A stretch of DNA of 64,000 nucleotides from Chiloscyllium plagiosum (Eukaryota), in contig NC_057753.1 of NCBI RefSeq assembly GCF_004010195.1, positions 3,096,648-3,160,647 on the forward strand, given 5' to 3'. The number at the start of each line of letters is the position of its first letter. Within the stretch, counting starts at the first letter, position 1. The notes below the pieces were generated by a model, which was not told the DNA's origin, did no database searches, and was given only the letters and a program-made list of their open reading frames with translations. The translations under genes were made by a program, and so were the position numbers. Below, piece after piece: positions 1 to 64,000 of the stretch.

Positions 1-720
1 GTTTCCAAGGATTTCAGCAAGGCTTTGGACAAGGTCCCTCATGGAAGTTTAGGATGATTGGGATCCACGGTGACTTGGCTACATGGATTCAGAATTGGCT
101 TGCCCATACAGGGCAAAGGGTAGCGATGGAAGGGTGCTTTTTCAGGCTGAAGGTCCCTGACTAGTGTTGTTCTACAGGGATCGGTACTGGAACTTCTACC
201 ATTTGTGATATACATAAATGACTGAGATGAAAACATAGGTCAATGGGTTAGTAAGTTTGCAGGTCAGGCAGCATCCGAGGAGCAGGAAAACTGACGTCTC
301 GGGAATCTCCTGCCTGAAACGTCGATTTTCCTGCTCCTCGGATGCTACCTGACCTGCTGTGCTTTTCCAGCACCACTCTGATCTCCAGCATCTGCAGTCC
401 TCACTTTCGCCTAGTAAGTTTGCAGTCAACGCACAGATTGGTGGAGCTGTGGATAGTGTAGAAGGTTATCAGAATATAGATCGGTTGCGGATATCAGCCG
501 AGAAATGGCAGATGGAGATCAATGCGGATAAGTGTGAGATGCTGCACTTTGGAAGATGAAACGTTAAGGGAAAGTGACAGTTAATGGCAGGACCCTTAAC
601 AGCATTGATGTACGGAAGGATCTTCGGGTTCAAGTCGATAGCTCTCTGAAATTGGAAACACAGGTAGGTAAGGTGGTGAAAGAAGGCCTTTACTGGTTGA
701 CGAATTGAGTACAAAAATTA
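1..720 (+). mobile_element. CR1-clade LINE reverse transcriptase fragment (decayed)
   Basis: Broken frames give DFSKA.DKVPH, W..NWL, LQGSVL, SKFA.., W(Q)ME.NADKCE.LHFG; interrupted by the insertion at 263-411. Confidence 0.85.
263..411. mobile_element. Short palindromic Penelope-like terminus insertion (family B)
   Basis: Inverted arms gcaggtcaggcagcatccgaggagcaggaaaa / ttttcctgctcctcggatgctacctgacctgc; 14-bp TSD tagtaagtttgcag at 249-262 and 412-425; the hammerhead core is deleted at the centre. Confidence 0.8.
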
Positions 721-724
721 GTTG

Positions 725-1405
725 GATAGAGCTCTTAAGGATAAGTGGAACAAGGGTTATGGGGATAAGGCAGGGACAGGATACTGATTGAGGATGATCA
801 GCCATGATCATAATGAATGGTGGTGCTGGCTCGAAGGGCAGAATGGCCTACTCCTGCACCTATTGTCTATTGTTAGTTATCTTGATGCAGCTTTCGAAGA
901 CTTTGCTGAGAATACTGCATTCAGTCCTGGTCGCCACATTACAGGAAGGAGGTGGAGGGTTTGGAGAGGGCACAGAAGAGGTTAACCAGGATGCTGCCTG
1001 GATTAGAGAGCCTGAGAGGCTGGAAAAACTCAGGTTATTTTCTCTGGAGTGGCAGGGAATGAGAGGAGACTGGATAGGAGCCGAGGAAACGATGAGCTGC
1101 ATAGACAAGGTTGGCAGTCACAATCGTTTTCCCAGGATTGAAATGTCTCATGCTCAGGGGAATGCATTGAAGGTGAGAGAGGGACTGTGAAAAGGAGACG
1201 GGAGGGTCAGGTTTTTTACACAGAGTGGTAGGAGACTGGAAAGCAGTGTCAGTGTGGGGCTGGTTGAGGCACAGACAATAAGGGCATTTAAGGGACTTTG
1301 AGATAAGTGTATGAATGTGCAGGGAATGGAGGGATATAGTCCAAGGTTTGGTTTCATTTAGCATCATGTTTGGCACATTCCTGTGCTGTACTGCTCTATA
1401 TTCTA
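725..1405 (+). mobile_element. Two CR1-clade 3' fragments (725-872 and 880-1405)
   Basis: gatcagccatgatc...gaatggcctactcctgc tail; RLEKLRLFSLE..MRGD and FFTQRVV..W motifs; ctgtgctgtactgctctat tail. Confidence 0.75.
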
Positions 1406-1548
1406 ACTGTCCTACTCTCATCCAAACACTTGGTCACCTCCTCAACACACACTGTTAGGCATAACCTCCCTCTGACAACATTGTTAACTCTCCCTAATTA
1501 AATCTTGCCTCTCCAAATGGAAATTAATTTTCTTCTGCATTTTTTTTA

Positions 1549-1835
1549 AGATTCCCTACAGTGTAGAAACAGGCCCTTCGGCCCAACAAGTCCACACCGA
1601 TCCTCGGAAGAGTAACCCACCCAGACCCATTCCTCTACCCTATATTTACCCCTGTGGGCAATTTAGCGTGGCCAATTCACCCTAACCTGCACATCTTTGA
1701 GTTGGGGGAGGAAACCCATACAGACGTGGGGAGAATGTGCAAACTCCACACAGACAGTCGCCCTGAGGCTGGAATCGAACCTGGGACCCTGGCGTTGTGA
1801 GGCAGCAGTGCTAACCACTGAGCCACCGTGCCACC
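1549..1835 (-). mobile_element. HE1-type tRNA-derived V-SINE
   Basis: Minus strand reads a tRNA-like head (gtggctcagtggttagcactgctgcctcaca; B box ggttcgattcc), V domain (gtgtggagtttgcacattctcccc) and LINE-derived tail (ttgggccgaagggcctgtttc). Confidence 0.9.
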
Positions 1836-1949
1836 CTACTCTTCACTCAACCATCCTACCAATCTTACCATCATCAGCAAATGTACTTATCATCTCTCCC
1901 AATTCTCATCCACAGAGTTGTGGAGTTATTTAGAATTTTTTTTTCTTAG

Positions 1950-2250
1950 AATTACAGAACACCTACAGGCCCTTCAGCCCAACACGTCCACACCGACCCT
2001 CCGAAGAGTAACTCACCCAGACCCGTTCCACTACCCTATATTTACCCCTATGGGCAATTTAGCACGGCCAGTTCACACTAGCCTGCACATCTTTGGGTTG
2101 TGGGAGGAAACCGGAGCACCCGGAGGAAACCCATACAGACACGGGGAGAATGTGCAAACTCCACACAGATAGTTCCCCGAGGCTGGAATTGAACCCGGGT
2201 CCCTGGCGTTGTGAGGCAGCAGTGCTAACCACTGAGCCACCATGCCACCC
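1950..2250 (-). mobile_element. HE1-type SINE
   Basis: Same head / V domain / tail structure. Confidence 0.9.
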
Positions 2251-2777
2251 CCTATTTTTCTCCACTACGTTACTTACCACCGATGTTAGACTCATTGGTC
2301 TATAGTTCCTGGTCTGTCTCTATCACCCTCCTTATTAAGTGGAACCGCATTAGCTATCCTCCAGTCCTGTGGCCAGAAATGACTTAAAACTTTGGGTCAG
2401 GGCGCCTGTAATTTCTTCCCTCATCTCCCACGACAGCACGGCAGACAGTTCTTCCGCCTAGGCTATTTGTCCACTTTTAAATCAGTCAAAAACAACCTCA
2501 TTTCTTAGGAACTGCTTTTGTGTGTTGTGTTCTTCTACAACTGGAGGAGATCTCGGGATAAAAATTGTCTCAGCCGCTGCCGATAATATCCTGCTTTAGT
2601 TAGGAAGGTTCTCTTTGCTTTCAATGGAAATCTCTTGTTGGTTTTGATTTCTTAGTTTCATTACCCCATCGGTTTGAGGGAGTAAAAAAGGAAATGAATT
2701 CCAGAGAAACTGGAGTTGTCTGTTCTGAATTTCTAAGCTGGATTCACAGTTTTAGTAAACATCAACTCTTTACACAG

Positions 2778-3560
2778 GGAATGATTTGCAGACAGGAAAC
2801 TCAAACCAAGCATCACATCGAGATCTGGAGTCACTCGACCGATCAGAGCCGAAATAAGAGGGGCCTTTGACTGTGGAAGGAGAAATGTTCTGTGACAGAA
2901 AGTGTTTTTTTAAAAGTAAGTGTGACTGAAAGATCACTGCAACACGCTTTGGAGTGAGAGTGTTCCTGTGTACGGACAATGGAAAGAGCTTTAAACAGTT
3001 CCACAGAGTGGGGAGAAAGCGGCGCACCGCCAGCAGGGAGAAACCATATGTGTGTAGACGAGGTTTCAAATGATAATCCAATCTGGAGAGAGAGGGCAGC
3101 ACAAGGACAGCTGCATCATGGAGAAACCAGGGAAATGTGTAAACTGGGAGAAAGGATTCAATTCCGATCTGAGTTTGAAATCCCTTGGTGCGATCACATT
3201 GGGGGGAGAGTGCTCCCAAGTATGGGAAAGAATTCACGTGGTCATGGCCGAACGATGGACCAACTTACTGACTCTTGACTCAAGACCCTTTAAATGTGCT
3301 GACTTTCTGAGATGAGCTTTCAAAGTCCGAGGAATCTGTTGATCCACGCAGCGGATGGGGAGAAACTATTCACCTGCTTCGTGTGTCGGAAGCAGTTCAT
3401 TCTCAGTGAGTTTGTGCTGAGGCAAAACCTTTTAAATGTTCTGGGGGGACTTTTAAAAGCAGCGATGATCTGCTGAGACACGAACAGCAGGGACTGGGTT
3501 CTGCTGAAGTTGCTGCTGTTAATCACATCCAGAACCTGACCATCCTCATTCTAAGAGAAC
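2778..3560 (+). pseudogene. C2H2 zinc-finger pseudogene (coding exon)
   Basis: Acceptor tttacacAG at 2776-2777; pre-finger block DLQTGNSNQASHRDLES; MEKPGKC at 3118; eroded fingers (RPFKCADF, GEKLFTCFVC) with stops and frameshifts; family 3' motif gctgttaatcacatccag. Confidence 0.8.
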
Positions 3561-3744
3561 TTGCCTCTGTTGATGTAAATAGTCACTCTGACGAGGTTGA
3601 AGTGTAATATTCTGGATGTAGATTAAATAAATCAGCTTTGTGTCAAATGCACAGTTGTCAAGTCCTTGCGGGGAGGCTGATGTCCTGTTACTGATTGATT
3701 CATGTTTTAGCTCCTTTCTCCTCTTGATGTAAGACTTTTTATAG

Positions 3745-4070
3745 AGTCGTAGAATCCCTATATTGTGGAAACAGGCCTTCATCCCAACAAGTCCACACTG
3801 ACCCCCAGACCCATTCGCCTACCTTATTACTCTGCATTTACCCCTGACTAATGCACCTAACCTACACATTCCTGAACACTCTGGGCAATTTAGCCTGGCC
3901 AATCCACCCTAACCTGCACATCTTTGGACTGTGGGATGGAACCAGAGCACCCAGAGGGAACCCACGCAGACCCGAGGGGGAGAATATGCAAACTCCCCAC
4001 AGTTGCCCAAGGCTGGAATTGAACACAGGTCACTCGCACTGAGAGGCAGCAGTGTAAGCCACCTTCCACC
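3745..4070 (-). mobile_element. HE1-type SINE
   Basis: V domain and tail on the minus strand; degenerate head. Confidence 0.85.
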
Positions 4071-4158
4071 ACTTCAGACTGTAACCTCTGATGTAACGTA
4101 GGAAAATGCTACAGTAAACATGCACAGGAAGATCCCATACTTAGAAATGTGATTATAG

Positions 4159-4445
4159 GGGTGGCAGAGTGGTTAGCACCATTGCCTCACAGCGCCAGGG
4201 ACCCGGTTCGATTTCAGCCTCGGGTGACTGTGCAAACTCCACACATACAGACATTCTCCCCCCCACATCTACCTGGGTTACCTCCGAGAGCTCTTGTTTA
4301 CCATGCTAAATTACCCATAGCGTACAGTAGATCTGTTAGCCACAAGGTTACAGGGATAGGTTAGAGGACTGGGTCTGGGTGGGATGCTGTTTGGAGGGTC
4401 GGTGTGGGCTTGTTGGGCCGAAGGGCCTAAATGGATTCTCTAATC
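4159..4445 (+). mobile_element. HE1-type SINE with internal micro-inversion
   Basis: Head gtggcagagtggttagcac; tail ttgggccgaagggcct; V-domain segment 4230-4252 is inverted. Confidence 0.8.
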
Positions 4446-4710
4446 AGAATCGCTACATTGTGGAAAGAGGTCACTTGGCCCATCAAGTCTGCAACAACTC
4501 TCTGAAGAGTATCCCACCCAGATGCAGCGTTTTCTACCCCTCCTCCCCCCACATCCCCAACCCTCACACTTACTATGGCCAATCTACCTAAAGTGCACAT
4601 CTTTGGGCTGAGAGAGGAAACCAGAGCACCCAGAGGGGACCCAAGCAGACACTGGGAGAATGTGCAAACTCCTCATAGACAGTCACCCAAAGCTGCAATC
4701 CAATCTGGGG
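4446..4710 (-). mobile_element. HE1-type SINE (head truncated)
   Basis: Tail and V domain on the minus strand. Confidence 0.75.
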
Positions 4711-4821
4711 CTGTTAATCTGCCAGGAGAAAGTGAGGTCTGCAGATGCTGGAGATCAGAGCTGAAAATGTTTTGCTGGAAAAGCGCAGCAGGTCAGGCAG
4801 CATACAGGGAACAGGAGAATC

Positions 4822-4849
4822 GACGTTTCGGGCATAAGCCCGTCTTCAG
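4822..4849 (-). ncRNA. Minimal type-I hammerhead ribozyme motif (family B)
   Basis: Reverse complement reads CTGAAGA-C-GGGC ttat GCCC-GAAA-CG-TC. Confidence 0.78.
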
Positions 4850-4857
4850 GAAGAAGC

Positions 4858-4885
4858 CTGAAGAAGGGCTTATGCCCGAAACGTC
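4858..4885 (+). ncRNA. Minimal type-I hammerhead ribozyme motif (family B)
   Basis: CTGAAGA-A-GGGC ttat GCCC-GAAA-CG-TC: intact core, 4-bp stem II, palindromic ACGT stem III, GUC cleavage triplet. Confidence 0.8.
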
Positions 4886-5114
4886 GATTCTCCTGTTCCC
4901 TGGATGCTGCCTGACCTGCTGCGCTTTTCCAGCAACACATTTTCAGCTGTTAATCTGCCGCCCAGTCCATTGGTTCATTGATGGTTCTTGAGGGATGAGT
5001 ATAGAACAGTTCACCAGCAAAACCCGCCGACCCTTCACAATAACCTCATGAGAACTTGCCCATCCATCTTCAAGGGCCCACCTGTAGCTTTAGTTGGAGA
5101 TTTCATCTGACAGT

Positions 5115-6133
5115 TTTTTTTTATTCATTTGTGGGAGTTGGGCATCATTGACTGGCCAGCATTGACAAGGTGGTGGTGAGCTGCCTTCTTAAACGGCTGC
5201 AGTCCACTTGCTGTGGGTTAACCCACAATGCCGGTAGGGAGGGAATTCCAGGATTTTGACCCAATGACTGTGAAGGAACAGCAGTATATTTCCAAGTCAA
5301 GATGGTGAGTGGCTTGGGAGGGGAACTTGCAGGTGGTGGTGTTCCCAAGTAACTGCTGCCCTTGCCCTTCTCGATGGAAGTGGTCGTGGGTTTGGAAGCG
5401 GCTGTTTAAGGATCTTAAGTGAATTTCAGCAGTGCATCTTGTAGATAGTACACACTGCTGCTACTGAGCCCCGGTGGTGAAGAGATTGACTGTTTGTAGA
5501 TGTGGTGCCAATCAAGCGGGTTGCTTTGTCCTGGATGGTGTCAAGCTTCTTGAGTGTTACTGGGGCTGCCCCATCCAGGGCAAGTGGGGAGTGTTCCATC
5601 CCACTCCTGACTTGTGCCTTGTAGATGGTGTTTAGACTTTGGGGTGTCAGGAGATGAGTTACTCGCCACAGTATCCCTAGTCTCTGACCTGCCACGGCGT
5701 TTATGTGGTGAGTCCAGATGAGTTTCTGGTCAATGGTAACCCAAACGATGCTGACAGTGGGGGGTTCAGTGATGGTAATACCGTTGAATGTCATGGGGCA
5801 GTGGTTAGAGCGTCTCTTATTGGTGATGGTCATTGTCTGGCATTTGTGTGGTGTGAATGTTACTTGCCACTTGTCTGCCCAAGCCTGGATATTGTCCAGA
5901 TCTTGTTGCATTTGAGCACAGACTGCTTCAATATCTGAGGGGTCGGGAGTGGTGCTGAACACTGTGCAACCATAGGCGAAAATGGTTCTGACCTTATGAT
6001 GGAGGGAAGGTCATTGATGAAGCAGCTGAAGACTGTTGGGCCTGGGACACTACCCTGTGGGACTGCTGCAGGGATGTCCTGGAGCTGAGATGACTGACCC
6101 TTCACAACCACAGCCATCTTCCTTTGCGCCAGG
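5115..6133 (-). mobile_element. L2/CR1-clade LINE 3' part (RT C-terminus plus tail)
   Basis: PQGSVPGPTVFSCFINDLP, QQDLDNIQAWADKWQVTFTPHKC, IYKAQVRS; A-rich tail near 5115. Confidence 0.85.
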
Positions 6134-6668
6134 AAGATGGAACATCTGACAGTGCATTGCCCCCTCAGTAGTGCAATGGAATATCAACCTGGATTTTCTG
6201 CTCACGTTTCTGGATATGAATGTCAACCCTTGTCACTCAAAGATGGGAATGCAACCATTAAACTGTGACTGACACGCTGGATTATTTCAGTTCACAGACG
6301 TTCGGTCACTCTCGTGCACTAGTGTTAGATTTGGGTCTGGGATTAGCCAGAGGTGATCTAAAAACATTTTATTAAGAAGCAAGAATTTCAAGATGATACA
6401 GAAGAGGCAGAAAACACAGATGAGGGTAACAGGCGAGAACTGTTTACTGATCCCAGACTGGACAAACGGAAAACATGTTGTTTCTCCGTCTTCCTGGGCT
6501 GGCTGGAACATTAGGCTGAAGCCAGCCCAGATTAATCTGAAAACCTGCTTCACACATGAAGCATGGGATTCTCCCTTCCCCTTCACTGTCACTCTCCATG
6601 TTTCATGTTCTTTTTATATACGTGGTAACAGGCCTCAATTGCCAACTCCAGACGCTCTCTGCATAAGA

Positions 6669-7333
6669 GGGAGCACTATTCCTATAATGTTCTACAAAGA
6701 TAAGATTTTATTGAAGGTATTTTAGATTAGATTCCCTACAGTGTGGAAACAAGCCCTTCAGCCCAACACGTCCACACCGACCCTCCGAAAAGCAACCCAC
6801 CCAGACCCATTCCCCTGCGTTTACCCCTGACTAATCCACCTAACATTACGAGCAATTTAGCATGGCTAATTCACCTAACCTGCACATCTTTGGACTGTGG
6901 GAGGAAACCGGAGCACCCAGAGGAAACACACACAGACCCAGGGGAGAATGTGCAAACTTCACACAGACAGTTGCCCGAGGTGGGAATTGAACCCGGGTCC
7001 CTGGCGCTGTGAGGCAGCAGTGCTAGCCACTGTGCCGCCTCCAATTAAATAGTGATTCTTGCAGCTCTCCCAACATTGGGATGGGAATGTTATTATTAAT
7101 ATATGCATGGAACCCGTGAATCCCTACAGTGCAGTAAGAGGCCATTTAGCCCATCCAGTCTGCACAGCATCCTATTGCCCCAACCCTGCATTTATTCAGA
7201 AGTGGGAGCACTGTTCCTATAATGTTCAACAAAATTAAGATTTTAATGAAGGTAATAAATAGTGATTCTTGCAGCTCTCCCAACTTTGGGATGGGAATGT
7301 TATTGTTGATGTATACATGGAACCATTGAGTCC
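6669..7333 (+). repeat. Local direct duplication of a ~130-bp unit
   Basis: 6669-6720 plus 7043-7125 matches 7204-7333 (gggagcact(a/g)ttcctataatgttc...aaatagtgattcttgcagctctcccaac...catggaacc). Confidence 0.85.
6722..7040 (-). mobile_element. HE1-type SINE
   Basis: Full head / V / tail; inserted in copy 1 of a local duplication. Confidence 0.9.
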
Positions 7334-7344
7334 ATATGTGCTAC

Positions 7345-7703
7345 ATGCTAAATTGCCCATAGTGTTAGGTGCATTAGTCAGAGGGAAATGCGTCTGGGTG
7401 GGTTACTCTTCGGAGGGTCGGTGTTGACCTGTTTCAGTACTGCAGGCAATCATTTGACATGGCTAATCTGCCAAGCCTGCATATCCCTGGACATGATGGG
7501 GCAATTTGCCATGACCAATCCACCTAGCCTGCACATATTTGAACTGTGGGAGGAAACTAGAGTACCCAGCAGAAACCCACGCAGACGATCTCTTCAGAGT
7601 AAATGTGCAAACTCCACACAGACAATCACCTAAGCTTGGAATTGGACCTGAGTGCCTGGCACTGTAAGGCAACAGTGCTCACCACTGCACCACCACGCTG
7701 CCC
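7345..7703. mobile_element. HE1-type SINE pieces (plus-strand tail 7345-7440; minus copy 7495-7703)
   Basis: V-domain and tail motifs. Confidence 0.75.
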
Positions 7704-8685
7704 AATCAATATATTCCACTGAACTAGACTCAGGGAGTTGCTTCAATTCCCAAATGCTTTTGTGATTTTTCTGTCTTTTTTATTCTAAGTGGGGCATCCT
7801 ATTGATCCTGTTCAATCAAGAGCCCTGGAGGAATATTGCTGAGTGATTCAATACTCTCGTTATCTGGTGGGATTATCTGCTCTCCCCTTACGGGAGAGTC
7901 TCGCACAAAAGGGGTCTCAGAATAAGGGGTCACACATTCAAAGCAGAGAGAATGGAGGGATTCATTTTTTTTTTCAGAAGGTGTGAATCTGTGCAATTCT
8001 TTACTGAAGAGGGCTGCTGAGGCCACGATGTTAAGTATATTCAAGTCTGAGATAGATTTTTGATCAGGCAGGGAAGTGGAGGATTATCAGGATCAGCCTT
8101 GATCTCATTCAGACCCGACGGACTGAATGACTTATTTCTGCTCCTACATCTTCTACTGTGTGTAGATCAGCAGCAGAAGTACTTGCAGTCAGTTTGAAAT
8201 TAACTCCAGTATTTCCTCTTCTTGAACATCTAGTCTTGAAAGATAGGGAATGGGACAAAGCCAGATTTCTAAAAGGGCAAAGTCTTTTGTTTCAATCGTC
8301 ACTGTGCTGCCTGCGGAAAGGGTTCATTTTTTGACCAGTTTTCAAAAAGGCAGTGAAAGGTTTCGCAAATGTTCACAAATTTCCAGGTCAAAACTCCAAA
8401 TGCCAGTTTCGCGGCTGCTTGCTTTTGGCATTTTCTCAGCTTTGCCCAAGGTTAGTCAGTTATTTTGTTCTTTTTTTTTCCCCAAAGTTCTCTAATAGGA
8501 CTGTTGGAAGCTAAGACTCCACAAAGATTTGCTTTTATTGGTAAGCTTTAAACTTCTCAAATCAGAAAGAGTTAAAGAGAATGGGGGTTTCCCACAGCTG
8601 CTGAGCTCCAGATTATGACCTCCGTTCTATAATTACCTTCAGGGAATCACACCCTGTGCTGCTTTTACAAACAAGTTGTCACACA

Positions 8686-8968
8686 TGGTGGATCAGTGGT
8701 TAACACTGCTGTCTCACAGCACCAGGGTCCCAGGTTTGATTCTAGCCTTGGGCGACTGCGTGGAGTTTGCATGTTCGCCCCGTGTCTGTATGGGTTTCCT
8801 CCCACAACCCAAAGATGTGCAGACCAGGTGAATTGGCCATGCTAAATTGCCTATAGTGTTAGGTGCACCAGTCAGAGGGAAATGGGTCTGGGTGGGTTAC
8901 TCTTCGGAGGGTCTGTGTGGACTGGTTGGACCGAAGGGCCTGTTTCCACACTGTTGGGGAATCTAATC
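8686..8968 (+). mobile_element. HE1-type SINE
   Basis: Head, V domain, tail ending gggaatctaatc. Confidence 0.9.
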
Positions 8969-9185
8969 ATCATTAAAATTTACTCCTCCTCAGTATTTTC
9001 TCTCTTCTCAGTACAAAAGCTGGCACAATTTTAGATTAGATAACAATTGGGCACTTCCCTTGCAGCTGGCATATGGAGACAATCGTGCCCATTGTCAATC
9101 TATCATCACAGAAACTGCACAGGAGATAAACAGTTTCAAACCTGTTTAATAAATGCGATGATTTTAGCATCAGGCTAGTCCTCTG

Positions 9186-9494
9186 CGGCATGGTGGCTCA
9201 GTGATTAGCACTGCTGCCTCACAGCAGCAGGGTCCCAGGTTCGATTCCAGCCTCGGACGACTGTCTGTGTGGAGTTTGCACATTCTCCCCCTTGTCGGCG
9301 TGAGTTTCCTCCGGGTGCTCCGGTTTCCTCCTACAATCCAAAGATGTACAGGTCAGGTGAATTGGCTGTGCTAAATTGCCAATTTAGCCACATTAGTCAG
9401 AGGGAAAAGGGTCTGGGGGGTTGCTCTTCAGATGATCGGTGTGGACTGGTTGGGCCGAAGAGCCTGTTTCCACACTGTAAGGAATCTAATCTAA
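9186..9494 (+). mobile_element. HE1-type SINE
   Basis: Head, V domain, tail ending gaatctaatctaa. Confidence 0.9.
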
Positions 9495-9946
9495 ACCACA
9501 CTGCCCAGCAAAGGAGGTGGTGAAAATGTGACGGTCGATCGGAGTTTCTGTGCTTGAGCAGGTTGGTTGGAATGCCAGCTTTGGGCATTCCGATGTCTTT
9601 CCGCTTGCTCGGGAATCAATGGCCTTTTCGAGTGGTAAGTGATGAGGGTTGCTTATCTGACACAACAGTGACAGGAAGCTGCAGAACAGCATCAGACAGA
9701 GACTGCGAGGTGTCTGACTCAGGAGCACTGTTCACTCGCTGCTTACTGCTGTCAATGAGGACTTCACCATCTGCTGATATCAGGGAGGCAGTTTTGATGA
9801 CGGTCAGACCGAGCAGCCTCTCAATCCCATCACAGCATGTAGACTTCCGTGGCCACATTGAATTACTTGACGTCAACGGGTCCAGTGTTATTTGCACAGT
9901 ACCTCCCGGTCCACAGCATCATTCTCTTGGCTCCTTGCAAGTCAGC

Positions 9947-10140
9947 ACTGGAAAAGCACAGCAGGTCAGGCAGCATCTGAGGAGCAGGAGAGTCGAGGTT
10001 TTGGGCATTAGCCCTTCAGGATGAAGGGCTTATGCCTGAAATGTCTACTCTCCTGCTGCTCAGACACTGCCTGACCTACTGTGTTTTCCAGCACCACACT
10101 TATGGACTCTGATCTCCAGCATCTGCAGTTCTCACTTTTT
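9947..10140. mobile_element. Palindromic Penelope-like terminus element (family B, decayed hammerheads)
   Basis: Arms ctggaaaagcacagcaggtcaggcagc / ctgcctgacctactgtgttttccag centred near 10020 on tgaagggcttatgcctgaaatgtc. Confidence 0.8.
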
Positions 10141-10761
10141 CTCTCTCTCTCTGCTTTCAACTGAGGCAGTCTTCTGTCAGTTGTACTAATGCTGTGCATC
10201 AGGTCGGTTTTGAAACAAACCATCCCGATTTGGAAATATATCGCTGTTCCTTCACCGCACAGGCAGAAAATCCTGAAATTCCTTTCCGTACCTCAGTGTG
10301 GGTGTCCCTCCACCTCAAGGACTGCAGCAATTCACGGACACAGCCCATCACCACCTTCTCCCAGACAATTAGGGATGCACAATGAATGCTGGTCTAGCCA
10401 GCAAAGCCCAAATCTCTTCGACTGACTTGTAAAAATTGCACCGAAAATCAATTTCAGATTGAAATATAAATTCATAATTTTATTGCAGGGGTTTGTGTTG
10501 AAGCATTTTTAAAAATGTTTGTCTTTCATGGATTGGGATATCGCTGTCAGGTCTGATACATGTTGTTCATTCCTCAGTGAATGCTTGACCAATTCAAAGG
10601 TAAATAAGACTCAAACACCTTGCTGTGGATCCAGAGTCACGTGCAGACCAGACTATGAAAAGACTGCAAATTTCCTTCTATAAACTGCATTAATGAACCA
10701 GATGGGTTGAAATTCGGGCAGCACTGCTGCCTCACACTGCCAAGGATCCAGGATCAATTCC

Positions 10762-11374
10762 TATTGGTCAGAGTATTGAGTACAGGAGTTGGGAGGTTAT
10801 GTTGCACATATATAGGACATTGGTTAGGCCACTGTTGGAATATTGTGTGCATTTCTGGTCTCCTGCCTATCGGAAAGATGTTGTGAAACTTGAAAGGGTT
10901 CAGAAACTATTTACAAGAAAGTTGCCAGGGTTGGAGGATTTGAGCCAAAGGGAGAGGCTGAACAGGATGGGGCTGTTTTCCCTGGAGCATTGGAGGCTGA
11001 GAGGTGACCTTATGGAGGTTTACAAAATTATGAGGGCATGGATAGGGTAAATAGGCAAAGTATTTTCCCTGGGGTCGGCGAGTCCAGAACTAGAGGGCAT
11101 AGGTTTAAGGTGAGAGAGGAAAAATATAAAAGAAACCTACGGGACAACTTTTTCATGCAGAGGGTGGTGTGTGTATGGAATGAGCTGCCAGAAAAAATGG
11201 TGGAGGCTGGTACAGTTGCAACATTTAAGAGGCATTTGGATGGGTATATGAATAGGAAGGGTTTGGAGGGATATGGGCCGGGTGCTGGCAGGTGGGACTA
11301 GATTGGGTTGGGATATCTGGTCGGCGTAGATGGGTTGGACCGAAGGCTCTGTTTCCATGCTGTACATCTCTATG
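10762..11374 (+). mobile_element. CR1/HER1-type LINE 3' end
   Basis: YRTLVRPLLEYCVHFWSP, LFSLE..RLRGDL, RTRGHRFK, FFMQRVV; tail gctgtacatctctatgact. Confidence 0.9.
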
Positions 11375-11612
11375 ACTGACTTTGTGGAGTTTGCACATTC
11401 TCCTCCGTATCTGCATGGATTTCTTCCAGGTACTCCAGTTTCTTCCCACAGTCCAGAAATGTGCAGGTTGGGTAGATTGGCTATGAGAAATGCAGGGTTA
11501 AAGAGTGGGTTGGGGGGGGGGGGGGGGGTGGGAATCATGATGGGCTGCTTTTCAGAGGGTCGGTGTGGACTTGATGGGCCAAATGGCTTGCTTCCACTCA
11601 CTGGGAGGGATT
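11375..11612 (+). mobile_element. HE1-type SINE (5'-truncated)
   Basis: V domain and tail; the tail overlaps the start of the tandem duplication. Confidence 0.75.
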
Positions 11613-11879
11613 CAGTGAAATTAAGGGTGAGCATCACAGATACTTTTTCAAGCCAATTTGGAGTCTGGGCTGACACCAATTGTTAAAGGTTCACTTGAGA
11701 ATGTAAGTTTTTAAAAAGTTTCGCGATTTCCATATGAAAGAAGAGAAACTAACATGGTCATTCTAACAGATGAGAGACTTAACAAACAATCAAGGTATTT
11801 TTCAATGTATAATTTCAGTTCCATCACAGTGTAACCATTTGCTATAAATTCTGTATCTTACAATTGTATACTCCACAGC

Positions 11880-11914
11880 CACCTGATGAAGGAGCAGTGC
11901 TCCGAAAGCTAGTG
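11880..11914 (+). ncRNA. Minimal type-I hammerhead ribozyme motif (family A)
   Basis: cac-CTGATGA-A-GGAGC agt GCTCC-GAAA-GC-TA-gtg: stem I cac/gtg, 5-bp stem II, palindromic AGCT stem III; predicted cleavage after 11911. Confidence 0.82.
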
Positions 11915-12262
11915 CTTCCAATTGAACCTGTTGGGCCAGAACCTGGCGTTTTAACTTTTCAAACTGCAGCCACAAAAATCACTGGGAGGGATTCAGTGAA
12001 ATTAAGGGTGAGCATCACAGATACCTTTTCAAGCCAATCTGGAGTCTAGACTGACGCCAATTGTCAAAAGTTCACTTGAGAATGTAACTTTTAAAAAGAA
12101 GTTTTGCGATTTACATATGAAAGAAGAGAAACTAACATGGTCATTCTAACAGATGAGAGACTTAACAAACAATCAAGGTATTTTTCAATGTATAATTTCA
12201 GTTCCATCACGGTGTAAACATTTGCTATAAATTCTGTATCTTACAATTGTATACTCCACAGC

Positions 12263-12297
12263 CACCTGATGAAGGAGCAGCGCTCCGAAAGCTAGTG
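12263..12297 (+). ncRNA. Minimal type-I hammerhead ribozyme motif (family A)
   Basis: cac-CTGATGA-A-GGAGC agc GCTCC-GAAA-GC-TA-gtg; predicted cleavage after 12294. Confidence 0.82.
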
Positions 12298-12443
12298 CTT
12301 CCAAATAAACCTGTTGGGCCAGAACCTGGCGTTTTAACTTTTCAAACTGCAGCCACAAAAATCAGTGACATTTACAGAATACTAAACTCCAGACTCTTCT
12401 GGGAGGTGTTAGCGTGATCAACAGCAGGATCTAACCCCAGCTA

Positions 12444-13118
12444 TCATTTGTGAACACGCTGATGTGTCAGCAGGTTTGATGGCTGACTGAAACCCTTCCC
12501 ACACACACAGCAGACAAATGGTTTCTCCCCAGTGTGAGTTCGCTGGTGTATTACCAGGTTAAAAGACTTTGTGAAACTCCTTCCACACACAGAGCACATG
12601 AACGGCCTCTCCCCTGTGTGAATTCGCTGGTGTATCAGAAGGTTGGATGGATGAGTGTATCCCTTCCCACACACAGAGCAAATGAAGCATCTCTCCCCAG
12701 TATGAACCCGTTGATGAGCTATAAGGTTGGGTGAAGACCTGAACATTTTCCCACAACTTGCACAGCTGAAAGGCCTCTCCTCTGTGTGTGTTTGTTGGTG
12801 TTCGAGCAAATGGGAGGACCGAGTGAATCCTTTCCCACACTCGGAGCAGGTGAACGGTCTCTCCCCTGTGTGAACTCGCTGGTGTGCAGTGAGGTTGGAT
12901 GAAGACCTGAACCGCTTTCCGCAGGAAGAGCACTTGAACGGCCTCTCCTCGGTGTGAGTTTGTTGGTGAGACTGGAGGCAGGATAACTGACTAAATGCTT
13001 TCTCGCAGACCGAGCAGGTGTATGGTTTCTCACCAGTGTGACTGCGTCGATGGTTTTCCAGTAGGGATGGGTAGTTGAATCCTTTACCACAATCCTCACA
13101 TTTCCATGGCTTCTCCAT
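12444..13118 (-). CDS. C2H2 zinc-finger protein, 8 tandem fingers (224 aa from the first ATG, MEKPWKC...)
   Basis: Intact ORF with 8 CxxC-x12-HxxxH units and TGE(K/R)P-type linkers; the track's start at 13148 is TTG, preceded by an in-frame TGA. Confidence 0.92.
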
Positions 13119-13477
13119 CGTGCTGATCTCCTTCTCCGAATTGGACAATCATGAGAAACATCGTCCACTCACTGGGCGCATACAAACAGACGCTCTCTGC
13201 TGTGATGGTGCAATGTTTGTTCAAACTCCAGAACTGGTTCACGTACTTTGCTGGAACACTCCTATTTAGGAGGACGGGACAGGGGTGCTTCTCCAGTCTC
13301 TCAGTACCTCTTCAGTCACACGGAACGTCTGAAACATTTTCTCACAGAACAGGCAAATCCTTCCTCAGTCAAAGGCTCATCATATTCATCAAAGTCGTGG
13401 CCTGGTTCTTTATTTGGGTCCCCCCTCGAGAACACCTCCCTCTTTTTTAAGATCTTGCAATAAGGAGTTCACGAACT

Positions 13478-13860
13478 CTGTGCAACCAACCCGTATGACC
13501 TGGGGTGTGGGGGGAATGCAAGAAAAAAGAGTTTACAACATTCTCCTCCCCCACTCCCTCTGCAACCAAACCCCCCCTGACCTGGGGGGAAAATGCAGGG
13601 AAGTGGGTTTACAACATTCTCCTCCCCCCACTCCCCCTGTAACCAACCCCCCTGACCTGGGGGGGAAATGCAAGAAAGAGGGTTTACAACATTCTCCTCC
13701 CCTCACTTCCTCTGCAACCAACCCCCTGACCTGGGGGGAAAATGCAGGGAAGAGGGTTTACAACATTCTCCTCCCCCAACTCCCTGTGCATCAAATCGTA
13801 TGACCTGGAGGAAAATGCAGCGGAGTGTTTACAACATTGTTACTCCCACCTACTCCCTCA
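13478..13860. repeat. Minisatellite, 5 x ~75 bp, G/C-skewed
   Basis: Units start tgacctgg at 13496, 13578, 13653, 13727 and 13801; core gtttacaacatt. Confidence 0.95.
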
Positions 13861-13867
13861 TCTGCAG

Positions 13868-14230
13868 GTCCGCGCAGGCGCACCCACTGTCCGGAGCAGG
13901 CGCAGTACACCTGTCGCCAGCTGCAGGGCTCGATCTGCCTCGCTTTGGAGCGGCCGACGCCGGGGCTGGGGTGGGATCGAACAGCGAGCGGCGTCTCGCG
14001 CTGGCCCGAGCCGGTTGCCCTGGAAACCTTTGTCTCGGCGAGCAAGTGGAAAAGGAAGGGGAAACAATGGGTGGAGGGGGCGGGGCTCCGTCGCCGTCCG
14101 CTTCGCCTCCAGCCTTGGGATCCGAGGACGTCACTGTCGAGCGCTGCTGCCGTCCCTCTATTGGCTTCTCGAGTCGTTCCCCGCCCCCAAAGGTTGTCGT
14201 CACAATGCGTCTCAATGCCCAATGAGCTTC
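13868..14230. promoter_or_regulatory. CpG island, probable bidirectional promoter of the two flanking ZNF genes
   Basis: CpG-dense; NRF1-like gcgcaggcgca near 13872; GC boxes near 14077 and 14179; CCAAT boxes near 14160 and 14219; CRE-like gacgtca near 14127. Confidence 0.8.
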
Positions 14231-15104
14231 CAGAGTAGGACTGCCTCTTCTGTGCAACCTCTGGGTGCAAATTGATGTAACCCTTTCTATTTCTCTTCTC
14301 ACCCTGGGAGGCTGGGAAGGAGGGGAGAAACTGGCCACTTGTGTCATAGGAAGGAAATGCAAGGGACGGGCAGATTTTGCAATGGTTAGTTCTTCAAAGT
14401 GGGCCTGAATTTTCAGGATTGTCAAAGAAGCAAAGGTGGTCAATGGTGACTTGCCAAGTGCTTCATGGAACAGACAGGGTAAATGCAGGTAAGGTGTTTC
14501 CCCTGGCCAGAGAGTCAAGAAACATGTGGCAGAATTTTAAAACTTACCGGCATGCCGTTTAAGATCAAAACGTTGAGATTTTCATTTTAACTCTTGAGAT
14601 CTGTGGAAGCCTGGTCTTTAAGGGTGTTTCGAGGAAAGGTTAATGGAGTTCTTAATACTAATGGCATAAAGAGTTAAATGGATACTGTGGATGCAAGGTT
14701 TTGAAGTGTTTGATCAGCCATGAACAACTTAAATGGCAGTTGTGGCATTTCTGTTCCTATTCAGGGCTCTCTCTGTTAAAAGTATTGTCATTCTTTACTG
14801 CCTTGGCTTGGCACATTTATTTTTCTGGTTCAAAGGTGGACTGTATCCTAATGTTCACAATTAAAGGGATGGCTTCCTAAGAAAGGACTTAATTTTAAAG
14901 GGACAGTAAATTTATGTAAGACTCAAGGTATATCTCATATTGTTCCTTGGTACGTATTTAATATATTGCCTATAGTTCTTTAAACTTTATTCACAATTCT
15001 TTCTAGTCTAACAATACAGTGCTGTAGGTACAATATATATTTCTGGATTGATTCAATATGGAATAGGAGTCCATTCAGCAGTTTGAGTACACACTAACTC
15101 TGTG

Positions 15105-15741
15105 GACATGATATGGTGGTGCCGCTGTTGGACTGGGTGGACATTAAAAATCACACAAATCCAACAGGTTTAGTTGGAAGCACTAGCTTTCGGAGCGTTG
15201 CTGCAACTATTGGGGCAGCATCATAGGACACAGACTTTATAACAAAAGATCACAGTGTCATACAACCGATGCGACATATTGAACTGTATATCTTTCATCT
15301 CTTAGAATGTGTTGCAAGTTTCGATTCCTTAAAATGTAAATCCCAGAACTTCTTTCAGGTCATGTTCCTGAGATAACTTAAGGTTTTATTGGAAAAAAAA
15401 GTGACATCTCAGCTCAGGACACCTTTAATGCATTGTCTGAGCTGAGATGTCAACTTTTTTGATAAAATCTTAAGTTATCTCGGGAATGTGACTTGAAAGA
15501 AGTTCTGGATTTACGTAGTAATGAACTGAAACCTGCAACCCAGTCTAAAAGGTGAAAGGCTCAACAGCAATCCAGGTTAGTTCAATATATCACATCAGTT
15601 GTATGACACTATGACCTTTTACTGTAAATTCTGTGTCCTATGATCCTAACCCACTAGCATCCTGACAAAGGAGCAGCACTCTGAAAGCTAGTATATCCAA
15701 ATAAACCAGTTAGAGTATAACCTGGTGTTGTGTGATTTTTA
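15105..15741. mobile_element. Long palindromic Penelope-like terminus element (family A, ~300-bp arms)
   Basis: Arms mirror around ~15425 (gtgacatctcagctcag / ctgagctgagatgtca); degenerate hammerheads near 15181 (-) and 15662 (+); TSD actaactctgtg 15093-15104 / actaattctgtg 15742-15753. Confidence 0.85.
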
Positions 15742-16502
15742 ACTAATTCTGTGCAGCAGTCCAATAGGTTCCATGATCCCACTATATCCCCATAGCCTTG
15801 CAAGACTTTTACCTCAGTGCACACACAATTTCAGTTTGATTTCATGGATTGTCTTTGCTTTCACCTTGCTCACTGGCTCTGATTTCAGGTCATGACACTG
15901 AATGTCTGGCAGTATTTCTAATCAGAAATAGTGGACTGTATATAACAGATTTTTTTTTAAGATCCACTAATACGTACGTATATGTAGGGTGAAGATTTTC
16001 AGAAAGGACGTGTTAAGTGTCAATCAGCCTGAGTAGAGTGTGGGAAGATTGCTCATGGTGTTTGGAGATTAACAGAGAAAAGAAAGAAATTAGAATTATC
16101 TGTTCTGAATTGATTTCCTCTACTGTCAATCCTAACGTTTGTAAACTCCTTTTACAGTAAATTGGAAGGGAAGGATCTGCAGACATAAATGTCAAGTCAA
16201 AGGCCAAGTCAAGATCAGACTGAATCACTTAATTCATCCGGATGTGACTATCACCAGTCTGTGAATCAACAAACAAAGTCGTGTTTAGCCAACTCCAGTA
16301 GTTATTAAGCATCAGGAACTGGAAAAACAGGAGATATAACTGAGTGAGAATTCTTCCGTGCATTGACTGTGCAAAGAAACAGAAGCAGTTCCACAGCCTG
16401 AAGTTGAATTGCGTTGTTCCCCATGGGGAAGAGCCGGTTCTGTGTGCAGATGAAGCTTCCATCAATCATTTAACCTGAACTTTCGTGGGACACACACACA
16501 CC

Positions 16503-17429
16503 ATGGAGAAACCGTGGAAATGTGAGGACTGTGGGAAGGGATTCCGCTCCCCATCGGTGTTGGAAACACATCGACGCAGTCACACTGGTGAGAGGCCCTT
16601 CAGCTGCCCTGAGTGTGGGAAAGGATTCGGTGATTCCTCCACTCTGAAGAGACACGAGCGAGTTCACAGGCAGCAGAAGCCGTTCGCCTGCTCCATGTGC
16701 GGCAAGGGCTTCACTCAGTCCTGCCACCTGCTGACCCACCAGCGGGTTCACACCGGGGAGAGACCCTTCACCTGCTCCGAGTGCGGGAAGGGCTTCACTC
16801 AGTCGTCCGTGCTGCTGCGACACCGGCGCGTTCACGTCGAGGAGAGACCCTTCACCTGCACAGCGTGCGGGAAGGGCTTCACCCAGTCCTCGGACCTGCT
16901 GACGCACCAGCGGGTTCACACCAAGGAGAGGCCCTTCACCTGTTCCACCTGTGGGAAGAGGTTCGCTCACTCGTCCACCCTGCTGAGGCACCAGCGGGAC
17001 CACACTGGGAAGAGGCCGTTCGCTTGCTCCGAATGTGGGAAGGGCTTCGCTCAGTTTTCCGACTTGGTGCGCCACCGGCGGGTCCACACTGGGGAGTGCC
17101 CTTTCACCTGCTCCACGTGTGGGAAGGGATTCAGTCAGTCGTCCAGCGTGCTCAGGCACCACAGCAGCCACTCCAACGAAAGGCCTTTCAAATGCTCCGA
17201 CTGCGGGGGTAGCTTCAAAACAGCTGAGGACCTGATGGTCCACCAGAGGATTCACACCGAGGAGAGACCGTACGGCTGCTCCCGCTGCGCGAAGAGGTTC
17301 CGAACAGTATCCAGCCTGCGGAGACACCAGCGCATTCACACTGGGGAGCGGCCGTTCGAGTGCTCCGTGTGTGGGAAGGCATTTGCTCAGTCGTCCAACT
17401 TGCTGACGCACCAGCAAGTGCACGAGTGA
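16503..17429 (+). CDS. C2H2 zinc-finger protein, 11 tandem fingers (308 aa, MEKPWKC...)
   Basis: Intact ORF with good Kozak context (accATGg); 11 canonical fingers; upstream acceptor ccttttacAG at 16156-16157. Confidence 0.94.
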   Translation: MEKPWKCEDCGKGFRSPSVLETHRRSHTGERPFSCPECGKGFGDSSTLKRHERVHRQQKPFACSMCGKGFTQSCHLLTHQRVHTGERPFTCSECGKGFTQSSVLLRHRRVHVEERPFTCTACGKGFTQSSDLLTHQRVHTKERPFTCSTCGKRFAHSSTLLRHQRDHTGKRPFACSECGKGFAQFSDLVRHRRVHTGECPFTCSTCGKGFSQSSSVLRHHSSHSNERPFKCSDCGGSFKTAEDLMVHQRIHTEERPYGCSRCAKRFRTVSSLRRHQRIHTGERPFECSVCGKAFAQSSNLLTHQQVHE

Positions 17430-17816
17430 TTACCGTCATTTGGATTCTGCCGTTATCGCCGCTGTCGGTCACATCCCGGGCCGAACCCTGTTCGTTCTGA
17501 CAGTGAGCGAAGTGGGAGAGTTGGCGGGATTTCCTTTTGCCGCACTGGCCGCTCTCACCCCTTTGCTTCCAGTGGGGCGGATGATCTTGGAGTCTGGAAC
17601 TGCACATACCCACTGAAATGAGCCTTTGAAGTTGATGACACGGCTTTGTCTTTTTGGAAACCGTCAAGGATCGAGCTAAAATGAATGCATTTCTCTCTTC
17701 TTTTTCCATTGAGTGTCCAACCCATGGCCAGAGAAGTCGGCTCAGTTGATCTCTGTCAGTATCTACGATCCATATGAACCTCTCTAAGCTCCACCTCCAT
17801 CATCACATAGAAGATA

Positions 17817-18110
17817 TGATTAGATTACAGTGTGGAAACAAGCCCGTCGGCCCAACAAGTCCACACCGACCTGCCGAAGCGCAACCCACCAAGCCCCATT
17901 TCCCTACATTTACCCCTTCACCTAACACTATGGAGCAATTTAGCAAGGCCAATTCACCTAACCTGCACATTTTTGGATTGTGGGAGGAAACCGGAGCACC
18001 CGGAGGAAACCCACACAGACACAGGGAGAATGTACAAACTCCACACAGACAGTCACCTGAGGCGGGTCTTTGGCGCTGTGAGGCAGCAGTGCTAACCACT
18101 GAGCCACCGT
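17817..18110 (-). mobile_element. HE1-type SINE
   Basis: Head / V / tail. Confidence 0.9.
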
Positions 18111-18534
18111 GAACATTCCAGTGCAGTACAGGCCTCTGTTCCAGGCTCATGAACATGTATAGATCCTTTCCAGATAAAGCCAGAGCTTTACAGACAATTC
18201 GGGCAGTTGTAAATCTGGGAGATGAAGCTGGATCGCTCAGCAGGACTTGCCAGTGCCCTGGGTGGGTGGGTGGTACCCACTTTGAACCTGACCACTTCAG
18301 TCCGGCCCTATCCCTGTGATCCACCGACGGGCACAACCGACATGGTCGAGAATGTCGAAAGGACCAACAGCGAGGGTGAGCACTTTTGTGGCCAAGCCTA
18401 AACCAAATGGTGCCATCAAACTCTTGTGTTGCTCTACGACAGAGGAGTGAAGGAATGTCACTCCCATCCAACTGTGGTGAAAACTTTAAGGGGTTAGCAC
18501 ATTGAACAGTACAGCATTGTCCAGGCACTTTGGT

Positions 18535-18838
18535 CCTACAGTGTGGAAACAGGCCCTTCGGCCCAACCAGTCCACACTGACCCTCCGAATAGTAACCCAC
18601 CCAAACACATCTCCCTCTGACTAATGCACCTAACACTACGGGCAATTTAGCATAGCCAGTTCACCCTGACCTGCACATCTTTGGACTGTGGGAGGAAACC
18701 GGAGCACCCGGAGGAAACCCACGCAGACACGGGGAGAATGTGCAAACTCCACACAGATAGTTGCCCGAGAGTGGAATCAAGCCTGGGACCCTGGTGCTGT
18801 GAGGCAGCAGTGCTAACCACTGAGCCACTGTGCCGCCC
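18535..18838 (-). mobile_element. HE1-type SINE
   Basis: Head / V / tail. Confidence 0.9.
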
Positions 18839-18839
18839 C

Positions 18840-19362
18840 ACTCTAAGATTAGACTAACCCACATACCCTCCATTGTATTATCTTCCATGTGCCTATCCAA
18901 GTGCCGCTTAAGTGTCCCTAATGTATCTGACTCTGCTGGCAGTGTATTCCACGCACCCCCCATTCTCTGTGTGAAGAACTCTGACATCTCCCCTAAGCCT
19001 TCCTCCAATCACCTTACAATTATGCCCCCCCTCCCTCGTGATAGCCATTTCCACCCTGGGAAAAAGTCTCTGGCTGTCCACTCTATCCAAGCCTCTCCTC
19101 ATCTTGTACACCTCTGTCAAGTCACCGTTCATCTTTCCAATGAGAAAAGCCCTATCTCCCTCATCCTTTCTTCATAAGATAAGCCCTCCAGTCCAGGCAG
19201 CATCCTGGGAAATCTCATCTGCACCCTCTCTAAAACTTCCACCTCCTTCCTACAAGAGGCGACCAGAACGGAACACAATATTCCAAGTGTGGTCGCACCA
19301 GGAATCGATAGAGCTGCAGCATAACCTTGCAGCTTTTAAACTCAATCCCCCTGCTAATGAAA
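18840..19362 (-). mobile_element. CR1-clade LINE 3' fragment
   Basis: GDLTEVYKMRRGLDRVDSQRLFP, FFTQRM..AWN.LP. Confidence 0.85.
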
Positions 19363-19365
19363 GCC

Positions 19366-19645
19366 ACACAGTGGCTCAGTGGTTAGCACTGCCGCCTCAC
19401 AGCACCAGGGTCCCAGGTTCAACTCCAGCCTTGGGTGACTGTCTGTGTGGAGTTTACACATTCTGCTCGTGTCTGCATTGGTTTCCTCCCAGAGTCCAAA
19501 CATATGTAGATCGGGTGAATTGGCCAGGCTAAATTGCCCACTGTGTCAGGTGCATTAGTCAGAGGGAAATGGGCCTGGGTGGGTTACTCTTCGGAGGGTC
19601 AGTGTGAACTGGTTGTGCTGAAGGGCCTGTTTCCACACAGTAGGG
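19366..19645 (+). mobile_element. HE1-type SINE
   Basis: Head / V / tail. Confidence 0.88.
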
Positions 19646-19859
19646 AAGTGAAACTTGGAAGCCAGCAGCTGGAGTTCCATCCCTGTTTAAGGAAGAGAAT
19701 AACCTTTTCCCTCATTTTGGACTTCCCTAATACAGGTGTTTGCTGTTTGCCTGTGCCAAGGACACCGTTTCTTAGCGAAGGAGCCCAAAACTGCGCACAG
19801 ACTCCAGGTGTGGTCTCACCAAGCACTGCATGCCTGCTGTCAGACCGCCTTGCTCCTGT

Positions 19860-20014
19860 GGGCTTCACCAGTTTCCTCATTTCCCCTCCCCCCACCTCAG
19901 CGCCCAAAACGTCGATTTTCCTGCTCCTGGGATGCTGCCTGACCTGCTGTGCTTTTCCAGCACCACTCTGATCTGAACTCTGGTTTCCAGCATCTGCAGT
20001 CCTCACGTTTGCCT
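19860..20014 (+). mobile_element. Penelope-like terminus insertion (family B)
   Basis: gcccaaaacgtcgattttcctgctcctgggatgctgcctgacc...catctgcagtcctcac; TSD ccttgctcctgt 19848-19859 / ccctgctcctgt 20015-20026. Confidence 0.75.
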
Positions 20015-20772
20015 CCCTGCTCCTGTACTGAAAAACCCTTTTGCGATAAAGGACAACATTCCATTTGTCTTCCTTGCCATACCTACATGCTTCCTTTGAA
20101 AGAATGGTATACAAGGCCATGCAGGTCCCTTTCCATATCAACATTTCAAAATCCCATCACCAATAAGATCGTACTCTGCCATCCTGACTTTCCTGTCAAA
20201 CTAGATAACTTCACACTTATACTACAATTGCTGCACAATTGCCCATTTGCTTAACTTTTGTCAATTCCACCTTCCCCCCCCACCCCTCCACACACACACA
20301 TTCTTCCTGGAAGCCTCTTTATATCCTGCTCACTCACAATCCGCCTAGTTTTGTGTGAATAAACTTAAAAATCTTACGTTTGATTCTCCCACCCAAATTG
20401 TTGATGTATACCCTGACTGGCTGGGGGCTGATCATTGTGGTGCCCGACTTGTCAAAGCTAAACACTCCAAGAAAGATTAATTTATTTCTACTGTCTGTTT
20501 CGTGTCTGCTAACTCATTCTCGATCCATGCAAGTATATTCCTACCAAATTTTGCACGCTAACTTCTCATGTATGAAAAATTCAGATTCTCCCATTTACTG
20601 GTTCTCCCATTCCTATTCTGTTAGTTATCCTTAACACTTCCCGTAGTATTAGAACATAGAACAGTACAGCGCAGAACAGGCCCTTCGGCCCTTAATGTTG
20701 CGCCGACCTGTGAACTATTCTCAGCTCGTCTCCCTATACGATCCCAAAATCTACCATGTGCTTATCTAAGGA

Positions 20773-21813
20773 CTGTGTAGTTGTCTGGATACAGAATTGG
20801 CTGGCCAACAGAAGGAAGGGTGGAAGGAAAATATTCTGCCTGGAAGTCAGTGGTGAGTGGTGTTCCACAGGGCTCTGTCCTTGGGCCTCTATTGTTTGTA
20901 GTTTTTATTAATGACTTGGATGAAGGGATTGAAGGATGGGTCGGCAAGTTTGCAGATGACACAATGGTTGGAGGTGTCGTTGACGGTATAGAGGGCTGTT
21001 GTAGGCTGCAGCGGGACATTGACAGGATGCAGAGATGGGCTGATAGATGGCAGATGGAGTTCAACCTGGATAATTACGAGGTGATGCATTTTGGAAGGTC
21101 GAATTTGAAAGCTGAGTACAGGATTAAGGATAGGATTCTTGGCAGTGTGGAGGAACAGAGGGATCTTGGTGTGCAGGTACATAGATCCCTTAAAATGGCC
21201 ACCCAAGTGGACAGGGTTGTTAAGAAATCATATGGTGTTTTGGCTTTCATTAACGGGGGTATTGAGTTTAAGAGTTGTGAGATCTTGTTGCAGCTCTATA
21301 AAACTTTGGTTAGACTGCACTTGGAATACTGCGTCCAGTTCAGGAAAGATGTGGATGCTTTGTAGAGGGTTTAGAGGAGGTTTACCAGAATGCTGCCTGT
21401 ACTGGAGGGCTTGTCTTATGAGGAGAGGTTGACTGAGCTCGGACCTTTTTCATTGGAGAAAAGGAGGAGAAGAGGGGACCTAATTGAGGTATACAAGGTA
21501 ATGAGAGGCATAGATAGAGTCGATAGCCAGAGACTATTTCCCAGGGCAGAAATGACTAACATGAGCGGTCATAGTTTTAAGCTGGTTGGAGGAAAGTATA
21601 GAGGGGATGTCAGAGGCGGGTTCTTTACACAGAGAGTTGTGAGAGCATGGAATGCGTTGCCAGCAGCAGTTGTAGAGGCAGGGTCATTGGGGACATTTAA
21701 GAGATTCCTGGACATGCATATGGTCACAGAAATGTAAGGGTGCATACTTGAGGATCAGTGGTCGGCACAACATAGTGGGCTGAAGGGCCTGTTCTGTGCT
21801 GTACTGTTCTATG
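20773..21813 (+). mobile_element. CR1-clade LINE RT 3' kilobase, nested in an opposite-strand CR1 3' fragment (20650-20772 plus 21814-21965)
   Basis: SGVPQGSVLGPLLFVVFINDLD, KFADDT, LYKTLVRLHLEYCVQF, RRRRGDLIEVYK; the flanks join into one minus-strand tail. Confidence 0.9.
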
Positions 21814-22129
21814 TTTAAATCTCCCTAATGTGGCTGAGTTGACTATATTGGCAGGTAGGGCATTCCACACCCTTACCACTCTCTGTGTAAAGAACCTGCC
21901 TCTGACATCTGTCTTAAATCTATCACCCCTCAATTTGTAGTTATGCCCCCCTCGTAAAAGCTGACCTCAACTATTGTCAAACATCGTTCCCCTTTCATAA
22001 ATCTGTGTTGACTTTGTGGAACCCTATATTTACTTTGTAAATGTCCAGTTATCACATAATTGACTTCAGCATTTCCCTGCTACTGATGTTAGGCTCATCA
22101 GGAATCAAGGAGGAATATTTCTCTATTGT

Positions 22130-22600
22130 GTCTGGAAAAGCCTATGTTTGCGCTCATGCACACACACATGAGTGTTTCAGTGCACTGACTGGGGTAAGAC
22201 CTTCAATCAGTTGTACAACCTAAAAAACTGTGGCAGTTACAGTGAGCAGAGGCTGCGTACATGCTCTGTGTGAGGATGAGGCTTTCACCCATCATCAAGG
22301 GTGGAATGACACGAGCAGGCGCACACACCGGAGAAAATGTGGGGACTGTGGGAAGAGATTCCATTCCCCGTCTGGGCCGGAAACTCCTCAAGCACTGCTG
22401 CACTGCGCTGAGGCTGCTTACCTGGGAAGGAACTCGCCCGGCCGTCCAGCCCCGCTGACACACAAGCACAGGTACACCGGAGAGGGACCACGTTCCTGTG
22501 TCAGAAGGGATTCGCTCAGCCCTCCATCCTGTGGAGGCCTCAGTGAGTCCACAGCAGGCAGAGGCTGTTGACCTCTTCATCAACTATGGTGAGTTCACAA
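22130..22600 (+). pseudogene. Highly decayed C2H2 zinc-finger remnant
   Basis: KCGDCGKRFHSPSGPET and H/YTGE-like linkers; multiple frameshifts. Confidence 0.65.
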
Positions 22601-23189
22601 ATGATCACCATGTTACAATTTGGCAAGAAGTGATCAACTGAGTCCCTTCCGTTCAACCTCCTCCGTGGGTCACAACAAAGGTCTCAGTTCCTTTTGCTTG
22701 CTGCCGTACCCCTCTCTGATTGAAAATGAGATGTACTCTGCTTGGCTGTAATAAGGAACCAATCAATGCAATTCACAAGTCAAACAAAGAGCAAATCTAT
22801 TACCTGTGAAAGCTAATTTTAAAAAACACTTGGTGTTAAGTGTGGAGCCTTTGTTCAGTCACTTGTGCCCACATACATACAGGTACGCAGAGAAATGGTG
22901 TCTAATGTAAAGGAAGATGAAAGAACATAATGTTTGAATGTGGTTGTTTTGAGGTTTCACCTGAACCCGTGTGGTTTTGCTTGTTTCTTGGATGAGGTCA
23001 GTCGGGGCCAAATTCATTCATAATCAATTTTCTCTAAAGCGCGAATCACCTTTTTTTTTTAAACATGGGCACTAATTCCAAAGGGAGAGAAAGTTCTTAG
23101 ACTGGATGTTAGTGTAATTTTTTTTCAATTCATTTGTAGGACTTGGGCATCACGATAGCCCATCCCTATTTATTAGAATGAATGAATGC

Positions 23190-23533
23190 ATCCCTACAGT
23201 GTGGAAACTTCGGTCCAACAAGTCCACACCGACCTTCCGAAGAGTATCCCACCCAAACGCATTCCTCCTCATTTCCCCCTGCCTAATGCACTAACCTACA
23301 CATCCCTGAATACTATGGGGCAATTTACCACGACCCTAACACAGCCAGAGACCCGAGTTCAATTCCCGCCTCAAGCGACTGACTGTGTGAAGTTTGCACG
23401 TTCTCCCCGTGTCTGCGTGGGTTTCCTCCGGGTGCTCCGGTTTCCTCCCACAGTCCAAAGATGTGCAGGTCAGGTGAATCGAACCTGGGTTCCTGGTGCT
23501 GTGAGGCAGCAGTGCTAACCACTGAGCCACCGG
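23190..23533. mobile_element. Chimeric HE1 SINE (minus tail, plus core, minus head)
   Basis: Orientation switches at ~23335 and ~23478. Confidence 0.75.
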
Positions 23534-23539
23534 GCCACC

Positions 23540-23945
23540 CCTTAGAAGGTGGGGGTGAGCTGCCTTGTTGAATCGCTGCAGTCCACTTGCTGTGGGTTGA
23601 CCCACAATACCGGTAGGAAGGGATCGTCCGGTTTCTATTCTTTGTTGTGACTTTCTAGCGATTGATACAAGCGAGTGGCTTGCTAGGCCATTTCAGAGGG
23701 CAGTTGAGAGTCAGCCGCATTGCTGTGACCCTGGAGTCACGTGTAGGCCAGACCAGGTAAGGATGGCAGTTTCCTTCCCTAGAGGACATTGGTGAACCAG
23801 ATGGGTTTTTCACACCATTGACAATGGATTCATGGCCATCAGTCAACTCTTAATTCCAGATTTTGTTCTAATTGAGTTCAAATTCCACCATCTGTCGTAG
23901 TTTCTGGATTAATAGACAAGCAATAATACCACTAGGCCATCATCT
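23540..23945 (-). mobile_element. Second tRNA-derived SINE family (SacSINE1/Deu-SINE-like)
   Basis: Minus strand begins atggcctagtggtatt (A-box-like); conserved core ccttacctggtctggcctacacgtgactccag; tail shared with the LINE at 5115-5300. Confidence 0.55.
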
Positions 23946-24477
23946 CCCCAACCAAATCCCTGAATGTTATTCAATTTTTTTTTAAAAAAACCTCTTTCTT
24001 GAGCAAAACCCACAGGCTCATAATCAGGGTTACCTGCAGGAGACCCAATTTTGTGTCATAGCTACTTATTTGACACCTATTCAAATGCCTTGTGAAAATC
24101 TAACCCCACTCTGGACAAGACTTGTTTATGTTCAACCATTCAACGTGATTCGGAGTTCATTCCCACGAAAGTCAGCTGGAAGGAAATTCAACTGGTTCCT
24201 TCCAAAAAAAGAGAGAGGGCATTTTCTCAAAAGGGAGTAACTCGCAGGGCAACACAATTCATTGGATTCCTCTTCCAAAGGGAAAGCATGAGCGCAATGG
24301 GGTGAATGGCCTATTTTCAAGCACATTTAAAGGGGTGGGAAGGATCATCTTGAGTTGTGGAATGATGTATTAACAAAAGCAGGGCCTCCTCTGTATGACC
24401 CATTTTAAGCCTGAAATACACCCCCCACCAACCCCTCTCACATTCTCTGAAATATCAGGTGGAATTTAACACAGAGA

Positions 24478-25290
24478 AGGGTTCAGAAAAGATTTACAAG
24501 GATGTTGCCAGGGTTGGAAGGTTTGAGCTGCAGGGGGAAGCTGAATAGGCTGGGGTTGTTTTCCATGGAATGTCAGAGGCTATGGGGTGACCGTATAGAG
24601 GTTTATAAAATCATGAGGGGCATGGATAGGGTGAGTGAATAGCCAAGTTCTTTTCCCTGGCGTGGGGGAGTTCAGAACCAGACGGCATGTGTTTAAGTTG
24701 AATCATTGAATCCCTACAATGTGGAAACAGGCCATTTAACTCAAAAAGCCCACACCAATCCTCCTAAGAGTAACCCTCCCAGACCCAGTCCCCTATTCAT
24801 CTATATTTACCCCTGACTAACCTACACATCCCAGAACATTATGGGGCAATTTAGCATAGCCAATTCACCTGACCGGCACATCTTTGGATTGTGGGAGGAA
24901 ACCGGAGCACCCGGAGGAAACCCACACAGACACAGGGGAGAATGTGCGAACTCCACACAGGCAGTCGCTCGAGGCTGGGATCGAATCTGGGTCCTTGGTG
25001 CTGTGAGGCAGCAGTGCTAGCCACTGAGCCAACATGCTAAGCTGAGAAAGGAAAGATTTAACAGGGACATAAGAGGCTACCTTTTCACGCAGAGGGTGGT
25101 GTGGGTATGTGAGAGAGAGATGAGCTGCAAGAGGCGTTGGTGGAGGCCAGTCCAATCACAAAATTTAAAAAGCATCTGGATCGATATATGAAAAGGAAAG
25201 CTTTAATGAGATTGCTGGCAAATGGGACTAGATTAATTTAGGTTATCTTGTCGGCATGAACAAGTTGTGCAGAAGGGTCTGTTTCCAAGC
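24478..25290 (+). mobile_element. CR1/HER1 3' end interrupted by a minus-strand HE1 SINE (24700-25035)
   Basis: Matches the 10.8-11.4 kb copy on both sides of the SINE. Confidence 0.85.
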
Positions 25291-25746
25291 TATGCATCTA
25301 TAAGAGTAAGTGTGATCAGATTTGATTTCACAGAAGGACGAGGGTGAGGCAATACAGATCGAATGCAAAGTTCTAAAAAGTGATTAGGGACAGAGGAACC
25401 TCGGAATTCAGGTGCAGAGATTGGTAAAGATTGCAGAATAACTGTGTAGAATTAACAAAGCAGATAGGAAATTTGGATTCAGAAATGGAGACATCAAGGA
25501 CCCTGGCAGTGAAGTTCTGATGAATATTTCTAAAAGCTCCAGTTAATTCACAATTAGAGTATTGTATCCAGATCTGGTCATCACATGTTCATAACAATGT
25601 GGAGGTCCCTGTCAGTGGAGAGGAGATCCAGGAGAAAGGATCCAGGGATGAGGTAGATGATAAACAAGGTTAAAAGAAGGAGCTGAGGATGTTCTCCTTG
25701 AAGTAATAAAGGTTGAGGGGAGATTAGTAAGAGATGAAGATGATTC

Positions 25747-25925
25747 TGGCTCCGGTTTCCTCCCACAATCCAAAAATGTGCAGGTTAGGTGAATCGGCCA
25801 TGCTAAATTGCCTGTAGTGTTAGATGAAGGGATAAATGTAGGGGAATGAGTCTGGGTGGGTTGTGCTTCGGCGGGTCAGTGTGGACTTGTTGGGCCGAAG
25901 GGCCTGTTTCCACACTGTAAGTAAT
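25747..25925 (+). mobile_element. HE1-type SINE (5'-truncated)
   Basis: V-domain end and tail. Confidence 0.8.
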
Positions 25926-26469
25926 TAAAAAATCTAGAACAAAGCTGGAAACCCAGTAGTGGACAGTCATGCCCAACTGGAGACTTTGTCTTAGCTTCTC
26001 TCAGATGCTGCCAGACCTGATGAGTATGTCCAACAGATAACAGAGTTGGTCAGCAAGCACAAAGGGCGCTGGGTGAGCGGAAAGCACACAGACAGAAGAG
26101 TTTTGAACGATCTTGGGCATCCGGGAGAGACGCCGAGCAGGAGCTGTATTGCAACGGGCAAGTCGAAAGGTAGCACGAGTGTTGATGAGGAGCTGTGATT
26201 GGCTGGTGATGGATGACATTCTGGAGATATCTGGGACTATTATTAGGATTATGTAAGAGTCAGAAGCTCAATTTGTGATTAAATATGAGATCAAGAATGT
26301 GAACTGTGTGATTCAAAGGAGAGGGGGTGGGGGGTCAATTGGTGATTAGAATTTGTAGCGATGACTCAAGACAATGGTTTTCATCTCCCCCAGTTTGTAA
26401 ATGGAGAACATTTCCTGTCTTCTAATATTGGACGTGGGATAATCAGTCTGATAACTTGATAACATCGAA

Positions 26470-26826
26470 CCTCAACTAGCCACCAAAAGACATGACCCAT
26501 TATCACTAGTTTCTATACATACAGACAAAGGACACCACTTGGACTGAGACAACACACACATCCTAGAAACAAAGACATGAACGAGAATTCCTAGAGGCAT
26601 GGCATTCTAACCAGAACTCCATCTATAAACACAGTGATTTAGATCCCATCTCCCTTCCCTTGAAAAAAAGAATTGGAAATGACATCACCCACCTTAAAAA
26701 ACCAAGGCCTATAAATAGAGTGGCAGGACATACCACCAGTGCTTCACCGGAGTCTCTCACTGATGTTGTTACCTAGTCATGGTGACAAAACATCTGAAAA
26801 CAAACCTTCCAGCTCAGCGAGCTAAC
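26470..26826 (+). mobile_element. Penelope-like element 3' end (GIY-YIG C-terminus and terminus, family C)
   Basis: QLATKRHDPLSLVS, REFLEAWHSNQNSI; degenerate hammerhead ctgatgttgttacctagtcatggtgacaaaacatc near 26760; same family as 31300-31823. Confidence 0.8.
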
Positions 26827-26835
26827 TGGCAGACT

Positions 26836-28320
26836 GATTTGATTATTGTCACATAGCAAATACATTGAAAAGTACTGATTTGTATGCAAATCAGACAAAC
26901 CAAACCTTACACAAGTACGTCAAGGTTACAGGACAGAATTCAGAATATCACCACGACAGAAAAGATGCAGAGAAAGTCAACTCCAATACCTGAGAGATCC
27001 ATTCGTAAGTCTGTGAACAGCAGGGAAGAATTTGTTGGTGTGGTTTTCCAAACTTTTGTGGAAGGTGGCACAGAGTATGATCAGGGTCGGACAGGTCTTT
27101 GATGATGTTCGTTGCTTTCATAGAACATTCCAGCGCAGTACAGACCCTTCAGCCCTCGATATTGCACCGACCTGTGAAACCAATCTGAAGCCCTTCTAAC
27201 CTGCACTATTCGATTCTTGTCCATATACCTATCCAATGACCATTTAAATGCCCTTAAAGTTGGCGAGTCTAGTACTGTTGCAGGCAGTGTGTTGCATGCC
27301 CCTACTTTCCCAAGGCAGTGGGAGGTATAGATGAAGTCATAGAGATGTACAGCACAGAAACAGACCCTTCGGTCCATGCCGACCAGATATCCCAATCCAA
27401 TCTAGTCCCACCTGCCAGCACCCAGCCCATATCCCTCCAAACCCTTCCTATTCATATACCCATCCAAATGCCTCTTAAATGTTGCAATTGTACCAGCCTC
27501 CATCAGTTCCTTGGGCAGCTCATTCCATATCCATACCACTCTCTGTGTGAAAGAGTTGCCCCGTAGGTGTCATTTATATTTTTCCCCATGGAAGGGAGGC
27601 TGGTTTTTGTGATGGACTGGGCAGCATTCACAACTCTCTGTGACCTCTTGTGGCCTTGGGTGCAGACATTGCCAAACCAAGCTGTGATACATCCGGATGG
27701 CAAGCTTTCTATGGTGCGTGTATCCAAATTGGTAAGAGTCATTGTGGACATGCTGAATTTCCCTCGGTTTTGGTGTGCTATCTTGACTGTGGCGTTGATG
27801 TCAATGGGCCAGGGTACATGACTGATGATACTTACAGCCAGAAACGTGATGCTTTCGACTACCTCAACCTCAGCACCTTCGATACAGACAGGGGTCGTGT
27901 CCTCCACTCCACTCCACTTCCACGACCAGCTCCTTTGTTTTGCGGACATCAAAGTAGACCACGCCACTAAGCTCTCTGCCTTCTCCTGCACCCTGTGTCG
28001 TTGGTATTTGAGGTCTGACCCAATACGGTGGTGCATTAGCAAATTTGTAAATGGAGTTAGAGCCGAATTTGACCACACATGGTCAGACGCATGAGGAGTG
28101 CAGTAAGTGGGCTGAGTACGCAGTATGGCAGCACGCCAGTGTGGAGGATCAGTGCAGAGGAGTTGTCGGGTGCCCGTCCTTACTAATTGTGGTCTGGAAG
28201 TTGAGAATCCAGTTGCAGAGAGGGGAGCAGAGCCCGAGGTCTCGGAGTTTGGAGATGAGTTTGGCTGGAACTGGGGTGTTGAAGGCAGAGCTAAAATCAC
28301 TAAATAGGAGTCTATTTAGC
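26836..28320 (-). mobile_element. Rex1/Babar-type LINE 3' part, interrupted by CR1 tails (27120-27565)
   Basis: DFSSAFNT..P.KLISKLRDLGL...LCNWILNF, KTKELVV, TIES..SGCITAWFGN; tail (rc) tttcaatgtatttgctatgtgacaataa. Confidence 0.78.
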
Positions 28321-29093
28321 AACTGCAGAGGATGTAGAGGGACGACACTGAGTTGGAACTGGGTTTCATCAGTGTACATGTGAAAACTAGTGCAGGGGAT
28401 TCTAAATAATGTCATCTAGTAACAGGAGGAGCCAAGAATCGGGGGACACCAATTTCGAGGTCTATGGGAGAAAGGGAGGTGTGCTGTAGTTCATTCCGAT
28501 GGTGTAATGGAGAACATTTCCTCCCCCCTCAGGAGGGGAAATGATCTGGATTTCAAGGAGGCACCTTCAATAAGGGTGTTCAAAGGTCAGACGGGAGGAA
28601 GTATAGAGGGTGGTTTTACTCAGTGAGTCAATGAAAGGGAGCGAAGCAGCAGAGACAGCCAGTGAGATGATCTCACTCTCAGTGAGAAGGATGCTCCACA
28701 ATCTCCTGACACTTGTCACTCTTGGTGAAGATGGAGAGGACGGGGGAGAGGGACAGCCCCTCAAAATGAACCTTGTTCAGGACGAACATGTCAGCGACAT
28801 TAAAAAGATTTGCCACACTGTGCTGAATTACAAAGCTGATTCAGTCATCTCGAGAACATTGACAACTAAAACCAAGCTGAGGTTTATTAACCAATAAACA
28901 TGGTTCAGTCCTGGATTTGACGATGAGCAAAGTCCAGCTCCTGTAGTTACGCAGTGCTGACTTAGCAAGAGGCTGTTCTGAGTGTATGCCATCCCCGACT
29001 CAGTGCAGGTGAACAGCCTCACCCCAGTGGGTATTCTCTGGTGTACCGTGACCTCAGACAATGGGTCCTTTCCCACAATGACTGCATCGGAGA

Positions 29094-29999
29094 TTGGGGA
29101 GCAAGGTTAGATCTCATGGAATACAGGGACAACTAGCCATTTGGATACAGAACTGGCTCAAAGGTGGAAGACAGAGGATGGTGATGGAGGGTTGTTATTC
29201 AGACTGGAGGCCTGTGACCAGTAGAGTGCCACAAGGATCGGTGCTGGACCCCCTACTTTTTGAAATTTACTTAAATGATTTGGATGTGAGCATAAGAGGT
29301 AGAGTTAGTAAATTTGCAGATGACACTAAAATTGGAGATGTAGTAGACAGCGAAGAGGGTTGCCTCAGATTACAACAGGATCTGGACCAGATGGGCCAAT
29401 GGGCTGAGAAGTGGCAGGTGGAGTTTAGCTCAGATGAATGTGAGGTGCTGCATTTTGGGAAAGTAAATCTTTGCAGGACTTATACACTTAATGGTAAGGT
29501 CCTAGGGAGTGTTGCTGAACAATGAACCTGTACTCCAAGGTCTCTTAGTTCCTTAAAGTGGAGTCATAGATAGATAGGATAGTGAAGAAGGCGTTTGGTA
29601 TGCTTTCTTTTATTGGTCAGAGTATTGAGTACAGGAGTCGGGAGGTCATGTTGCGGCTGCACAGGACATTGGTTAGGCCACTGTTGGAATATTGCGTGCA
29701 ATTCTAATCTCCTTCCTATCGGAAAGATGTTGTGAAACTTGAAAGGGTTCAGAAAAGATTTACAAGGATGTTGCCAGGGTTNNNNNNNNNNNNNNNNNNN
29801 NNNNNNNNNNNNNNNGAAGTGGTGGAGGCTGGTACAATTGCAACATTTAAGAGGCATTTGGATGGGTATATGAATAGGAAGGGTTTGGAGGGATATGGGC
29901 CGGGTGCTGGCAGGTGGGACTAGATTGGGTTGTGATATCTGGTCGGCATGGACGGCTTGGACCGAAGGGTCTGTTTCCATGCTGTACATCTCTATGACT
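29094..29999 (+). mobile_element. CR1/HER1 LINE 3' part
   Basis: VPQGSVLDPLLFEIYLNDLD, KFADDTKIG; tail catctctatgactcta; contains N gap 29782-29815. Confidence 0.9.
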
Positions 30000-30240
30000 C
30001 TATCTGACCAGTCTCTCCGCATTGTGAACAAGTTGTTGGGACAGCAGTTCCCCATCACATTTATAGCAATTCCTGCTCTCTCTGCAAATTCAAAGATCTC
30101 TCTCCAGTGTGAACTTGCGCATGGACCATCAAGTGGGAAGAGCAAATGAATCTCTTCCTATGCTCGGATCACATGAACGGTCCCTTCCCGATGTGACCGT
30201 GCCAATGGCTGTCCAGCTGAGGCACGAATCAGAAGGCTTC

Positions 30241-30268
30241 CTGAAGAAGGGCTTATGCCCGAAACGTC
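30241..30268 (+). ncRNA. Minimal hammerhead motif (family B) within a ~100-bp insertion (30231-30329)
   Basis: CTGAAGA-A-GGGC ttat GCCC-GAAA-CG-TC, identical to 4858-4885. Confidence 0.8.
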
Positions 30269-30885
30269 GATTCTCCTGTTCCCTGGATGCTGCCTGACCT
30301 GCTGCGCTTTTCCAGCAACACATTTTCAGCCTTCATCACAGACCAACATGTCCAGGATCTCCCTTCAGTGTGACTGTGTTTGTGTCTCCAGAGGTCAGGT
30401 GATTGATTGAAGCCTTGTTCACCCAGAGAATACATGTAGGACTTCTCCTCCCGATGAACTGTGCTTTCCTTCCACGTCCAAAATCCAATTCACGTTCTGG
30501 TTGTGATAAATTGGAAGTCTCCATCAGTTACTGACGTCCTGCTGGATCTATGATCCCTGGCTGTAATTCCTCCCCCGTCTGGCACCTTCCAAAATGTGTT
30601 TTATATCAGGAGAGAAAGGAGAGTAAGAGAAAAAACGAAGGCCGGCCTGCAACATTGAGCTGAATGAGTGATAACTTATTGGGGCAGCCGAAAGAGAAAC
30701 GTATCACAAAAACCTGCCAGAATCTTAGAAAAGCCAAACTCGTTCACTAATGTCCATCAAGGAAGGGAATCTGGCACCCAGTCTGAAGATGCACAAGATG
30801 GGTTGAAAAGAGAGAGACAGAGGCAAAGGAGAGAGATCACCCAGTGTCGTGCCCAAGCTAAACTTCAAATATTATATTTAAATAT

Positions 30886-31269
30886 GACTTGGAAGTGCCG
30901 GTGTTGGACTGGGGTGGATAAAGTGAAAAATCACACAACGCCAACAGGTTTATTTGGAAGCACTAGCTTTCGTAACACCGCTCCTTCATCAGGTGGTTGT
31001 GGAGTATAAGATCGTAGGACACACATTTTACATATAAAAGAACTGAAACCAACATGCCTATTCTAAAAGATGAGAGACTGAACAAACAATCCAGGTCTTT
31101 TTCAATATATAATTGCAGTTACATCACACTGTAAACTTTTGCTATAAATTCTGTGCCTTACGATCTCATACTCCACAACCACCTGATGAAGGAGCAGCGC
31201 TCAGAAAGCTAGTGCTTCCAAATCAACCTGTTGGGCTCTAACCTGGTGTTGTGTGATTTTTAACTTTGA
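30886..31269. mobile_element. Palindromic Penelope-like terminus element (family A)
   Basis: Inverted hammerhead-bearing arms (30961-30993 minus; 31180-31214 plus; both have stem II mismatches); TSD atttaaatat at 30876-30885 and 31270-31279. Confidence 0.85.
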
Positions 31270-31299
31270 ATTTAAATATATTTACATCACTACTGAGAC

Positions 31300-31823
31300 C
31301 ATCTGGATGTAGGTTTGCTCGCTGAGCTGGAAGGTTCATTTCCAGACGTTTCGTCACCCTACTAGGTAACATCTTCAGTAGGCCTCAGGCGAAGCACTGC
31401 TCATAATTCCTGTTTTCTATTTATATCTTTGGGTTTCTTTGGGTTGGTAATGTCATTTCCTGTGATGAGGTCATTTCTTGTGGTGAAGTCACTTCCTGTT
31501 CCTTTTCTCAGGGCATGGTAGATGGGGTCTAACTCGATGTGGTTGTTGATAGAGTTCCGGTTGGAATGCCATGCTTCTAGGAATTCTCGTGCGCAACTTT
31601 GTTTGGCTTGTCCTAGGATGGATGTGTTGTCCCAGTCGAAGTGGTGTCCTTCCTTATCTGTACGTAAGGATACTAGTGAGAGAGGGTCATGTCGTTTTGT
31701 GGCTAGTTGTGGTGTTCATGTATCCTGGTGGCTAGTTTTCTGCCTGTTTGTCCAATGTAGTGTTTGTTACAGTTCCTTACACGGTATTTTGTAAATGACA
31801 TTAGTTTTGCTTGTTGTCTGTAT
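31300..31823 (-). mobile_element. Penelope-like element fragment with GIY-YIG endonuclease and terminus (family C)
   Basis: Reverse complement translates TNVIYKIPCK / CNKHYIGQTGRKLATRIHEH / QLATKRHDPLSLVS...HHFDWDNTSILGQA...REFLEAWHSNRNSINNHIELDPIY (2 frameshifts). Confidence 0.9.
31342..31381 (-). ncRNA. Minimal hammerhead motif (family C)
   Basis: Reverse complement: cta-CTGAAGA-T-GTTACC tagtag GGTGAC-GAAA-CG-TC-tgg; 6-bp stem II. Confidence 0.8.
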
Positions 31824-33180
31824 TATCCACCTCAGTGCCATCACCCATTTCAACTCACCTGGTTCTGACTGAACTCAGTGTTCTCCTTATTTCTAGACTT
31901 AAGCATGTGCTCCTGGCTGGCCTCACACATTCAGCACTGCAGTAATTTTGTAATTGTCAAAAAAATAATGCTGCTTGCGACTTTACACTTCAAAGCTCTC
32001 CCTGTGTTTCCAGACTTGGTTGTAATTTCTGAGTCAATCTGATACGAAAGGAGAAAATAATTGAAACAACTGGGGAGAGAGAGAAAAACAATAATATTAT
32101 AGGGCGTGCTGAATAGATGAAAGGGAATAAAGATGGCACTGGGTTTGACTTTCTGTATCAACTCAGAAATAGAAAGGACCTCCAGTGGAGGAAGTACCAT
32201 TCCGAACGTTGGCAAATATAAATCTAGTTAATCGGGGCTTGAGTGAGGAGCTAAAATTTGAATTTAGGCTGTTGTCAGAGGCAACAAGTATATGTAGCTT
32301 TTTATTAACCACAAAATGGCTTTTCGATTTAAAATTATATATCAAAATGGCGGGTTTTTTTTTACACTGTGAACTTGCCGAGTTGCTTGCATTTAGAGAT
32401 GAGGAAAGAATGGAGTTTTCATAATATGAATCATAAGACAGCGATTTGGGATTCGAACTAACCTTGAACTAGCAAGCAGGGGATGATTTCGTGTGTCGAA
32501 CAATATGTTTCTCAGGAAATATCATTGGATTAACCTGCTGTCAATCATGTCACCTTATTACATTTGACTGGTCTTGTAATTAACGCTGTGCTGTCTCTTA
32601 AAAAACATATAAAGAATGTGTAATTTTCGAATGTAATGGTGCCATTTCTCCACAGAACACAGAAGCTTGTAATCTCCGTGTTGCTGGACAAATCTGCACC
32701 AGGCTGCCTTCATTTATTAAGCTGGTAACCTTGCTTTAAACAGATCGCATTCCTAGTGATTCTTTTGACCGATCTTGAACCGAGAGGCCCCTTTGTGGGG
32801 TCCATATCTTCGTGAGCAGCAGTGGAAACCTGCACGTACCTTACAGAAACATCAACAAACTGCTAAACATGATCGAAATACATCCATTATTTGAGAAAGA
32901 GGAGTGAAATAAGGGGAAATAGGTGACCAGGAAGGGCGTAGGGTTGACAAAGCAATGGATGGATATGGATTTGGATCTACAGTAAAGGAGCCATCCCCAG
33001 TGCCATGGAAGAACAGTGCAGCACTAATATTTCAAATTACAAATGGAAGCTCAATAATTCTAAGCTCTGAAACAATTACAGTGCCTCCAATGTTAAAGAT
33101 ATCAGAAACATGGGAGGCAGAGAAAAATCACTCAGTCTTCAAATCTTCTAACTCCCTGTTTGGATCAGAAATCGGCTAGT

Positions 33181-34188
33181 TGAAAGAAGACACAGGGTGA
33201 TGATTGATGGGAAATGTTCATCCTGGAGTTCAGTTACTAGTGGCGTACCGCAAGGATTTGGGGCAACTGCTGTTTGTCATTTTTATAAACGACCTCTGGA
33301 TGAGGGCGTAGCAGGATGGGTTAGTAAATTTGCAGATGACACGAAGGTGGGTGGGGTTGTGGATAGTGACAAAGGGTATTGTAGGTTACAGAGGGGCATA
33401 GGTAAGCTGCAGAGCTGGGCTGAGAGGTGGCAAATGGAGTTTAATTTGGAAAAGTGTGAGATGATTCACTTTGGAAGGAGTAACAGAAATAAAGAGTGCT
33501 GGGCTAATGTAAAGATTCTTGGCAGTGTAGATGAGCCGAGAGATCTCAGTGTCCATGTATGTAGATCCCTGAATGTTGCAGCCCAATTTGATAGGGTTGT
33601 TAAGAAGGCATATGATGCGTTAGCTTTTATTGGTAGAGGAATTGAGTTTTGGAGCCACGAGGTCATGCTGCAGCTGTGCAAAACTCTGATGCGACTGCAC
33701 TTGGAGTATTGTGTACAGTTCTGGTCACCGCATTATAGGAAGGATATGGAAGCTTTGGAAAATGTTCAGAGGTGATTTGCTAGGATGTTGCCTAGTATGG
33801 AGGGAAGGTCTCATGAGAAAAGGCCGAGGGACTTGAGACCGTTTTCATTAAAGAGAAGTTTGAGAAGTTACTTAATTGAGACATATAAGATAATCAGAGG
33901 GTTAGAGAGGGTGGACAGTGAGATGGCTAGCACCAGGGACGTAGCTTTAAATTGAGGGGTGATAGATATAGGACAGATGTCAGATGTAGTTTCTTTACAC
34001 AGGGAGTAGTAAGGGCTTGGAGCGCTCTGCCAGGAACTGTACTAGACTTGCCAACTTTAAGGACATTTAAATGGTCATTGGATGCAAATGGAATAGTGTA
34101 GGATAAAAAGGCTTCAGATCGATTCCATGGATCCACACAACATCGAGGGTCAAAGGGCCTAAACTGCGCTGTAATGTTCTCTGTTCTA
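33181..34188 (+). mobile_element. CR1-clade LINE RT 3' kilobase
   Basis: TSGVPQG, SKFADDTKVGG, LEYCVQFWSPHYRKD; tail ctgcgctgtaatgttctctgttcta. Confidence 0.9.
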
Positions 34189-34986
34189 AAAGGATATGAC
34201 TGAAGTCAAGACTGTCGGTAATAGACAGGACTTGAGAGACAAACATTTCTCTTGGTCTGTGTTTGCCATGTGTAAATCGTCTGCCTCCCTCCCCGTGCAA
34301 GAGGAGTATTTGAAATCCGTTCCAAACAATCCAGGATTTGAACGTGCAAGAGGAGCTTTCTGCTTCTTGGGTGAAATTGGTCATGCACATGCTCAGTCTT
34401 TATTAAGATGGCGACTGTTCCCCTGGGTTTCTCAATTATTTTTCGAAAACAAAAGCTTGTCTGGAAATAACGAGGAATCAATGGTCTGACAAGATGGGAA
34501 AGTTAATGAAATCAATATGAAATTAAGTAGTAATAGTGTCGAGCTAAAGGGAACTAAATTGCAATAAATGCCTGAACCATGGTCAAGCATTCTTAGATTT
34601 TAAAAGAGGAGCTGCAGAGACTGTGATTCTTTTGCCTTAAATCTTCTAGATATTCACTGGAACACTGAAATGCCACCCACTTTGCTCCCTAATGGGTTTT
34701 TAGGTAGATTCCCAATGACAAAAGAGTCCAGAACAAAGGGTCACAGTAAGAATATGGGGTAGGCCATTTGGACTGAAAAGAGGAAAAATTTATTAACCCA
34801 GAGAGCAATGAGAATTCTCTTCCACTGACAGCAATTAAAGCCAAAGCATTAAATGTTTTCAAGGAGTTAGGCATAGCTCATCAGGTTAAACGGTTCATTG
34901 GATTTGGAGATGCCAGCATTTCAGTTACATCACACTATAAATTTTTACTATAAACTTCTGTCCCTTATAATTGTGTCCTCCACAAC

Positions 34987-35021
34987 CACCTGATGAAGGA
35001 ACGGCGCTCCGAAAGCTAGTG
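34987..35021 (+). ncRNA. Hammerhead motif (family A) in a short Penelope terminus fragment (~34905-35030)
   Basis: cac-CTGATGA-A-GGAAC ggc GCTCC-GAAA-GC-TA-gtg (one stem II mismatch). Confidence 0.7.
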
Positions 35022-35479
35022 TGATTTTTATCATTGTGAACAGTGGAGCAGTTCGAAGGGATAACTCCTGTTTCTAATTTTCCTATGTTTCCCACCCAAG
35101 GTGTCTGCTAATGTGAGCTGTATGAGGAATAAATTCAGTTGTATATTTGTTCGTCCCCCACCTCAAGGGGCAATTCTGGTCACCTCATTACAGAAAGTTT
35201 GTAACTGTACGCTGTGTCAACCATGCTTCCAACAGCGTGGCGTAGTGTACCTAGTGTTCAGGTCCCACATGCACTGGAGATGTAACATGATTTGTCCAAG
35301 TGCTGCACTGGAGTTTGATGGAAAGCAATGCCAATACACTAGTGATAGTGGCCAGGATTGGAGGTTGCAGCTATGAGGAAGGTTTGGCACGGCTGAGGTT
35401 GTGTGCGCTCCTAAACCGTGCAAAATTTGAGTGGGGTGCCTGGCTGGACTGGATGAGAAGCTGGCTTTGCCTCAGCAGA

Positions 35480-35910
35480 GGGGGCTCGTTGCCCCTGCGT
35501 GGGGCTCTGGGGGCTCACAGGCTGCAAGACCACAGGGAGGGGCGGAGACAGACGCTCAGCCCTCTGTGACGTCACAATGGCGGCCGGTTCCCTCGATCAG
35601 GGGGAAATCCGACTCCATCACCAAGATGGCGGCCGAGATCCAGCTGCTCTTGGGGGGGGAAGTGGGGGGCCTGCCTCCGTTCGCGGGTCCGAGGGGGGGG
35701 GGGGGTGCTCTTCCTTGCTCCGAGGCTTCCTTCAGGAATCTGTAAGCGCCCCAGAGCCCGCCCGCCCTTTTTCCGTTTCCGCCCCGACTCACGTTCTCCT
35801 TCAGCGGACCGCGCCTCCTCGGTCTCCTTCAAATACTGACACTGATCATGCGCTTATCATCGTAGTCCACTGCGCAGACGCAAGACCGGGACCGTGCACG
35901 GCACATGCGT
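35480..35910. promoter_or_regulatory. CpG island promoter
   Basis: Full CRE tgacgtca at 35567; YY1 motifs caatggcggc near 35575 and caagatggcggc near 35622; GC boxes; NRF1-like tgcgcagacgca at 35871; donor-like gtaagc at 35742 (+) and gtgagt near 35791 (-). Confidence 0.8.
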
Positions 35911-36412
35911 ATTGTTGTTCCCTTCCACCACTCTTCCTCCCTACCCCTCCACCCAACAAATCCCAACCTTTGTGGTGGTGGTGGTGGTGAGGCCAGGAGG
36001 AGTTGGGAATACTTACATCCATTTCTAATCTTCAACTGATGTGTTCTGTTTTTGTCACCAAAAGTGAAAATTGATAAATACGCCTGTCTTAGTAACCAAC
36101 TGCACTGAAAATTTAATTGTTCGTAAAGAGACAAATCGAAATTGAGAAATCTTGTTTGACACAGATGTAATTATTAATATTTGAGCCACAAAAGGGGTGA
36201 TACCAAGATAAAACTTAAGAACTGAGATGAAAGGAATCGAGTGTGTTGAAAGGAAAACAGATTTCAAGTTTCACAGCAGGAAACAAATCAACACCAATTT
36301 TTTTTTGTTTTCCAATCCAGTGTTTAAAATTGTTCAGTCAGCTAATTAACCAAAACAAGACCAGACAGCATGTGTACAAAAAAAAACTGTCAACCATTTT
36401 AAAGAGTATCCT

Positions 36413-36891
36413 CAGAAAAGATTTACAAGGATGTTGCCAGGGTTGGAGGATTTGAGCTCTTGGGAGAGGTTGAATAGGGTAGGGCCGTTTTCCCTGGAGG
36501 GTCGGAGGCTGAGGGGTGACTTTATAGAGGTTCATAAAATCATGAGGGACATGAATAGGATAAATAGAGAAAGTATTTTCCCTGGGGTGTGGGAGTCCAG
36601 AATTAGAGGGCATAGGTTTAGGGTGAGAGGGGAAAGATATAAAAGAGACCTAAGGGGCAGCTTTTTCACTCAGAAGGTGGTGCAAGTACGGAATGAGTTG
36701 CCAGAGGAAGTGGTGGAGGCTGGTACAATTGCAACATTTAAAAGGCATCTGGATAGGTATGTGAATAGGAAGGGTTTGGAGGGATATGGGCCAGGTGCTG
36801 GCAGGTGGGACTAGATAGGGTTGGGATATCTGGTCGGCATGGACGAGTTGGCCTGAAGGGTCTGTTTCTGTGCTGTACATCTCTATGACTC
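36413..36891 (+). mobile_element. CR1/HER1 3' end
   Basis: LPGLEDLS..ERLNR.G.FSLE.RRLRGD, RGHRFRVRGERYKRDLRG; catctctatgactc tail. Confidence 0.9.
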
Positions 36892-37427
36892 AATGGAATA
36901 TGAAAAACTATGGAGAAGACCAGAGATAGCTGTAGGCTATGCCTTCAGTGCTGAGAACAACCACATTGGATATCAAAGCCTGAGAGAGCATAATTTGAGG
37001 ACCTCAATTCTTTCTGTTGCACAACTTGTCTTTTCAACAAAGGTAACATTAGCCTGGACAATGTGGAATCTGTATGGGTGGAGCCGCAGAACACAAAAAT
37101 CAATGGGAGTTCTGTACAGACCACTAACCAGTAGTTGTGAGGCTGGGGATGGTATCAAATGAGAAATTAGAGATGTGTGCAGTAAAAGTACAGTAGTTAT
37201 TATGGGTGACTCCAATTTGCATAGTGATTGGACTAACCAAACTTGTGGCAACATGATGGAGCAGGATTTCATGGAATGAATAAGGAATGCTTTCCTCAAT
37301 CAACATGTCGAGGAACCAACCAGAGAGCAGCCCAGCCTAAACTGGGGACTGTGAAATGAGAGAGGATTCATTAGCAACCTTCTGGTGTGAAATCCTTTCA
37401 TGAAAAGTGACCATAATATGGTAGAGT

Positions 37428-37735
37428 TAGATTAGATCACCTACAAGTGTGGAAACAGGCCCTTTGGCCCAAAAAGTCCACACCAACCCTCCAAAGAGCA
37501 ACCTACCCAGACCCATTTCCCTCTGACTAATGCACCTAACACTATGGGGCAATCCAGCCTGGCCAACTCACCTGACCTGCACATCTTTGGACCATGGGAA
37601 GAAACCAGAGCACCCCTACACAGACGTGCAGAGAATGTGCAAACTCTACACAGACAGTCACCAGAGGCTGGAATTGAACCTTGGACCCTGGTGCTGTAAG
37701 GCAGCAGTGCTAACCATTGAGCCACGATGCTGCCC
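37428..37735 (-). mobile_element. HE1-type SINE
   Basis: Head / V / tail. Confidence 0.88.
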
Positions 37736-38297
37736 CATTCATTAAGATGGTGAGTGACACAGTTAAATCTGAGACTGGGCTCCTGAACTTAAAGAAAGCT
37801 AACTTTGATGGTATGATGCATGCACTGGCCAGGATAAGTTGACCAAGGATACTTAAGGGATTAACGGCAGGTAGACATTCAAAGAGCACATGGATGAATT
37901 TCAACATCCATGTCAGGTGCAAGAGTAAAACAGGGAAGGTGGCTCAACCATAGCTAACATGGGAAATCAGGGATATTGTTAAAACCAAAGGGGAGACATT
38001 TAAATTGTCGAGAAAAAGCAGCAAACTTAAGGACTGGGAAAAATTTAAATTCGGTAGAGCCGGACGAAGGGTTTAATTTGGAAGGGGAAAATAGAATATG
38101 AGGGTACGTTCGCGTAAAACATAAAAAAAACTGACTGTAAAAGCTTCTTTTGGTAGGAGAACTGAAAAAGACTGGTGAGGGCAAATGTAGGTCCCTCAGA
38201 GAGGCAATCGGGTGAGTTCATAATGAACAACAAAGAGACAAACAAATACTTCGGATATGTCTTCATGAAGGAGGACACAAAAAAAATTCCCAGAAGA

Positions 38298-38575
38298 ATG
38301 GTACGATGGCTCAGTGGTTAGCACTGCTGCCTCACAGTGCCAGGGACCCAGGTTCGATTCTAGCCTCACGTGACTGTCTGTGTGGAGTTTGCCCAATGTC
38401 TGTATGGGTTTCCTCCCACAGTCACAAAGATGTGCAGGTTAGGGTGAATTGGCTATGCTACATTGCCCACAGTGTTAGGAGTATTAGAGGGGAAATGGGT
38501 CTGGATGAGTTACTCTTTGGAGGGTCGATGTGGACTTGTTGGGCCTGTTTCCATACTGTAGGGAATCTAATCTAA
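38298..38575 (+). mobile_element. HE1-type SINE
   Basis: Head / V / tail. Confidence 0.88.
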
Positions 38576-41500
38576 TTAAATGTTCGGGACAGAGGGTCAA
38601 GCACAAAGAATGAACTGAAAGAAATCCTTATTCGTCAGGAAATAGTACTGGGGAAGCTGATGGGGTTAAAACCTGATAAGTCCCCAGGGACTGATGCTCT
38701 GCATCCGAGCGGCTGGAAGCAAGGACAACACAGACCAGCGGGGGTATGCCAGTGACCAGAGTGGGGATGCAAGCAACTAGCGATTGGAGCAGGGGGTAAC
38801 AGCCTGGTGCAGGTGCATGTCGGCAGCAGATTAGCGTGGAACTTGGAGGTTCCCTGCACTGGTCTGCTGTGGACAGCTTTTGGAGACAGACTGTATTTGT
38901 TTGTCCGTTTGACTTTGTTTCATGTTTCTTCTGACCTATATTCATACTATGTATAGCTGCAACGTAACATGTTATCTCCATTTCTCTATTCTGTGAGAAT
39001 TGTACCTATCGCGCAATAAACTTTTCACTGTACTAGTTTGAGTACGTGACAATAAAGCTAATGCAATTCGATTTAATTAGGAAAGTAGTCCTAGGTAGTG
39101 GTCGCATCGGTGATCATTTTCCAGCACCCTAGAGACTCTGGTAAAGTTCAAATGGAGGGTAGCTAATGTAATCCCACTTTTTAGAAAACAAGGGATTATC
39201 GGCCTGATAACCTGACATTGGTTGTGGGGAAAATGATGGGAGTCGGTTATTAAGTATGTAATAACAGAGCTTTGGAAAGCAGTTACAGAAATGTCAGATT
39301 CAGCATAGATGCACAAAAAGGAAACCGTGCTTGACAAATCGTCTGGAGTTTTTTGGGGATGTGACCAGTAGAGTCACAGAAGGAGGAGAATGAATTGATA
39401 GATGTTGCATATCTGAATTTTCAAATGGCTCAAGACTCCACACGAGCCTGCAGAGCAAAATTAAAGCTCATGGTATCGGAGGGCATGTGGATAGAGAACT
39501 GGATGGCAGACAGGAAGCAGATGGCATAAATGGGTCCTTTTCAGAGTGGCAGAGAGTGACAAGTGAGGTACTTCAGAGTTCAGTGCTGGGAGCCCAGCTG
39601 TTCAGAATGTACATTAACAGTGTGGACAAAGGTATTGAATGCAAAATCTCCAAACTTGCAGATGACACTCGGCTGGGTGGTAGTGTGCGCTGTAGGGAGA
39701 ATACTAAGACTGCAGGATGACTTGGATAGGTTGGATGAGTCAGCAAATACTTGGCAAATGGAATATAATGTGAATAGATGTGAGATTATCCCACTTTGGT
39801 GGCAAAAACAGGAAGGGAGATTATTATTCGAACACTGGCAGTTTAGGAAAAGGTGAGGTGCAACGAGACCTGGGTGTCATGGTGGAAGGTTGGCACGCAG
39901 GTTCAACAGGCAGTGAGGAACGCTAATGGCATGCAGGCCTTCGCAGTGAGAGGATTGGAATATAAGAGTAGAGATGTCTTGCTGTCGTCATACAGGGTCT
40001 TGACTATTGTGCACCGTTTTGGTCTCCTAGATGGAGGAAGAACATTCTTGCTATTGAGGGAGTCCAGACTGATTCCCAGGATGGCAGGTCTGACCTATGA
40101 AGAAACGCTGATCAACTGGGCTCGTGCTCACTGGAACTTAGATGAATGGGGGGGGGGGGGGGATCTCATAGAAACGTATAAAACTCTGATTGGACTGGAC
40201 AGGCTAGATGCAGGAAGAATGTTCCCGCTGTTGGGCAAGTCCAGAACTAGGAGGTCACAGTCTACTAATCAGGAGTAAACCACTCTCAACAGAGATGAGG
40301 AAGAATTGCTTCAGTCAGAGTTGTGAACCTGTGGAATTCTCGACCACAGAAAGCTATTGGGACCAGTTTGTTAGATATAATCAAGAGGGAACTGGACATG
40401 GTCCTTGCAGCTAAAGGAATCAAAGGGCTTGGAGAGAAGGCAGGAGTGGGATACTGATCTCGCACGATCAACCATGATCTTATTGAATGGTGATGCAGAC
40501 TGAAAGGGTTGGATGGCCTACTCCGGCACCTATTTTCTATGTAATTGTTATTGATTCATTTTTGTTCATGCAGAAACCATAATCAATGGAAAATTATGGC
40601 GGCAGCAAACAAGCCCCTACTTTCTTTTCGGAGGCAAGCACGGGTCCGAACAATCGGAATTAGCGGCTGCTACACTGACAGGGGCGACATTGGCGAGGCA
40701 GGCCCAATTGGCACCTCGAGTATCGGCAATATCGTCCTGAGCTGGGCTTGGCACAAGGACATGACGAAACACGAAGAGCGCGCGAGAGAGAGAGCATGAG
40801 AGCACGAACAATTAACAAGATCAGCGAACATTGGAAATTGGATGGTCAGCGATTTTGTAGGGTTAGGAGGGTCAGACGCCAGTCTGATGGAAAAGAACAC
40901 TGAAAGGGCATGAAGGGAGAGAGCAGAGAAATTGGAGAATGATACAGGTTGAAAGTTCAACGAAAAACTTTAGAGGCAGTTTCGTCTGCTGAGCTCTGGA
41001 GGATAGGGGAGAGGCAACTAATCAGATGGTCACAATCTTCCTGACAAAGTCCATTAACTCCTCACTTGTGCTTGGTCCTGAGGATGGACGAGTAGGGGAA
41101 AGCCCTTCAACAAGGAGCTGGAGTGGACTATTTAGCCCCTGACCCTGCTCCAGCATTCAACACATCACAACCGATCGTTTCTCTCCTGCAGTATTCCCAT
41201 TCCCCATTAATGCCATTCATCTCCAAGAATACAGGCATTTGATTTGTGATTTGAATATCGTCAACGTTTGAGCCTCCGCAGTCCTCTGGGTAGAGGATTC
41301 CAAAAGACTCAGCACCCTCGGATTAAAACTTTACCCTCGCCACTACTCTTAAATGGCCTCTCCCTCACTCTGAGACTCATGTCTCCTGGTTCAAGACTCA
41401 ACAGCCGAGGGAGAAGTCCTAACTACATCCACCCTGTAAGAATCTTGTTTCAATGAGATTGCCCCCATTCTCCAAAGGTTATGATCACAACTGACGGGAA

Positions 41501-42200
41501 AACAAATTCGATCTCAGAGTGACACCCTGGCTTGATAGATCATACATTTTATTTTTGCAGTTTAGTTAGGATGGTGGTCGAACACTGAATATATTCACAC
41601 GACACTGCCAATGTTCTTTCAACTAAACAACACAAGTTTATTACACAAAAGAAAAAAGGCTCTGGACTTATATGACAATATTGAAATACCAGAACATAAA
41701 CAGCAACTTAAACCATTTTCCCAACAACATTCTTTACAAGTATCACTCCTATCCTTTTACTTAATCATTCATGGGTGAAGGGATGCACTTGGGCAGAACA
41801 AACAAGGGAATAAATGTTAAATGGTGGGATCCTGAGAAGCACCAAAAATCAGAGAAAAACCTTAGTGTGCATGTCCATTTGTCTCTTGAGGTCACAGAAT
41901 GGGTAGGTATAAGTTTTTGGAAAGGCATATAGGATACTTGCCTTTAGTAGCATATTGCCTTTATTAAAAGCAGGTAGGTTATGCTGGAACTGTATAAAAC
42001 AATTACCTTGCTACTGAGCGATCATAATTTTTAGTCAAGTTTAAACATGATATACTTAATTCTAGAATCTCAAATCTAAACAGTGGAAACTTAGAGAACA
42101 CAGACATCAATAGGCCTCTCCCCATTGTGAACTCACTGATGTACAGAGCTGAGATGGCCGCCTGAAGTCAGACTCGCAGTGAAAGCACCTGAGTAGCATC

Positions 42201-43619
42201 TCATTGGTGTGTACATTGTTGATGGAGCATTAATTCCTCCGAACTTTTAAAGCACTTCCTGCATTCTGGGCATTTAAAAGGTCGCTCAGAGTGAACACGT
42301 TGATGGCGCATCAGATCCCAGGATCTCTTGTAGCACTTTCCACAATCTGTGCAATTAAAAGGTCTCTCCTCAGTGTGAACGCGCTGGTGCGTCATCAAGT
42401 GAATTTTCTGAGTGAATCCCTTCCCACATTCAGAGCAGGTGAACGGTCTCTCTCCAGTGTGAGTGCGCTCGTGCGCAGCGAGATGAGATGACCATCTGAA
42501 CCCAGTCCCACAGTGAGAGCACCTGAATGGTCGATTATCTGTATGAATACGTTGATGTAACTTCAGTTCCCTGGAACTTTTATAATACTTGCCACAATCT
42601 GGACATTTGAAAGGTCTCTCCTCAGTGTGATCGCGCTGGTGTGCCTTGAGTTGGGATGACTCAATGAATTCCTTCCCACACACCTTGCAGGTGAATGGCC
42701 TCGGCCCAGAATGAACTCGCTGGTGTGTCAACAGGGTGGAGAACCGAACGAATACCTGCCCGCATTCAGAGCAGATAAACGACCTCTCCCCAGTGTGAAG
42801 ACGCTGGTGTATCGTAAGTTGCGATGATCTCTTGAATCCAGTTCCACAATGAGAGCACATGAATGGTCTCTCGTCAGTGTGGACACGTTGATGCACCATC
42901 AGTTCCCTGGAACTTTTAAAGCTCTTCCCGCACTCTGAACATTTAAAAGGTCTCTCATCATTGTGAACACGTTGATGAGACTGCAGATGGCTTGAAGTTT
43001 TGAAGCACTTCCTGCAGTTCGGGCATTTATAAGGTCTCTCCTCAATGAGAACCTGCTGGGGTTCCTTGACATGATCTGACTGAGTGAGTTCACTCCCACA
43101 TTCGGGAGTGGCTGGCCTTTCCTCGCTGTGAATGCGCTCATGTACAGTGAGTTGAGATGACCGCTTGAAGCCAGCCCCACAGTGAGAACAGCTGAACCGC
43201 CTCTCCTCAGTATGAACACATTGATGGGACGTCAGATCATTGCAACTTTTAAAGCACTTCCCACAGTCTGTACAATTAAAAGGCCTCTCCTCAGTGTGAA
43301 CTCGCTGGTGTGTGAGCAGGGTAGATAGCTTAGTGAATCCTTTCTCACACTTGAAACAGATGAACGGCCTCTCTCCTGTGTGACTACGTTGGTGAATTTT
43401 CAGCGCACCGCAGTGACTGAATCCTTTCTCACAGTCCGTGGATTTCCCCAGTTTCTCCCCAGTGGCACTGCATTTGTGGTTCTTAAGGCCGGTCGATTGG
43501 TTGAAGCCTTTTCTACATATAGAGCACGTGAACCTCTTCTCCCCACTGTGAATAGTACTTTTTTCTTCCATGTTTAAAATTTGCTGAGATTCAGGTTCTG
43601 ATAACTTGGGTGACTCCAT
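42201..43619 (-). CDS. C2H2 zinc-finger protein, 472 aa, 13 canonical and ~3 degenerate fingers
   Basis: Intact ORF; acceptor (rc) gaatttaacAG at 43681-43682; candidate donor (rc) GTAAGT at 44966-44971 links it to the CpG island at 45 kb. Confidence 0.93.
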   Translation of the reverse strand: MESPKLSEPESQQILNMEEKSTIHSGEKRFTCSICRKGFNQSTGLKNHKCSATGEKLGKSTDCEKGFSHCGALKIHQRSHTGERPFICFKCEKGFTKLSTLLTHQRVHTEERPFNCTDCGKCFKSCNDLTSHQCVHTEERRFSCSHCGAGFKRSSQLTVHERIHSEERPATPECGSELTQSDHVKEPQQVLIEERPYKCPNCRKCFKTSSHLQSHQRVHNDERPFKCSECGKSFKSSRELMVHQRVHTDERPFMCSHCGTGFKRSSQLTIHQRLHTGERSFICSECGQVFVRFSTLLTHQRVHSGPRPFTCKVCGKEFIESSQLKAHQRDHTEERPFKCPDCGKYYKSSRELKLHQRIHTDNRPFRCSHCGTGFRWSSHLAAHERTHTGERPFTCSECGKGFTQKIHLMTHQRVHTEERPFNCTDCGKCYKRSWDLMRHQRVHSERPFKCPECRKCFKSSEELMLHQQCTHQ

Positions 43620-44099
43620 CGGATCACGATGCGATGTTTGGTTTCAATTTCCAGACTGCAAATTCTTCTCTTCTCATAGCCTGTTAAATTCATTTAAAAT
43701 AGAAAAGAATGAGAGAGAAAACCACAAAAACAGGTTGTAAAATTGTACTGAGTGATTCTGGCAGGTTTTAGGGTCAGCATTTGGGAAAAACGAGCACAAC
43801 AGCTACTAGACTGTCAGAGAAGCTCAACCAGGGTTAAATCGATATCTATCTGGAAAGGGAAACCTGCTACCTGGTCTGGGCCTACTCAAGACTGTGGGAC
43901 CTGTATACAGCAGAGAGAAAAGAGAAACAGCTGCAAACAGAGAGAGGGAGAGAGAAACACGGGAGGAAGGAGGAGGGGGCAAAGGATAAGGATTTTACAT
44001 ACAGTATCTGTAACTTGTCCAGAAATTTGACAGGGTCTCCCAAACACTCAATCTCCAAAGGAATTGGCCTTGCAGATCTAAGTGAAATCTATGCAGATC

Positions 44100-44460
44100 A
44101 CTCCACGATTATCCTGACCCCCTCTGACATCCAGTAACGGAGCAAATGACTTTCTTCAACTAAATACTGTATTCGGAGAATGAAAGTCACAGTCTTCGGT
44201 CCGTTTGGAGCTCGATTCCCCAGCAGCCAATTCAATCTCTCCCCCGGCAACTGCAAGATGCTGAAACAGACTGTTTGAAATGGTACCCCTGGCCTGCAGC
44301 ATCCGCACCGAAAGCACCCAGATGTTCAGAATCTCGGTGCCACATTTCACCCCAAACCGAGATCCAACCGCACATCTGTACCACCTGGGTAACTCCACCG
44401 GTCTCAGCTTCTGAAACTGTCGCCATTCCATTCTTGACCCTAGACCTGTCGATCCCAACG
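44100..44460 (+). mobile_element. Old L2-clade LINE RT C-terminal fragment
   Basis: Decayed VTVFGP, HF..N..IQPHI and SASET motifs typical of the L2 C-terminus. Confidence 0.5.
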
Positions 44461-44489
44461 CCTCCCACATTCAGCCTCCCTGCAATTGA

Positions 44490-44920
44490 TTCTGGATTAG
44501 TGGTGCTGGAAGAGCACAACAGTTCAGGCAGCATCCAAGGAGCAGCAAAATCGACGTTTCTGCCTGAACTGCTGTGCTCTTCCAGCACCACTGATCCAGA
44601 ATCTGGTTTCCAGCATCTGCAGTCATTGTTTTTAACCCTACTGCGAATCCTCTGGCAAGGATGTCTGCCTTGAAGAAGTTTTCCTCCTCTCTCTACAAGA
44701 ATCTCAGGGACTCCCTCTCCCAGTGCAATTCTATGCTACTTTCTCCCTACCCCCACCAGCTTATCTCTCCACCCTTCAGGCTCTCTGCCTTTATTCCTGA
44801 TGAAGGGCTTTTGCCCGAAACGTCGATTTCGCTGCTCCTTGGATGCTGCCTGAACTGTTGTGCTCTTCCAGCATCACTAATCCAGAATCTGGTTTCCAGC
44901 ATCTGCAGTCAATGTTTTTA
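44490..44920 (+). mobile_element. Penelope-like pseudo-LTR insertion: inverted arm, tail copy, pLTR, hammerhead, tail copy
   Basis: Tail repeated at 44561-44637 and ~44847-44920; inverted arm 44490-44560; TSD cctccctg(c/t)aattga at 44475-44489 and 44921-44935. Confidence 0.85.
44797..44824 (+). ncRNA. Minimal hammerhead motif (family B variant)
   Basis: CTGATGA-A-GGGC tttt GCCC-GAAA-CG-TC. Confidence 0.8.
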
Positions 44921-44994
44921 CCTCCCTGTAATTGAGATCACCCACCCACTGCTGCCAGTCTGCTCACTTACACCGACTCTTGCTGAGTCATCCC

Positions 44995-45490
44995 GTGACA
45001 TCACAACATTCCCACACAGGGTGGCCGCGCATGCTCACAACATTCGCCCCACAGGGTGGCCGCGCATGCTCACAACATTCCCAAACAGGATGACCGCGCA
45101 TGCGCGCAGCTTAGCCACGCTCCCCGCCCGAGCCCTAAGCCCCGCCCCTTCCCTGTTGGCTCGGCCACAATGGCGGACGAGGACCGCTGCCTCTTCCCCG
45201 GGAGCAAGCTCCGGAACAGCCAACGCGGGGCCCGCAGCTTCTTATTTGGGGGACTGCGGGCTACACGAGGCGCTTATGTAGCCGCCCCGCTCCTCTCTCC
45301 TCACCAAACCACCGTCTCCCGGCTCCACGCCTCCCCTTTCTCCCGCCGACCGCGGCCGCTGGTAGCAGCAGCTCCGAGGGTCCCACAGCTCTGATCGAAG
45401 TAACATTGCGCATGCCCCAGATACAATCGACACTGCGCCTGCGTGCCAGCCTCTCGTTGAGTGGACGCGGTCTGTTCAAGCCCGCAAGGC
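44995..45490. promoter_or_regulatory. CpG island, probable bidirectional promoter (472-aa ZNF and the ZNF pseudogene)
   Basis: NRF1-like gcgcatgc x4 and tgcgcctgcg; GC boxes near 45122 and 45140; YY1-like caatggcgg near 45168. Confidence 0.8.
45001..45103. repeat. 3 x 34-35-bp tandem repeat
   Basis: tcacaacattc...acagg(g/a)tg(g/a)ccgcgcatgc at 45001, 45035 and 45070. Confidence 0.9.
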
Positions 45491-45506
45491 ATCTTGGGTA
45501 ATAGGA

Positions 45507-45824
45507 CAAAGTTTAAAGATCACACAACAGCAGATTACAGTCCAACAGGTTCATTGGAAGCACTAGCTTTAAAAGTGCTGCTCCTTCAGCAGGTGGTTGT
45601 GGACAATACCGACACAGAATTTGTAGCCACAATTATGGTCTTATTCTCCACAACCAACTGTATCACATCTCCCTGACACTGGTCTCCTTTGGCTATGAAT
45701 TCTGTCAGCATAACCTTCACAACCACCTGAAGGAGGAGAGGCGAAAGCTAGTGCTTCCAAATCAGCCTGTTGGATTATAACCTGGTGGTGTGATTTTTAA
45801 GTTTGTCCACCCCAGTCCCTCCAA
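45507..45824. mobile_element. Palindromic Penelope-like terminus element (family A, decayed hammerheads)
   Basis: ~150-bp inverted arms; TSD atcttgggtaatagga 45491-45506 / atcttggtaacagga 45825-45839. Confidence 0.8.
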
Positions 45825-46259
45825 ATCTTGGTAACAGGATTGTCATGAGCATTCAGTTAAAGGGTCTTAAAACTAATCATCTTATAAATTTGTTAGAATA
45901 TTTAAGTTAACATTATCTGCTTCTCCACTATTTCTTAAAGCCTCCCATCAATTTCTCATTGAGATTTAATGCTCTACTATCTTGTGAGAAGAGTTCGAGT
46001 TTGTGGAACTTTGCAGTTTCCCTTTCTGACTGGTCCTGAAGGGTTTGCTCTCAGTCCTGCAGCACCACCCCTCCCTCCCCCACCACAACTTGATTGGTTG
46101 GAGGGCCAGTCCTCCCGTTCTACCTCCTCTTCGTATTGGGTGATTGATGACAGGTTTCAGCCAAATACTGAGTGAGCGTACACTAGACTGCAGCTGATCA
46201 CCAGCAGGTAGGCGACTGTGTTCTCCCGTGCCCAACATAAACACAGTTTCGGAATTGGC

Positions 46260-46370
46260 TTTTGCCCAAAACGTCCATTCTCCTGCTCCTCGGATGCTGC
46301 CTGACCTGCTATTCTTTCCCAGCGCCACACTCTCTACTCTAATCTCCAGCATCTGCAGTCCTCACTTTCG
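46260..46370 (+). mobile_element. Penelope-like terminus insertion (family B) truncated inside hammerhead stem II
   Basis: Perfect 18-bp TSD cacagtttcggaattggc at 46242-46259 and 46371-46388. Confidence 0.85.
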
Positions 46371-46599
46371 CACAGTTTCGGAATTGGCCACAGCCTGTGA
46401 CCATGGAGGGAAGGATTGTGCCCAAAGATGGATTTGCAGACTTCAGACACATACCCTATAGACCATAAATCCTGTGCCGGGTAGCAGCGGTTTAAAGGGC
46501 TCAAGCCAACAAATGGAGGGGCAAATGTTGATTCAAACTGGGATCGTCCGCTCTGAATCTATCCATCACTGACAGGGTGATCCCTTCTGCAAACTCTCT

Positions 46600-49500
46600 T
46601 TGAAGGGCGTGAGGAGGGAAGGATTTCCAGAAACAAAACTCAAGCTAAACATGAATTAGAAGATTAGAATCCCTACAGTTGGCCCTTTGGTCCAACAAGT
46701 CCACTCTCACTCTCCGAAGAGTAGCCCACCCAGACCCATTTCCCTCTGACTAATGCACCTAAAACTATGGGCAATTTAGCATGGCCAATTCACCTGACCT
46801 GCACATCTTTGGACTGTGGGAGGAAACCAGAGTACACAGAGAAAACCCACGCAGACACAGGGAGAATATGCAAACTCCACACAGACAGTCGCCAGAGGTT
46901 GGAATTGAACCCGGGTCCCTGGCATTGTGAGGCAACAGTGCTAACCACTGAGCCACCATGCCACCTGATGGTAGAGTCACTCAGCCCTGGATATCATCAA
47001 CATGGCAATGCGAAAGGAGACATCCTTAATCTCAATGTGGCAAAAGATTTCAAACATGAGCATTGCTGGAAAAATACCAAGCCACCGACATGAGTGTTAG
47101 AGCTTACTGACTATAGAAAGAGCTTTAACCATTTTTACAATCTTAAAAGCAACACAGCAGACGGAAACTACTCGTGCTGTCTGCGTGGAAATAGTTATCC
47201 ATCCAAAAGAGTTTCAAGGGCACCCACACATGGGGAAAACTTAGAAATATGAGGATTGAGGTCAAGGTTTCAGATGCCCATCTTAGCTGGGAAAAAGCTG
47301 TTTACCTGCACACTCCATCATCCCACATGCTGACACACCAGCAAGCTTACATGGACAAGAGATCCTTTACATGTCCAAACTGCAGGGAGTTCTATAAAAG
47401 CTCGGAGGTACTGATGCTTCAGCAACACATTCACTCTGATGAAAGACCCTTTATGTGCTCTCAGTGTGGAACTAGGTTCAAGTGATTATTTGATCTCACT
47501 GCACCAGCATGTTCACACTGGGGAGAGGCTGTTCTCCTGTCTGTGGGAAGAGATTTACCACCCAATTCAACCTACACACACATCAGCATCTATACTCTGA
47601 ACAAACGATACACATGCCCTGAGTGGGCAAAGGGACTCATTAAGTGAAATGATTCATTAATCTTCAGATACATTGGCAAATTCATTACAAGACTATAAGA
47701 CATAGGAGTGGAAGTAAGGCCATTCGGCCCATCAAGTCCACTCCATTCAATCATGGCTGATGGGCATTTCAACACCACTGACCCGCACTCGCCCTATATC
47801 CCTCAATTCCTTGCGAGGTTAAGAATTTATCAATTTCTGCCTTGAAGACATTTAACGTCCCGGCCTCCACTGTGCTCTGTGGCAATGAATTCCACAGGCC
47901 CACCACTCTCTGGCTGAAGAAATGTTTCCTCATTTCCGTTCTAAATGGACCCCCTCTAATTCTAAGGCTGTGCCCACGGTCCTAGTCTCCCTGCCTGACG
48001 GAAACAATTTCTCAGCATCCACCCTTTCTAAGCCATGCATTATTGTGTAAGTTTCTATTAGATGTCCCCCTCAACCTTCTAAACTCTAATGAATATAATC
48101 CCAGGATCCTCAGCTGTTCATCGTATGTTAAGCCGACCATTCCAGGGATCATCCGCGTGAATCTCCGCTGGAAACGCTCCAGTGCCAGTCTGTCCTTCCT
48201 CAGGTGTGAGGCCCAAAACTGGACACAGTATTCCAAACAGAGCCAAACTAGAGCTTTATGAGGTCTCAGTAGCACATCGCTGCTTTTACATTCCAACCCT
48301 CTTGAGATAACATTACATTTGCTTTCTTAACCACAGACCCAACCTGCAAGACAACCTTTAGAGAATCCTGGACTAGCACTTCCAGATCCCTTTGTACTTT
48401 GGCTTTATGAATTTTCTCACCGCTTAGAAAATAGTCTGTTCCTATATTCTTTTTTCCGAAGTGCAGGACCTCGCATTTGCTCACGTTGAATTTCATCAGC
48501 CATTTCCTGGACCACTCTCCTAAACTGTCTAAATCTTTCTGCAGCCTCCCCACTTCCTCAGTACTACCTGCCTGTCCACCTAACTTCGTATCATCAGCGA
48601 ACTTCGCCAGAATGCCCCCAGTCTCTTCATCCAGATCATTAATATATAAAGTGAACAGCTGCAGCCCCAACACTGAACCCTGCGGGACACCACTTTGTCA
48701 CCGGCTGCCATTCCGAAAAAGAACCTTTTATCCCAACTCTCTGCCTTCTGTCAGACAGCCAATCCTCAATCCATGCCAGTAGCTCACCTTGAACACCGTG
48801 GGCCCTCACCTTACTCAGCAGCGGGTTTCCCTGGTCTAACCAACTTGTTACCTCTTCAAAGAATTCTAACAGGTTTGTCAGGAACAACCTCCCCTTACTA
48901 AATCCATGCTGACTTGTTCTAATCTGACCCTGCACTTCCAAGAATTTAGAAATCTCATCCTTAACAATGGATTCTAGAATTTCACTTACAACCGAGGTTA
49001 GACTAATCGGCCTATAATTTTCCATCTTTTGTTTTGATCCTTTCTTTAACAAGGGGGTTACAACAGCGATTTTCCAATCATCTGGGACTTTCCCTGACTC
49101 CAGTGACTTTTGAAAGATTACAACCAATGCCTCCACTATTTCTTCAGCCACCTCCCACAGAACTCTAGGATGTAGCCCATCGAAGCCTGGAGATTTACCA
49201 ATTTTTAGCTTTTCTAGCACTTTCTCTTTTGTAATGGCTACCATACTTAACTCTGCCCCTTCACTCTCCTTAATTGTTGGGATATTACTCATGTCTTCTA
49301 GTGTGAAGACTGACACAAACATTCTTCAGCTATTTCCTTATCTCCCATCACAAGCCTTCCTGCATCAATTTGGAGTGGCCCAAATTCTATTTTTGCCTCT
49401 TGTTTATTTCTTATGTATTGAAAGAAACTTTTATTATCAATTCTAATATTACTGGCTTGCTTACCTTCATATTTGATCCTCTCCTTCCTTATTTCTCTCT

Positions 49501-51430
49501 TTCTTATCCTCTGTTTGTTTTTGTCGTCTTCCCAATCTTCTGATTTCCCAGTGCTCTTGGCCACTTTATTAGCTCTCTCTTTTTCTGTGATACATTTCCT
49601 GACTTCCTTTGTCAGCCATGGCTGTCTAATCCCACCCCCGGATAATCTTTCTTTTCTTTGGGAAGAACCTCTGTTACTGTGTCTTCAATTACACCCAAAA
49701 ACTCCTGCCATTGTTGCTCTACTGTCTTCTCCACTAAGCATTGCTTCCAGCGACTTTCGTCAGTTCCTCTCTCATACCCCTGTAATTACCCTTATTTAAC
49801 TGTAACACCATTACATCTGATGTTGCCTTCTCTCTTTCAAACTGCAGACTGAACTCTACCATATTATGGCCGCTGCCTCCTAAGTGTTCCCTTACTTTAA
49901 GCTCGTTTATAAAGTCTGGCTCATTACATAGCACTAAGTCCAGAATAGCCTGCTCCATCATAAGCTGTTCCAAAAAGCCATCTTGCAAGACTTGCATGAA
50001 TTCCCTTTCTTTGGATCCACCGGCAACATTACTCACACAGTCCACTTGCATATTGAAGTCCTCCATGATCACCGTGACTGTGTCTTTCTGACATGCTCTA
50101 TCTATTTCCTGGTACATCGTGTGGCCCTGGTCCTCGGAGGTCTGCACACAAGTCCCATTGTGATTTTTTTGCCTTCGAGGCTCCTCAACTCCACCCATCT
50201 GACCCTCTGTCATTTAGTGCCATAGATTAATTTCATTCTTAACTAACAAGGCAACCATGCCCCCTCTGCCCACCTCCCTGTCTTTTCGATGTTGTAAATC
50301 CTTGGATGTTTAACTGCCAGTCCTGAACCCCCTGCAACCACATCATAATCATTCACAATGATTTGTGCCGTTAATTCATCTGCTTTGCTCTGAATACTAT
50401 GAGCATTCAGGTAAAGCACCTTAATGCTAATTTTCTTATCCTCATGATTTCCATCACCTCTAGTAGTATGTCCTCAGTTATCCTTCCTTTTTGTTTCATT
50501 CCTAGACTGCCTTGAACTGAAACCCTGCTCACATGCTAACCTGCTGCTTATCTTTCTACCTGATTCCATACTCTCTGTTGCTCTCCCTTTCCCTTCCCAC
50601 CGACTCACAAGTTTAAAGTCCTAGTGACCACCCTATTGACCCTTTTCACCAGAACGCTGGTTCCAGATCGGTTCAGGTGGAGGCCGTCCCATCACTACAG
50701 ATCTCCCTAGTTCCAAAACTGATGCCAATGTCCCATGAAATGGAATCCCTCCTTCTCACACCAATCTCTTAGCCACGTGTTTACTTCCCTAATTCTCTGT
50801 TCCCTATGCCAATTAGCACGTGGCTCAGCAGTAATCCAGAGATTGTGACCCTCGAGGACCTGTTCTTCGATTTTGTTCCTAGCGCTTGATAATCCCTAAA
50901 CAGATAATCCCACAACAACTGGATCCTCTCCCTCCTGCTCCAATATCCTTTCGAGCCGGTCGGAGATGTCCTACATCCTGGCACCGGGCAGGCAACACAC
51001 CATGAGGGACTCCCGATCCGGCTCACAAAGGAATACTATCTGTCCCCCTAATTATAGAATCCCCTACAACAACAACTTGTCTGTTTGCTCCCCTGTTGAA
51101 TGGCCTTCTGCACCATGGTGCCGTGGTCAGCTGGCTCATCCTCCCCACAGCCCTTTCCCTCATCCATACGGGAAGCAAGAATCTCATATCTGTTAGACAA
51201 GGTCAAGGGCTGAGGCTCCTCCACTCCTGAACTCAGAATCCCCCTACCTGCCTCACTTACAGTCACACCCTGTTGTTCCTGGTTGTGGTGTGAGGGCGTT
51301 CACCTGCTCGAACTGAAGGAAGGGATTCACTTGCTTGTTCCACTTGCTGAGTTACCAGCGAGTTCACAAATGACTACGTCAGCTTATTTTTTGTTAATCA
51401 CAATCCAGACTGAACCATGTTCATTGGGCT
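46600..51430 (+). pseudogene. C2H2 zinc-finger pseudogene split by an HE1 SINE (46660-46963, minus) and a 3.6-kb CR1
   Basis: Pre-finger block gaaggatttccagaaacaaaactcaagc; CPNCREFYKSSEVLMLQQHIHSDERPFMCSQCGTRFK*; HWQIH near 47680 resumes as GVRAFTCSN*RKGFTCLFHLLSYQRVHK* at ~51288-51373; family 3' motif. Confidence 0.8.
47689..51280 (-). mobile_element. CR1 LINE, 5'-truncated within ORF1 (SGNH esterase), with decayed ORF2 (APE and RT)
   Basis: LSNRYEIL, VVGDSIIRG, VCCLPGAR (ORF1); MEDFN, ILDLVLCN, SGHNMVEF (endonuclease); KSPGFDGLHPRVL, NYRPISLTSVV, QHGFSKGR, KFADDTKLGG (RT). Confidence 0.9.
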
Positions 51431-52415
51431 CTCCTGCTAGTATTAATGAGGTTCAGCCCAATTTTACTGCCTAATATGCAGATGACAGTCAAACGAAATG
51501 TTTTGCTCTTTTTAGATACTGAACACAAGTTCATTACCTTTGAAGGGCTCTCTCCCCCTTCCCTTCCTCCTCCATTGCATCTCCACCAAAGAGCACTATG
51601 TCAGGAGCTCATGCAGTTCCTTTATCACTAAAATGCAAACCATCAAATCAGCTCCCTCTTCTGCTTCCCTTTCCCTCACTGGGCCAAACTGTCTAAATTT
51701 CCTTGTCGGAGCCCTAAGCTTGGACCATTCTTCAGTGTTTCTCTGATCTCCCTTGATGGACTCTCAGAGCTCACCATATCCACAAGTCTAACATCTGTGA
51801 GATCAAAACCACTCACTGAATTTTCAGCGGTCAGTATCCCATGCCGTAAATGGCGAAGTTTCCAGGAACAGTCACTCTCTCCTTTAAACTGCCATCATCA
51901 CCAGTCTTTAAACAAAATCTGTTCAACTCTTCTTTGCAAACAACTGTCTCATCTCCAACCTCCCTTTTTGTTTCCTTGAGAAATGTTTCGCCTGTAAAAT
52001 CTATGCACCTCCTTTCCAGAACTCCACGTCTGAATGCATCCAAGCAGTTTTCAGTCCCTGCCGCTGTACCCAAGCGTCTGTTATCAAAAGCACAAATTAC
52101 ATCCTCCGGGACGATTCAGCCAAAAGGCTGGCCACAGCATTACTCCCCCGTTCTGACAAACAGACATGTGGGACGCAAAATATTAGCAGTTTCTCTTTCC
52201 ACACATGCTGAGTTTCTGCACCACTCTCTGCACTTCTTTCAGATTTCCAGCAGCCACAGTATTTTGCTTTCAATCATTCCAACATCTCGCCAGTGTCATC
52301 CAACCAAGTGGGCTGCTCTCTCCTGCTCCCATTCTTCTCTGCCTGATCGTAACACTGGCAATGTCTTCCCTTCCCCCTCAGTTTCCTCTGGTGTCCCTTC
52401 TTATTTGTTAACAGA

Positions 52416-52640
52416 ACACAGGATGGACATAGGACAGATGTCAGAGGTAGTTTCTTTACTCAGAGAGTAGTAGGGGCATGGAACTTACTGCCTGCAACAG
52501 GATTGGACTCGCCAACTTTACGGGCACTTAAATGGTCATTGGATAGACATCTGGATGAAAATGAAATAGTGTAGGATAGATGGGCTTCAGACTGGATTCA
52601 CAGGGCAGCCCAACATCGAGGGCCGAAGGGCCTGGACTGA
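52416..52640 (+). mobile_element. CR1-clade 3' tail
   Basis: FFTQRVVGAWNLLP, TLRALKWSLDRH; tail atgttttatgttcta. Confidence 0.75.
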
Positions 52641-53015
52641 GCTGTTATGTTTTATGTTCTAACACAGAACTGCACAGCACAGGAATGGGCTCTTCAGCCC
52701 ACGATGTTGTGCTGAACATGATGCCAAATTAAACTAATCCCTTCTGCCTGTATTGTCCATCTCCCTCCATTTCTTGCATATTTATGTGCTTATTTAAAAG
52801 TTCCTCGAGTTCAGCAGAGATTTAGAACATAGAAAAGTACAGCACGGGGTTCCAAGATGGCAGCGACCCAGCAAGTCTGAGTCTACAGTGCTCCTCCTAA
52901 GACTTGGGCAAAGTGGGTCACTCACCCCCAACATACTCACCAAATCATTTAAAATAGCTGTTTAATCTAATTAGTTGTTTAGTATTGAATTTAAACAATT
53001 TAATCTTCAGTATAT

Positions 53016-53861
53016 ATGACTAAAGGGAAGGGAGCCCGCAGCTCTCAGCAAGCAGGAACCCCTCCCCCACCCTCTCCAGCTGCAGCAGAGGCGTCCGCAG
53101 CCGCCCCGGGGGATTTAACTACGGTGGCGAGCCTCGTGGAAATCATCTCCAAACTGGATACGAAGATCGACGCTTTTATTGAAGAATCCCGAAGTCAATG
53201 GGACTCACTCTCGGCCGCGCTGCAAAAGCACGACCAAGACATTAAGGAAACCGAGCGCCGAGTCGGAGGGGCAGAGCTAAAGGCCGCAACCTCCGAGACT
53301 ACAGCGCAATCGGCCGTGGATCAGGTCCAGACTCTCGAACAGTGAGTCCGGACCTGAGAGAACCACACTGATGACCTCGATAATCGAGGTCGTCGAAAAC
53401 ATATTAATTTGCTGGGCCTTCCCGAACGGGAAGAAGGCGGCCAGCTTACAGCGTTTCTTGAACAGTGGCTGCCACAGCTTTTAAATCTGGAGGCTGGATC
53501 AGGCCAGGTAAGGGTGGAATGGGCAATATGCGGGCCTGGCTCGAACCAGCGTCGTCGCCCGGTCCTGTTCCGGCGGGAGACCTAGAAGGAGAGGCAGATA
53601 CTCCTATAAGCCTCTAGAAATCTTGGAAAAAATCCCCAAGCCATGATCCATAAAGGTTCCAAGATCATGTTATTCCAAGACTTTTCCCCAGCTCTGGTCC
53701 GAAAGAGGAAGGCATTCAATGAGGCGAAGAAGTATTTAAGGGACTTAACTATTCAGTACTCCTTACGCTACCCAGCGACGCTACGCTTTAACCATGAAGG
53801 AACCGTGTATAACTTCGGATCGCCGGAAAAGGCTAAGGAATTTTTGGACCCTCTTACATAA
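53016..53861 (+). pseudogene. L1 ORF1p (coiled coil, RRM, CTD), disrupted
   Basis: Heptad region, then DDLDNRGRRKHINLLGLPE; FQDFSPALVRKRKAF, YSLRYPATLRF; in-frame stop at 53343 and others. Confidence 0.9.
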
Positions 53862-54574
53862 GTTGTAAGAGATAATTTGATGTTGGTTTGCCTTCCCCCC
53901 CTTTTTCTTTTTTTAACCTTACTGTTTAATATTATCTTGGGGGGTGGGGAGAGGGATTTATTTATTTGTTCTGTACTTAACGATTTTCTCCCCCCCCCCT
54001 TGGTTTTTTTATTATTCTCTCTCNNNNNNNNNNNNNNNNNNNNNNNNNNNNNNNNNNNNNNNNNNNNNNNNNNNNNGTGGTTACCTTATTCTATTTTACC
54101 TCTGTCTCTAGGAGCGGGGTTGTTTTCCCTTGTTATTTTGTATTATTATATTTAATTATTACTCGTTGAGGTTGTAATTTTATAGTTATATATGTTTATA
54201 CATGGTATTAACATTACCAAATATATCCAGGTGTTGGTGTGGGTGGGGGTAGGGGTAGGGTGCTCACTGTTAACTCTAGCTCTGTAGTATATTTGAATTC
54301 ACCTCATCCTATTGAGGAGCGCCTGGGTCAAGGGTGGGGCACTGGTTGGGAGAGGATAGGATGGACCTTTGGAAAGGAAGTGATACCCCCTGGGAACAAG
54401 GGGGAAAATCTCCATTTAAATACGTTTTATTTTTTTTTATTTAGAAATAGTTTTTTATTAAACTGTTGTGAGTGTATTAGAGCCTTTATTTTTGTGAATT
54501 TTATATGCTCTACGCTCGGGATGTTCTGGATAGGGTTCCCCCTCCCGAGGGGTCTCGGATTTGCCCGGACGATT

Positions 54575-57500
54575 ATGGTTGATCAGTCGGGTAAGTGCTG
54601 CATCTGGAATGTCAAGGGGAGTAATTCGCCAGTCAAAAGGAAGAAAATATTATCAAATCTTAAGAAAGAAAGGGTTGATATAGCTCTCCTACAGGAGACA
54701 CACCTGTTGGATAAAGAACACTTGGAATTGCGACAGGGTGGATTTGATCAGGCCTTTTTTTCTTCTTTTAGCTGAAAAAGCAGGGGAGTTGTTATTCTTA
54801 TTCGGAAGAATTTCCCTTTCAAAATCCTAAATCAGATAAAAGACGAATCTGGACGATATATTCTGATTAAAGCCCTTATAAATGGAGAGGAATATGGGAT
54901 TTTAAATTTGTATTGCCTCCTGGCACATCCTTTTAAATTTATAACGGAAGCCTTCTCAAAATTGATGACTTTTGGTGCCAGTCATACAATTATAGGGGGA
55001 GACTTTAATTGGATTATGGATCCAGAAATAGATAGGATTCCCAAGAGTACTGCAGGGGTATCTCCCAGATCTAGGCAATTGGTGGATCTGAATAAAGAGT
55101 TAGGATTAGTAGATGTATGGTGATGTCTTCATCCACAGGGCAGAGAGTTTTCTTTTTACTCCAATCCACATAAATGTCATACCAGAATTGATGTGTGTTT
55201 TGCCCCCTTGATTTTTTAAAATTCCATATCATCCTGTAAAATAGGTAGTATAGCAATTTCTGACCACGCTGCTGTATATATGGAAATCAAGGCGAGGAAC
55301 AATGGGACATCTCCTCGGCATTGGCGTATGGACCCCTTCCTGATGAAAGATAGTAAATTTGTAAAGTACTTCTCTCAAGAATTTAAAACTTTTTTAGAAA
55401 TTAATTTAGGTACGGCTAGCAACCCATCAATGATGTGGGAGACCATCAAAGCTTACGCGCGAGGTTTGATCATCTCCTACTCAGCGACCCAGAAAAAATT
55501 AAAGGGAGAACAACAGCATCTGCTCGAAGCTCGCTTAAAAGCAGCTGAAACAGCATACACTGATAGACCTTCTACTATTAAATTGCAAAGGATTACGGCT
55601 CTTAGGACAGCTCTAAACACTACGCTTACCCAAACGGCTAAGAGGGAAAGATTATTTACAAAACAAAGGTTATATGAATTTGGCGACAAACCAGGTAGAT
55701 ACTTAGCATTTCTTACAAAGAAAAAAAAAGGCCCCAAACTATCACGTCTATCAAGGAAAGTACGGGTATTTTGACTCATGATCATAAAAAGATTAATGCA
55801 ATCTTTAGAAAATTTTATTCTGATTTATATAAATCGCAGGATTGTGAAGACAGGACTAGGAGGATGCAATCATTTTTTAAAAANNNNNNNNNNNNNNNNN
55901 NNNNNNNNNNNNNNNNNNNNNNNNNNNNNNNNNNNNNNNNNNNNNNNNNNNNNNNNNNNNNNNNNNNNNNNNNNNNNNNNNNNNNNNNNNNNNNNNNNNN
56001 NNNNNNNNNNNNNNNNNNNNNNNNNNNNNNNNNNNNNNNNNNNNNNNNNNNNNNNNNNNNNNNNNNNNNNNNNNNNNNNNNNNNNNNNNNNNNNNNNNNN
56101 NNNNNNNNNNNNNNNNNNNNNNNNNNNNNNNNNNNNNNNNNNNNNNNNNNNNNNNNNNNNNNNNNNNNNNNNNNNNNNNNNNNNNNNNNNNNNNNNNNNN
56201 NNNNNNNNNNNNNNNNNNNNNNNNNNNNNNNNNNNNNNNNNNNNNNNNNNNNNNNNNNNNNNNNNNNNNNNNNNNNNNNNNNNNNNNNNNNNNNNNNNNN
56301 NNNNNNNNNNNNNNNNNNNNNNNNNNNNNNNNNNNNNNNNNNNNNNNNNNNNNNNNNNNNNNNNNNNNNNNNNNNNNNNNNNNNNNNNNNNNNNNNNNNN
56401 NNNNNNNNNNNNNNNNNNNNNNNNNNNNNNNNNNNNNNNNNNNNNNNNNNNNNNNNNNNNNNNNNNNNNNNNNNNNNNNNNNNNNNNNNNNNNNNNNNNN
56501 NNNNNNNNNNNNNNNNNNNNNNNNNNNNNNNNNNNNNNNNNNNNNNNNNNNNNNNNNNNNNNNNNNNNNNNNNNNNNNNNNNNNNNNNNNNNNNNNNNNN
56601 NNNNNNNNNNNNNNNNNNNNNNNNNNNNNNNNNNNNNNNNNNNNNNNNNNNNNNNNNNNNNNNNNNNNNNNNNNNNNNNNNNNNNNNNNNNNNNNNNNNN
56701 NNNNNNNNNNNNNNNNNNNNNNNNNNNNNNNNNNNATAGCTTCAGTGTGGGTAGTGGCTGCCGTCAGGGATGTCCCCTCTCGCCATTGTTATTCACGCTA
56801 ATAATTGAACCACTAGCAGATGCTATACGAGCTGATCCTAATATAGTGGCCCCAAGGATTGGTACAGGTAAACATAAAATTACCCTTTATGCAGATGATG
56901 TTCTTCTATTCCTCAGTAACCCTTTGATGTCCATACCTCGCTTAATCCAAGTTATTAATACATTTAGTGCATTCTCAGGCTATAAAATTAATTTTTCAAA
57001 ATCGGAGGCTATGCCAATGGGTGGCCTTGCTGTGATACCCCGCTTAGCGGACGGTTCCCTTTTTCCCTTTCGCTGGTCCCTGGGGGGTTTCTTATATTTA
57101 GGCATTTTTATTACTCCAGTATTTGGTCAGTTGTATAAGGCTAATTTTGTGTATTTATTGGAAAGGATAAGGCAGGACCTCCAGCGGTGGGGAGACCTGC
57201 CAATTTCCTGGTTGGGTAGAATAGCATTAATCAAAATGAATATCCTGCCCCGTCTCCTATATCCTATGAGAATGCTTCCGGTGATGCTGCCGAGGACAGC
57301 TTTATGTAAATTATACGGCTGGCTGAGTTCCTTTATCTGGAACCATAGGCGGCCCCTCATTAAGCTGAAGAAGCTACAGCTTCCACAGGCAAGGGGTGGA
57401 TTGGATTTCCCAGATTTTAGGAAATATCAATTAAGTTCCCTATTAAGTTATATAGCTGATTGGGTCTTGTCTGATCCACATTCAATCTGGTTGGACATCG

Positions 57501-58590
57501 AGGCTTGTCAAGTAAAATACCCACTTATTAACCTTTTATTCTCAGACAAGAGGAAAATCATTACAGATCACTGTAAAAACCCTATAATACTAAACACAAT
57601 TAAGGCTTGGAATATAATGCGGCAAAATGAGGGTAATTCACATAAAACATCCCCCTATGCACCGATAGTGGGAGCATGGGGATTCCAACCGGGGTTAACA
57701 GATGCCACTTTTAAACTCTGGAGATCCAGGGGTATCTCATGTCTAGGGGATCTATTTAAAAATGGGGTCCTGATGTCTTTCGGATAGCTGCGTCAGAAAT
57801 TCGGATTACCCAATGGAGACCTCTTTCGATTCTTCCAAATTCGAGATTTTATACAGAAGACTACGTTATTAGATAGTCTTTATAAATCCGATAGAGAATG
57901 TAGTGTCCTACGACCAGTGGGGGTATCTTCCGTCAGTAATATTTATCATTTGCTACATGATGAAGTATCGGGAGATATGGATAATCTGCTTAAAACATGG
58001 GATCAGGATTTGGGACTGGAAATCTCTATAGAAATGTAGAATGACATTTGGGAAAATGCCAGAAAAATTTCCATCTGCAACAGAACTCAGGCCATTCAGT
58101 TGAAGATACTTCATAGGGCCCATATAGCACCGGTTCGATTGGCAAAATTTAAGGCAGGAGCATCTCCAATGTGTCCCAAATGTAAAATAGAGGTGGGCAC
58201 TCTTGTACATTGCCTATGGACCTGTCATAAGATCCGTAGATATTGGACTAAAGTAGCAAGTGCTCTGACAGAAATCTTAGGAACGGAAATTAGAGTGGAC
58301 CCTGTATCTCTCCTTTTGGGCTTTTCGAACTTACCCTCCCTGGATATGTACGGGAAGAGATTATTTTCTATTCTCTCTTTCTGTGCAAGGAAAAATATTT
58401 TGGTAAACTGGGTGGCTGAGGGCCCCCCGGACTTTCAAATTGGCACAGGTTAATTATGGAATGTATTCCCCTTGACTTCCTTACAAATATGGTGCACCAA
58501 AAGGCCGAATTATTTCATAAAATATGGCAGCCCTTCTTGAATTACATAAATACAGATATTTCGGCTAACCTAACAAGGGCTTTTATTTAA
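54575..58590 (+). pseudogene. L1 ORF2p (APE endonuclease, RT, CCHC), disrupted
   Basis: WNVKG, ALLQETHL, IIGGDFN, ISDH, GCRQGCPLSPLLF, LYADD, GYKINFSKS, CPKC...HCLWTC; stops at 54773, 55121, 57785 and 58037 plus frameshifts; N gap 55884-56735. Confidence 0.92.
55884..56735. other. Assembly gap (N run); smaller gaps at 29782-29815 and 54024-54076
   Basis: N characters. Confidence 1.
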
Positions 58591-58926
58591 TTGAGATTGC
58601 GAACCTGGCTAGTCCAGGGCCCCTTGGGAGAGGAATCCCGCATGAATACGGGTTTTGTTACATTTGATGTTAACACATTCCGAGCATGTATCTCACTACC
58701 CAATTTCTGTATTATCCGTTGTTTTTTTTTCTTTCTCTTAGTTGAATAATGTAAGAGACTTAATTATACACTCTGGTTTTTCTGTTGTTAAATTTTGGTT
58801 ATTATTTATTTAAGATTTAATTGTATATCAATGTTCGTACTTGAGAGTTTTGCTTATTTTTATAAACTTGTAAAAATGTTAAATTTCCAATAAAAATATC
58901 TATAAAAAAAAAGAAAAGTACAGCAC

Positions 58927-59728
58927 AGAACAGGCCTTTTGGCCCACGATATTGTGCCGAGATTTAATCCGAATGTCAAACATAATAACTTAACCTCCGC
59001 TCCCCTCAACTCACTGCTATCCATGTGCATGTCCAGCAGATGCTTAAATGTCCCCAATGACTCTGCTTCCACCACCACCGCTGGCAACGCATTCCATGCA
59101 TTCACAACTCTCTGCAGAAAGAACCTACCTCTGCGGTCTCCTTTATACCTTCCTCCTAATATCTTCAAACTATGACCCCTCATACCAGTCGATCCTGCCC
59201 TGAGGAAAAGTCTCTGGCTATTGACTCCATCCATGCATCTCATTACCTTGTACACCTCTATCAGGTCTCCTCTCTTCCTCCTTCTCTCCAGAGAGAAAAG
59301 TCCGAGCTTATTCAACCTTTCTTCATAAGGCAAGCCCTCCAGTCCAGGCAGCAACCTGGTAAAACCTTCTTTGCACCCTCTCCAAAGCCTCCACATCTTT
59401 CCTATAGTAGGGTGACCAGAACCGGACACAATATTCCAAGTGTGGTCTCACCAGGGACTTGTAGAGCTGCAGCAAAACCTCGCGGCTCTTAAACTCAATC
59501 CCCCTGTTAATGAGAGCCAAAACATGCTTTCTTAACAACCCTATCCACTTGGGTGGCAACTTTGAGAGATCTATGTACTTGCACACCCAGATCCCTCTGT
59601 TTCTCCACACTGCCAAGAATCCTGTCTTTAATCCTATATTCAGCATTTGAGTTCGACCTTCCAAAATGCATCAGTTCGCATTTATCAAGGTCGAACTCCA
59701 TCTGCCATTTCTCAGCCCAGCTCTGCAT
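58927..59728 (-). mobile_element. CR1-clade 3' part (the target of the L1 insertion; its tail resumes at 52824-52845)
   Basis: WAEKWQMEFDLDKC, LYKSLVRPHLEYCVRFWSP, RRRKRGDLIEVYK. Confidence 0.9.
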
Positions 59729-59734
59729 TTACTC

Positions 59735-60172
59735 GGACGTTGCTGAGAATGGAGGGTTTAAGTTATAGGGAGAGGCTGGACAGGCTGGGACTATTTTCAC
59801 TGGAGGTTAAGAGGTGGCCTTATAGAAGCTTCTCAAGTCATGAGGGGCATGGACAAGGCAAATGGCAGATGTCTTCTCCATCAGATGGTGGATTCCGAGA
59901 CTCGGGGGCAAATTTTCAAGATGAGAGGAGAAAGATTTTTTAAGACAGTGATTTTCTTTTTTACACAGAGTGGTTCGTGTGTGGAATGAACTTGAGAGGA
60001 AATGGCGGATGCGGGTGCAGTTACAACATTTAAAAGACGTTTAGAGAAGTACATGAATAAGAAAGGTTTGGAGGGATATAGCCCAAGCAGGCAGGTGGGA
60101 CTAGTTTAGTTTGGGATTATATTCGGCATGGACCGGCTGGACCGTAGGGTCTGTATCTGTGCTGTATGACTC
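59735..60172 (+). mobile_element. CR1-clade 3' end
   Basis: GLSYRERLDRLGLFSLE; tail ctgtgctgtatgactct. Confidence 0.8.
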
Positions 60173-60847
60173 TTAAATGCCCCGATCGTATCTGCCTCCA
60201 CCAACACCCAGGCAGCGCATTCCAGACTCCTATTACTGTGTAAAACGTCTTGCCCCTCACATCTCCTTTGAACTTCCCCCTCTCACCATAAATGGATGCC
60301 CCTCAGTATTAGGCATGTTATCCACCCACTCAGTAATGAGGGGTTTGGAAACAGTGTCAGCTCTTACATGTTTACTGACAGCTTCCAGCCTGGCCTCAGT
60401 GACCCTGGAAGTATCATAACTTTAAGATCACCATCGAGCTAAAGTAAAGGAAAAGGCCCTTTGGCCCATCGTATCTGTGCTGGTCATGAAAAAAAAACAC
60501 CTAGCTGTTCTATAATATGACAGAAATTCAGAACAGATTATTCTAGTTTCTGTGAAACATTATTTCTCCTTTCATTTCCTCAGATCTATAAATACCCTGT
60601 CTCAAACGCATGTCCTCATCTTCCCTCTTGCTCACTGTTCCATTTTCAGGTCTTCTACGAGATTCATTCAGCGCAGTAAAGGCCCACTGCACCTACACAA
60701 CTACCACGGAATGTACGCTCATCCCAATTTCCTGCACTTGTCCCTTACCTTTGAATGTTATGTTATTTGAAGTACTCATCCAAATTGTTTTTTTAATAAG
60801 GTTATAAGGTTTGGGCCTCTGCTTCTCAGTGCTTTGCAGGTTCCCAC

Positions 60848-61577
60848 TGCAAGCGGGCATCAGACCGCCCTGCTTTTGACACGGGACTATGCCTACATCA
60901 GGAAACTATAAGAATTCATTTTGTGTTTTAAACAGCAGTCGCAGCTTTAAACCCACAGAACTCAGCAGCTGCCGGTCTGCCCACGTGACCGGGAGATAGG
61001 AGACAGAGGACAGATCAAATCCACACTAGACCAACACTACCCATGACTCATAGACCAAAACTCCGGAATTAATTAATATGGAAACCCATCTCCGAATCAC
61101 ATCAAGAGACTGACTGAAACACACCCATACCCATCGATACGGAACCATTCTGACACAAAGGACAGGCATCCACCAGACAGGAACGGACAGACCAATACAC
61201 ACCAACACCCCAAGGGAACAAAGGGGGGTGCTAGCCCCCTGCCCTCACAGAGAGAGACAAGCAGATAATACCCGGACCCGTTTTACATAAACCAATTAGC
61301 ACCCTATTGTGCGTGCCCTGCAACTCTCCTGGGACGGTAGGAAACAGTCTATTCGCACCTACTCCAGTGATGATGGGGAACTATCATCCCATTCATCCTC
61401 AAATTCCACACATCCTGACAACTAAAAGTATATAATATGTAGCTGCGTGCGGGAACAGGACAGCAGCTGAGATTCAGACCTTGGTTGGTCTCCGCCGGCG
61501 TTACTGTAACAATAAACGTTACCGATTGTTGAACCGCACTCTGGGCTCGGACTGATATCATTTCATCCGCGCTAACA
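60848..61577 (+). mobile_element. Solo LTR (730 bp)
   Basis: TG...CA ends with weak terminal inverted repeat (tgcaagcggg / ccgcgctaaca); 4-bp TSD CCAC at 60844-60847 and 61578-61581; CCAAT near 61192 and 61293, TATATAA at 61429, AATAAA at 61511. Confidence 0.8.
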
Positions 61578-61779
61578 CCACCATCTGCCGAGTGAAAATG
61601 TATTTTCCCAAACCCCCTGGGAATCTCCTGCTCCTTACGGTATCATGATTTCTCCCTCAACCAAGGGAACACCTGCTCTCTATTCACCCTCACCATCTTA
61701 TATCCCTCAATCGCCCCTCAGAATCCACACACGATCATACACTTGAAGAATTCTAACCAATTTGTTAGACGTGACCTCC

Positions 61780-64000
61780 CTCTGACAAAGCCGAACTAAG
61801 TCACGCCTTGCCAAGTGGGCCTGAGTTCGCTTCTTCAGAATTTTCTCCAATAATTTTCCTACCACTGACATGAGACTCACCGGTCCATCTCTACCACCCC
61901 TTTTCAACAGTGCAACCACATTAACCATCCTCCAGGCCTCTGGCACTTCCCCTGTGGCTAAACAGAAATTAAAAATTTGTATCAGAGCTCCTGCAATTTC
62001 CTGCCTCGTCTCTACAGCAGCTTGGGATGCAATTACTCTGGGGACTTGGCAGTTCTTATGACCAACACAGCCTCCAATATCTCCCGATTTCCTATGTCAA
62101 ACTGCGCAAGTTCCTCACAGTCCTTTTTCCTGAATTCCTTATCTACGTTGTTCTATTCTAGAGTGAAGACCGAAGAGAAGTCTTCATTCAACACCCTTCC
62201 AATATTCTGCGGCGTCACACAATTCTGAGGTGGCCCCTTTCATCCCTAACAGGCCCCATTCATTCCCTGTTTAACCTCTTCCCTTTAATAGGATTCTCCC
62301 TAATCCTGTTCGCAAGTCTTTTCTCATGCCCCTTTTTTGCTCTTAGAATTATAGAGATGTACAGCACGGAAACAGACACATCGGTCCAACTCATCCGTGA
62401 TGACCAGATATCCCAACCTAATCTGATCCCATTTGCCAGCACTTGGCCCATATCCCTCTCAACCCTTCCTTTTCATATACCCATTTTAAAATGTTGTAAA
62501 TGTCCCAGCCTACACCACTTACTCATATACATACCACCCTCTGTGCGAAAAAGTTGCCCCTTAGGTCTCTTTTATATCTTTCCCCTCTCACCCTAAACCT
62601 ATGCCCTCTAGTTCTGGACTCCCCGACCCCAGGGAAAAGACTTTGTCTATTTACCCTATCCATGCGCCTTATGGTTTTACAAACCTCTATGAGGTCACCC
62701 CTCAGCCTCAAACATTGCAGGGAAAACAGACCAAACCTATTCAGCCTCTCTCCGGCAACACCCTTGTAAATATTTTCTGAACCCTTTCAAGTTTCACAAC
62801 ATCTTTCCGATAGGATGGAGTCCAGAACTGCACGCAATATTCCAACAGTGGCCTAAACAATGTCCTGTACAGCCGCAACATGACCTCCTAACTCCGGTAC
62901 TCAATACTCTGACCAATAAAGGAAAGCATACCAAACGCCTTCTTCACTATCCTATCTACCTGCGACTCACTTTCAAGGAGCTATGAACCTGCACTCCAAG
63001 GTCTCTTTGTTCAGTAACACCGCTATTCAGTGTATTCTAATTGCTTTCGTCAGTTCTTTCCTGCACTTCTTGTGTTCCTTTAGGGCCGCAGCTGAATAGG
63101 CTTGAGAAAAGCACTACTCTTCTTCTTTACCCAGTCCTGAACTATCCTAGACACCCAGGGTTCTCTGAACCTATTGCTACTGCATTTCCCTCGAAAGGGT
63201 AGACGTTGGAGCTGCATTCTCCCCAGTTCCTTTTTGAATGCCACCCGGTTGCTCAGCTACACACTTACCCGCAAGGAGCCACTCCCAGTCTACTGTGGGA
63301 TATACTTTGAATTAAATCTGTGCTTCGACTAATCCAAAGCCATCTTTTGCAGGCCATCTTTTTCTTTGGCCAAAACATAATTGAACCGCAGTACGTTGTG
63401 ATTGCTATCACTAAAACAGCGCTCCCCCACTGCAACATGGAACATGAGTCCAGCTTCTTCCCTCAGAATCACAGCCAGCAATATACCATCCCTTATTGGA
63501 GCTTCTACACATTGATACCAAAATGTCCCCAGATGCATTTTGAGAAATCCACCCTCATTACACCTTTAATACGATGGCTATTCAAAGTCATGTTGAGAAA
63601 GTTGAAATCCCCGAATACAATCACCTGATTATTACTCTCACACACTTGTGAGCTGCCTACATATTTGCACCTCTCTTTGACTCTTTGGGGGCATATAATA
63701 CACTCCCACTAAACTCGCTGCTCCCTTATCATTCCTAAGTTATAGTGATAGAGATGTAGAGCACGGAAACAGACCCCTCGGTCCAACTCGTCCATGCCAA
63801 CCAGATATCCGAACCTAATCTAGTCCCACTTGCCAACACTTGGCCCATACCCGTCTAAGCCCTTCTTATTCACATACCCATCCAGATGCCTTTTCAATGT
63901 TGTAATTGCACCAGCCTCCACCACTTCCTCTGGCAGCTCATTCCATACTCGCACCCGAAACCTATGCCCTCTGGTTCTGGCCTCACCTTAATCCAGGGAA
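61780..64000 (-). mobile_element. Old CR1 ORF2 fragments (61780-63740) with nested younger CR1/HER1 3' ends (62348-63020, 63746-64000)
   Basis: PEAWRMVNVVALLKRG, PVSLMSVVGKLLEKI, FSDSNHNV; RLRGDLIEV..RTRGHRFRVRGERYK. Confidence 0.8.

What the first reader, a model, noticed from the sequence alone, without database searches (positions are those of the whole stretch)
263..46388. Window-wide set of hammerhead-carrying mini-elements: three ribozyme families, about 14 motifs
Seen: family A (GGAGC/GCTCC stem II, AGCT stem III) at 11883, 12266, 34990, 31183 and 30961 (-), decayed at 15181, 15662, 45561 and 45727. Family B (GGGC/GCCC, ACGT) at 4858, 4822 (-), 30241 and 44797, decayed near 10020. Family C (GTTACC/GGTGAC) at 31342 (-), decayed near 26760. 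All keep CUGANGA plus one extra base, GAAA and a palindromic mini stem III, while the stem II sequences differ completely yet still pair. Family C is attached to a GIY-YIG ORF, tying the motif to Penelope-like elements. Families A and B occur here only as ORF-less termini. Inference: at least two non-autonomous, ribozyme-bearing Penelope parasites have amplified at SINE-like density in this genome.
Basis: partly seen in the sequence, partly recalled or inferred. Interest (0 to 1): 0.72.

Follow-up and report, generated by a model that had tools for sequence, protein, structure and literature searches.

The report
Penelope retroelement stubs carrying hammerheads
The small ribozyme motifs are real, but they are the tail ends of full-size Penelope-like jumping genes in a shark-type genome, a known kind of debris, and most short copies likely arose when the copying enzyme ran off the capped start of the element's uncut RNA, which would place the ribozyme at the very front of the transcript.

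Summary
Observation confirmed: ten motifs keep CUGANGA-N-stem II-GAAA and seven pass a strict descriptor. Families A and B are not ORF-less parasites. Elsewhere in this genome A, B1, B2 and C each sit behind a GIY-YIG endonuclease frame, and RT frames were found for A, B2 and C. They are ends of Neptune-type (A, B) and Poseidon-type (C) Penelope-like elements, whose minimal hammerheads are published (PMC4209133). The window's density is close to the genome's.

What is less ordinary: 5' ends pile up at -11..+8 from CUGA, not at the cut site (48 of 65 young B, 20 of 28 young A). The B peak is an initiator-like A, preceded by G in 65 of 100 copies against 26% expected. Head-to-head pairs carry one long and one short tail in 58 of 68. 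The likely mechanism is run-off from a capped, uncleaved RNA. Cleavage in vivo is untested; junctions at the cut site are at most about twofold enriched. The scan reported this reading before on other DNA of this genome and in other shark genomes.

The parts
259..413 (.). B-type head-to-head pair, both arms lacking the CUGA core; 14-bp target duplication
4724..4948 (.). Young B1 head-to-head pair: minus arm -3..+125 (long tail, motif 4849-4822), plus arm -1..+90 (short tail, motif 4858-4885); 14-bp target duplication
9948..10143 (.). Decayed B head-to-head pair (+5..+74 minus, +2..+123 plus)
11671..11950 (+). A terminus -214..+67 with intact motif at 11883; first unit of a 383-bp local tandem duplication (11598-12364)
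12057..12333 (+). Duplicate of the same A terminus, intact motif at 12266
15107..15744 (.). Old A head-to-head pair (long tail minus, short tail plus), cores decayed
19857..20001 (+). B-type terminus: piece of the 3' UTR joined to +16..+113, core missing
26462..26826 (+). Old C copy: end of the GIY-YIG frame plus decayed motif near 26760
30238..30330 (+). Young B1 stub -3..+89 with intact motif at 30241
30884..31268 (.). A head-to-head pair (minus -38..+120, plus -156..+85); both motifs (30992-, 31183+) have a stem II mismatch; 10-bp target duplication
31304..31798 (-). C copy: broken GIY-YIG frame, intact motif 31378-31345 with an ATG at the start of stem II, short tail
34918..35021 (+). A terminus -71..+31, motif at 34990 with one stem II mismatch, tail lost
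44488..44922 (.). B2 complex insertion: inverted arm (+20..+92), then tail plus ORF start (44560-44729), then terminus -74..+125 with intact motif at 44797
45506..45818 (.). Old A head-to-head pair, cores decayed
46257..46369 (+). B-type stub +9..+121, core missing; 18-bp target duplication

Best explanation
These are 5'-truncated insertions of the hammerhead-bearing ends (pLTRs) of endonuclease-encoding Penelope-like retrotransposons, and most of the very short ones are likely dead-end run-off copies made when the element's reverse transcriptase started at a tail site near the front of its own capped, uncleaved RNA. Shown: each motif family is joined to a Penelope ORF in this genome; copies end at two fixed 3' points; 5' ends pile up at the 5' edge of the ribozyme; inverted pairs carry one long and one short tail and 12-18-bp target duplications. 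Inferred: (1) transcription starts 4 nt (B) or about 8 nt (A) before CUGA, 30-35 nt behind a TATA-like box in the upstream pLTR; (2) the RT start sites occur near both ends of the RNA, and priming at the front ones gives 90-130-nt cDNAs that end at the cap, often with an extra C (G in the genome); (3) both cut target strands prime, one at each start site, and the two cDNAs are joined head to head; (4) the stubs lack the upstream promoter and the ORF start, so they are likely not masters; (5) the ribozyme was mostly uncut in the RNA that was copied.
For: ORF linkage: B2 29 of 30 loci, Pfam GIY-YIG above cut-off in L112, 600-aa RT-bearing frame with the motif downstream in L171; A 12 of 20 loci with RT, CxxC linker and EN frames; B1 3 of 20; C 10 of 15 by pattern, RVT_1 hit below cut-off in L123. 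Two 3' ends at about +85-92 and +120-126 in A and B, and about +74 and +107-115 in C. 5' hot spot: of young copies reaching +8, 48 of 65 (B) and 20 of 28 (A) stop at -11..+8; other 20-nt windows lose 6-25% (B) and 0-33% (A); their upstream flanks are unrelated or are the inverted partner. YYANWYY with A at -4 in B1 and B2, TTTTAT at -36 in B1, TATAAA at -40 in A. 5,724 B1 copies start at -4 after a non-reference base; the first 100 listed have G 65, A 20, T 15 (my count) against 26% G expected, p 3e-16. In inverted pairs, where the neighbour is not target DNA, 11 of 14 have G, four of them not explained by the partner's sequence (L380, L394, L399, L403). Long plus short tail in 58 of 68 pairs (p 2e-9). 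Target duplications in 20 of 34 young pairs against 1 of 34 controls. Literature: internal initiation at two sites, extension of both strands, unprocessed RNA as the main substrate (PMC11167929); extra G as a cap mark in L1 (PMC11702581); TSS inside the pLTR (PMC8557442).
Against: No RNA 5'-end data: laid RNA reads showed no start or end peak, lay on both strands, and 98% ran on into unlike sequence (single-cell polyA data, probably another species). In solo copies the G often also lies in the target duplication (L383/384, L388, L390, L397), so target preference or microhomology adds to it, and 6 of the 11 G-bearing inverted junctions fit partner microhomology. The G test is strong for B1 only; A has 3 of 4 at -8; B2's upstream element is a poor TATA. 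Among 30 copies that read through into the ORF start, only 1-2 of the 6 reaching +8 stop in the hot spot. A second B2 re-entry cluster at -71..-79 (10 of 28 junctions with a re-entry) is unexplained. No gap-free intact full-length ORF was seen among 40 fetched long loci. C gave too few young copies (4) to test.
Confidence: 0.75

Rival explanations
1. Same elements, but the short copies come from the RNA's 3' end, and the RT stalls at the folded or protein-bound ribozyme, with target ATT/GAT microhomology fixing the junction.
For: The hot spot coincides with the ribozyme's 5' edge in two unrelated families. The B peak is at an ATT, the motif the anole endonuclease prefers (PMC11167929). Solo junctions often share GAT with the target.
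Against: A has no ATT at its peak. A stall predicts no G excess at cDNA-cDNA junctions, yet 11 of 14 have G. The stop lies past the only stable hairpin (stem II). Read-through copies mostly pass the site (small n).
Confidence: 0.15
2. The stubs are self-propagating non-autonomous elements (SINE- or retrozyme-like).
For: Stubs far outnumber ORF-bearing copies: 58,974 exact B motifs against 844 exact ORF-start read-throughs for B2. Reads from stub-bearing transcripts exist. Non-autonomous pLTR derivatives are described (PMC8557442; preprint 10.64898/2026.07.22.740005).
Against: The stubs are near-identical to the ends of ORF-bearing copies. 5' ends and flanks are heterogeneous. The only tandem in the window is a unique local duplication. 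Internally deleted copies have different ORF-side breakpoints each time. The anole protein needs the first 172 nt of the ORF (PMC11167929), which stubs lack.
Confidence: 0.07
3. The copies are products of ribozyme-cleaved or circular RNA, so the ribozyme defines the inserted unit.
For: Some junctions lie exactly at +28: L303 twice, L290, L308; 6 of 30 loci; two small deletions ending at the cut site in the list.
Against: Most 5' ends lie about 30 nt upstream of the cut. In 100 listed B1 junctions, +28 has 13 firm rows (up to 26 with ambiguous ones) against 7-13 at +23, +27 and +29 to +32 (my count). The A test was confounded by a TG-insertion subfamily.
Confidence: 0.05

Closest known systems
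Minimal hammerheads (min-HHR) in pLTRs of metazoan Penelope-like elements (Cervera and de la Pena 2014, PMC4209133; parts 1-2 of 4 read)
   Same: Core boxes, extra base between 9 and 10.1, G10.1-C11.1, palindromic 15.2/16.2, short helix I, several families per genome, most motifs single and tied to truncated elements
   Different: Sharks are not named in the parts read. This genome has 63,779 exact A and B motifs and an estimated 1.7e5 strict ones (28 in 585 kb), against about 4,000 (coelacanth) and 9,000 (Xenopus) there, with a different descriptor
Neptune-type EN+ Penelope-like elements (Craig et al. 2021, PMC8557442; passages read)
   Same: A, B1, B2: RT, C-x4-C-x2-C linker, C-terminal GIY-YIG, pLTR with hammerhead, inverted 5'-truncated partner, 30-40-bp tail on one end
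   Different: Clade assigned from the linker only, no tree with named references; Nematis shares the linker
Poseidon of Anolis carolinensis, PAc (Frangieh et al. 2024, PMC11167929; parts 1-2 of 4 read)
   Same: C: no linker, ATG at the start of stem II, cut 28 nt after the ATG (26 in PAc), two 3' ends; two RT start sites and both-strand extension fit the pairs seen here
   Different: In the parts read, the paper does not report stubs ending at the ribozyme's 5' edge or a cap-derived G
Non-LTR retrozymes (Li et al. 2026 preprint 10.64898/2026.07.22.740005; parts 1-3 of 5 read)
   Same: Type-I hammerhead in pLTR-derived sequence; reported from one chondrichthyan, average unit 363 bp. The window's 383-bp dimer would meet their two-unit rule
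   Different: Copies here are dispersed monomers or head-to-head pairs, and the 383-bp dimer's junction is unique in the genome

Membership tests
Minimal type-I hammerhead | CUGANGA, extra base, stem II with G10.1-C11.1, GAAA, NUH, palindromic 15.2/16.2 | tested here: met
   7 window motifs
Minimal type-I hammerhead | Pairing kept through different sequences | tested here: met
   Between families, read: stem II GGGC/GCCC, GGAGC/GCTCC, GTTACC/GGTRAC; stem I ATTC/GATT or GAAT, CAC/GTG, AGTT/AACT. Not tested statistically; within families the changes look like decay
Minimal type-I hammerhead | Self-cleavage (dimer or protein-assisted) | not testable with these tools
   Junction counts at the cut site are inconclusive
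EN+ Penelope-like element | RT followed by a C-terminal GIY-YIG endonuclease, upstream of the pLTR | tested here: met
   homologues carry PF00078 with PF01541. For B1 the EN end and ORF start were seen, its RT lay in assembly gaps
EN+ Penelope-like element | 5' truncation, inverted partner, 30-40-bp tail on one end, partial tandems | tested here: met
EN+ Penelope-like element | Intact full-length ORF (an active master) | tested here: inconclusive
   Young long copies contain assembly gaps; gap-free ones are broken
Neptune clade (A, B) | CX2-5CxxC linker between RT and EN | tested here: met
   L112 (B2), L132 and L139 (A)
Neptune clade (A, B) | RT phylogeny with named Neptune references | not tested
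   No named references at hand; RT identity B-A 34%, B-C 23%
Penelope/Poseidon clade (C) | No linker; ORF starts at stem II of the hammerhead | tested here: met
   L118; window translation
Non-LTR retrozyme | Repeated tandem units, each with a hammerhead, forming a family | tested here: not met
   The single dimer's junction occurs once in the genome; other copies are monomers or inverted pairs
Non-autonomous SINE-like element | Own fixed unit distinct from the end of an autonomous element | tested here: not met
   Sequence continues upstream into UTR and ORF; deletion junctions vary

The most novel reading that the evidence does not exclude
About a million stubs form a fossil map of the Penelope RNA. 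It starts, capped, 4-8 nt before the catalytic core, so helix I is closed by the transcript's first bases. Cleavage would remove a 32-37-nt capped leader (and, in family C, the start codon). The hammerhead would then be a protein-triggered off-switch for translation of the element's own RNA, not a tool for cutting out the template, and most insertions are strong-stop-like by-products primed on both target strands.
Probability: 0.3. Interest if true: 0.65.

Novelty: new member of a known kind. Interest (0 to 1): 0.3.

Why it matters
The kind of element is published, so the finding as written is ordinary. What it adds is a handle on two open points of Penelope biology: what the hammerhead does (called unclear in PMC8557442) and how inverted ends form. 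The junction statistics predict a precise transcription start and an uncleaved template, both testable by CAGE and by the existing in vitro system. About 4% of sampled DNA matches these element ends, which matters for repeat annotation in sharks.

Tried and rejected
Rfam scan: no hammerhead family at E<=5, only hairpin-type miRNA matches on the palindromes. Monomer folding: stem II forms in most, no three-stem core, z-scores from -1.9 to +1.1; expected for minimal motifs, so uninformative. Sequencing runs: no RNA holder listed as on record; one of two raw RNA runs gave no reads, the other no start or end peak. Retrozyme reading of the 383-bp dimer: rejected as a family. Splice-acceptor origin of the hot spot: no common AG before the junctions. 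A single deleted non-autonomous B2 lineage: rejected, breakpoints vary. Cut-site peak: inconclusive. The B1 tally is biased by loci chosen and was not used. The alignment was not used. The CTGATGA...GAAA string at 53368 has 5 unpaired bases before GAAA and lies in an L1-like ORF1 region; rejected. Literature: searches for shark + Penelope + Neptune + retrotransposon (0 papers), hammerhead + shark + Penelope (1 review, listing only), Chiloscyllium + Penelope (listing only), Penelope + untemplated G + cap and Penelope-like + TSS + hammerhead + promoter (3 listed) showed no description of these families or of the cap-G hot spot. Dfam, Repbase, subscription journals and supplements were not seen, so entries may exist there.
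Full report
1. Observation. Ten keep the full core and seven pass a strict descriptor, against 0-2 in each of 60 simulated windows. Three A motifs (30992-, 31183, 34990) have a stem II mismatch. The pair 11883/12266 is one insertion in a 383-bp tandem duplication that includes host flank and whose junction is unique in the genome. Positions below are counted from the C of CUGA (0); the predicted cut lies before +28 (B), +29 (A) and +34 (C).

2. Genome context. The window is G000:C44 of a 3.56-Gb assembly. The B RT is 90-92% identical to proteins named from Chiloscyllium punctatum and 69-72% to those of other elasmobranchs, so this is a bamboo-shark-like genome (inference). Exact motif counts are 58,974 for B and 4,805 for A, with 0 for the reversed controls. 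A piece of the C endonuclease gave 70,330 first-look candidates, which is not a copy number. In 585 kb taken at fixed steps from 19 other contigs there are 14.5 B1-like, 5.8 B2-like, 6.2 A and 1.5 C termini per 100 kb; the window has 12.7, 6.3, 14.3 and 3.2. It is typical except for about twice as much A. Strict motifs were 28 in 585 kb, about 1.7e5 per genome.

3. Every family belongs to a coding element. B2: in L028 an endonuclease C-terminus ends 206 nt before the motif, and 29 of 30 loci found with that peptide carry the motif at the same distance. L112 hits Pfam GIY-YIG above the cut-off, and L171 has a 600-aa frame with RT motifs and the motif downstream. B1: an EN frame lies upstream in 3 of 20 loci, many others being truncated or gapped, and L174 joins the ORF start to a B1 end across a gap. 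A: RT, linker and EN frames, with the motif 390-660 nt behind the EN end in 12 of 20 loci; Pfam gave no hit for the three A fragments tried. C: the motif abuts the EN frame in 10 of 15 loci by pattern, one of them the window itself and two duplicates. A and B have the C-x4-C-x2-C linker that marks Neptune and Nematis, and C lacks it (definition in PMC8557442, passages read). C has an ATG at the start of stem II, as the anole Poseidon does (PMC11167929). RT identities are 34% for B-A and 23% for B-C. No intact gap-free ORF was seen in 40 long loci.

4. Anatomy of the copies. I mapped ends in 800 kb of sampled DNA, the window, and the flanks of loci chosen for other families, dropping hits shorter than +60 or next to N (98 A, 213 B, 19 C). 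3' ends fall in two groups about 35 nt apart, the known tail. Head-to-head pairs have one long and one short tail in 58 of 68 cases, and 20 of 34 young pairs have 12-18-bp target duplications against 1 of 34 controls; solo copies have them in 14 of 86 against 2 of 86. The one-sided tail and the inverted partner are described (PMC8557442 and PMC3846280, passages read). The latter explains the palindromes by self-priming on an antisense template, a model I did not test directly.

5. The 5' hot spot. Of young copies (88% identity or more) that reach +8, 48 of 65 B and 20 of 28 A stop between -11 and +8; other 20-nt windows lose 6-25% and 0-33%. Upstream flanks of these copies are unrelated to one another or are the inverted partner, so a diverged subfamily does not explain it in A and B. 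The C hits starting at -2 are a sister subfamily and do not count. Contigs of another run show the same edge, with 717 loose ends at -4 and low agreement among them, though B1 copies with their own UTR contribute. The B peak is the A of a YYANWYY string at -4, with TTTTAT at -36 in B1; A has TATAAA at -40 and ends at -8 and -9 (the Inr and TATA consensus are recalled). Of 5,724 B1 copies starting at -4, the first 100 listed are preceded by G in 65, A in 20 and T in 15 (my count; 26% G expected). An extra G marks copying of the cap in L1 (PMC11702581, passage read). The caveat is that G in solo copies often lies in the target duplication too. In inverted pairs 11 of 14 have G: four not templated by the partner, six compatible with it, one after filler. 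I had the start-site idea before the look-up; the TATA/Inr check and the decision to run the G count followed leads in those notes, and I tested both here.

6. Mechanism. The anole protein cuts and extends both strands, starts internally at two sites that match the tail ends, needs the first 172 nt of the ORF, and mostly uses uncleaved RNA; its ribozyme cuts only with protein (PMC11167929, parts 1-2 read). On an RNA that begins just before the ribozyme, the front copy of the start sites is the one followed by the ORF, so priming there would give 90-130-nt run-off cDNAs. Two such cDNAs, one from each strand and start site, would give the pairs. Longer copies would come from the rear sites. Stubs would lack both the upstream TATA-like box and the ORF start, so they would be dead ends. 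These steps are inferred. Against them: no RNA 5'-end data; only 1-2 of 6 read-through copies stop in the hot spot; and a B2 cluster at -71..-79 is unexplained.

7. Does the ribozyme cut? Not shown. A few junctions are exactly at +28, but 100 listed B1 junctions give 13 firm and up to 26 possible at +28 against 7-13 at most neighbouring positions (my count). The site also begins with GATT, which invites microhomology. If the start site is right, cleavage would remove the capped leader; that is the novel case, not a result.

8. Comparison and verdict. Minimal hammerheads in pLTRs, spread genome-wide as single motifs of truncated elements, are described in PMC4209133 (parts 1-2 read). These families are new members of that kind; my searches found no paper on them, but Dfam, Repbase and supplements were not available. 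The scan has 342 notes on the theme in at least 26 genomes, several with the same reading; these are not independent evidence. Interest 0.3: the finding as written is known and its parasite claim fails, while the junction pattern gives a testable prediction.

Noticed in passing
L226, L232, L233, L252, L275-L277, L280, L281 (not in the window): A fourth, older hammerhead family with a 5-bp stem II (GGGTC/GACCC-like) and a 4-bp stem I (AGTT/AACT); its partner ORF was not sought.
   Followed up: partly
L247, L271, L219, L284: Sister subfamily of C with a changed stem II and its own upstream sequence; three near-identical copies in L247 may be a tandem.
   Followed up: no
window 44560-44922; L295, L296, L298-L301, L304, L306, L312: B2 copies in which the ORF start jumps to the 3' UTR at -71..-79 from varying ORF positions; a second RNA start, a strong stop or assembly collapse are all possible.
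   Followed up: partly
L303, L289: Direct-repeat units whose two arms begin at the same point (+28 in L303, +61/62 in L289), as if the RT ran off one RNA end twice.
   Followed up: no
L089, L095, L096, L098, L099: Inverted B2 arms in five loci end with the same unrelated sequence after about +70, suggesting a shared source copy or a mis-assembly.
   Followed up: no
window 12444-13148 (-), 16479-17429 (+), 42201-43643 (-): C2H2 zinc-finger arrays; the window lies in a zinc-finger gene cluster.
   Followed up: no
window 53004-58453 (+): L1/Tx1-like LINE with a 939-base assembly gap; CR1-like fragments and an abundant tRNA-like SINE are scattered through the window (labels recalled).
   Followed up: no
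window 13509-13859: 74-bp minisatellite, 4.4 copies.
   Followed up: no

Follow-up and report, generated by a model that had tools for sequence, protein, structure and literature searches.

Two hammerhead ribozyme motifs that stand in direct order 383 nt apart, a short distance from the end of a zinc-finger gene, raise the question of whether Chiloscyllium plagiosum carries at this place a retrozyme-like cassette or the remains of an abundant retroelement. The window in which they lie is the whole stretch of 64,000 nucleotides that was analysed (contig NC_057753.1, positions 3,096,648 to 3,160,647), and all coordinates below refer to it except where another locus is named. The reading to which we assign a probability of about 80% is that a local tandem duplication of DNA doubled the 3′ end of a dead, 5′-truncated Penelope-type element (PLE) and, along with it, about 95 bp of flanking host sequence, and that the product has no function of its own.

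The direct repeat extends from 11598 to 12364 and was assigned a period of 383, 2.0 copies, 95% matches and a score of 1404 when Tandem Repeats Finder (TRF) was applied to the window. Unit 1 (11598-11980) and unit 2 (11981-12364), both given on the plus strand, were delimited by TRF and by alignment; 365 of 386 columns are invariant in the MAFFT alignment of the two, and BLAST gives 95.3% identity over 384. The repeat lies downstream of a C2H2 zinc-finger (ZNF) gene, the last coding stretch of which is a minus-strand ORF with eight fingers at 12444-13148. Its stop codon (12444-12446) is 80 bp from the end of the repeat, and the hammerheads are antisense to the gene.

Minimal hammerhead motifs in the two units

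A descriptor scan identified minimal type-I hammerhead motif 1, with loop AGT, at 11880-11914 and motif 2, with loop AGC, at 12263-12297, both on the plus strand and with predicted cuts after 11911 and after 12294, which gives a spacing of 383 nt. Both units carry the motif cac-CTGATGA-A-GGAGC-NNN-GCTCC-GAAA-GC-TA-gtg, and the sole difference between the two motifs is the third base of loop 2, T at 11898 and C at 12281. The catalytic boxes CTGATGA, GAAA and TA occur in type-I order within the cores HHR1 (11883-11911) and HHR2 (12266-12294). The A at 11890 and 12273 is bulged, helix II (GGAGC/GCTCC) comprises 5 bp and a 3-nt loop and contains the G10.1-C11.1 closing pair, and A17 is present. 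A helix III hairpin is absent, and A-GC-T forms the palindromic AGCT tetrad of a dimeric helix III; helix I, corresponding to stem I (cac/gtg), consists of 3 bp, a mismatch and 2 bp and has no defined loop 1, as in a minimal variant. The minimal PLE hammerhead has been described by its catalytic boxes, an unpaired nucleotide between A9 and 10.1, the G10.1-C11.1 pair and the palindromic tetrad (15.2-16.2); its loop 3 is absent or nearly so, and helix III therefore has to be formed between two motifs (PMC4209133). All four traits are found in both units, so that both motifs are PLE-type minimal hammerheads, for which cleavage is predicted from the sequence.

Rfam gave no matches at gathering score in the window, and the four matches obtained on 11550-12420 at E<=10 did not include a hammerhead. 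Such silence is natural for models that presuppose a hairpin in helix III, and it is not counted against the motif. Thermodynamic folding of the 59-nt motif contexts, together with cofolding, did not recover the hammerhead fold, a result that is uninformative for minimal hammerheads.

Scanning of the window and of loci elsewhere in the genome with the descriptor revealed three motif families that have the same traits and different stems (GGAGC/GCTCC with AGCT, GGGC/GCCC with ACGT, and GTTACCT/GGGTGAC with ACGT). This covariation of the stems between families indicates that the motif is maintained in active PLE lineages. A lesion in the core, helix III or stem I is found in 7 of 20 aligned copies of the family, and both motifs in the window are intact by the descriptor; given about 2.8% change per unit, survival of both by chance is the likelier outcome. 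On all of these structural points the preliminary description of the locus is confirmed: it had reported a direct repeat of two units of about 382 bp with about 95% identity, Penelope-type minimal type-I hammerheads with a palindromic AGCU helix III that differ at one base of the stem II loop, predicted cuts after 11911 and 12294, and the stop codon of an eight-finger ZNF about 80 bp away on the opposite strand.

The PLE family behind the motif-bearing DNA

The motif-bearing 288-296 bp of each unit is a piece of a dispersed PLE family, longer copies of which run upstream into an ORF with RT and GIY-YIG-like parts. For unit positions 65-353 (11664-11950 and 12045-12333), a genome search with 4619 first-look candidates yielded 46 further matches, with identities of 84-94%. 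By homology to the family, the 5′-truncated fragment of the PLE 3′ untranslated end was assigned to 11664-11959 in unit 1 and to 12045-12342 in unit 2, on the plus strand in both; in unit 1 the homology is clear to 11950 and probable to about 11959, through ...TTTTAACTTTT, which is the short-form 3′ end. An alignment of 20 copies with 70 nt of flank showed that the family reaches further 5′ than the window copy, and pairwise extension placed the truncation points of the copies at scattered positions from 15 to more than 676 nt upstream of the 5′ end of the window copy, which is the pattern of a 5′-truncating retroelement.

The coding capacity of the family is shown by two of the longer copies, L034 and L014. 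The open frame of L034 (2105-3898 of that locus, 597 aa) matches RVT_1 in Pfam at E = 1.1e-7 (32.2 bits, cutoff 29.6) and contains a YIDD motif and, by eye, a C-terminal VVY...(10 aa)...WYIGET...R...E block that is GIY-YIG-like. The terminal repeat of L034 flanks this ORF on both sides, at 713-866 and 3960-4241, and the hammerhead is located at 4172. Upstream in L014 there are ORF fragments on both strands with a ...WYIGETEQRLRQWMNGH... block. The hammerhead is situated in the 3′ untranslated part of the element, and its distance from the ORF stop is about 630 nt in L014 and about 270 nt in L034. Pfam recognized GIY-YIG neither in the L034 ORF nor in three fragments of L014, and a PDB sequence search with the L034 ORF returned 0 matches. 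A genome search with the GIY-YIG-like piece gave 44,918 first-look candidates, 150 of which were scored, and all 150 matched. The nearest named ESM Atlas cluster, which scores 0.96 and has RVT_1 on 48% and GIY-YIG (PF01541) on 47% of its members, is taken as a lead only. Locus L033, with a reported frame of 939 aa, was rejected as a coding representative because it contains no ORF of at least 250 aa.

Head-to-head inverted partners are frequent in the family, the first 100 listed motif places including 11 -/+ pairs at distances below 2 kb, and an AC-rich tail of about 36 nt (TGTACACCCCAGTCCAACACCGGCATCTCCAAATCA in L042) is present in 30 of the 55 copies that hold the 3′ half of the motif, the others ending just before it. 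According to passages of PMC8557442, PLEs are marked by 5′ truncation and partial tandems, by a copy inverted upstream, by a tail of 30-40 bp and by a pseudo-LTR hammerhead; the tail is defined by an AC-rich stem-loop within which reverse transcription starts at two neighbouring sites (PMC11167929). The truncation, inverted partners, tail and partial tandems of the present family match these published traits, and its copies therefore carry the signatures of PLE insertion. The long tail of the family (...CCAAATCA) ends in AAATCA, as does the 383-bp unit. Assignment of the last 22 nt of the unit to a PLE tail was dropped as unsupported, because 43 of 300 shuffles scored as well.

The 35-nt motif, with its three loop bases left free, has 12,186 copies in the genome (6164 + 6022), compared with 0 + 0 for the reversed control, and is therefore far beyond chance. 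Direct pairs of motifs, which were counted with a two-half pattern shorter than the full two-motif pattern, amount to 89 (43 + 46, with matches spanning 279-476 nt; control 0). When 20 of these 89 pairs were sampled, six proved to be PLE-style head-to-tail dimers with differing truncation points and 0-45 nt between the copies (L041, L042, L043, L044, L050 and L056), and one (L058) resembled the window locus in that both copies share their start point; the remaining 13 were more complex or inverted. At L038, a 357-bp tandem of 2.0 copies at 96% duplicates host flank together with an inverted PLE pair. Direct hammerhead dimers are a recurrent by-product in this genome, and the window locus is ordinary.

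Origin of the 383-bp dimer

About a quarter of the 383-bp unit (some 95 bp) is host flank, the end of a SINE included. A SINE-like repeat that is unrelated to the PLE fragment, recognized by homology to other copies in the window and in the loci, occupies 11385-11625; its last 25 nt or so (11600-11625) lie inside unit 1, and the left breakpoint of the duplication falls within it. Nineteen other copies of this SINE run on past ...gtttccac with ACTGTAGGGAATCTAATCTAA-like tails, and the first 25 nt or so of each unit resemble the terminal ACTGTAGGGAATCTAATCTAA. Unit 2 opens with the last 25 nt or so of the SINE, the body of which is absent there. The host 5′ flank in unit 1 (11598-11663, plus strand) comprises the SINE tail, as judged by comparison with other SINE tails, and about 40 nt of unique DNA with a genome match at this locus only; it is duplicated at 11981-12044. 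The 94-nt piece across the unit junction (11951-12044, plus strand), which consists of 30 nt of 3′ flank and a 64-nt copy of the 5′ flank, gave three candidates and three matches in a search of the 3.56-Gb genome, all at its own locus, and the only full-length matches to the 383-bp unit in the genome are the two units themselves. The trinucleotide TCA is found at both outer edges of the repeat and again where the two units meet, and constitutes a 3-nt microhomology.

A local duplication is indicated because the junction piece is confined to a single locus, because unit 2 has the SINE end without the SINE body, and because the array holds exactly 2.0 copies. When 290 columns were polarised against 20 family copies, 11 changes were shared and derived, 8 were private to unit 1, 8 were private to unit 2 and 1 was ambiguous. 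The 11 shared changes and the 8/8 split of the private ones fit one insertion, followed by duplication and then by equal neutral drift. One private change falls within the 35-nt motif, where about two are expected (16 changes in 290 columns), in line with neutral change elsewhere in the unit. The SINE and PLE insertions probably came first, the 383-bp segment would then have been duplicated at the TCA microhomology, and about 2.8% independent neutral change would have accumulated in each unit after the duplication. Any role of the hammerhead would lie in the life cycle of PLE master copies that are active and not at the window locus. The preliminary description, which named a genome-wide search of the unit junction as a check, had put forward a local duplication and a start of the unit inside a SINE tail; both proposals stand, the former because the junction piece is unique in the genome and includes the SINE tail, the latter because other SINE copies continue past the breakpoint with ACTGTAGGGAATCTAATCTAA-like sequence.

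An improbable alternative is that the dimer arose by retro-duplication, in which a read-through RNA extending from the SINE tail through the truncated copy would have been reverse-transcribed by a PLE enzyme from a nick in the 3′ end of that copy. This would put a second flank and PLE fragment directly downstream of the first and would be a true first step towards a non-autonomous PLE derivative (retrozyme). Reports on the PLE enzyme describe nicks in AT-rich DNA of its own pLTR and the formation of partial tandems (PMC11167929 and passages of PMC8557442), and the route is consistent both with the 6 of 20 sampled direct dimers in which a second copy with another truncation point follows within 0-45 nt and with the resemblance of the AAATCA end of the unit to the family tail. 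However, PLE-style dimers differ in their 5′ truncation points and lack duplicated host DNA, unlike the window locus, and the likeness of the last 22 nt of the unit to the tail is not significant. Furthermore, exactly 2.0 copies and the TCA microhomology fit a DNA duplication as well, and the 383-bp unit has spread no further in the genome.

The evidence for a duplication of either kind is the assembly itself, and there is a modest chance of a one-unit allele or species or of an assembly error. Eight runs of reads (X5, X19, X20 and X1, and the DNA-like X15-X18) were aligned to the locus at 97% likeness, at which diverged unit-2 contigs would drop out. No contig in the eight runs bridges unit 1 to unit 2, and cover of 11972-12059 is zero; this is a hole and not proof, since the runs may be from other species or individuals, and even the best one contains no more than 0.58 of the sampled words. 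In four runs, contigs that begin at 12288/12289 continue without a break into the right flank with 3-4 differences (to 12528 in X1, 12536 in X15, 12620 in X18 and 12700 in X16), and thus across 12364/12365, although the preceding 54 nt are identical in the two units and a 31-mer graph should presumably branch there if both were present. The left contigs (11579-11721 in X15 and 11570-11752 in X17) pass from the SINE into unit 1 and show no difference to it. The depth of X5, X19, X20 and X1 is limited to family-wide parts and comes from other copies, 98% of the X19 reads running on unlike the locus. These contigs would be explained if the sequenced population had one unit and the tandem were false or private to the assembly, which is quite unlikely in view of the difference of about 5% between the units and the symmetric 8/8 split of derived changes; such divergence is far above the allelic level and unlike the result of gap-filling or haplotype duplication, and there are no Ns near the repeat in the assembly.

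The would-be RNA and comparison with known systems

Should the plus strand of the duplicated PLE end be transcribed, AGCU/AGCU pairing between the motifs could give a dimeric hammerhead with cuts after 11911 and 12294. The would-be 383-nt RNA (11912-12294) has an MFE of -80 kcal/mol compared with -81 ± 5.2 for shuffles (z = +0.19), and thus no excess structure. An AATAAA hexamer at 12304-12309 on the plus strand, identified in the family alignment, follows the cut site of motif 2 at a distance of 10 nt; to judge from its sequence, plus-strand transcripts would likely terminate there, soon after motif 2. At this position the family majority is ATTAAA and unit 1 has ATTGAA, and family-level poly(A)-tailed reads end about 13 nt beyond it. 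As for the runs of reads, X20 gave no alignment and no pile-up of ends occurs at 11911/11912 or 12294/12295; the comparison covered only about 2% of X19, so that these data are no evidence on expression. The minimal hammerheads of PLEs cleave weakly in vitro, even as dimers (PMC4209133), and in a reconstituted PLE the hammerhead cleaves only with the protein of the element, RNA-seq ends at the cut site not having been found in Anolis (PMC11167929). Nothing supports a selected circular RNA from the repeat; no function is assigned to this locus, and its hammerhead is left over from the PLE life cycle.

It is accordingly very unlikely that the locus works as a retrozyme-like cassette, in which dimerised hammerheads in a plus-strand transcript would release a 383-nt RNA, linear or circular, that is complementary to the 3′ region of the ZNF and has some regulatory effect. 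Both motifs are intact, and as two complete direct motifs 383 nt apart they fall under the operational definition of an "active retrozyme" given in part of preprint 10.64898/2026.07.22.740005, in which a TRF repeat with at least two consecutive units bearing complete minimal or canonical HHRs is required, so that the window locus counts. In addition, dimeric constructs from axolotl cleave better than monomers according to passages of PMC7229834. Other passages of that paper, however, reserve the retrozyme class for canonical type-I hammerheads and set the minimal PLE variants apart, and the latter are poor in vitro (PMC4209133) or protein-dependent (PMC11167929). The unit is also restricted to a single locus and is part host DNA, there is no sign of selection on its motifs, and its RNA, lacking excess structure, would likely end at the AATAAA.

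The preliminary description had regarded the locus as a retrozyme-like cassette and possibly a nascent retrozyme. This part of it is not supported, because the ribozyme part is the 5′-truncated end of an abundant PLE with 12,186 exact motifs and 89 direct pairs, and because the unit holds host DNA, exists only at this locus, shows z = +0.19 for its RNA and has motifs that changed at the neutral rate. Taken as a whole, the earlier interpretation is partly supported. Least credible of all is that this chance duplication of a dead Penelope tail and host DNA has produced just the pairing of two ribozymes on which dimer-dependent minimal hammerheads rely, and is a retrozyme caught at birth whose 383-nt product, an RNA or a circle, would be antisense to the 3′ end of the ZNF; if true, it would show a non-autonomous ribozyme element starting from a segmental duplication.

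Caution is therefore appropriate in PLE-rich genomes, in which intact-looking hammerheads, even in tandem pairs, are common debris, and pipelines for which two tandem units with complete motifs are enough for an active retrozyme will include local duplications such as this one. The discriminating test here is the recurrence of the unit junction elsewhere in the genome.

Animal non-LTR retrozymes, as described in parts of PMC7229834 and of preprint 10.64898/2026.07.22.740005, are, like the window locus, tandems on the scale of a few hundred bp in which each unit has a single type-I hammerhead; the GC content is low and the sequence is related to PLE termini, and part of the preprint gives a mean unit of 363 bp for its one chondrichthyan. 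In passages of PMC7229834, however, retrozymes are canonical type-I hammerheads in multi-locus tandem families, whereas the window unit is found at a single locus in 2.0 copies, is a quarter host DNA and is not part of a mobile family. Its hammerhead, moreover, is minimal and without the loop 1-loop 2 contacts that those passages require.

There is also a resemblance to EN+ PLEs (PMC11167929 and parts of PMC8557442). The family behind the window locus has RT followed by a putative GIY-YIG-type block at the C terminus, its copies are strongly truncated at the 5′ side, may have a 5′-truncated inverted copy next to them and form partial tandems, the AC-rich tail of 30-40 bp is optional, and the hammerhead lies close to the end of the element; the window locus itself is only a non-coding end fragment of about 290 bp. 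The position of the hammerhead in the 3′ untranslated part differs from that in the Anolis element, in which it overlaps the ORF start (PMC11167929). Another close parallel is the minimal hammerhead of metazoan PLE pseudo-LTRs, of which there are thousands of mostly single motifs per genome, derived from truncated PLEs, with opposite-strand pairs 100-700 bp apart and several consensus families per genome (PMC4209133), as is the case here. Nothing essential distinguishes the window locus from this system; its particular features are the AGCU of helix III and a direct order of the two motifs that stems from local duplication.

Sequence breaks at the 5′ border of the ribozyme

In the genome-wide motif search, hammerhead motifs on the minus and plus strands recur as pairs with a spacing of only 44-48 nt, as at 7638851/7638899, 12299810/12299854, 19156307/19156351, 19332921/19332965 and 27260638/27260685 of G000 C1. 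Many 5′-truncated copies of the Penelope-like element (PLE) begin about 2-10 nt upstream of the hammerhead (reference positions 883-901), and the reads of the PLE family diverge from the tandem locus (window 11598-12364) at 12262-12264. Taken together, these observations suggest a hot spot for truncation or template switching immediately 5′ of the PLE ribozyme.

Duplication and apparent polyadenylation of other family copies

Another tandem of 2.0 copies, with a 357-bp unit and 96% matches, is located elsewhere in the genome, at positions 1419-2131 of locus L038 (G000 C1:17711218-17711930). Its unit comprises host flank and a PLE inverted pair, both of which were duplicated, and the duplication generated two direct hammerheads 355 nt apart.

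Among the single-cell RNA reads of sequencing run X19, 83 carry a poly(A) tail and stop at ...GGACTATAA followed by an A-run, corresponding to window position ~12317; these reads derive from other PLE copies and not from the tandem at 11598-12364. This end lies ~15 nt beyond the ATTAAA of the PLE family and ~23 nt beyond the position where the hammerhead would cleave. Therefore, some copies of the family seem to provide a functional polyadenylation site.

Genomic surroundings and further hammerheads in the window

The window is within a ZNF gene cluster, and C2H2 zinc-finger arrays with 84/168-bp periodicities are found on both strands (16580-17161 (+), 42865-43052 and 12449-12968 (-)). A 74/149-bp minisatellite (13509-13859; 4.4 copies, 84-91% matches) is situated a few hundred bp upstream of the finger exon of the ZNF gene next to the tandem, and the SINE-like repeat to the left of the 11598-12364 tandem contains a run of 17 G residues (11514-11530).

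Two further sequence families of minimal hammerheads are represented at 4849 (-)/4858 (+), 30241 (+), 44797 (+) and 31378 (-). One family has GGGC/GCCC with ACGT in helix III, and its members at 4849 (-)/4858 (+) are head-to-head, with motif starts just ~9 nt apart; the other has a stem II of 7 bp.

Further 3′-end fragments in the window of the same PLE family as the tandem locus comprise a single plus-strand fragment (34918-35021) and three pairs, at 15161-15355 (-)/15472-15729 (+), 30941-31030 (-)/31027-31250 (+) and 45542-45627 (-)/45715-45798 (+), which are inverted head-to-head, an arrangement typical of PLEs.
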